Shown here: positions 1-31,704 of the stretch, piece by piece
Position numbering within the stretch: position 1 is the stretch's first letter
Layout of the letters: each line of letters starts with the position of its first letter
Source: a virus
Lineage: Duplodnaviria > Caudoviricetes
DNA: 31,704 nt
Virus record (IMG/VR): IMGVR_UViG_3300043407_000013
Span: 1 to 31,704 of that record
Strand: one strand, 5' to 3'
The notes under the pieces: generated by a model
Told to the model about the DNA's origin: nothing
Database searches by the model: none
What the model saw: the letters and a program-made list of their open reading frames with translations, nothing else
Made by a program: the position numbers and the translations under genes

Positions 1-42
1 ATCTTTGTATTCAAAAAAACTTTCGACTTCATCTTTTGTCAT
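1..42 (-). CDS. N-terminal fragment (MTKDEVESFFEYKD...) of the HNH-AP2 endonuclease, running off the left end
   Basis: ATG at 42-40 overlaps the stop of the upstream ORF (ATGA); the peptide resembles typical phage HNH N-termini; the C-terminal part lies at the right end. Confidence 0.65.
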   Translation of the reverse strand, partial: MTKDEVESFFEYKD

Positions 43-218
43 TTCTTGTCCTTTTGTTCGTTCATGCGTTGGCGTAGGTCATCGGCTTCCGCTTGCCCAC
101 GTTTCTTGGCAATGTCCGCTAGGGTTTGTTGCCACCAATATTGGGCTTCCCCCCGTCCTTCCTCCAAAACTTTCTTGCGGTAGCGCCTCACCCATTCCAT
201 TGCTTCCGTTTGTTTCAT
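39..218 (-). CDS. Hypothetical small helical protein (ORF open to 308; likely start MKQTEAMEW)
   Basis: Charged helical sequence; its stop overlaps the next ATG. Confidence 0.6.
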   Translation of the reverse strand: MKQTEAMEWVRRYRKKVLEEGRGEAQYWWQQTLADIAKKRGQAEADDLRQRMNEQKDKK

Positions 219-318
219 AGTCTCCCGTAAGTTCAAGCGCTCTTGTGATGACAAAGTAGCTAAATTGTTGACCTTCTCTAACCCGATTAAGGATTGCCGT
301 TGCTTCATGGTGTGTCAT
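79..318 (-). CDS. Hypothetical protein (MTHHEATAILNRVREG...)
   Basis: ATGA coupling to the stop of the P-like gene; natural-looking N-terminal helices; overlaps the previous ORF in another frame. Confidence 0.55.
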   Translation of the reverse strand: MTHHEATAILNRVREGQQFSYFVITRALELTGDYETNGSNGMGEALPQESFGGRTGGSPILVATNPSGHCQETWASGSR

Positions 319-704
319 CTTGAGAATTGCTTTTTTAGTTCGGCCAATTTAGCCAATGCCTCGGTTTTAACGCGATCACTCTCAATCTTTTCGTGAATGG
401 TCAACTTACGTTCAATTTGCGGCAATGGCTTAACGGGGATTTCGGGGCCTTGGTTGCACAAGTTTCTAAATTTTATGGCGCTTGGCACAAATTCCTCATT
501 GAGCTTATCAATGGCAAAGTCCATGCTTGGGCGGTACGTTAGGAATCGTCCAAGTTGCCCCTTCCATTCTTGGCGAACAAACTCGGGGTCTAGGCCGTCA
601 AAATGACGATTAAATGGTGCGCCATAAATAGCCATCATTCGCCCAAAGATGTAATCAAGACCTTGGTCTTGGGTGCAGAAATCAGTTTCCAAGTAGTTTG
701 ACAT
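315..704 (-). CDS. Replication protein P-like helicase loader candidate
   Basis: Directly downstream of the initiator; YG..F...W..L and 'FVPSAIKFRNLC' resemble the lambda P-like family; ATG at 704 with GGAGG upstream. Confidence 0.6.
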   Translation of the reverse strand: MSNYLETDFCTQDQGLDYIFGRMMAIYGAPFNRHFDGLDPEFVRQEWKGQLGRFLTYRPSMDFAIDKLNEEFVPSAIKFRNLCNQGPEIPVKPLPQIERKLTIHEKIESDRVKTEALAKLAELKKQFSR

Positions 705-1437
705 TTGTGCCGCCTCCAATTAGCCCACGGGTAAGCCCCGAAATCACCCTTTGATTCATTTGCCCCGTTTTGCTCAAATTTCGCTCATCGGGCTTTAGCC
801 AATCGGCTTGCAAACCTTGTGAACCTCTAGCGCACCAAACACTCAAAAAATCGCTAAACGCCATGTTTGCTTTGGCGGCTTCTTTTCTTGCACCTTTAAC
901 CACGGTTTCCGTGACGGGCGCTTTCTTTGCTTTGCGTAGTTGTTTCCAATCATCCCAAATTTGTTGGTCAACATCGGAGGGGCAAGCAACGATAGTTGCG
1001 CTCTCTCTCTTTGGTTTATGGTTACTGGTTACTGGTTCCTGGTTACTGGTTGGTTGACCCTCCGTTAAACGCTCGTTTAACGCTTGTTCAACGCCCGTTG
1101 AATTCTTGTTCAACGCCCGTTTGAGTGCCGATGCTTTTCCAGCCTTAGAAGCGGTAGTTAATTGTTGTTTGTAATGCTCAATTTCTTTATCGCATCTTGT
1201 GTGATGCCAACAATTATCTTGTTCATTTAAAACAAAAAACATTTCTAACAAGCCTTCAAGAACAACTTGGTTGTCCCTTGTTCCCGTTTTCATGCCAAGT
1301 TCAAATAAATTTTTTGGCAATGGCTTTTCGGAATCGTAATAAATCCAAATTAACTTTAAATAAATTCCAATTTCTTCGTTGGTCAAGAACGATGTATCTT
1401 TGATAAAGTCACCAATGTGATGTTGATAGTAGTGCAT
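682..1437 (-). CDS. DUF1376/YdaU-family replication initiator (lambda O analogue)
   Basis: N-terminus MHYYQHHIGDFIKDTSFLTNEEIGIYLKLIWIYYDSEKPL is the DUF1376 signature; internal iteron-like repeats; C-terminal 'W.DWKQLRKAKKAP.T' domain. Confidence 0.85.
   Translation of the reverse strand: MHYYQHHIGDFIKDTSFLTNEEIGIYLKLIWIYYDSEKPLPKNLFELGMKTGTRDNQVVLEGLLEMFFVLNEQDNCWHHTRCDKEIEHYKQQLTTASKAGKASALKRALNKNSTGVEQALNERLTEGQPTSNQEPVTSNHKPKRESATIVACPSDVDQQIWDDWKQLRKAKKAPVTETVVKGARKEAAKANMAFSDFLSVWCARGSQGLQADWLKPDERNLSKTGQMNQRVISGLTRGLIGGGTNVKLLGN
1012..1053. repeat. Six tandem 7-bp units TGGTTNN (mostly TGGTTAC) inside the initiator gene
   Basis: tggttta tggttac tggttac tggttcc tggttac tggttgg, read directly. 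Confidence 0.9.
1063..1128. repeat. Iteron-like array, six 11-bp units with GTTNAAC core (putative replication origin)
   Basis: cgttaaacgct cgtttaacgct tgttcaacgcc cgttgaattct tgttcaacgcc cgtttgagtgc; exact 17-mer cttgttcaacgcccgtt at 1083 and 1105. Confidence 0.8.
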
Positions 1438-1438
1438 A

Positions 1439-2353
1439 TCAAACCAAACTTTCATTGATTTTTTGCGTTGCTTTCTTCCAATCACCTTTGCAAAACACTA
1501 AGAAATTTTGATGCGTTTTAGCCATTTTTCGGCTTGATTCAAATTGCTTTGTCACACGCATTGAAGCACTACCTACGCTTGTTGCCAAAATTGCCTCGTT
1601 GTATAGCAATGCACCCGCTTGCTCAAAACCATCAATTGTTTCACTTACAAAATTTCGATAAAAACCTTTTTTGTCTCTAAAGTCTCCAACAACAAAACAA
1701 GCAAATGAATCATCTTTCATGCGTTGAACCGAACGCAAAATAATTCTTTTGTAAGCCGCCACAAACGTGTGCCATTCCATGTTTGAAAGGTCTTGAGGGT
1801 CATCGCTATAAACCTCTAAATCCCCGTATGGCGGGCATGAAAATACCATATCGGCAATGGGCGCTTGGGCAAGCATTTCCATACTATCCCCGCAAACCCA
1901 TTCGGGCTTAATAATTGTTTCAATTTCTTCGGCTTGGATTCGGTTTGCTTCAATTTGCTCTAAACGTAAATCGCATCCCCAATAATTCCGTTCTAAAGCA
2001 CCCGCGACAATACCCCTCACGCTTCCCCCCGCAAATGGGTCAAGAATTTGCCCACCTAAAGGGCTAAACCATGAATATGCAAGTTCACATACAACGGGAT
2101 CAAAAATGCTTGTGTAGTTGGCATCCGTCAAACCCGAATCATCGGAGTTTGTTGGGCAATGGATTGCGGCCGCATCGCGCCCAACTTCGCTTGCAATTCC
2201 TAGCGTTTTCCATGCACGTTTACGCTCTTGCCAATCACCACTTTTGGCATCAAGTATTGTAAAAGGCGGCATGATAAAACGCTTCGCAACTATGCCACTA
2301 GCTTGCGGTTTTGTTGATTGACCAAAAAGATCAAGAGAATAAAGTTCCGACAT
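1439..2353 (-). CDS. Amino (N4-C/N6-A) DNA methyltransferase
   Basis: SAM-binding motif I (ILDPFAGGSVRG) precedes catalytic motif IV (FSCPPY); also TSIFDPVVCELAYSWFSP. Confidence 0.9.
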   Translation of the reverse strand: MSELYSLDLFGQSTKPQASGIVAKRFIMPPFTILDAKSGDWQERKRAWKTLGIASEVGRDAAAIHCPTNSDDSGLTDANYTSIFDPVVCELAYSWFSPLGGQILDPFAGGSVRGIVAGALERNYWGCDLRLEQIEANRIQAEEIETIIKPEWVCGDSMEMLAQAPIADMVFSCPPYGDLEVYSDDPQDLSNMEWHTFVAAYKRIILRSVQRMKDDSFACFVVGDFRDKKGFYRNFVSETIDGFEQAGALLYNEAILATSVGSASMRVTKQFESSRKMAKTHQNFLVFCKGDWKKATQKINESLV

Positions 2354-2391
2354 TGAATTTTTCCACTTAAAAATCCACTTAAAAGAAACAT

Positions 2392-2447
2392 CGGCAGGGG
2401 AAAAGTGGGAACCCTTTTCGGAATGGGGATCAATCCATTCCTAGCCG
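2392..2447 (-). ncRNA. Candidate c4-like structured RNA (three-stem junction)
   Basis: Minus strand CGGCUAG...CUGCCG closing stem, GGAAUGG/CCAUUCC hairpin and GAAAAG/CUUUUC hairpin; intergenic between the Cro-like gene and the MTase. Confidence 0.6.
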
Positions 2448-2461
2448 CGTTTCAAACAATC

Positions 2462-2617
2462 TTACTCTACAAACCATTGTGGACGCAAGAACATCAATTG
2501 ATAAATTCTTCCCTTTGGAATTTTTTTCCATTGATGAACAGCAGTCCTGTGAATACCCAATATTCGAGCAAGCTCACTTTGTGAGCCAGCAAGTGTGATA
2601 GCTTTTTGTTTGTCCAT
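2462..2617 (-). CDS. cro: Cro/YdaS-like HTH regulator, 51 aa (absent from the ORF track)
   Basis: Hand translation MDKQKAITLAGSQSELARILGIHRTAVHQWKKIPKGRIYQLMFLRPQWFVE has a classic Cro-type HTH; first gene of the leftward arm. Confidence 0.85.
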   Translation of the reverse strand: MDKQKAITLAGSQSELARILGIHRTAVHQWKKIPKGRIYQLMFLRPQWFVE

Positions 2618-2623
2618 TTACAA

Positions 2624-2632
2624 AGTATAGCA
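2624..2632 (-). promoter_or_regulatory. Extended -10 promoter (TGcTATACT) for leftward, probably leaderless, cro transcript
   Basis: Lies 6 nt upstream of the cro ATG; no Shine-Dalgarno. Confidence 0.6.
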
Positions 2633-2690
2633 AAATAAACAAATATCAATTTGCAAAAATACAACACTTTAAATTATTTTTATAAAAATC

Positions 2691-2718
2691 TTGATTGGCG
2701 TATAGAAATCTATACAAT
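2691..2718 (+). promoter_or_regulatory. Rightward sigma70-like promoter (TTGATT-16-TACAAT) overlapped by palindrome GTATAGA-AA-TCTATAC (2700-2715)
   Basis: Consensus-like hexamers downstream of an AT-rich tract; perfect 7-2-7 inverted repeat. Confidence 0.65.
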
Positions 2719-2764
2719 GCACCCATGCCCTAGCAAATCGCATGGGGTCTTTTAAGGAGTCAAT

Positions 2765-2968
2765 ATGACACGTTTTACAGAGAAAACCATTCGCACTAAT
2801 GGCAAATGGGTCAAGATCACTAGAGACAACAAAGAACGCACTTTCACCTTTGCAGTAGGGTATCAAGGTGAATTTACTGCCCGTGAAATTGAGGGCACTT
2901 TGTCTTTTAAATGGGTTGCTAATTGGACGGAAGCAACAGAACGTGCAATGCGTTTGGCAACCATTTAA
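2765..2968 (+). CDS. Hypothetical early protein
   Basis: Strong SD (AAGGAG); first gene after the rightward promoter. Confidence 0.8.
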   Translation: MTRFTEKTIRTNGKWVKITRDNKERTFTFAVGYQGEFTAREIEGTLSFKWVANWTEATERAMRLATI

Positions 2969-2977
2969 GGAAACACC

Positions 2978-3238
2978 ATGAAACACAACTTACAACATAG
3001 ATTTCAAGACGCGGTGTCATTTGATGACGGCGAGACTATTGAAGTCGTCACCGTTGGCTATGACCACTTGCCCGAGAAAATCAATTACCCCCATGACCAC
3101 AACTTTGCGGAAATGTTCGATGTGTTTGTATTTGACGCAAACGAAAAAGACATTACCTATGACATCCCAAATGACGAATACAAGCGTTTGATGGAAGAAG
3201 CTAAAAAAGATTTCTACACAACTAGCGAGGCCGTATGA
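2978..3238 (+). CDS. Hypothetical acidic early protein
   Basis: SD AAGGA; tight operon packing. Confidence 0.75.
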   Translation: MKHNLQHRFQDAVSFDDGETIEVVTVGYDHLPEKINYPHDHNFAEMFDVFVFDANEKDITYDIPNDEYKRLMEEAKKDFYTTSEAV

Positions 3239-3327
3239 AACACAAAATTATTCAAACACTTATTGAGTGCGTGCTTGCCATCATCATCTTTGGCGGCATT
3301 GGCGTAATGTTGGCTTGGAGGGGGTGA
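3235..3327 (+). CDS. Small single-pass membrane protein, 30 aa (MKHKIIQTLIECVLAIIIFGGIGVMLAWRG)
   Basis: ATGA overlap with the upstream stop; hydrophobic core; absent from the ORF track. Confidence 0.7.
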   Translation: MKHKIIQTLIECVLAIIIFGGIGVMLAWRG

Positions 3328-3329
3328 GC

Positions 3330-3515
3330 ATGATTGACCACCTTAAAGATTACTTCCGCTTGCCATCGGCAAAAGAGTTGGCTGCCAAAGAACTTGAAAT
3401 GGCACAACGCAAGCTATTAGAGGCTCTTAGCGCCCAAGAATATGCAAAGCGTATGTGTGACTACCACTCGGATCGAATCAAACGCCTAACGGCTTATTTA
3501 AAGGAAGAAGCATGA
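3330..3515 (+). CDS. Hypothetical coiled-coil protein (start MIDHLK)
   Basis: GGAGG-type SD upstream; stop overlaps the erf start. Confidence 0.75.
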   Translation: MIDHLKDYFRLPSAKELAAKELEMAQRKLLEALSAQEYAKRMCDYHSDRIKRLTAYLKEEA

Positions 3516-4072
3516 AAAATCTAGCAACCGCATTAGTCAAAGCACAAAAAGCATTTGGCCCCGCCCTCAAGACATCCACTAACCCGCACTTCAAGTCAAG
3601 ATATGCGGATTTGGCGGCTTGCGTTGAGGCGGTCATTGATGCTCTAAACGACAACGGCATTGCCTTAATTCAAAAGAATTATGAATGTGCCAATGGCGTA
3701 ATGATTGAAACCATGTTTGTTCACGAATCGGGCGAAATGCTTGAGTGCGGGATTCTCCATGTACCCGCCAACAAACAAGATGCCCAAGGGTATGGCAGCG
3801 CTTTGACTTACGCTCGCAGATATAGCTTGATGGCGGCTTGTGGCATAGCCCCCGAGGATGATGACGGTAACGTAGCAAGTCGCAAGACGGTTATTGAAAA
3901 GCCAACAATCAATGAAAACGCCCTTACGGATCATTTGGCGGCTATTGAGGCATCTACCGACCAAGACGCTTTAAAAATCGCCTACAAAGCCGCTTATGGG
4001 GCTTGTAATGGCAATACGGAATGGCAAGGTAAAGTCATTGCCGCTAAAGACAAAGCAAAGGCAAAACTCTAA
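3512..4072 (+). CDS. erf: ERF-family single-strand annealing protein
   Basis: NPHFKSRYADL and AQGYGSALTYARRYSLMAACGIAPEDDDGN signatures. Confidence 0.95.
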   Translation: MKNLATALVKAQKAFGPALKTSTNPHFKSRYADLAACVEAVIDALNDNGIALIQKNYECANGVMIETMFVHESGEMLECGILHVPANKQDAQGYGSALTYARRYSLMAACGIAPEDDDGNVASRKTVIEKPTINENALTDHLAAIEASTDQDALKIAYKAAYGACNGNTEWQGKVIAAKDKAKAKL

Positions 4073-4284
4073 TGTGGCGCAAAAGGGAAATTATGAACAA
4101 ACGCAATGAAGATGATGATATTCAAGAATACATCCGACCTTGGGTTGGATTAACGGATGAAGAAATTGAAAACGCTATTGACAATGGATTTGCATTTGGC
4201 CTTGATGACGGAAACGTATCAAACCAAACCGTGATTAAGTATGTTCGAGTTATTGAAGCAAAATTAAAGGAGAAAAACACATGA
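4072..4284 (+). CDS. Hypothetical protein (WVGLTDEEI...IEAKLKEKN type)
   Basis: Common small phage ORF motif; coupled on both sides. Confidence 0.7.
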   Translation: MWRKREIMNKRNEDDDIQEYIRPWVGLTDEEIENAIDNGFAFGLDDGNVSNQTVIKYVRVIEAKLKEKNT

Positions 4285-4907
4285 TTGAAATGATTGAACA
4301 ACGCTCGGACGCATGGTTTGAGGCACGAATTGGTAAGGTCACCGCATCCCGTGTGGCCGATGTGCTTGCCAAAACCAAAACGGGCTACTCAACAAGCCGC
4401 GACAACTACATGGCGCAATTGGTTTGCGAGCGCCTAACGGGTGAAAAAGGGGAAAGTTTTACCAATGCCGCAATGCAACATGGGACGGACACCGAACCTT
4501 TAGCCCGTATATCGTATGAAGTCGCTCAAAACGTGTTAGTCGATGAAGTGGGGTTTGTCCCCCATCCAACGATTGAGATGGCGGGCGCTTCCCCCGATGG
4601 CTTGGTTGGGGACGATGGGCTGCTAGAGATTAAGTGTCCAAACACAGCCACGCATATTGAGACTTTGCTAAGTCAAACCGTGCCAAGCAAGTACAACACG
4701 CAAATGCAATTCCAAATGGCTTGCACGGGGCGGCAATGGTGCGATTTCGTTAGCTTCGATAATCGTTTACCCCAAGAACTTCAATTGTTTGTTAAACGTG
4801 TTCCACGGGACGATTTGTTTATTAAGCAAACAGAAGCAGAAATTGTCCAATTCCTTGCCGAGTTGGATGACAAAATCAACAAACTTATGAAAGTCAAAAA
4901 TGTCTAA
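4281..4907 (+). CDS. YqaJ/lambda-exonuclease family protein
   Basis: QRSDAWFEARIGKVTASR, HGTDTEP, GASPDGLV, LEIKCP, QMQFQM motifs. Confidence 0.95.
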   Translation: MIEMIEQRSDAWFEARIGKVTASRVADVLAKTKTGYSTSRDNYMAQLVCERLTGEKGESFTNAAMQHGTDTEPLARISYEVAQNVLVDEVGFVPHPTIEMAGASPDGLVGDDGLLEIKCPNTATHIETLLSQTVPSKYNTQMQFQMACTGRQWCDFVSFDNRLPQELQLFVKRVPRDDLFIKQTEAEIVQFLAELDDKINKLMKVKNV

Positions 4908-5136
4908 AATTTACGAAATTTCCGTTGTTAATGGAAAATACAAAAACAAAGATGGTGTAGAAAAATCCCGTTACCAAATCATTGGATCGGTCATTGAGAC
5001 AAAAAACGGGCCAATGCTCAAATTAGACAATGTGCCTCTTATGGATGGCGGTTGGAACGGTTGGGCATACCTTAACACCCCAAAGCCTAAAGATGACTAC
5101 AAAGGCTTGCCAAAGGACGATGACATCGATTTTTGA
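4900..5136 (+). CDS. Small SSB-like protein
   Basis: Beta-rich N-terminus, SSB-type acidic tail DDDIDF, and position after erf/exo. Confidence 0.6.
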   Translation: MSKIYEISVVNGKYKNKDGVEKSRYQIIGSVIETKNGPMLKLDNVPLMDGGWNGWAYLNTPKPKDDYKGLPKDDDIDF

Positions 5137-5141
5137 TTAAC

Positions 5142-5188
5142 GGGGGAAAGCCATGCAATTTTGCTTGCGGACGAATGGTTAGTACCCC
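5142..5188 (+). ncRNA. Candidate structured RNA with bulged-G (sarcin-ricin/loop E) module
   Basis: GGGG-GAAA-GCCAU...AUGGU-UAGUA-CCCC with an inner GCAA/UUGC stem; intergenic; no U-tail. Confidence 0.55.
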
Positions 5189-5206
5189 ACCCAATAAGGA
5201 AACATC

Positions 5207-5533
5207 ATGGACTATAAAGAAACATTTAAACGCATTTTTGCCATGCCCGAATTCCCAAGAGTTCGTGCGAATGATCCCTTAACATCTTTTGAGGCAGCGG
5301 AGTCGATTAAAGACGTTGCCCCTCAACACCACCAAATTATTTTTGATTGCCTCAAGTTTTACGGGCCACTTGGCAAAGATGGCATTTCGGCTTTGACAAT
5401 GCTTGACCCTAATCAAGTTGCTAGGCGGCTCAACGAAATGAAAATCATCGGCCTTATTCAATTGACGGGCAACACCGTGAAATCCAATTCGGGGCGAAAT
5501 GAAAGAGAATGGCAATGTATCCAATCGAACTAG
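5207..5533 (+). CDS. Winged-HTH DNA-binding protein
   Basis: RANDPLTSFEAAE leader, then HTH (...PNQVARRLNEM..GLI..TG...SGRNEREW). Confidence 0.75.
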   Translation: MDYKETFKRIFAMPEFPRVRANDPLTSFEAAESIKDVAPQHHQIIFDCLKFYGPLGKDGISALTMLDPNQVARRLNEMKIIGLIQLTGNTVKSNSGRNEREWQCIQSN

Positions 5534-5694
5534 GCAAAGCTCAACCCGTTCATAGATTACGATCTTGTAATAAATGCGATGAAACCAAACCGCCCGAAAG
5601 CGGGGTTGATATGGGGCATAAGTGGATTTGCCAATCTTGTTGGATTGTTCGTTTAACGGGTAAACACTTGAGGCAAAACAATGACAAAAGATGA
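5509..5694 (+). CDS. Small Zn-finger protein
   Basis: CNKC...CQSC pairs. Confidence 0.6.
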   Translation: MAMYPIELGKAQPVHRLRSCNKCDETKPPESGVDMGHKWICQSCWIVRLTGKHLRQNNDKR

Positions 5695-5875
5695 CTTGGT
5701 TGCATTGCTACGCATTACGGGCGCTCACGAAACCGCCATAGACGCGGTATGCGCGGCTTACGATGCGGGTTGGAACGATGCCCTTGATGACTACGCCAAA
5801 CGCATTTTGGTGCTTCCTTTTGGCAAAGACACAATCGGAAGTTTTGGGTGTTTTATCAAAGACGCTAAGAAATAA
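5681..5875 (+). CDS. Hypothetical protein
   Basis: GAGG SD; last rightward gene, convergent with the lysozyme. Confidence 0.65.
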   Translation: MTKDDLVALLRITGAHETAIDAVCAAYDAGWNDALDDYAKRILVLPFGKDTIGSFGCFIKDAKK

Positions 5876-6308
5876 GGGCGCACTCGGCTTGCCTACGCTT
5901 TAGGAGTCCTGGCAACACCTTGCCGCCCCCTTTAGTCCAAAGCATCAATTGCTCTTTTGCCCCTTCCCAATCTTGAGCATTGATTTTTCGCTTTAAAGTG
6001 GACGTTTGAAGTCGCCCACAGCCCAAATTGTAAACAAAATCCACGACCGAATTGCACTTGCGTTCATCGGTTGCAAGGATAGGGCATTGCCTCAAAACGC
6101 TTGGCAAGTAAGTATGCTCAAGTTCTACCATCAACAAAGCGCTTGCGGTAAACTCATCCATAGGGGCATCTTCTAAGGTCACTTTACGCCCGTCCGAATA
6201 GTAGGTTGAGCCATAACCAATCGTGGCAACCCCCGCAGGGCATAGGTAGGGTTTACTTCTAAACCCCTCAAATTTTTTACAAAGGGATGCGGCCAACTCA
6301 AGGTTCAT
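5865..6308 (-). CDS. Endolysin, GH24 phage lysozyme
   Basis: FEG..SKPYLCPAGVATIGYG, FVYNLG, STLKRKINA, VLPGLLKRRQAE. Confidence 0.97.
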   Translation of the reverse strand: MNLELAASLCKKFEGFRSKPYLCPAGVATIGYGSTYYSDGRKVTLEDAPMDEFTASALLMVELEHTYLPSVLRQCPILATDERKCNSVVDFVYNLGCGRLQTSTLKRKINAQDWEGAKEQLMLWTKGGGKVLPGLLKRRQAECALIS

Positions 6309-6799
6309 ATGCCCCTCTTAGACAATGTACGGTCAAGAAACCAATAATTGATTGTTCCCGACAACAAAGCGGAAAAATCGGGGGTCATCATGGTTTTAAA
6401 CACTTCAACGGCGGGCGCACCCAAAAGCCATGCGTTGTAGGCAAACCAAACGTGGATAAATGACCACACAAACAAAACCCAATAAGTGACCATAGGACGC
6501 ACGGATGCGGAAAGTGAGGCTACCCATCCACCCGCCGCTTTAACCATCTCCGCTTGTTGTGTAATGGCGTTGTTAAAGGCATCCATCACGCCCACATCAA
6601 TGGCGGCCTCCCGTTGTGCGCCAATTTCCGCTAACTTTTGTTGACCACGTTGGGCTTCCAAATCGCATTGGAACTTGAACATATTTAGTTCGTGTTGGCG
6701 CTCGTTTTTCTTATCGAGCCACTTGAGAACTTCGGGGGCCATCCTAAAGATGCCGCCAAAAATAGAACCCAACAATCCACCGCTTAAAACTTCAAACAT
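6305..6799 (-). CDS. Holin-like membrane protein (3-TM, GTA-holin-like)
   Basis: N-terminal hydrophobic helix, coiled coil, 'SVRP' then TM segments, C-terminal YWFLDR; adjacent to lysozyme; GGAGGA SD. Confidence 0.6.
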   Translation of the reverse strand: MFEVLSGGLLGSIFGGIFRMAPEVLKWLDKKNERQHELNMFKFQCDLEAQRGQQKLAEIGAQREAAIDVGVMDAFNNAITQQAEMVKAAGGWVASLSASVRPMVTYWVLFVWSFIHVWFAYNAWLLGAPAVEVFKTMMTPDFSALLSGTINYWFLDRTLSKRGI

Positions 6800-6801
6800 A
6801 A

Positions 6802-7527
6802 TCAATCCTCCGACATATCGGTTGCAGCCAAGTTGATGCGGGTTTTTAGTGCCGCAATATCTTCGGGCTTGTTTTTAAATCCAATAGCTACATATCCCGC
6901 AAATTTACCCATATCGGGGGGGATTGAGCCTCGGCACATAAACTTTACACCTTGCTTTGCACCCCATTCACCCACCTTGCTTGACGGGTTAAATTCTTCG
7001 CACATAACCTCACCGTTAAGCATGGCAACCATTGCGCTATTGCGGTCGGAGCTTGCGTTAAACAATGAAGTAATTGATCCTTCAATAGCCTTTTCCCGTG
7101 AGCCATCGGCATTTAAAGCCAAAACCGTTGTGCGGCTATTTGTTGACAAATTGGCTTTGTGAATTAAAACAACAATTCCATCCACATCTTTCATCAAACT
7201 ACGGGCGGGCGCAAGCAAGTTCTCTTGTTTTGCCAATTGCGGCATTTTGTCTTGAGTTGTAATAGCGTGCAAGATTACTTGGCGAGAATCCCAAGCAAAA
7301 TAGCCCGCAAAGAACAAAAACGACAAAAGAATGACCGTAAACAATTTAAAAGGATTGTCTACCCACTCAATTAACCCAATGACTTTACCAAGGGCGCTAT
7401 CGTCCTTTTTGGGTTCGGATTTGGCGGTTGGTGCGGCAACGGACACGTTGATTGTTTGCTCGGCTTTGGGCTTAGGTGTACGCCTTTTAACGGGCGCTAC
7501 TTTGGCGGGGGCTTTTTTTGTCACCAT
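6802..7527 (-). CDS. Single-TM protein with C-terminal GAF-like domain; T4 T-type holin candidate
   Basis: Basic N-tail, amphipathic helix, one TMD, ~150 aa alpha/beta domain with MLNG and FAGYVAIGF; inside the lysis cluster. Confidence 0.6.
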   Translation of the reverse strand: MVTKKAPAKVAPVKRRTPKPKAEQTINVSVAAPTAKSEPKKDDSALGKVIGLIEWVDNPFKLFTVILLSFLFFAGYFAWDSRQVILHAITTQDKMPQLAKQENLLAPARSLMKDVDGIVVLIHKANLSTNSRTTVLALNADGSREKAIEGSITSLFNASSDRNSAMVAMLNGEVMCEEFNPSSKVGEWGAKQGVKFMCRGSIPPDMGKFAGYVAIGFKNKPEDIAALKTRINLAATDMSED

Positions 7528-7529
7528 GT

Positions 7530-7769
7530 TTAAACCAATATGTCTATTTTACGGTTTGTAAAAATCTCTAAGTTAAGTTGATTGCGTTCGGCTTTTTTAA
7601 CGTACAACTCAAATTCAAGATCGTCAATCTTGTCCTTGACTTTTTTCATTTTCAAGGCTTGTTTGTATTCTTCCTCAAGCCGTTCCGCCCTACGCTCTAA
7701 CGCATCCGTTTTGCTCGGATAGCCCTCCGGTTGCACCATCGGATACCATTTGTGTATAGGCGGGATCAT
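7530..7769 (-). CDS. Small cytoplasmic coiled-coil protein
   Basis: ATGA coupling; highly charged helix. Confidence 0.7.
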   Translation of the reverse strand: MIPPIHKWYPMVQPEGYPSKTDALERRAERLEEEYKQALKMKKVKDKIDDLEFELYVKKAERNQLNLEIFTNRKIDILV

Positions 7770-8053
7770 TTCTTTTCACGCTCAAGTGCATCTTTGTATC
7801 CATGAACAACTTTGTTACGCAGCCATGTGGAATCTGCCGAACCCGCCCACTCGGACAAATTGTTCCAAATGACTATGTATTCCGTTGATTTGCAATGGCC
7901 CGCGTTTTTGTCCAACCACGCCATCATCTCTTTGTGCCGTTGCGTTGGATCGTGAACCGTGTACGCTATTCCATAGAACTCGCGCACATAACAACCATTT
8001 TTGGCTACCGCACCCGCTAGCCCAAACAATAATAAAAGAATGAGCCAACGCAT
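7766..8053 (-). CDS. Small secreted/periplasmic protein (signal peptide, 2 Cys)
   Basis: MRWLILLLLFGLAGAVA signal-like N-terminus without a lipobox. Confidence 0.7.
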   Translation of the reverse strand: MRWLILLLLFGLAGAVAKNGCYVREFYGIAYTVHDPTQRHKEMMAWLDKNAGHCKSTEYIVIWNNLSEWAGSADSTWLRNKVVHGYKDALEREKK

Positions 8054-8057
8054 TCAT

Positions 8058-8261
8058 TTACTTTGACCAATAGTGCGAAATGTAACCAAAGATTGAGGAA
8101 ATTCCCGATACCAATGCCATGCCCATCCAAAAGCCACCACGCCCTTTGTTGGCTAGTTCAATGAGCGTTTCTAATTGGGCTTCCATCTTGTCAATCTTGG
8201 CCTCCATAGATTCGACTTTTTGCCAAAGAACGCCATATTTAACTAAATCTATATCGGACAT
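8058..8261 (-). CDS. XhlA-like coiled-coil plus C-terminal TM protein (lysis-associated)
   Basis: Heptad coiled coil followed by GGFWMGMALVSGISSIFGYI. Confidence 0.65.
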   Translation of the reverse strand: MSDIDLVKYGVLWQKVESMEAKIDKMEAQLETLIELANKGRGGFWMGMALVSGISSIFGYISHYWSK

Positions 8262-8293
8262 ATCAAACTTTTTGTCAAAATTGGCATTTATGT

Positions 8294-8599
8294 TTATGCA
8301 CTATTTTGAGCAGCTTGAGCCGCTTCAGCAGCCAAACGCTGTGCTTCACGTTCAGCCGCAATTCGTGCTTGCTCTGCTTGATAAGCACTAACCACTTCAG
8401 CAGTCCAAGCCGCATTGCATATTGCAACAACATTAGCGGGAACGCCTGTTAAATCTTGTGCGGGTGTAAGGCTTGAACGATGGTAGGTTTGGCTAATTTG
8501 ATTTCCGTCTTCCATGATGCGTGTTGCTTCACGATAAAAAACAGACCCATTTTCAGTTACTGTGATTTGGTCAACAGTTGTGGTTTTAGTAAATGACAT
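8294..8599 (-). CDS. Tail-fibre-associated protein (chaperone/assembly candidate)
   Basis: Immediately downstream of the tail fibre; YHRS...VVAICNAAWT motif; AAGGA SD. Confidence 0.6.
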   Translation of the reverse strand: MSFTKTTTVDQITVTENGSVFYREATRIMEDGNQISQTYHRSSLTPAQDLTGVPANVVAICNAAWTAEVVSAYQAEQARIAAEREAQRLAAEAAQAAQNSA

Positions 8600-8609
8600 A
8601 ATTTTCCTT

Positions 8610-10322
8610 TTAAGTAGTTTGATAAACTATTGTTGCAGCCATTAAAGCACCAGTAAATGTTACGTTAAGAATAGTAGCGCCTCCAGTTGTGTACCAAGAT
8701 GCTTTTGTTCCACCAGATGCGTCTAAAGTTAAATAAATTGCGGCAGTATTTGTTTGTTGATAGTTAATAAATCCACCACCTGCGGTAGCACCAACACCTG
8801 ATTGACCTCCTGTTACAAAAGGAAGACCAGAAATTGCACCTGCTGCTGTACTACTTGTTGATGGATATGTAAGCCTAAAAGTTGCTACAACAGTTCTTCC
8901 AATTTTTGTATAACTTCCATATACGCTTGTGAATGATAAGCCCGCACCACTTCCGTCTGTAGGTGTCCAAGTACCTTCTTCATAGTCATCTAGCGTATTA
9001 GCGTCTGTAGATGCTGATTGAGTTGCGGGGAATGTGATGCCTGTGCCTGTTTGTGGTACTGCACCATTAAGCGCAACAGACCTTGTGCTATTAGTTGAGA
9101 TAAGTGGATTCCCATCCCCATCAGACAGCACGATGTAGTTGCTTGCTGTGCGAATATCTAGGCCACCTTGATTGCCGTTGTACCCACCAATGATGGCATT
9201 TTTACCGCCAGAGGTCATTGAGTAACCTGCGCCATAGCCTATATAGGTATTTGTAACTCCAGTGCTGTTATATCCTGACAATCCACCAAAAAATGCGTTT
9301 GCACCATTAGTTGTATTCGTATACCCCGCCTGATAACCTACAGCAGTATTGTTTGATGCTGTGGTGTTTTGTAGTGCGGTTTGTCCAACGGCTACGTTAC
9401 TTGTGCCAACCGAGTTGTAATACAAAGCCTGCTGTCCAATCGCAAGGTTTCCAGAACCCGACAAATTTGAATAACCAGCTTGATAGCCTATCGCAGTTAG
9501 TGAATTTCCTGTCGTATTTGTATAACCAGCTTGATAGCCTAAAACAGTTCCGTTAAGACCAGAACTGTTTGCCTGTAAAGCACTAGCACCCACCGCAGTA
9601 TTGGTAGCCACAGCACCTGCGCCACGGCCTACTGTTAGACCATTGATAGAGGCATCATTAGAACCCGTGACCGTGGTGAATGTTCCCGCAGCGGGGGTCA
9701 CATTGCCAATAATTCCTTGCAATGATGTAGCCGTTGCCACGCCAAGAGTAGGAGTCACTAAAGTTGGAGAAGTGGCAAATACGGAAGCACCCGTGCCCGT
9801 TGAACTTGCGGGGTTAAGCAATTGGAATCGAGTTCCATCGTATTCAATTAAATGAACTCTACCGCTTGCAATATCACCCGCAATCAAAGCCGTTGTGCCT
9901 TGTTTTGTAATATTTTTAGCGCCCAAACTATTTAGGTTAATTGTGGCCGCACCCGTATTGGTACTAGCCGCAACAAATGAAAACAAATTTCCCGTTGCAT
10001 AAGCGGCAAGGGCGGGCGTTACGGAACCCGTCAATGTGTCCGTGCCCGTAACGGTTGCAATAGTGGTTGCACCCGCTTGCAATTGACCATATTGAGCCGC
10101 ATCGGTTGCGGAAGTGCCCGCGCCCAAACCCGTTATCTTGAACGATCCCATTGGGATGTTTGCGGTTGGTGTGGTTTGTCCATCTTTGGTTAACGCGGTT
10201 GTTAGACCCGTGGCCAAGTCAGCGGTCAGCAAATTGAATGCCGTGCTAGTGATGGTTGTTCCCGTAACAACGGGTTGACCCGCCGTGTTGATATTGAACG
10301 TGCCCGTACCGTTGTAACTCAT
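8610..10322 (-). CDS. Tail fibre/spike (receptor-binding protein)
   Basis: G/T/A-rich; N-terminal anchor; repeated NTAVG/AIGYQAG beta-helix units; C-terminal TLDDYEEGTWTP domain. Confidence 0.9.
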   Translation of the reverse strand: MSYNGTGTFNINTAGQPVVTGTTITSTAFNLLTADLATGLTTALTKDGQTTPTANIPMGSFKITGLGAGTSATDAAQYGQLQAGATTIATVTGTDTLTGSVTPALAAYATGNLFSFVAASTNTGAATINLNSLGAKNITKQGTTALIAGDIASGRVHLIEYDGTRFQLLNPASSTGTGASVFATSPTLVTPTLGVATATSLQGIIGNVTPAAGTFTTVTGSNDASINGLTVGRGAGAVATNTAVGASALQANSSGLNGTVLGYQAGYTNTTGNSLTAIGYQAGYSNLSGSGNLAIGQQALYYNSVGTSNVAVGQTALQNTTASNNTAVGYQAGYTNTTNGANAFFGGLSGYNSTGVTNTYIGYGAGYSMTSGGKNAIIGGYNGNQGGLDIRTASNYIVLSDGDGNPLISTNSTRSVALNGAVPQTGTGITFPATQSASTDANTLDDYEEGTWTPTDGSGAGLSFTSVYGSYTKIGRTVVATFRLTYPSTSSTAAGAISGLPFVTGGQSGVGATAGGGFINYQQTNTAAIYLTLDASGGTKASWYTTGGATILNVTFTGALMAATIVYQTT

Positions 10323-10331
10323 TTTGTATCC

Positions 10332-12371
10332 TTATCTTCCGTATTGGTCAATATTTTGACCAATTATTGAACCACCACCCGTTTGCATTTGCGTTGATCT
10401 TTGGTTTAAAGCGCGAATCAATGCCTTTGTGTTTTCTACTTCTAATTGACCCGTTGGGCCGCGCAACAATAACATTTTAGCTAGTTCATTGCGCGTTGTC
10501 TCGGGCATTTGATTGATAACTTGACCAATCCTATTTTTAACATTTACCGCCTCACCCGCCGCCGCCATTGGGCTACCCGCCGCCACATTTGCCACGGCTT
10601 TGCCCGCCGCCATTGTGGTTGGCATAACGCCCAAATCTTCCGCGCCCGCCATTCTAGAGAAAGTACCCGAGCCGCGACCAACTTGTTCTAAAGGTTTTAA
10701 TCTAGCTTCTTTGGCAACTTCTTGAGCAAACTTTTGATAATCATCGCCAAATATTTCTTTAAGTCTATTGCTAGTGGCGGGTTCTTTCCACATCTTTAAC
10801 AAAGACGTTTGCCCCGCTTCCGTGCCAACTTTATCTTTTAAAGATTGCAATGCGCCTATGCGGAAAGCCTCTAATTCGCTTTTTGACATATTGCCCATCA
10901 AGTCGGATAAGGCAATATCGTCTTGCTTCATGGCCGTTCTACCCTTGACAACGGCATTGCCCAATTGTGATGGGCCGGCGTAGGCATCCAACGCTTGACG
11001 GTAAATTGAGCCATTTTTATCACTAGGTGATAAGGCTTCAAGTTTCTTTGTCAACGCTACTCGTAAATCATCGTATGCTCGGCTTGTGTTTGTTGCTTTG
11101 CCAAACTCACCACGGGCCGATTCGCCCATATCATAAAGTGATTGTTTGACAACATCCAAAACTTTGAGAGGGACATCATCGCCCGCCTTTAGTTTTGAAA
11201 TATCAATTGGTAATTGTCTATTCAATTGCGTCAACAACTCGGCTTTGCCATGCGCGGATGTTGAGGCTTGAATCAATGATTGCAACTCGGGGTCAATCTT
11301 GAGAGATACGTTTTCAAGTTGTTTATACAAAGGCGCGGATGTGGATTTTTTAACCGCATCCAATGCTTCCAATGTGGCCGTGAAACCCTTACCTTGAGTG
11401 CCTAAAGCCTCGTCAGCGGCGTTTGCAAGGCGCTCGGGTCTAAATGTTTGTTGCTCACGAATTCTTCGCTCTACAAGCGTTTTGGCTTGGCCAGGCATCG
11501 AGGCCAACACATCCAATTGAGCCAATGCACTCGGGCCACCCGCTTGTGCAATGCTTGCATTAGGATTCAATCCCATTTCGCGCTCAACACGGCTCAACAC
11601 GGTGTTTGAGCCATCCGCACTTGATCCACGTTGTAAGGCTTGGGCAAGTTTAATTCGAGCCGCTTCTTTGGCACTTTCGGGGATATAGCGTTGTGCAACA
11701 TTGCTACCCACGTTGTAAACGGCTTGTCCACCGCCCGATAAAACACCACCCGATGCGGCGGCAATCGCCGCTTTTTTGGCAATATCTTGAGCATATTCCG
11801 TGGGGTTGGTTACGGGGTTAATGTCGGATGCACCAACGGCGGAAATAGTGCCTTGTGTGCCCGCCATTTTTGCGGCCATTGCCATTTTTTCGGCAGCGGA
11901 TAATGCTTCGGCGGTTTGTTTGGCTTTGCTTGCCATTCCAAAAGGTGTGAGCAAAAGTGGCAAACCACCAACTACTTCGCTTGCAAATGCCGTTTTAGGG
12001 TTTGTTTCCCTAAATTGCTCATTTACGCCTTTGATGTAATCCCGAGTGTTGGCGTAAGTTTCGGTTGGAGTGGAATCAAAACCACGTTGCAAGATGTCCA
12101 TTCCCGCCGCGCCCGCACCCGCAATCTTTGGTGCAAAGTTAAAAGTCAAACCTTGAGCCGCCGCCAAACCCATTTTGCTTGGCATTGACAAGTCCGATTG
12201 GCGGCCTTGCACCATTGCGGGTGATTCAACCGTTTTGTCTACTGCGGGCTGAGATGTTGGGCTTTGCGTGATCTTAAAGATGGCCGCATTAACTTGGTCA
12301 TCCGACATCGTGACGGGAAAGTTAACGGGGCCAAAGTTGGGAATCTCTACGGTTTTAAATGCTTCGGACAT
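10332..12371 (-). CDS. Internal virion/DNA ejection protein (large)
   Basis: Ala/Gly-rich helical protein with hydrophobic stretches, in the podovirus ejection-gene position. Confidence 0.7.
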   Translation of the reverse strand: MSEAFKTVEIPNFGPVNFPVTMSDDQVNAAIFKITQSPTSQPAVDKTVESPAMVQGRQSDLSMPSKMGLAAAQGLTFNFAPKIAGAGAAGMDILQRGFDSTPTETYANTRDYIKGVNEQFRETNPKTAFASEVVGGLPLLLTPFGMASKAKQTAEALSAAEKMAMAAKMAGTQGTISAVGASDINPVTNPTEYAQDIAKKAAIAAASGGVLSGGGQAVYNVGSNVAQRYIPESAKEAARIKLAQALQRGSSADGSNTVLSRVEREMGLNPNASIAQAGGPSALAQLDVLASMPGQAKTLVERRIREQQTFRPERLANAADEALGTQGKGFTATLEALDAVKKSTSAPLYKQLENVSLKIDPELQSLIQASTSAHGKAELLTQLNRQLPIDISKLKAGDDVPLKVLDVVKQSLYDMGESARGEFGKATNTSRAYDDLRVALTKKLEALSPSDKNGSIYRQALDAYAGPSQLGNAVVKGRTAMKQDDIALSDLMGNMSKSELEAFRIGALQSLKDKVGTEAGQTSLLKMWKEPATSNRLKEIFGDDYQKFAQEVAKEARLKPLEQVGRGSGTFSRMAGAEDLGVMPTTMAAGKAVANVAAGSPMAAAGEAVNVKNRIGQVINQMPETTRNELAKMLLLRGPTGQLEVENTKALIRALNQRSTQMQTGGGSIIGQNIDQYGR

Positions 12372-14008
12372 TATTCAACCCTCCCCGTTGCGGGATTGTA
12401 AGTAGGAACTCGCCCCTTGCCCGCTTTGGTTGCGGCATTGTCCATGCCCGTTTTAATTGCATCCCTAAACTTGGACATTGCGTTTCTAAACGCATCGGGG
12501 GATTGTGCGGTTGAGGCTTCCGTCAATGCGGCCGTAGCCTTAGTTCCCTCAATCTCGGAAATCGCGCCACTACCCTTCATGCGTTGAACGGCCTCAAGGA
12601 AAGCGCCACCTTTAACTTGGTCATACATGGCTTTGAAGTCAGCGCCAACAGTGCCGCCTTGGAATGGCTTGTATTCAAACGGAATGGTTGTACCAACAAC
12701 GTCTTTCAAACCTTTGTGTTCGGGAATGAGAACTTTGCCATCCGCACCTTTTACACCAATCATTTGGTCAATTGTGCTAATTAAAGTTTGACCTTGTTGC
12801 ATCACTTGTGGCAATCCTTGTGCCGCTTCTTGTTGACCTTTTAATTGGGCAACTTGCAACTCTTGTTGAGCTTTTGGCGACAAAGCATTAGCCAACGCTT
12901 GATTAGGCGACACGGGGGGCGCAACGGGCATTGCTTGGGGTTGCATAGCCATAGGTCTAGCTTGGGCTTGTGGCGCTTGCATTGCGGCTTGTGGTGCGGG
13001 TTGCATGACGGGTTGCGCCAAGGGTTGTGCAATAGGTTGTTGAACGGGTTGAGCCAATGGTTGTGCAACGGGTTGGTTTGCTACGGGGTTTGGCACGCCA
13101 CCCGCTTTCATTCCCGTGTTGAAGAAAAGATCAGTTGCACTAATTCCAATCCTTGTCGCATCATTAGCAAGAGTAGCCTTTTGATTTGCACTTAAATCAT
13201 TAAATGCACGATCAGAAATTTCACGCTCTTGTTTTAATTTAATTGCGTTTTGCTCTGCCTCTTGTTTCAATCTTGCTTGAGTATCCGCACTAACCGATGG
13301 CACTAATAGCGAGAAGTCATTGCCGCCACCCGCCGTAAATGCTTTCAAACTCTCGGGCGTAAATGAGGCGGGGTTGACATTGCCAAAAGGAGACTTCGAG
13401 CCACCCGCAAACATTTTTTCGCCCGTTGTTGGGTTATATGCAATTTGACCTTCACCAAGTATTACAGGCGCTTTAGGTGCAAGTTGACCCATGTACATGG
13501 ATAAGGCTTGTTGTTGCATTCCAGGCGTTTTAAACTCGCCAATCAATGATGGATCAAGAATACCCGCCGCCTTTGCGGGCATAGCGGGCATCGTAAACGC
13601 CTTTTGTTGGTCGGGTTGCATTTGCGCAAATGATGACGCAAGGTTTGGATTATCCGAAAAGTCGCTTGCCGTTGGCTCTTGCTTCATTTCGGGCGTAGCC
13701 GCTTTGCCTTGCAAGCCTTGAATCAATCGTTGAATGTCCGAGGATGTGTCGGCACGGTATTGCTCACCCAACGCTTTTTGTTCCGATTTCAAACCTTCTT
13801 GGTTCTTGTTTGCCAAGTACATTTGAAGCACTTTAGCCAAACCTTGAACGGGGCTAATCGGGGCTTGAATGCCTTGATATGAACCCGCTTGAATAGGCTC
13901 AAATGCTTGTTGTTGAAGAATCTCGGCCATTTTTTGGCGGCGATCCAACTCTTGTTGTTGCAATTGATAAGGATTTGCAACATTAAACTGTTCGTATTGA
14001 TTAGCCAT
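12371..14008 (-). CDS. Internal virion/DNA ejection protein
   Basis: Q/A/P-rich; 'GSGAISEIEG' motif; synteny. Confidence 0.7.
   Translation of the reverse strand: MANQYEQFNVANPYQLQQQELDRRQKMAEILQQQAFEPIQAGSYQGIQAPISPVQGLAKVLQMYLANKNQEGLKSEQKALGEQYRADTSSDIQRLIQGLQGKAATPEMKQEPTASDFSDNPNLASSFAQMQPDQQKAFTMPAMPAKAAGILDPSLIGEFKTPGMQQQALSMYMGQLAPKAPVILGEGQIAYNPTTGEKMFAGGSKSPFGNVNPASFTPESLKAFTAGGGNDFSLLVPSVSADTQARLKQEAEQNAIKLKQEREISDRAFNDLSANQKATLANDATRIGISATDLFFNTGMKAGGVPNPVANQPVAQPLAQPVQQPIAQPLAQPVMQPAPQAAMQAPQAQARPMAMQPQAMPVAPPVSPNQALANALSPKAQQELQVAQLKGQQEAAQGLPQVMQQGQTLISTIDQMIGVKGADGKVLIPEHKGLKDVVGTTIPFEYKPFQGGTVGADFKAMYDQVKGGAFLEAVQRMKGSGAISEIEGTKATAALTEASTAQSPDAFRNAMSKFRDAIKTGMDNAATKAGKGRVPTYNPATGRVE
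12990..13085 (-). repeat. 12-bp coding repeats (QPxA/Q tetrapeptides)
   Basis: NPVANQPVAQPLAQPVQQPIAQPLAQPVMQPAPQ. Confidence 0.75.
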
Positions 14009-14012
14009 GTTT

Positions 14013-15968
14013 TTACCCGTTCAATAAACCGTAGTTGACCATTTTGTAACCGCTTGGGTGCATCACAATAGCTTCGGGCATGACTTTCTCAACCTCATCC
14101 GCCATTACACCTTGTTGACGCTCGCCAAAGATGTCATATTCATAAACACCAATACTAAGTTTGTGAGTGCCGATGCGCTCAATGTTTGACTTTAGTTTGC
14201 GGTCGGAGAACATAACAGGGGCAGCAGCACCGGCAAGGCTAAACAATCCGCTTGTCGTAGCATTAGCACCCGATTGTTGAATGCCATATCTTTGCATATC
14301 GGCCGCGCCTTGTGCTTGCGCACCCGCAAATACGGGGGCGGGGGCAATATTGGTTGGGTTGTAACCTTGGAATTGAGGCATTTGCAATTGCGAGCCACTC
14401 ATCAAACCCGTGATTTCATTTAAAGGTTGATTGCGCAATGCAAGTTGTTTTTGCAACTCTTGCGTGGCCGCACTATTACTAAATTGCGCACTACCAAGAT
14501 TTTGGTTGTATTGTTGAAGTTGTGCGGCATTAGCCAATTGTTGTTGTTGCGCGGCGGTATTTTGATTTTGTTGAATTGCCGCATTTGCCGCATTAGATGC
14601 CGTCATGCCTTGACCAAAGTTTTGACTAATCGCGGCATTTGCGGCATTTTGCGCCGCTAAACCTTGACCAAAGTTTTGCCCAATGGATTGATTTGCTAAT
14701 TGTTGCGCACTTAGACCTTGACCAAAGTTTTGACCAATAGAGGCATTTGCTAATTGTTGTGCGCTTAACCCTTGGCCGTAATTTTGGGCAATCGCTTGAT
14801 TTGCTAATTGTTGAGCATTTAAACCTTGCCCATAATTTTGGGCGATTGCTTGATTTTGTGCTTGTTGGTTTTGCAAATTAACACCAAAACTTGCTAATTG
14901 CGCTTGATTACCAAATTGGCCCGATTGAAGTTGTTGGTTAAAACCTTGGCCTTGAGCCGCATTTTGTGCTTGTTGCGCCGCTAAAGCATTTGCAAAGTTT
15001 TGTTGTGTTCCAACATTTCCATATTGACCCGAGGCTAAGGCTTGATTAAAGCCTTGTTGATTTGCGGCGGTATCTAAGTTAATTCCTTGCAAAGCCGCTT
15101 GGGTTAACAAGTCATTTTGTTGTTGACTTTGATCTAGCATGGCATTTTTATATGCCTCACCACCCGCCACTAAACCTTGATTCGCTAAATTTTGAGCATT
15201 TAACCTTTGTTGACGCTCTAATTGAGGCGCAAGTCGAGACATGATTGCCGCTTGTCCCGTAGTGCCCGCATTGACGGGCATTTGGGCAACATTACGCAAA
15301 TCTAATTGATTGTTTGAACGATAGTTATTGGCATTTAAATCTTGATTGATTTGACCAATATTACCAAGGGATTGTTGCAAATTAACGCCTTCAACACCGC
15401 CTTGTGCCATTCCATATTTACTAGCATCTACGCCGGCCGCCATGCCATATTTACTAGCATCTATGCCGCCCGCCATACCATATTGGGAGGGGTCAATACT
15501 TCCCGCCAAACCATATTGATTTGCCGCAACATCGCCTTTGGCTAATCCATACTTATCCGCCGCAATTGATGAGGCAGTGCCGTATTTAAACAAATCGGGT
15601 GCGCCTTGTATTTTTCCCGAATCGGCAAGTGATGTAACTACCGATGGCCCCGTATATTCAAACGGCTTGCTAATGATGTTTTTAGCGGTTGTAAGACCCG
15701 TTTCGCCAAGGTTTGCCAATCCTTGTTGAACTCGTTGTTGTGCCTCCAACGTGCTTTGTGCCGTTGGGGTCAAGTTTTGCGTAATCGTTGGTTGATTTGT
15801 AATAGGATCAAACGTAACGGTTTGACCACCCAACGGGCCAACAATGTTGGGGTTGTTTAAGTAACCTTGAGTAATCGCCGTTTCTTTGTTTGCCGTGCCT
15901 TGGGCGGTAGCGGCGGCGGCGTAATCAGGCGCGGCGGGCGCGGATGGTGATGGGCATAAGAAAGCCAT
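14013..15968 (-). CDS. Q/N-rich virion (pilot/ejection) protein with C-terminal intramolecular chaperone (Peptidase_S74-like) domain
   Basis: C-terminal FSDRKLKSNI..IG...YEY....QGVMADEVEKVMPEAI...GYKMVNY; N-terminal PAAPDY motif. Confidence 0.8.
   Translation of the reverse strand: MAFLCPSPSAPAAPDYAAAATAQGTANKETAITQGYLNNPNIVGPLGGQTVTFDPITNQPTITQNLTPTAQSTLEAQQRVQQGLANLGETGLTTAKNIISKPFEYTGPSVVTSLADSGKIQGAPDLFKYGTASSIAADKYGLAKGDVAANQYGLAGSIDPSQYGMAGGIDASKYGMAAGVDASKYGMAQGGVEGVNLQQSLGNIGQINQDLNANNYRSNNQLDLRNVAQMPVNAGTTGQAAIMSRLAPQLERQQRLNAQNLANQGLVAGGEAYKNAMLDQSQQQNDLLTQAALQGINLDTAANQQGFNQALASGQYGNVGTQQNFANALAAQQAQNAAQGQGFNQQLQSGQFGNQAQLASFGVNLQNQQAQNQAIAQNYGQGLNAQQLANQAIAQNYGQGLSAQQLANASIGQNFGQGLSAQQLANQSIGQNFGQGLAAQNAANAAISQNFGQGMTASNAANAAIQQNQNTAAQQQQLANAAQLQQYNQNLGSAQFSNSAATQELQKQLALRNQPLNEITGLMSGSQLQMPQFQGYNPTNIAPAPVFAGAQAQGAADMQRYGIQQSGANATTSGLFSLAGAAAPVMFSDRKLKSNIERIGTHKLSIGVYEYDIFGERQQGVMADEVEKVMPEAIVMHPSGYKMVNYGLLNG
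14575..14880 (-). repeat. About five to six 54-bp coding repeats (AQQLANQAIxQN[YF]GQGL[SN])
   Basis: ttgaccaaagttttg-type units at 14610, 14664, 14718, 14772, 14826. Confidence 0.9.
15403..15590 (-). repeat. About six 33-36-bp coding repeats ([KQ]YG[ML]A motif)
   Basis: Exact ccatatttactagcatcta at 15412 and 15445; six YG units in the protein. Confidence 0.85.
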
Positions 15969-15970
15969 GT

Positions 15971-16408
15971 TTATTCCTTAAATTCGTATGTTTCGCCTGA
16001 CGGCTCATAGTTTGCTCTTTGCAGCAAAACGCTCAAATCTTGATTTTTCTTGTGGCTAATCATGACTTGGCTTACACCATTGATTTTGAGCATTTGCCCC
16101 GCTAATTTGAGCAATTTGCAAATGCCAAAACCGCCCCGATGATCGGGCAATATGTAGTAGAAAACATCTAATGCTTGCATTGCGCCGTAAAAAGGCGATC
16201 TAAACACCATAAATCCCGCATGACCCGCTAACTCACCCGTTTCGGTGCGCAAAGTAAAGTATGCAAAATTGCCCGTTTTTTCTAACTCAATCATGCCGCC
16301 CAAATCGCTTTTTAGGTTGGCATTGCCATAAAGTTCAATCCAATGTTTACCAATAAGAACAACGGCCTCGGCTGAAACATCTGCAAATCTCTCCATCTTT
16401 GCGTTCAT
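15971..16408 (-). CDS. GNAT-fold acetyltransferase-like protein (tail/ejection cluster)
   Basis: YYILPDHRGGFG..KLL acetyl-CoA motif A; ATGA coupling. Confidence 0.75.
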   Translation of the reverse strand: MNAKMERFADVSAEAVVLIGKHWIELYGNANLKSDLGGMIELEKTGNFAYFTLRTETGELAGHAGFMVFRSPFYGAMQALDVFYYILPDHRGGFGICKLLKLAGQMLKINGVSQVMISHKKNQDLSVLLQRANYEPSGETYEFKE

Positions 16409-17949
16409 ATACCCGCCCATCCTTGTTGGAACACCACATCGGTTGAGGCCCACTCAATTTGCAAGCCTTGTGAGGCCGATTTTAATTGAATCCCCGCGCA
16501 ATAGCCAATGCCCGTAACGCCTTGCCAATTATTCGTAATAATTGTGCCACTTGCCCATAATGCGTTATCCCAAAGTGATGTGTCCCACAAACCGTAAGTG
16601 GTTGGGCTAAAGTTCAAAGTTCCCGTTGTATTTGATACGTCAAAATCAACATTCATTCCAACCAAAATTGCGGGCGTTCCATCCGTAAAAATAGACGGTC
16701 TTGCTCTTGTAAAGTATTTCTTTACACCACGGCTTTCGTAATAATTGAACGCTTGCAAAGCAACCGCATTGATGTCATTTGTGTCATCGGCATAACCATT
16801 CCACGCTAAACCAACGTAACCATTGCCACCAAAATAAGGGTTGTCGTTAAATGTTTCCCAACAATTAGCGTCCCAACCCGTAAACCTTGTCCATGATTTT
16901 GTAATGGTGTTCATTACAAATTGCTCTTGTACGCCAAGACCAACGGGCACATTGATCCACAAAGCATTGTTTTTGGCGTGATAAAGCATAGCCCAACCAA
17001 ATGAGTTTTGGTATAGCGTTGTTGCCTCGGTAATAGCACCTTGAATCTTGTCGGATAAATTGACCCTTGGGTCAAGTCGGCTTGATTGCAACGCGGAAGC
17101 CAATGGCAACAAGCCATCCAAACTCAAAATCAATAGGTCGCCACCATACTTGTACAAACAACGCCTAGAAACGGGCGCTCCTAGCTTCCAAACGCCCGCT
17201 AAAGCCCAAGTGCTTGCAGATGCGGGATCAGTGCCTCGGTAAACAATAATCTCGCCTTGAGACGTTACAAACACAAGGTTATCGTCTACGCCATAACCCG
17301 CGTCAATTGTCCATGCACTAAGAGAAACAATGTAGCCACCCATTCGAGCAATAGAACTCAAGTCTAAAACTTCGGCCGCGCCACCAACCGAGTTGGTTGG
17401 CAAATACCATGCTTTTAAACTTTCTTTCTCAATAAACCACACACGGTTTTTAAACAACGTGACATTGTTAAGTTTGTTTGTGGTTACGCCCGTAATTGCA
17501 ATCGGTGAACTTGATGCGTTAATGCTCGCCCATGTTGTGCCGTTATAAAGCAATGGGTCATCAACGCCATTGCAAGCGTAGAGGAAACTACCGCCCGCCG
17601 TTGTGACGTTGATATGCTCAAAACGGCTATTGGTTAGGCCGGTTTTTTCGGCAGCGCCAACAGCGCCGGCGGTTGTGCAATTGTAAATTGACCCATTAGC
17701 AATGCCAAATAATTTGCTTACCGAACCCGTCTCATACGCCATTAGCGTTTCAACTTGCCCCGTAATACCCGTTGACCATTTGGTATATCCACCGCGCAAA
17801 TTTACGCTTGATACGGTTGGAAAAAAATTAGTCATCGTCACCGCATCGGTTGGTGACATATTTGCCAACGAATCGCGCACATTCCAACCGCCAACGGGCG
17901 CGGGAATGCTTGCTACGTTAGCGGCGGTTCTTTGAGCAATTTTTGGCAT
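16405..17949 (-). CDS. Tail nozzle / DNA stabilization protein (P22 gp10/T7 gp12 analogue)
   Basis: IPAPVGGWN start, beta-propeller-like content (FKNRVWF), synteny. Confidence 0.8.
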   Translation of the reverse strand: MPKIAQRTAANVASIPAPVGGWNVRDSLANMSPTDAVTMTNFFPTVSSVNLRGGYTKWSTGITGQVETLMAYETGSVSKLFGIANGSIYNCTTAGAVGAAEKTGLTNSRFEHINVTTAGGSFLYACNGVDDPLLYNGTTWASINASSSPIAITGVTTNKLNNVTLFKNRVWFIEKESLKAWYLPTNSVGGAAEVLDLSSIARMGGYIVSLSAWTIDAGYGVDDNLVFVTSQGEIIVYRGTDPASASTWALAGVWKLGAPVSRRCLYKYGGDLLILSLDGLLPLASALQSSRLDPRVNLSDKIQGAITEATTLYQNSFGWAMLYHAKNNALWINVPVGLGVQEQFVMNTITKSWTRFTGWDANCWETFNDNPYFGGNGYVGLAWNGYADDTNDINAVALQAFNYYESRGVKKYFTRARPSIFTDGTPAILVGMNVDFDVSNTTGTLNFSPTTYGLWDTSLWDNALWASGTIITNNWQGVTGIGYCAGIQLKSASQGLQIEWASTDVVFQQGWAGI

Positions 17950-18860
17950 TAAGGTGATGCCCCATAACCGCTATCGGGAATGTTGTCATAGCCCACCAAA
18001 ATCGTCCCTGGCCTTGGCGCAAACGACAAGTTAGCGGCGGACATATCCAAGGCGATTGCCGCTTCCATTTCTTCCAAATAGTTGCGATACATTGCCGTTG
18101 TGTCAAAACCCTTGGCCTCAAAATATTTGAGCTTGGTTGAGAGAACCATTAAACGGTCGGGGTAAATGCAAGTATCGGAATCGGCGGTAAACGATGTTTT
18201 GGGAACATCCGTAGAACTATTTGCCCAAGCATTTGAACGGTACTCGTAGCCCAAAAACTCGGCGTTAGAGAAGCCAGGCCATATTTGGAAATACTTGCTA
18301 AACAAACGCCACCGAATCCGTGGGCCGGTTGCAATATATCCCGACAATAACCATTCCCATTGTTGGGCATCTTCGGGGCCGAGCATTTCCCAATGTTTGT
18401 CTTTATCCCACATTGTCCTTGGGATAATGGCCTCGTAATCGCTTGGAAACGCATACTTCATCTTTTGGAAGTACACGGTTGCATCGGTAGATGCGGCGGT
18501 TGTTCTTCTATTGATGGTGACGGATGTTCCCGAGTCTACCGTTTCAATAAAGGTGTTTTGGTCGATGCCCGTACCAACCACCATGTAAGTGCTATCTAGA
18601 CCCGTTGTGGATGGAATTGCCGTGATGGATGTTCCATCATCGCTCCATGTGCCCGTAGTGGTTAAATACTCGGTGTAGAACTGCTTTTGCTTTGTAAGTG
18701 TTCGCCAAGGATGTTTGCGCAAGAATTCGTATCCACTTGCGTTCATTAACGCAAGAATTTGGATAACGTCTTGATTAGTATTTCCGGCAACACTTGTCGG
18801 TGTTGTCACGCCTAATTCATTGGTAACTTGCTGCACTAACTGAAGCATAGTGCTAGACAT
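17949..18860 (-). CDS. Head-tail adaptor (tail tubular protein A-like) with beta-rich insert
   Basis: Helical N-terminus, PW..L, Y.FPSDY motifs; position before the nozzle. Confidence 0.75.
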   Translation of the reverse strand: MSSTMLQLVQQVTNELGVTTPTSVAGNTNQDVIQILALMNASGYEFLRKHPWRTLTKQKQFYTEYLTTTGTWSDDGTSITAIPSTTGLDSTYMVVGTGIDQNTFIETVDSGTSVTINRRTTAASTDATVYFQKMKYAFPSDYEAIIPRTMWDKDKHWEMLGPEDAQQWEWLLSGYIATGPRIRWRLFSKYFQIWPGFSNAEFLGYEYRSNAWANSSTDVPKTSFTADSDTCIYPDRLMVLSTKLKYFEAKGFDTTAMYRNYLEEMEAAIALDMSAANLSFAPRPGTILVGYDNIPDSGYGASP

Positions 18861-18863
18861 AAT

Positions 18864-19394
18864 TTACACCTCTTTTTTAGGGCGGCCTCTTGTTTTTTCG
18901 GACAACAAGGCTTTCATTTGCTCTTGTAATTCTTTCAATTCAGAACGGGTTTGCTCTAATTCAAATGAACTTTCACTTTGATTGCGTCTAAGTAGATATG
19001 CTCTTGCTTTTTCACGCAGTCCAACAGCGCCCATCCCAACGCGCTGCAATTGAGCATCGCTTGCCGTAGCAACTTGCTCAACCGTTTGAAACTTTAGAAT
19101 TTGCAGTTCAGCCATTTGACTGTCTGTAAATTCCTCAGGGCGATCTAGATGCCAATTTTGCAAAGTTGTGCCAATAATTGGCCCACCTTCCGAGTTTTGC
19201 ATTTGATAGTGCAACCATTGACGCGGAAAGCGCTCTTTATGGTCATCACGAACGGGTTGTTCGATGATGTTGTACTTATCGCCAGGAACCATAATTCGCA
19301 CAAACGGAGTGTCTTTATATGGTGCTTTATCAAATGTGTAAAACTCAACGTGCAGATGCGTATCTGCGTTTGCAATATCGGAATCTAGTGCCAT
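18864..19394 (-). CDS. Capsid-cluster protein with HhH-like segment, coiled coil and C-terminal AT-hook-like RGRPKK
   Basis: FQTVEQVATASD...VGMG pattern; KTRGRPKK. Confidence 0.65.
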   Translation of the reverse strand: MALDSDIANADTHLHVEFYTFDKAPYKDTPFVRIMVPGDKYNIIEQPVRDDHKERFPRQWLHYQMQNSEGGPIIGTTLQNWHLDRPEEFTDSQMAELQILKFQTVEQVATASDAQLQRVGMGAVGLREKARAYLLRRNQSESSFELEQTRSELKELQEQMKALLSEKTRGRPKKEV

Positions 19395-19411
19395 TTTTTA
19401 TCCTGTGGGGA

Positions 19412-19774
19412 TTAAGCTGAAGTGACGGATGCCCAAGTTGTTGCGCTTGGTGCAAAAAGAATCATACTTTTTGCGGTTGCCAATGTAACGGATGCCGCCG
19501 CCGCATTGATAGTTGAGCTTGTATTGTAAGGGTAAACGGTAATCGTTTGACCCGAATCATTACGAATACCAATCATTGCGCCCGCTTCGGTAGGAGGCAA
19601 TTTAACGCCCGTAGAAGCGGATGAAGTTGTGATTGTGTTGAACACAGCCGACAATAGTTTTGCATCGGCGGCAGTTGAACCCGTTGCCACAATGCCAACA
19701 GCGCCATCACCTGCGATGGAGACCGTGGACAAAGGCGAGTTACCCGCGCCAAGAATTCGTGAGGGGATAGCCAT
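19412..19774 (-). CDS. Putative head fibre/decoration protein
   Basis: A/T/S-rich beta protein (GVKLP, ITVYP); after the capsid genes. Confidence 0.55.
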   Translation of the reverse strand: MAIPSRILGAGNSPLSTVSIAGDGAVGIVATGSTAADAKLLSAVFNTITTSSASTGVKLPPTEAGAMIGIRNDSGQTITVYPYNTSSTINAAAASVTLATAKSMILFAPSATTWASVTSA

Positions 19775-19789
19775 ATTAGTTCCTTAATT

Positions 19790-19816
19790 AAAAAAGGGCG
19801 GGTTTTATGCCGCCCC
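19790..19816 (-). terminator. Rho-independent terminator after capsid/decoration genes
   Basis: GGGCGG-cataaaac-CCGCCC followed by T6 on the minus strand. Confidence 0.8.
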
Positions 19817-19823
19817 TTTTATT

Positions 19824-20120
19824 TTACACAGATGCTTTGGAGAACCATGCAACGTCACCAGATGCTAGGGCAACTGCGGGCGATTTGTAAGAACCGCCAG
19901 TAGCTGCGACCAAGAATGTGGTTGCATTGATGTCGCAAGTGGTTGTTGAAGCTGTGATTGTTGCATTGGCTTGAGCCAAAACATAGATACGGCCATCAGA
20001 ACCAAATACTTCAGCACCCAAAGGGCCAATGGTAGGAACAGCCGTTCCCGCGCTGTTTGTATTGGTGTTAACGATATTATTAAAGTCAATACCAATGAGG
20101 GGGGTGATTGTATATGCCAT
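19824..20120 (-). CDS. Putative capsid decoration/cement protein
   Basis: Directly after the capsid gene, strong SD AAGGAG, followed by a terminator. Confidence 0.65.
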   Translation of the reverse strand: MAYTITPLIGIDFNNIVNTNTNSAGTAVPTIGPLGAEVFGSDGRIYVLAQANATITASTTTCDINATTFLVAATGGSYKSPAVALASGDVAWFSKASV

Positions 20121-20134
20121 GATTACATACTCCT

Positions 20135-21136
20135 TTAAGCGATCAAGACGCCACAGAACTGTGGGCCTGAGCTTGTTAAGTTACCCGCCCAACCAATCAA
20201 CTTAACGATTGCGTCTTGGTTGACGGCTTGACGCTCACCACCAATAGGCACAAAGTTGCGGTCAACGTGGGGACGGAACATCAAATATTTGGTGTTCAAG
20301 AACCACATATGGTTTGCGGTAGCGGCCGAACCGATACCACCATCAAGCACAACATCGGATGCCATGCCCGCGCCATAGTATTTCAAGGAAGCGAAACCCG
20401 CGCCTTGAGTGGAATTGCCACCATCGGTAACACGTTGGATTGATTGCATAGATTGCAAATACAAACGGTAGTAGTTACTATCGGCAACGATCAAATCGGG
20501 CTTGTCCGTACCACGAATCAACTGAACGGCCAAAGAATCCATATAAGATTGGATGTTTGAAGCCGACACCGCCGAACCGCCATCGGTCACGCCAGAATAC
20601 TTTTGTGAGCGCCAGAAGCTATAGTTAGCACGGTTAATGCCGCCATAAGTTCCAGTTGAGGGTGCATCAGGTACGGCAGCGCCTAGACCCGTGATGTTTT
20701 TGCCGCTATTGCCCGTGCCATCGGTGTAGATGTCAGCGCCAATGCGGTTAGCCAATTGAGCCTCGGCAACCATCATGCGGCCATCGAGCAAATCAATAAT
20801 TGCCTCTTTGCCCGAGTTCTGGATCATTTCCAAGCCAGAGATGGACACGGCGGCAGCGTATTGAGTAATGCTAAATTGAGCAGAACTAATGGGGCTATTT
20901 TGTGACACGTTCAGCACTTCATAACCCGAATAAGAATTCGTGTTGTTAGTCGTGCTATCGTTGTACATAATCTCTTGCAAGATCACATTACCGCCCGAAA
21001 ATGTTTTCACATTTCCACGGTCTTTGAGTCGGCGCAAAAGGGCGTTGTTGTTTGTGACGTTATCAGCTAACTCACCAGTACGGCTTTGAATGTTGGTCGC
21101 AATGATGTCGCTGATACTGGAATTGGCAAATGCCAT
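20135..21136 (-). CDS. Major capsid protein (HK97 fold)
   Basis: 333 aa after the scaffold; LADNVTNNNALL, GGINRA..SFWR, WFLNTKY, WAGNLT motifs; AGGAG SD. Confidence 0.9.
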   Translation of the reverse strand: MAFANSSISDIIATNIQSRTGELADNVTNNNALLRRLKDRGNVKTFSGGNVILQEIMYNDSTTNNTNSYSGYEVLNVSQNSPISSAQFSITQYAAAVSISGLEMIQNSGKEAIIDLLDGRMMVAEAQLANRIGADIYTDGTGNSGKNITGLGAAVPDAPSTGTYGGINRANYSFWRSQKYSGVTDGGSAVSASNIQSYMDSLAVQLIRGTDKPDLIVADSNYYRLYLQSMQSIQRVTDGGNSTQGAGFASLKYYGAGMASDVVLDGGIGSAATANHMWFLNTKYLMFRPHVDRNFVPIGGERQAVNQDAIVKLIGWAGNLTSSGPQFCGVLIA

Positions 21137-21155
21137 AATAATTCTCCTATATCAA

Positions 21156-22115
21156 TTAAAGTCGTGCAGTTATTTGGTCGAATTGCTCCGCCAATAAACT
21201 GCGCCTATCTTGAGCATTGTTCTTGGTAGCCATTCCTGGTGTGGAACTCTTTACCGAAACCGCATTAGCCCTTGCAGATTTTGCTGCTCGGTCTGCCGCT
21301 ACTCGTTTTGCGTTATCCAATTCGGCCTGTTTGCTGACTTGTACGCTGTCAAATAACTCAGGGTCGAGGCGCACGGCTTTCTCATATGCGTCCTCTAACG
21401 TCTGCGCCACGCCACTCTGTAGGAGTTGAATCATGGTCGGACGCGCTTCCTCAAAATGTTCGGCTTTAGAACTAAATTTTTCAATTTCGCCTAAAAGCTG
21501 CTGATTCTGAGCTTGCTCTTGTTGCTGTTTCCAGCCCATCACTTCGCCACGAACATTATTTAGTTCGTTTTGTAGTGCATAAATCGTTGGGTCAACCCCT
21601 TGTGGGAAATTGACTTCATTTAAGTTTACTCCATATTGTTGCGCTAATCTACTAAATAATTGCAATTTTTCTTGCCCATTAGTAGTTCGCAACATATGGT
21701 CGGCCTCTAACAAGGCTTTGACCGCTTTGGGAGTATCTAAACCCATCCCTTGAATCGTTTGCAAATACGGGTTAACAACCTCGTTAATTTGATCCGCAAA
21801 TTGCGCTTTAGAGATTAAAGGCTCAACGCCCTTGCGCATTTGTTCCTCACGTTGCCAAGCATACTCTTGCATTCTTGGGTCAGCGGTTTGCCAAACATCG
21901 TGATAGTCTTTTTTCCAACTTGCGGGCGCACGCTTCCAAACGGGTTCTTCTACGGGTTCTTCTAAGGGTTTATCATTAGTAGAGGCAAACTTTCCCGAGT
22001 CCTCACGTTGATATTTTGCGGGTTCGGCTTGCGCAACCTCATCAAATTGTTGTGAAAGTAACTCGCGCCTATTGTCGGGCGCTTCCGTTGGGACGATGGG
22101 TTCTGTAGTATCCAA
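21156..22115 (-). CDS. Capsid scaffolding protein (TTG start)
   Basis: Acidic N-terminus, APASWKK, helical body, LEDAYEKAV; upstream of the capsid gene. Confidence 0.8.
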   Translation of the reverse strand: MDTTEPIVPTEAPDNRRELLSQQFDEVAQAEPAKYQREDSGKFASTNDKPLEEPVEEPVWKRAPASWKKDYHDVWQTADPRMQEYAWQREEQMRKGVEPLISKAQFADQINEVVNPYLQTIQGMGLDTPKAVKALLEADHMLRTTNGQEKLQLFSRLAQQYGVNLNEVNFPQGVDPTIYALQNELNNVRGEVMGWKQQQEQAQNQQLLGEIEKFSSKAEHFEEARPTMIQLLQSGVAQTLEDAYEKAVRLDPELFDSVQVSKQAELDNAKRVAADRAAKSARANAVSVKSSTPGMATKNNAQDRRSLLAEQFDQITARL

Positions 22116-22118
22116 AGT

Positions 22119-22460
22119 TTATCTCCTATGATATTTCATTTGATTGGCTTGCTCACGCAATGAATTCATTATCTTATTGGCTTCGTTGTGGGTCATGTTG
22201 CCCAATTGTTGAGCCAATACTTCACGCCTTTTCTCGCTTGAGGGGGCGGTAAGTTTTGTTTCCATTGATTCATTGCCCACCTCGATACATCCATTTGCTT
22301 GGAGATGTTCACGGTGTCGGCTTCGGCTCTGTATCATCGAGCCATCAATCATTGATTTGTAAGGAGTAATATCGCCCATAATCATAGGGGCGTTAACATC
22401 ATCGTTGGCTTTGTGTTTTTCAACCAATTCGCCATTACGCATAACGTAAGTTGTTCTCAT
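22119..22460 (-). CDS. Conserved hypothetical protein (PYKSMIDG..I.SRS.HREHL...GCIEVGNE)
   Basis: Motif common between portal and scaffold; ATGA coupling. Confidence 0.7.
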   Translation of the reverse strand: MRTTYVMRNGELVEKHKANDDVNAPMIMGDITPYKSMIDGSMIQSRSRHREHLQANGCIEVGNESMETKLTAPSSEKRREVLAQQLGNMTHNEANKIMNSLREQANQMKYHRR

Positions 22461-23293
22461 AGTAGCAAAATTTCCTCGTCATCTGATTCGATGTGGTCGT
22501 CCCAAATTAACTGCATTTTGTCCAAATTAGACACCATTTTTTGGATGTCCGTCAATGTGACATTTTGCTTGGTTGCGATTGTAGCAAATGTTTCAACATA
22601 AGGCGCAATTATTTCCTCGGGTATTTTGCCCTCAACAATGCGCTCGTATGCCGCAATGATCTCATCCCTACGCTTTTTGTTCTTCTCTTGCTCGCGTTTA
22701 AGTTGTTTTTTGAGCTTATCGGGGCCTGGGTCATGGGTGTCATCAATAAGAATAATAGGTTTGAAAGGCGTTAAATCGCCAACCGCACCCGTAGCTTGAA
22801 CGCCCGTTAATTGGATTGTTTTTGCATTTGTGGCAAAAGTGCCAACCGACCCTGTGGCCGTTACTCCGTTTAGTCCAACCGTTACCGATTCGCTCTCATT
22901 ACCCGCTAAACCCGAGGCTTGGACACCCGTTAAACCAATACTTAAATCATTGGCAAAAGAACCAACAAAACTTGTGGCATTTACGCCCGTTAATGCAATA
23001 TTTGAATTTTGGGCAATAGTTCCAACCGCGCCCGTTGCCGATACGCTTGCTAATTCAATATTTAAACTATTGGAGAATGAGCCAACCGCACCCGTTGCGA
23101 GTACGCCCGTTAATGTATTGAAGTTTGCGCCAAGAACATTCCCCGCCGCGCCCGTTGCATTAACACTTGTCGGTGTGGCACTAACGGCAACACTCGGGCT
23201 GCCAACGCCGCCCGTAGCTTCATTGCCCAATATTGGGAGGCTATCCCACCGAGCATCGTCCCAAGTACCCGTGCCCCAAGGCCCTTGTGCCAT
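22457..23293 (-). CDS. Repetitive virion fibre-like protein (LTGV.ATGAVG repeats)
   Basis: About seven 20-21-aa repeats; N-terminal WG.GTWD..RWD; charged C-terminus ending DDEEILLL. Confidence 0.65.
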   Translation of the reverse strand: MAQGPWGTGTWDDARWDSLPILGNEATGGVGSPSVAVSATPTSVNATGAAGNVLGANFNTLTGVLATGAVGSFSNSLNIELASVSATGAVGTIAQNSNIALTGVNATSFVGSFANDLSIGLTGVQASGLAGNESESVTVGLNGVTATGSVGTFATNAKTIQLTGVQATGAVGDLTPFKPIILIDDTHDPGPDKLKKQLKREQEKNKKRRDEIIAAYERIVEGKIPEEIIAPYVETFATIATKQNVTLTDIQKMVSNLDKMQLIWDDHIESDDEEILLL

Positions 23294-23739
23294 TATGCAA
23301 TGCGCAAAAGACCCGTGGTCGCATCATTAGTGGGCATGGTCAACGTGAAAGTGCCCGCCGTTACCGTTTGCGATCCAAAGTTGTGAACGCTTACCGCTTT
23401 GTTGCTCGATGTTGAGTTATAGATTAAAACGGCATCAAAAGCCGTTGTAACCGTCAAAGCAGACCATGAGAAGCTAGCCGAGGGTGTCCAATATGCCGTT
23501 GTGCCGCTTGTTGCGGGCGCATTTGCATTCGTAACCGTAACCCCGCCCGCCGTGTAGCCCGAGCCCGATGTATTCGTAACTTCATTAGTTGTTGAATAAA
23601 CGGTAGTTGCCGCGCCCAAGCTACCCGTTGCAAAATACAAGGCCGCTTTAAAAGTGTTGCCCGTGCTTGGCGTGAAGTTGTGCGTTCCCGTAAGCAATTC
23701 GCCTTTGAAACTTGTACACATTGCCGTTGTATTTGCCAT
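23293..23739 (-). CDS. Virion structural protein
   Basis: T-rich beta protein (NEV..GSGYTAGG, GTFTL); coupled to the fibre-like gene. Confidence 0.65.
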   Translation of the reverse strand: MANTTAMCTSFKGELLTGTHNFTPSTGNTFKAALYFATGSLGAATTVYSTTNEVTNTSGSGYTAGGVTVTNANAPATSGTTAYWTPSASFSWSALTVTTAFDAVLIYNSTSSNKAVSVHNFGSQTVTAGTFTLTMPTNDATTGLLRIA

Positions 23740-23748
23740 TTTGTTTCC

Positions 23749-23934
23749 TTAAAAAGATGAAGCAGCGCCGTTAGCAAGGGCCGCGTGCTTGAGTTTTACA
23801 TGAACCGAACGATGTACTAATTCACCATCTAACCAATATTCAACCCACTCGGTTGTTTCGGTATCGGTGTCGGATTGGCCTTCTCGCTTTTCAAGCAAGG
23901 ATTCATCCATTTGACCTTTAGTGGTTTCAATCAT
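23749..23934 (-). CDS. Hypothetical protein (WVEYWLDGELVHRSVHV)
   Basis: ATGA coupling with the portal stop; GGAGG SD. Confidence 0.7.
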   Translation of the reverse strand: MIETTKGQMDESLLEKREGQSDTDTETTEWVEYWLDGELVHRSVHVKLKHAALANGAASSF

Positions 23935-26195
23935 TTAATCACCTCCATGCCAACGGCTTTACCATCGGGGCCACGCACGATTCTCTTTGGAGCCGAAATC
24001 AAATCGGCCACATTCTTCATCACTTGTGTGTTGTCATTTTGATTTTTGAGCATTTCTTGCATCGTCCCAATGCTATGGTTGTGGCTTTGCATGACTTGTT
24101 GGTGTGAATTGTTCACCGTGTTCATCATTGCCTCAATCATACCCCTCAAGTCTTGATTCAATGTTGCGTGCATTTGTTGTTGCGCATCCATATCCTCGGG
24201 CAAAATCGATGCCGAGTGGCTAATTTGAGCCACGCGAATCTTAGTGTTGGCATCCAACTCGGCTTTAAAACGCTCCATTTGTTGCTCGCGCTCAAGTTTT
24301 GCACTTTCAAGTTGAGCCTCAAATTGTTGTTTTTGCGATTCAAATTGTGCTTTAGCTTGTGCGATTTGCATATCCGCTTGAACACGCATTTGCTCGGATT
24401 GTTGTTGCGCTTGCAACTTCATCATTTCGGGATCGGGCTTGGGTTGTTGTGGTTGCGCCATCTTTTGCTTGATTTGGTCAAGCGCTTGGTCGATAACGCC
24501 TTCAAGTTGTTGCGATGACTTAAACGCACTTACACCAAACTTCATAACTTCCATCAAAACGGGTGTCATTTCGGGGCTTGCTTGTGCAACGGGCATGGCT
24601 TGTTGTAAGAATCCCGCAAACGCACCAATAAACTCGGTACGCTCACGCTTCATGGCCGCTTCGTCCAATTGAACCAAGCTATCCGCCGCGACCTCAATTC
24701 TAAAGTTGCGCAAAGGCTTGTTTTTAATCAACTCCAATGCTTGTGGGATCATTTGTTGATCCACGGGCTGCATTTGACTTGCGCCCGCATACATTGTTAT
24801 TGTTTGCGGTTGGAACTTCGTGCAAATGATTTGTGCCTTGAGCCTAATCAAGTCGGAGGCAAACAAAGCCACTTCCTCTTGCATAGAACGCAATCGGAGG
24901 CTTGCAAATTGTCCCTTGATTTGTTGGGCGGTAGCGGTTTCGCTTGCTTGTGAAGCACCCCTCAAAATGTCCGACAAACCCGTTATTTCATAGATTTGTT
25001 GCTTAATTTCTTGTCTTGCGCGATAGCATTGAAGCAAAGCATTAGCCAATGTATCCAACGGCAAAAGGTCGATTGCGCCCTTCAAACCGCCTTTTTCACT
25101 AAACGCCATCCACTTATCAACGGGAATCAAGGTGTTGTTATCACCCTCGGTCAACAATCGTTGCAATGCGGGAACGCTTGAATCGTAAACACCACGGACA
25201 CGCAATGACTTAACCAACCCGTCAATGCGGTCGCTCAAGATGTCCAACTCATTGGCTTGGTCTTGATAAAGTACGAAATCGGGAACGGGAACAAGGCTAT
25301 CGCTTGTCATCGTTGCATACAAAGGCTTGCAACATGGGAAAAATTGTTCTAGCTCTAGCGGGTCATCCCGCACATCAATGAACTTGTTGCCTTGCTTGCT
25401 AAACCAATAAACCTTGGCGGTGTCTTTGTCCCACAATTCGCAAATCTTTGCCCGTGTGTACTCTTTTTGGCTGCTTGCGTAGTTTGACAACGGATCGGGG
25501 CCACTATCCAACGGGATGTTTTTGGCGGCTTCCTCACCAAAACGCTCAACCAATGCGTCTTTGGTCATATAGACCCAACGCCAAACTTGGGTCACTTCCT
25601 CCCATGTACGGGCAACGCTATGGCCGAAATCGGCCCAATGAACGTAATCGGTAGGGGCGCACTCGTACTCGATTTGTTCCATCGGCTCGACTTGACCGGC
25701 CGTGTAGTCCTTGGTTTCCGCTTCGTCCGCATCTTCGGTGACTTGTAAGCCATCATCGTTTTCGGGGGATTCGGGCATTCCAGGCACTTGGACAACGTGC
25801 GGCTCATAACGAACCCAAGCCACGCCACGGCCTCCTAAGAACCGATCCTCCACGGCATAACGCATCGTGCTTCTAAAATCCGTGTAATGCTCAATCTCAA
25901 AGTCCAATGCACGCTCAACCAATATTGACGCAACACGCCCAATTGGGTCATTGTCCCCAAACCTACGGCTTACATCGGCTTTGGGCATCTTGCTATAAAC
26001 GGCGGGGATTAGAGTTTGTACGTTTGACCAAAGAATATTGAATTTAGCGGTGTCATTGCCGCTTGCGCTACGGGTGTCATCCCGATAGCGCCTAATAATC
26101 TTCTTAGTTCGTGCTTCCCACTTTTTGAACTCGTTGTCATAAGTGGCTATAAGGGTGTTGTACTTGTCAACTTCGGTTGGGACTAGTTCAGCCAT
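23931..26195 (-). CDS. Portal protein (P22-like, long C-terminal coiled-coil barrel)
   Basis: FNILWSNVQTL.PAVY, IYEITGLSDILRG..ASETATAQQIK; Q-rich C-terminal helix; start MAELVP. Confidence 0.9.
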   Translation of the reverse strand: MAELVPTEVDKYNTLIATYDNEFKKWEARTKKIIRRYRDDTRSASGNDTAKFNILWSNVQTLIPAVYSKMPKADVSRRFGDNDPIGRVASILVERALDFEIEHYTDFRSTMRYAVEDRFLGGRGVAWVRYEPHVVQVPGMPESPENDDGLQVTEDADEAETKDYTAGQVEPMEQIEYECAPTDYVHWADFGHSVARTWEEVTQVWRWVYMTKDALVERFGEEAAKNIPLDSGPDPLSNYASSQKEYTRAKICELWDKDTAKVYWFSKQGNKFIDVRDDPLELEQFFPCCKPLYATMTSDSLVPVPDFVLYQDQANELDILSDRIDGLVKSLRVRGVYDSSVPALQRLLTEGDNNTLIPVDKWMAFSEKGGLKGAIDLLPLDTLANALLQCYRARQEIKQQIYEITGLSDILRGASQASETATAQQIKGQFASLRLRSMQEEVALFASDLIRLKAQIICTKFQPQTITMYAGASQMQPVDQQMIPQALELIKNKPLRNFRIEVAADSLVQLDEAAMKRERTEFIGAFAGFLQQAMPVAQASPEMTPVLMEVMKFGVSAFKSSQQLEGVIDQALDQIKQKMAQPQQPKPDPEMMKLQAQQQSEQMRVQADMQIAQAKAQFESQKQQFEAQLESAKLEREQQMERFKAELDANTKIRVAQISHSASILPEDMDAQQQMHATLNQDLRGMIEAMMNTVNNSHQQVMQSHNHSIGTMQEMLKNQNDNTQVMKNVADLISAPKRIVRGPDGKAVGMEVIK

Positions 26196-26481
26196 TGTTG
26201 TTTCTTTCAGAAATTGCTTTTGCCTTGGCTTTGGCATCTTCTTTGGATGATGCGCCCCATGCTTTTAAAGCAAGTGCTAACCGTGTGGGTTCGCCATTCT
26301 TTTCCATTGGGCCATTAGTTGCACCCATTCGCGCAAGAAAAGATGCACGCCTTGGGTTGTCGCCCGATTTGACGGGGGGTTTTAACGTCCCGCCCGTTTC
26401 CGCAGCATAACTCGCCCGCCCTTTAGCATTCAACCCACCTTCGGGGTTTTTGCCTTCTTTGCGAGTCCATGCGGCGCTCAT
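26188..26481 (-). CDS. Small basic protein (DUF6321-like)
   Basis: AWTRKEGKNPEGGLNAKGRAS...RRASFLARM...LKAW. Confidence 0.75.
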   Translation of the reverse strand: MSAAWTRKEGKNPEGGLNAKGRASYAAETGGTLKPPVKSGDNPRRASFLARMGATNGPMEKNGEPTRLALALKAWGASSKEDAKAKAKAISERNNNG

Positions 26482-26633
26482 TTGTTCTCGGGCTTTGCGG
26501 TTTTGGCCGCGTCTTTAAAATCTTTGGCGGTAGGTGCATCTTTGCTACCCACCTTGTTCATCTTCTCACCCGAACCCGCCTTGATCCGTTCTTGTTTTGC
26601 CAAAATGTTGGCATAAAGTCCAGCTTTAGACAT
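26478..26633 (-). CDS. Small basic protein, 51 aa (MSKAGLYANILAKQERIKAGSGEKM...), absent from the ORF track
   Basis: Hand translation; fills the gap exactly with ATGA coupling; GLYANI.AK motif. Confidence 0.8.
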   Translation of the reverse strand: MSKAGLYANILAKQERIKAGSGEKMNKVGSKDAPTAKDFKDAAKTAKPENK

Positions 26634-26635
26634 GA

Positions 26636-26950
26636 TTAAGCAGAGAAGATGCCAACGCCCAACACCTCAACGCCCGCGCCTGTGGTCACGCGCCATGAGC
26701 CATTTCTAGATATGGTGTTGAACTCAATGTTATATTGACCGATGCCACCGCCAGGGGAGGCGGGCAACACCACATGGGTGAAAGTCGCGCCATCGGAAAT
26801 GCTGACGTTGCCCGTTGCGGCAGTTGATACCGTGCAAATTAGGCGGTGAAGATAATCCCCCGCTGCGCCTGTGCCACCCAAAACGCGTCCAGTTGAGCTT
26901 GCGGGGACGTGTTCATATTGGTATGCGTAAGGTGTATTTATTCCACTCAT
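26636..26950 (-). CDS. Hypothetical small beta protein (possibly structural)
   Basis: Coupled to the terL stop; G/T-rich. Confidence 0.65.
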   Translation of the reverse strand: MSGINTPYAYQYEHVPASSTGRVLGGTGAAGDYLHRLICTVSTAATGNVSISDGATFTHVVLPASPGGGIGQYNIEFNTISRNGSWRVTTGAGVEVLGVGIFSA

Positions 26951-28287
26951 ATTCGATTGCTCCTAGCGGTTTGTTTGTGGATTGCCCACATATCGTTCAT
27001 TGTGACTTCGTTTTCGGGGCCAACAATCAACACTTTACTCGGGTCAGGCGGTTTGTCTTTCGGTTCTTCCCGCCAACTAATTGCTAACATCCTCATGGCG
27101 TCAGCGGGGTGACTTGTCCAATCGTGCTTGGGCGTTTGCCTAAAAGCCTTCTTGTCCTCGTCATACTCACGCTGATACTGCCTCAACGCCTCAATCCCAT
27201 CCGCGCACTTCTCGGCATCAAACCAACATCTTGGCAATGCCATCCTTACGGCTTGAATACCATCTTGAACGGTCAAACTAGGCACAATCGCCAAGTTGTT
27301 AATGCCCAAGTGTGCGGCCATTTGCTCAATTACCGACTTCCCACCGCTTGCCAAAGTCCTAGCTCTCGCATCATGCGGTAAGTAGTGTTTTCCGTAATTG
27401 TAGGGTTTTTCTTTGATTTTTGATACAAATTCTTCAATTGTTCCACCAGAAAGGGCAAAAAAATCAACAATATGTATTTCGCCCGCAATGACTTGATACC
27501 ACCAAATTGCCGTGTCATCGGTGTGACCCAAGTCCCAAGCCGTGTGAGTCTTGACCTCAAGTTGGTTCTCAACCTTGGTTATGCGCCCATCCTCGCTTAC
27601 CTTGCGCATTTCCGTGCCCCATATCGCACCAATGATGGCCGCCTCAAAGCTGCACTCATATTCTTGCAAATATTGATCTTCGGCTAATTGCGCCTGTGCC
27701 GCTTGTAACTCGGATTCGGGCAACAACTTGGATTTGCTTGCGGGTAGTGATAGGCTAAACCACTCATTCGGTAGTTTCTTGCTTGTCTCGTAAATGTTCC
27801 AAAACTGATTCTTGCCCTTGGGCGTGCCCCCAAAGACGCACCACCCCTGTTTATCACTGAGAGCTGGCCTCACCACGTTACCCCACACACTAGGCTTAAA
27901 GTCGCCATATTCATCAAGGTAGAGGCCATCAAAACCCAATCCTCGCATGGCATCGGCATTGTCCGCACCAAATAGCCTGATCTTTGCACCGTTCAATAGC
28001 TCAATGATTAGGTCGGCCTCATTGGTTGACTTGGCGATGGGACGGGAAAAGTATTTGAGATAGTCCCATGCCACGCTCTTGGCTTGGCTTCGGTACGGGG
28101 CAACATACCCAAACAATGGCATTGGGCTTTTGCAAGTGATTGCCGCCCTGATGATGTCGTTGATGGCCGCCACGGTCTTACCCGCCCTTCGGTGAGCCAC
28201 TAAGCAAGCCCATCTCTCGGTTCTAGCGTGAAACTCCCTAAATTGCTTTCTAGGGCTATAAGGGATTTCTATGATTCCGCTTGCCAT
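26947..28287 (-). CDS. terL: Terminase large subunit
   Basis: Walker A HRRAGKT, Walker B LYLDE, GTPKG, QEYECSF, nuclease WDLG..D, LPHDA, HDWTSHPADA. Confidence 0.97.
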   Translation of the reverse strand: MASGIIEIPYSPRKQFREFHARTERWACLVAHRRAGKTVAAINDIIRAAITCKSPMPLFGYVAPYRSQAKSVAWDYLKYFSRPIAKSTNEADLIIELLNGAKIRLFGADNADAMRGLGFDGLYLDEYGDFKPSVWGNVVRPALSDKQGWCVFGGTPKGKNQFWNIYETSKKLPNEWFSLSLPASKSKLLPESELQAAQAQLAEDQYLQEYECSFEAAIIGAIWGTEMRKVSEDGRITKVENQLEVKTHTAWDLGHTDDTAIWWYQVIAGEIHIVDFFALSGGTIEEFVSKIKEKPYNYGKHYLPHDARARTLASGGKSVIEQMAAHLGINNLAIVPSLTVQDGIQAVRMALPRCWFDAEKCADGIEALRQYQREYDEDKKAFRQTPKHDWTSHPADAMRMLAISWREEPKDKPPDPSKVLIVGPENEVTMNDMWAIHKQTARSNRI

Positions 28288-28598
28288 TTAATGACCATTT
28301 CTTGTGGGCCACCGTCCGCGCCCGTGACTTCCGAGCGTGCCAACTTGGGCACATGGTACTCAACAACGCTTTGGAATAGCTCAAACGCCTTGGCGGGGTT
28401 TGGCTTTATGTCGTTTGTTATATCACCCTCGGCAACCGCATCGAGCCATTCTGCGAGCCTATGCGCGTTTCCATCCACAAATGAGGCTATGGCTTGCCTT
28501 GCCTCTTGCGTGACCTTGTTGGGCACTCCCGATGGCCTTCCGTTGGGGTTATTGGTCTTTCCCTTGCGGCTTTGTTTAACTTTGTTGTTTTCAATCAT
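28269..28598 (-). CDS. terS: Terminase small subunit
   Basis: NPNGRPSGVPNKVT N-terminus, PKLARSEVTGADGGP C-terminus; directly upstream of terL. Confidence 0.8.
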   Translation of the reverse strand: MIENNKVKQSRKGKTNNPNGRPSGVPNKVTQEARQAIASFVDGNAHRLAEWLDAVAEGDITNDIKPNPAKAFELFQSVVEYHVPKLARSEVTGADGGPQEMVIKWQAES

Positions 28599-28633
28599 TG
28601 CTTGCACCTTGTCGGGTGTGTGGCGTTATAGGC

Positions 28634-29005
28634 TTAGTCCAAATACTTTAGCTTATATAAGGTTGAATCGATGTTCTCTTGAATGTTATCCACAAGTTGA
28701 TTTAGTTCCGAGTCTTGGGGTAGCTCTTTCCTTATGTCCATTACGAACTTGGATAGAACTTCAAAGTATTTAACGGGGTCGGCATTTGGGGGGTGATACT
28801 CATTGGGGAACTTCTTTAGTTGCCCGTATTTGCCCATATAAGCCTCGGCATAGGCATCGGTTTGGTCAACGATTAGGTCGTAGAACGTGCCAAGTGCCAT
28901 GTGCTTGCTAAAGCTATTGGTTGTCCAGTGCATTAAGTGGGCATTTGTGCCGCAATGTAGTAGCGCAAGGACAAAGTTTGAAACAAATCCCGAGTATTTT
29001 TCCAT
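28634..29005 (-). CDS. Dps/ferritin-like protein (DUF5856-like)
   Basis: HLMHW..S.SKH.ALG.FYD...D..AE.YMG and C-terminal YKL..L four-helix-bundle pattern. Confidence 0.75.
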   Translation of the reverse strand: MEKYSGFVSNFVLALLHCGTNAHLMHWTTNSFSKHMALGTFYDLIVDQTDAYAEAYMGKYGQLKKFPNEYHPPNADPVKYFEVLSKFVMDIRKELPQDSELNQLVDNIQENIDSTLYKLKYLD

Positions 29006-29015
29006 GCTTTTTCCT

Positions 29016-29055
29016 AAAAAAAGTGGTGAGATTGCATTTTAATACAGTCTCACCA
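29016..29055 (-). terminator. Hairpin plus T7 tract at the middle/late boundary
   Basis: TGGTGAGAcTGTAT-taaa-ATGCAaTCTCACCA-c-TTTTTTT on the minus strand. Confidence 0.6.
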
Positions 29056-29063
29056 TAAGGCAA
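29036..29063 (-). promoter_or_regulatory. Candidate late promoter TTGCCT-16-TAAAAT overlapping the hairpin
   Basis: Hexamer match in the intergenic gap upstream of the packaging genes. Confidence 0.45.
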
Positions 29064-29071
29064 CTACAAAT

Positions 29072-29395
29072 TTAGTATATCGGAATTGGAATATCTTTGG
29101 GCCATTGATTGCTTTCAACCAACTCATTGATGGTTCTTTCATGGGCTTTTTGCCACATTTGTTGGCGCTCATCTTTTGATAGATGTGCCCCTTGGTCAAT
29201 CTCATAGTGGCATTTGAGGCATAGGGCGGCCACCAAATTGTCATCGGCCTTGATGCCCCGTCCCTTGCCACCGCCCCAATTGGTGTGAGCCGCTTGAACC
29301 CCGTTATCCATGCCACAACTTTGACAAGCTAAATTTGTCACTAGCTTTAGGAGTTTTTGGCTTCTCACATATTGATGCTTCAAATATTGTGTCAT
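29072..29395 (-). CDS. DUF1364/DUF968-like Zn-binding HNH-type nuclease
   Basis: LACQSCG...QAAH....GKGRGIKADD...ALC..CH.EID. Confidence 0.75.
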   Translation of the reverse strand: MTQYLKHQYVRSQKLLKLVTNLACQSCGMDNGVQAAHTNWGGGKGRGIKADDNLVAALCLKCHYEIDQGAHLSKDERQQMWQKAHERTINELVESNQWPKDIPIPIY

Positions 29396-29525
29396 CGGTT
29401 ATTGCGTATTCTTTGGTTAAGTATTTGTGGCCGTTATCGCAAATTCGCCTTCGGAGGATAAATTCGGGGTTTGCCCTAGTGTCTAACACTTTGTTGTGGC
29501 GAATCTTACATACGGGGCACATCAT
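29304..29525 (-). CDS. Zn-ribbon protein (NrdR N-terminal/Ogr-Delta-like)
   Basis: CPVC....KVLDTR......RRRIC.NGHKY.T.E. Confidence 0.7.
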   Translation of the reverse strand: MMCPVCKIRHNKVLDTRANPEFILRRRICDNGHKYLTKEYAITDDTIFEASICEKPKTPKASDKFSLSKLWHG

Positions 29526-30154
29526 GCGGTTTTTTCCTTTATGTCATAAAACCAATCGTCACCCGCACTCCATTTGCGTGTGCCATCAACCGTCCAAAGC
29601 CTTTGTGCGGCTTTAAAATCGGGGTGTTTTGTCTCCGAGGGAATTAGGCTTTGGTCGTACCACAAGCATCGGTTATTGGGTTGACAAGCAAATTGCCCGT
29701 TTTCTAGTGCAATAAAGTTAAAACTCTTGTGTTCCTCGGCTTGTTCGGTAAAGCCCGTGTCCAAGTCCATACCGTCCGCGCAAAAGTCAACGGTGAACAA
29801 ATACCGCCCAAAATGCCATTCCTTGTCTTTACCGTAGAACTTAACGCCCAAGTTACGCAAACCAATTTTTTCAAGGATCGTGAATTTGTACCCCATGCAA
29901 TCCCATAATTGCAAAATGTCAATTGGCAAATTACCCGCTTCCGTATGCCAAACATAAGCATGGATGGGTAGCTTGTCGTACAAAGCGCCATAGGCGGGGA
30001 GTAATGATTCAATGCGGAAAACTTGACCGCGCAAGGCTTTTAGGCTTACCCAAATCGCGGGTTCTAGCTCACCATGCCCCTTGTGATCGTTGTATAAAAA
30101 CTCACGCTTGACAAAGCATTTCATGGGCGGCAACGATGCGATTATGTAACTCAT
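29522..30154 (-). CDS. Conserved hypothetical phage protein
   Basis: GALYDKLPIHAY, LQLWDC, YLFTVDF, EHKSFN, GQFACQPNNR; ATGA coupling on both sides. Confidence 0.8.
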   Translation of the reverse strand: MSYIIASLPPMKCFVKREFLYNDHKGHGELEPAIWVSLKALRGQVFRIESLLPAYGALYDKLPIHAYVWHTEAGNLPIDILQLWDCMGYKFTILEKIGLRNLGVKFYGKDKEWHFGRYLFTVDFCADGMDLDTGFTEQAEEHKSFNFIALENGQFACQPNNRCLWYDQSLIPSETKHPDFKAAQRLWTVDGTRKWSAGDDWFYDIKEKTA

Positions 30155-30450
30155 GGGTTGCCCCTTGCTCGGATGGCATCAACAAAAGGTTGCGAAATAA
30201 TTTCCCCTGTTTTTCTTATAAATTTGGTTTCAGATGTAACACCTTCAAAAGCAGCCGACCAATTACTCATTTCATTTGAAATTTGCTCACATACTTTTGC
30301 ACAAGCCTCACGCTCATGTGCCGCCAATAACGCAACAAATTCGTTAAATTCTTCGGGAAAATGCTTAAAAAGTTGTTTTAGCAAAATGATCCAATCGTCA
30401 TCACCTTTTCCCGCTTTGAACGCCATGCTTATAACTTCATCTTGTTTCAT
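30151..30450 (-). CDS. Hypothetical protein (AAHEREACAKVCE...AIRARG type)
   Basis: Common small phage motif; coupled. Confidence 0.7.
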   Translation of the reverse strand: MKQDEVISMAFKAGKGDDDWIILLKQLFKHFPEEFNEFVALLAAHEREACAKVCEQISNEMSNWSAAFEGVTSETKFIRKTGEIISQPFVDAIRARGNP

Positions 30451-30848
30451 GCTTCAATCCCCTTCTCGGCCATCCAACACAATAGCCATTCAATAAATTC
30501 CGAACCTTCTTCTTTGGTGAATTTGTGGCTTTGAATGCCTAGTTGAACCACCCTTTGCCCGTCAAGGCTCGGGGCAACCTTGCCTAACTTGCGTCCCGTC
30601 TCATTAGCCCATTGGTCAATTAGTAGGCGTTTCCAATCATCCGATGACCACTCCGAGCCAACAACCTTCATGGCTTTGGCTATTTGGTCAATTAGGGCGT
30701 GAAACATATCGTTTTGCTCATTACTTCGGGTTGCTTTTTTAACCTCTAAACGTAGCTGCTTGCCCGCTTGCAAGGTTTCTTTAATCTTGGGCCACAAGTC
30801 TTTTAGGACGGTATGGGCTTGTTGGCTATTGTGTAACGTGAAAATCAT
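30447..30848 (-). CDS. ninB: NinB/Orf-family recombination protein
   Basis: TRSNEQN..FHAL...IAK, W...DWK.L, VAPSLDG..VV.LG..S.KFTK.E.SEFIE. Confidence 0.88.
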   Translation of the reverse strand: MIFTLHNSQQAHTVLKDLWPKIKETLQAGKQLRLEVKKATRSNEQNDMFHALIDQIAKAMKVVGSEWSSDDWKRLLIDQWANETGRKLGKVAPSLDGQRVVQLGIQSHKFTKEEGSEFIEWLLCWMAEKGIEA

Positions 30849-30934
30849 GGCTTAAATCCTATGTAGTAATAAACCAATCCCCAATGGACAATTAACAATA
30901 AACACAAAAGTGTGTAAATAACTTTATTGCTCAT
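30845..30934 (-). CDS. Small membrane peptide, 29 aa (MSNKVIYTLLCLLLIVHWGLVYYYIGFKP)
   Basis: ATGA overlaps at both ends; hydrophobic. Confidence 0.65.
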   Translation of the reverse strand: MSNKVIYTLLCLLLIVHWGLVYYYIGFKP

Positions 30935-31353
30935 GCTTGCCTCACCATGACTTCAACCTTTGCCACTTCCCCATAAACCTTTGTGGCGTGAATTGATGTG
31001 ATTTGGGAATCCGATAAAAAGACAATTTTGTCCATGCCATCGCATATTGCTTTGACCACATTATCTAAATCGGGCTTTTTTGTGTGTTTCTCAACATTGC
31101 TTAAACAAGCCTCTATGCGTTTTTTTGAGTATGAGGCGGGAACGGCAAAGGTAACGTAAATAAATGCCTCTAATGCCCCTTCTAAGGGCTTTGAACCGCC
31201 CATTGCGGCTAAAGCCATCATGCCAACTTCAAATTCAAAGGCTTTTGTCTTTTCGGGGGTGTAAGCAACGGGAAACTTTCCCCTTGTGGAAAACCTTGGC
31301 CTTCCTTTGGGCGTTGGAGTTCCATAAACTGTAAACATAATGCTGATGCTCAT
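30931..31353 (-). CDS. rusA: RusA-family Holliday junction resolvase
   Basis: G.P.PKGRPRF, YTP, KPDLDNVVKAICDGM...F.SDSQI. Confidence 0.93.
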   Translation of the reverse strand: MSISIMFTVYGTPTPKGRPRFSTRGKFPVAYTPEKTKAFEFEVGMMALAAMGGSKPLEGALEAFIYVTFAVPASYSKKRIEACLSNVEKHTKKPDLDNVVKAICDGMDKIVFLSDSQITSIHATKVYGEVAKVEVMVRQA

Positions 31354-31703
31354 GGTTGCCTCGCAAATTCGCCAAACAATTTTTGTTCTGCAATTTTTCT
31401 AGCAGCAATTGCATTTTCTATTGACAGAAACAAACCTATGTGTTTTATTTTTTTATCAATTTGAATTCGTGCAGCCCATTTATTTCGTTGTTTATTCCAA
31501 AAAACACCGCTACAACCTGATGAGTTATCAATACGCTTTTTTAAATTCATTTGATTTTGCGTTCTAGTGGCAACACGCAAATTTACTAATCTATTGTCAT
31601 TTCTTACACCATTTATATGGTCAAGAAATTCTGGCATAAAACCGTAATGCATTAACCAAATCAAACGATGCGCTCTAATTGATTTGTTTTTAAAACCAAT
31701 AAC
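31350..31703 (-). CDS. HNH-AP2 homing endonuclease (5'-truncated at the window end)
   Basis: Frame open to the end: VIGFKNKSIRAHRLIW...DHINGVRNDNR..NLR, then NSSGCSGV.W...KW.ARI......HIG.F (AP2). Confidence 0.92.
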   Translation of the reverse strand, partial: VIGFKNKSIRAHRLIWLMHYGFMPEFLDHINGVRNDNRLVNLRVATRTQNQMNLKKRIDNSSGCSGVFWNKQRNKWAARIQIDKKIKHIGLFLSIENAIAARKIAEQKLFGEFARQP

Positions 31704-31704
31704 A

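Follow-up and report, generated by a model that had tools for sequence, protein, structure and literature searches.

The window, the whole 31,704-bp stretch of phage DNA analysed here, is without about three quarters of its expected CAG/CTG on both strands (241 sites vs ~900), and we attribute the purge, at a probability of roughly 0.45, to a defence of the host that targets DNA, reads three bases centred on adenine and acts weakly at each site. By PHROGs annotation (52 genes called), the window is a near-complete, lambdoid-early, Mx8-like freshwater podophage genome, with a capsid matching that of Mx8 at 52%; complete genomes of relatives measure 31.8 and 32.9 kb. The window sequence is genuine, and the listed contigs of run X5 over 9800–19000 showed zero differences from it in seven of eight pieces; runs X12–X23, with small or no word shares, were left out. 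The overall density was as follows:

1..31704, unstranded: whole genome, CAG/CTG 7.6 per kb vs 29.3–32.3 per kb in unpurged kin

Base composition predicted one CAG/CTG about every 35 bp, as the initial annotation had estimated, and the stretches that it had described as free or nearly free of them (1–675, 1143–2394 and 14280–15570) each contained 0 CAG and 0 CTG. No strand polarity was apparent, with 130 CAG (413.5 expected from base composition) and 111 CTG (488.1 expected) on the plus strand. In the 52 called genes, 240 CAG/CTG were found, vs 645.5 when a shuffle preserved codon usage and 1025 when the proteins alone were preserved; against the latter null, counts by frame were 31, 63 and 22 vs 273, 223 and 92 for CAG, and 10, 106 and 8 vs 113, 255 and 69 for CTG. 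Intergenic DNA held 3 sites in 811 bp vs 16.7 expected. Fourfold nC codons carried A/T at the third base in 19% of cases before G and in 50–73% before other bases, and control codons before G did so in 51% (nG) and 82% (nT). Among 32 strand-merged 3-mers compared with kin, CAG alone dropped sharply (0.25; next lowest 0.75), the other S-A-S words being at 0.99 (GAG), 0.84 (GAC) and 1.01 (CAC). The initial annotation had proposed that a very short DNA word is under selection, and this is supported: the deficit persists under the codon-preserving null and outside in-frame codons, candidate-host DNA does not share the bias (CAG at 1.02 of expectation in 352 kb), and no single longer site can explain the loss, so that none of the outcomes named there as refuting the proposal was found.

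The same annotation had described the purge as genome-wide. The deficit does span the window, but it is mosaic, with rich islands amounting to about 6.6 kb (163 CAG/CTG in 6,610 bp vs 78 in 25,094 bp of poor zones, with zone borders set after viewing the density profile). The features delimited by site density, together with one glutamine-rich protein, are:

1..2389, unstranded: CAG/CTG-poor zone, replication genes and methyltransferase
3001..8293, unstranded: CAG/CTG-poor zone, recombination and lysis genes
9751..18863, unstranded: CAG/CTG-poor zone, ejection and tail genes
14013–15968: 100-Gln protein in the ejection/tail poor zone, zero CAG codons
21601..26599, unstranded: CAG/CTG-poor zone including the portal gene
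28001..31300, unstranded: CAG/CTG-poor zone, nin-like region
8294..9750, minus strand: CAG/CTG-rich island, small gene and variable part of the tail-fibre gene, 29–42 per kb
18864..21600, minus strand: CAG/CTG-richer island, capsid, scaffold and neighbours, 14–34 per kb
26600..28000, minus strand: partly rich island, small gene and 3' part of the terminase gene

The island at 8294..9750 had no aligned counterpart in three unpurged genomes and was likely imported. That at 18864..21600 was spared too in the partly purged kin G407–G410, and shows 91–92% nucleotide identity to unpurged genomes vs 83–88% elsewhere. The rich islands would thus have been acquired from elsewhere, or kept similar to unpurged kin through recombination.

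Comparison with three unpurged genomes (83–92% nucleotide identity to the window) revealed 1424 losses, 66 gains and 317 kept sites, and 1151 of the losses (81%) were protein-silent; both tallies are pooled over the three genomes and are not independent. In the poor zones (~25 kb), only 37 of 454, 37 of 410 and 30 of 409 sites survived (7–9%), vs 660 of 1016 (65%) between unpurged genomes. One-orientation removal of the type III kind was sought in the window, and CAG was lost in both orientations (poor-zone retention 22/189 and 15/265; remainder 46 and 32 CAG/CTG). Changes occurred at all three positions of CAG, most commonly at the middle base towards G/C (CGG 236, CAA 190, CCG 120 and TAG 72 among 747 escapes); single changes were mostly transitions, and CAG to CAA or TAG and CTG to TTG were common. 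Because all three bases change and 81% of the losses are silent, selection, rather than deamination or codon bias, accounts for the loss. Every NCAGN, CAGNN and NNCAG context lost sites and consistent retention was seen only in CCWGG, which is spared because Pro-Gly forces it (10 of 10 Pro-Gly cases); this context scan revealed no orthodox 4–8 bp type II site as a source of the loss. Among 197 pooled loci, no gapped 3+N3–9+3 motif with a CAG half-site was near zero, the lowest being CAGN5CTG (478/965), in a bipartite type I/IIB scan that covered three-base rather than four-base second halves, and tests of distal 1–3-mers revealed no context beyond other CAG/CTG words except CCCAG. The nickase suggested in the initial annotation was examined through a paired-nick model, in which CTG..CAG pairs at ≤15 bp seemed few (8 vs 22.8 under label shuffling); the model was rejected, as retention was 0.12–0.15 in pairs vs 0.14–0.17 for isolated sites, and no paired-nick effect was seen.

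The loss affects all positions, frames and flanks, is graded within one clade and recurs in several unrelated lake phages. Within a clade of 90–97% portal protein identity the purge is polymorphic, and a tree from 1.5 kb of the portal gene separated 13 sequences with 3–37 sites, including the window with 3, from 17 unpurged ones with 43–60 (split support 0.992). Site densities of 7.6, 17–21 and 29–32 per kb in this clade form a natural graded series for studying site load; the flat context in partly purged kin could be due to mosaicism. Among podophages, similar purges were found in a second group and in a P22-like clade; a siphophage clade and an integrated chromosomal element show them too. 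G406 has ~45% of its relatives' CAG/CTG sites and an escape spectrum like that of the window, whereas the P22-like G608/G610 and siphophage G606 contain 7.1–7.9 sites per kb; CAG was 0.09–0.61 in 16 loci of the G608 clade vs 0.81–1.65 in 64 sister loci, and the element in the candidate-host chromosome G460 has 14.1 sites per kb vs 33.6 in its flanks. Some other purged lineages also lose GAG, GAC or CAC, and the S-A-S words lost differ between families. Loss was context-dependent elsewhere, with CAGC down to 0.05–0.14 in the G606 and G608 families and at 0.28 in G406, G/C-flanked sites dropping most in the G460 element, and polarised CAG-core words in G406 (ACAGG 0/40) and G606 (CCTGT 0/62).

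CCGG is rare in the window, as first noticed (9 copies vs 87.6 to 138.7 expected), and the reported excess of CCCG (192, 1.69-fold) and CGGG (153) and the funnelling of proline codons into CCC (108 of 114 cases before G[ACT] in the poor zone) were likewise recovered. Its assignment to the same purge and target did not hold, since CCGG is close to zero in kin with and without the purge (O/E 0–0.29 in 31 close loci; 0–17 copies in six near-complete kin), and other phages purged of CAG have it at normal or raised levels. As a palindromic 4-mer near zero clade-wide, CCGG follows orthodox type II avoidance, and we infer that its loss, shared by the clade, came earlier than and independently of the CAG purge and is of the ordinary HpaII type. 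An RE_HpaII gene adjoining an m5C methyltransferase gene was found at one of 30 loci scanned in the candidate host genus, itself a guess. The remaining sites and the phage methyltransferase are:

7727, 10975, 14230, 15433, 17639, 17666, 18325, 18784, 25696 (span 7727..25699), unstranded: nine CCGG sites
1439..2353, minus strand: amino-methyltransferase (N6_N4_Mtase), FAGG motif before SCPPY, 0 CAG/CTG in gene

At five of the nine sites, CWG of most aligned relatives (at site 7727, only two relatives aligned) was swapped for the otherwise avoided CCGG. The methyltransferase matched PF01555 above cut-off (37.5 bits), and carries the motif pair of N6/N4 DNA methyltransferases (SAM-binding FxGxG-like plus (D/N/S)PP(Y/F)), which is invariant or nearly so in 60 homologues. 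FAGG, SCPPY and the Rossmann methyltransferase fold are shared with the N6/N4 amino-methyltransferases of PF01555, but the motif order is permuted and the N-terminal loop variable. Its best PDB sequence matches were 2zie, 6pbd CcrM and 8s9n, none a close solved structure, and an AlphaFold model (pLDDT 71.6) matched only generic Rossmann methyltransferases. In four of four families, CCGG avoidance relaxes in carriers of the window-type methyltransferase, and regained CCGG is the feature that tracks the gene best; because carriers regain CCGG, the enzyme is predicted from comparative counts to shield CCGG, a concrete protection prediction for a large uncharacterised phage methyltransferase family. 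An ordinary HpaII-type enzyme would then have driven the earlier loss of CCGG, which is now easing in carriers of the phage methyltransferase.

The phage lineage has dropped most CAG/CTG sites via silent base changes on both strands, and we propose as the likely cause a defence in some hosts that reads the bare three-base duplex CAG/CTG, each remaining site then costing a little survival. The agent would be host-encoded and would act on DNA, not RNA, because both strands are purged; its per-site probability would be low, given the 241 sites left and the apparent advantage of even a partial loss; and an adenine-centred, restriction-modification-like nature is probable, since GAG, GAC and CAC are struck in sister purges. 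A three-base target should be inescapable, yet several phage families cut their load three- to tenfold silently, which points to a defence that costs the phage more the more sites it carries. More tentatively, freshwater bacteria may harbour undescribed anti-phage DNA readers acting per site on switchable three-base, adenine-centred targets (CAG in the window; GAG first in the siphophage clade; CAG, GAC and GAG in the P22-like clade), a widespread, unstudied phage methyltransferase may shield CCGG in the same phages, and phage codon use may have been reshaped within about 10–15% nucleotide divergence. Phage genomes could thus be a means of reading undiscovered defence motifs.

The context-dependent loss and polarised CAG-core 5-mers of other lineages also fit stacked longer sites, that is, the summed 4–7 bp CAG-core motifs of many adenine-methylating restriction systems (type III, IIG, I and BREX) turning over across host strains; we regard this main alternative as possible but doubtful. 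A phage guild meets many systems, the window contains seven strand-polarised 5-mers (e.g., GGTGG 0/54, CGAAG 0/33), context matters in G406, G606, G608/G610 and the G460 element, and S-A-S losses vary by family; however, the window's poor zone spares no four- or five-base context save the forced CCWGG, both orientations are lost while GAG, GAC and CAC are barely affected, no gapped half-site motif or distal context other than CCCAG stands out, and, in the portion of Rusinov et al. considered (PMC6286503), type I/IIG sites are not avoided and type III sites rarely. A phosphorothioate explanation, in which an Ssp or BREX type 4 system of consensus C*AG would restrict CAG-rich DNA lacking the modification, is improbable. 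As a three-base phosphorothioate motif C*AG does exist, seen with C*CGG by PT-seq of gut metagenomes (PMC11931770), and sspBCD loci are complete in G446 and G212 of the candidate genus, with sspBC on a cut contig in G578. Against this, the SspBCD characterised so far modifies C*CA while CCA is undepleted in the window (1181 vs 1201), DUF4007 occurs in just 4 of 241 candidate-genus genomes, and the Ssp literature covered does not document cleavage at the motif by SspE.

There is likewise little chance that the methyltransferase at 1439–2353 marks CAG and, by turning the phage's DNA into a substrate for Mrr or another modification-dependent nuclease, makes its own targets a burden; the Mrr consensus is G-m6A-C / C-m6A-G. 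CAG was <0.5 in 9 of 32 carriers vs 8 of 262 others (deduplicated loci <50% GC, with non-independent lineages), carriers are the deeper-purged members in three of four families, and one clade of the gene is mostly CAG/CTG-poor even inside richer genomes (e.g., 1 vs 23 per kb). Nevertheless, some partly purged sequences lack the gene (G407 and G408, each 98% complete; L786; L687), none of 38 carriers at ≥50% GC has CAG <0.5, the variable loop is not alike among purged carriers, regained CCGG tracks the gene best, and the Mrr site is termed obscure in a passage of PMC3973329. A mutational or translational deficit (deamination at methylated CWG, codon preference, an mRNA or tRNA target, or primase-site avoidance) has already been largely refuted and is very improbable. 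CAG to CAA/TAG and CTG to TTG changes and the predominance of transitions would suit it, but the main route is the middle base, beyond the reach of cytosine deamination, and losses were not confined to the C-to-T / G-to-A changes of a 5mC footprint, so that the deamination idea of the initial annotation is not supported; moreover, the deficit extends to either strand, every frame and the DNA between genes, CWG was exchanged for avoided CCGG, and candidate-host DNA is unbiased. Removal of CAG as a CRISPR PAM under population-wide spacer pressure, another early suggestion, would be expected to yield three-base, two-strand, context-free and graded loss; it is very unlikely if the host guess is right, with Cas1 in 2 of 241 candidate-genus genomes and no convincing spacer for window 1–20000 in these genomes (two candidates per genome scored).

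The candidate host genus was guessed from contigs in the same bin, one capsid match at family level and the G460 element. No integrated copy of the phage was found in its 241 genomes (query, window 1–20000); the family-level host search comprised 401 genomes, five of them unscored. An enzyme with bare CAG/CTG specificity was looked for and none was found. Besides DUF4007 and Cas1, other short-target systems are rare in the genus (Mrr_N 5/241; DarT 0/241, where no positive control gave signal), and a search of five of its genomes for N6_N4_Mtase gave one uninformative match. One phage gene was tried as a self-encoded CAG nuclease:

29072..29395, minus strand: DUF968/YbcO-like HNH gene

CAG was 0.19–0.81 in the 19 table rows of its homologues at ≥85% identity (84.8 rounded up; contigs partly shared); the role is unsupported, as unpurged phages have an identical His/Cys core and the association tracks ancestry. 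The gene at 5681–5875 was rejected as the cause since it is present in many unpurged phages, and, across eight relatives, no other DNA-modification gene of the phages varied with the purge.

Site avoidance is known for words of 4–8 bp. The window's seven polarised 5-mers resemble type III one-strand avoidance, as for T7 and EcoP15I, in contrast to CAG, which is lost in both orientations. For type III enzymes, an inverted-pair rule is described (PMC12707154). Silent both-strand word loss is shared with avoidance of orthodox type II sites in dsDNA phages (Rusinov et al. 2018, PMC6286503), but the CAG target is three-base, non-palindromic and graded, with 241 sites left. Phosphorothioate defence also uses a three-base anti-phage motif, and gut C*AG is the window's own word (PMC11931770), in contrast to the CCA marked by described Ssp; no report of phage avoidance of a three-base phosphorothioate motif was found in the literature searched. 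The phage Mu Mom target, (C/G)A(C/G)N(C/T) (PMC3299994), shares its S-A-S core with the CAG, GAG, GAC and CAC set lost across purged families, but Mom modifies, and thus protects, its sites, and stronger loss before a pyrimidine fifth base was not seen in the window (CAGNY 0.23 vs CAGNR 0.27) or in G606, L786, G608 and G610, which gave similar values. Mom-like genes are present in kin with and without the purge. Dpd was rejected as a CAG reader, its motif being given as CxGCxG in an excerpt of PMC10164549. Within the parts of the sources covered, the MANTIS preprint does not mention CAG, the Polynucleobacter methylome (PMC7522526) gives only one type I motif and two type III candidates, the rows listed for Lake Biwa methylomes (PMC6329791) include no three-base CAG motif, and PMC2614495 has nothing on the Mrr site. 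No earlier report of phage CAG/CTG avoidance was found in the literature searched, outside which lie supplementary motif tables and most subscription papers. Ordinary avoided words in the window are CCGG, GGWCC, CGWCG, AACGTT, CCATGG and AAGCTT.

The initial annotation had described a genome-wide loss of CAG and CTG, and the three intervals that it listed as free or nearly free of these words indeed contained zero CAG and zero CTG. The window holds 241 CAG/CTG sites, whereas about 900 are expected from its base composition. This deficit survived a codon-preserving null, with 240 coding sites against 645.5 expected when codon usage was kept and 1025 when only the proteins were kept; all six frame classes in coding DNA were below expectation, and intergenic DNA contained 3 sites against 16.7 expected. 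The loss is a mosaic of 25.1 kb with 78 sites (poor zone) and 6.6 kb with 163 sites (rich islands), the zones having been drawn after the fact. Nothing in three unpurged relatives aligned with the rich island at the variable tail-fibre region, and the rich capsid cluster, also spared in partly purged kin, is 91–92% identical to unpurged kin versus 83–88% for other genes. The rich islands are likely derived from recombination; codon constraint in highly expressed genes may alternatively have kept them.

The way in which sites were lost shows that the deficit results from selection, and a mutational cause is highly improbable. At 747 positions that are CWG in at least two close relatives but not in the window, oriented as CAG, the window reads CGG (236), CAA (190), CCG (120), TAG (72) and AAG (26); the CCG class may come partly from the other W state. 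Pooled, non-independent comparisons with the three unpurged genomes gave 1424 losses, 1151 of them leaving the protein unchanged, against 66 gains. The escape route in each frame matched what the genetic code permits: CAG to CAA in frame, W to S for the middle frame, and C to T for the last one. CAG accounts for only 10 of the 506 Gln codons in the poor zone and CTG for 4 of the 664 Leu codons, and pyrimidine-ending codons end in C in 3/98 cases before AG or TG versus 677/1494 elsewhere. The excess of CCCG and CGGG, which had been noted as a funnelling of Pro codons, is explained by concurrent avoidance of CCGG, since Pro before G[ACT] is encoded by CCC in 108/114 cases and Ala, Thr and Ser codons before Gly mostly end in G.

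We consider the duplex word CAG/CTG itself to be the object of selection (probability about 0.9). Ancestral sites were kept in the poor zone at 37/454, 37/410 and 30/409, compared with 660/1016 between unpurged genomes. The sole consistently kept context was CCWGG (6/13, 5/19 and 5/6), because Pro-Gly forces this sequence (10/10). CAG/CTG was lost in both orientations, only CAG fell sharply relative to kin among all 3-mers, and searches for a pair effect between neighbouring sites and for a gapped motif with a CAG part found neither; the target is very probably the three-base duplex. Seven 5-mers are nearly missing from the plus strand only, across genes of both directions, and most are common to relatives: GGTGG (plus/minus counts 0/54), CGAAG (0/33), GAAGG (0/27), AGAGC (1/29), ACGAG (0/16), GAGGT (1/14) and GACTC (0/10). 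They fit the avoidance predicted for type III systems and resemble many type III-like footprints within one genome, unlike CAG, which is gone in both orientations. CAG loss resembles restriction-site avoidance in its working, but behaves as neither a type II, a type III nor a bipartite site. Zero counts were also observed in the window for GGWCC, CGWCG, AACGTT, CCATGG, GGYRCC, AAGCTT, ATTAAT, CCGCGG, CCGCTC/GAGCGG, CTCTTC/GAAGAG and CCSGG, and GCCN5GGC, GACN3GTC and GAAN4TTC were missing from pooled guild loci too. CTGNCAG occurs 0–1 times in purged versus 5–7 times in unpurged genomes (window 7727–25699; L116–L136 clade), and CAGCTG is absent from all eight genomes counted.

The purge is recent, graded and repeated across phage lineages. 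Site density per kb over whole records is 7.6 in the window, 17.3–21.3 in four partly purged kin and 29.3–32.3 in three unpurged kin. Among 31 loci with portal proteins 90–97% identical, CAG ranged from 0.30 to 1.20 of expectation with CCGG, GGACC and CGACG near zero, and it was 1.08–1.69 in 49 more distant loci; a midpoint-rooted portal tree separated 13 sequences (3–37 sites) from 17 (43–60) with support 0.992. The phage G406 is less close to the window than to a set of other phages (71–73% nucleotide identity); it carries about 45% of the sites of that set and shows the window's escape pattern. A siphophage (G606) and two P22-like phages (G608 and G610), which surfaced in a scan with the window's methyltransferase as query, have 7.1–7.9 sites per kb and 160–204 CCGG each. 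In terminase scans, with loci not deduplicated, the G608 clade showed CAG at 0.09–0.61 in 16 loci versus 0.81–1.65 in 64 sisters, and GAG was at 0.07–0.19 in 34 G606-clade loci, among 79 loci in all, with CAG mostly about 0.5 (0.20–1.26). A large clade of the G606 family (L763–L841) had GAG/CTC at about 0.1 of expectation whatever the flank, in carriers and non-carriers of the methyltransferase alike; this loss was repeated in a 72–73% group, but not in a 78–84% group. CAG loss is therefore uncoupled from that of CCGG and is one of several losses of S-A-S words (CAG, GAG, GAC and CAC), which differ in degree.

The methyltransferase gene of the window is as follows.
1439–2353, minus strand, predicted N6/N4 amino-methyltransferase.

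Eight related virus records, of which four are 90% complete or more, showed no copy of this gene; partial purging therefore does not require it. Deep purges occurred in 9/32 carriers versus 8/262 others (below 50% GC; few lineages, the newer ones found via this gene). Its link to CCGG regain is clearer: CCGG counts are 9 in the window versus 0–2 in partly purged kin, 204 in G606 versus 3, 363 in G608/G610 versus 16, and 105 in the carrier G609 versus 0 in G406. The window, G606 and G609 have few or no CCSGG, and G608/G610 show only a reduction. At five of the nine positions where the window has CCGG, CWG is the reading in most relatives. Against the link, a subclade with a different loop lacks the regain (CCGG 0–0.04 in 8/9), and G005 and L687 hold CCGG without the gene. 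The SPPY motif is associated with m4C, and we infer that the enzyme is a predicted cytosine-N4 shield for CCGG. The corresponding early arm of kin (G003–G005, G407–G410) carries interchangeable modification genes: m5C methyltransferase, Mom-like plus ParB, PAPS reductase and a short methyltransferase.

A related phage contig is among the contigs of a Burkholderiaceae MAG (G001; 2.1 Mb, about 45% GC), read as Polynucleobacter-like and taken as a candidate host, and a capsid gene 73% identical lies within a 1.2-Mb contig of another genome from its family. A matching bias in host DNA, named in the initial annotation as a possible refutation, was not seen in the candidate genus, with CAG at 1.02 of expectation in 352 kb of pooled DNA. 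One CAG-low locus was found in chromosome G460, where an element of roughly 18.6 kb is integrated (about 1533400–1552050).
L847 1–17100, phage-like element with integrase, primase, collagen-like fibre gene and 20-bp end repeats.
It has 14.1 sites per kb versus 33.6 in its flanks, lowest at G/C-flanked sites; therefore mobile DNA resident in the genus shows the loss and the chromosome does not. The element also carries its own m5C methyltransferase beside a 523-aa protein matching no family, and lacks GTAC. Among 241 genus genomes, one per species so that strain-level islands would be missed, 55 have m5C methyltransferases; neighbours at 30 such loci scanned include the HpaII, Eco47II, EcoO109I, HaeIII, HinP1I, MvaI/BcnI, Mrr and AspBHI families, a repertoire consistent with the phage's loss of CCGG and GGWCC. 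Candidate short-target systems were rare in this set (DUF4007 in 4, Mrr_N in 5, Cas1 in 2), and DarT was in none. At L322 9340–19849 and L324 7029–17519, sspBCD lies opposite PLD-like, ATPase-like and helicase-like genes, which PADLOC did not recognise as known Ssp effectors and which are possibly an undescribed restriction arm.

The purge is real, selective and recurrent, and no earlier report of CAG/CTG avoidance in phages was found in the literature searched. Since an efficient endonuclease would not reward partial loss with 241 sites remaining, a reader with a small probability of harm per site, which would reward it, may be at work; large phage populations could then fix silent changes singly. 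We tentatively favour one three-base host reader, at somewhat less than even odds. An accumulation of ordinary longer restriction motifs sharing a CAG core is the main rival and somewhat less likely; its best evidence is in the G606 and G608 families, where loss is more context-dependent and certain 5-mers with a CAG core show strand polarity. Phosphorothioation at C*AG, self-inflicted methylation and use of CAG as a PAM are each very improbable.

The window is an entire virus record of 31,704 bp, and relatives with complete genomes measure 31.8 and 32.9 kb. Its early genes are lambdoid, and its head and tail module is of the Mx8-like podovirus kind. Eight runs held at least half of the sampled window words (seven labelled freshwater metagenome, one metagenome), four being flagged as possible sources; run X5 showed zero differences from window 9800–19000 in 7/8 listed pieces. 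Short 7-bp tandem repeats at 1025–1048, inside the replication-initiator gene, contain four of the few surviving CAG/CTG sites and are possibly an origin iteron region. A Dps/ferritin-like gene (phrog_858, DUF5856), conserved in kin, lies upstream of the terminase genes at 28634–29005.
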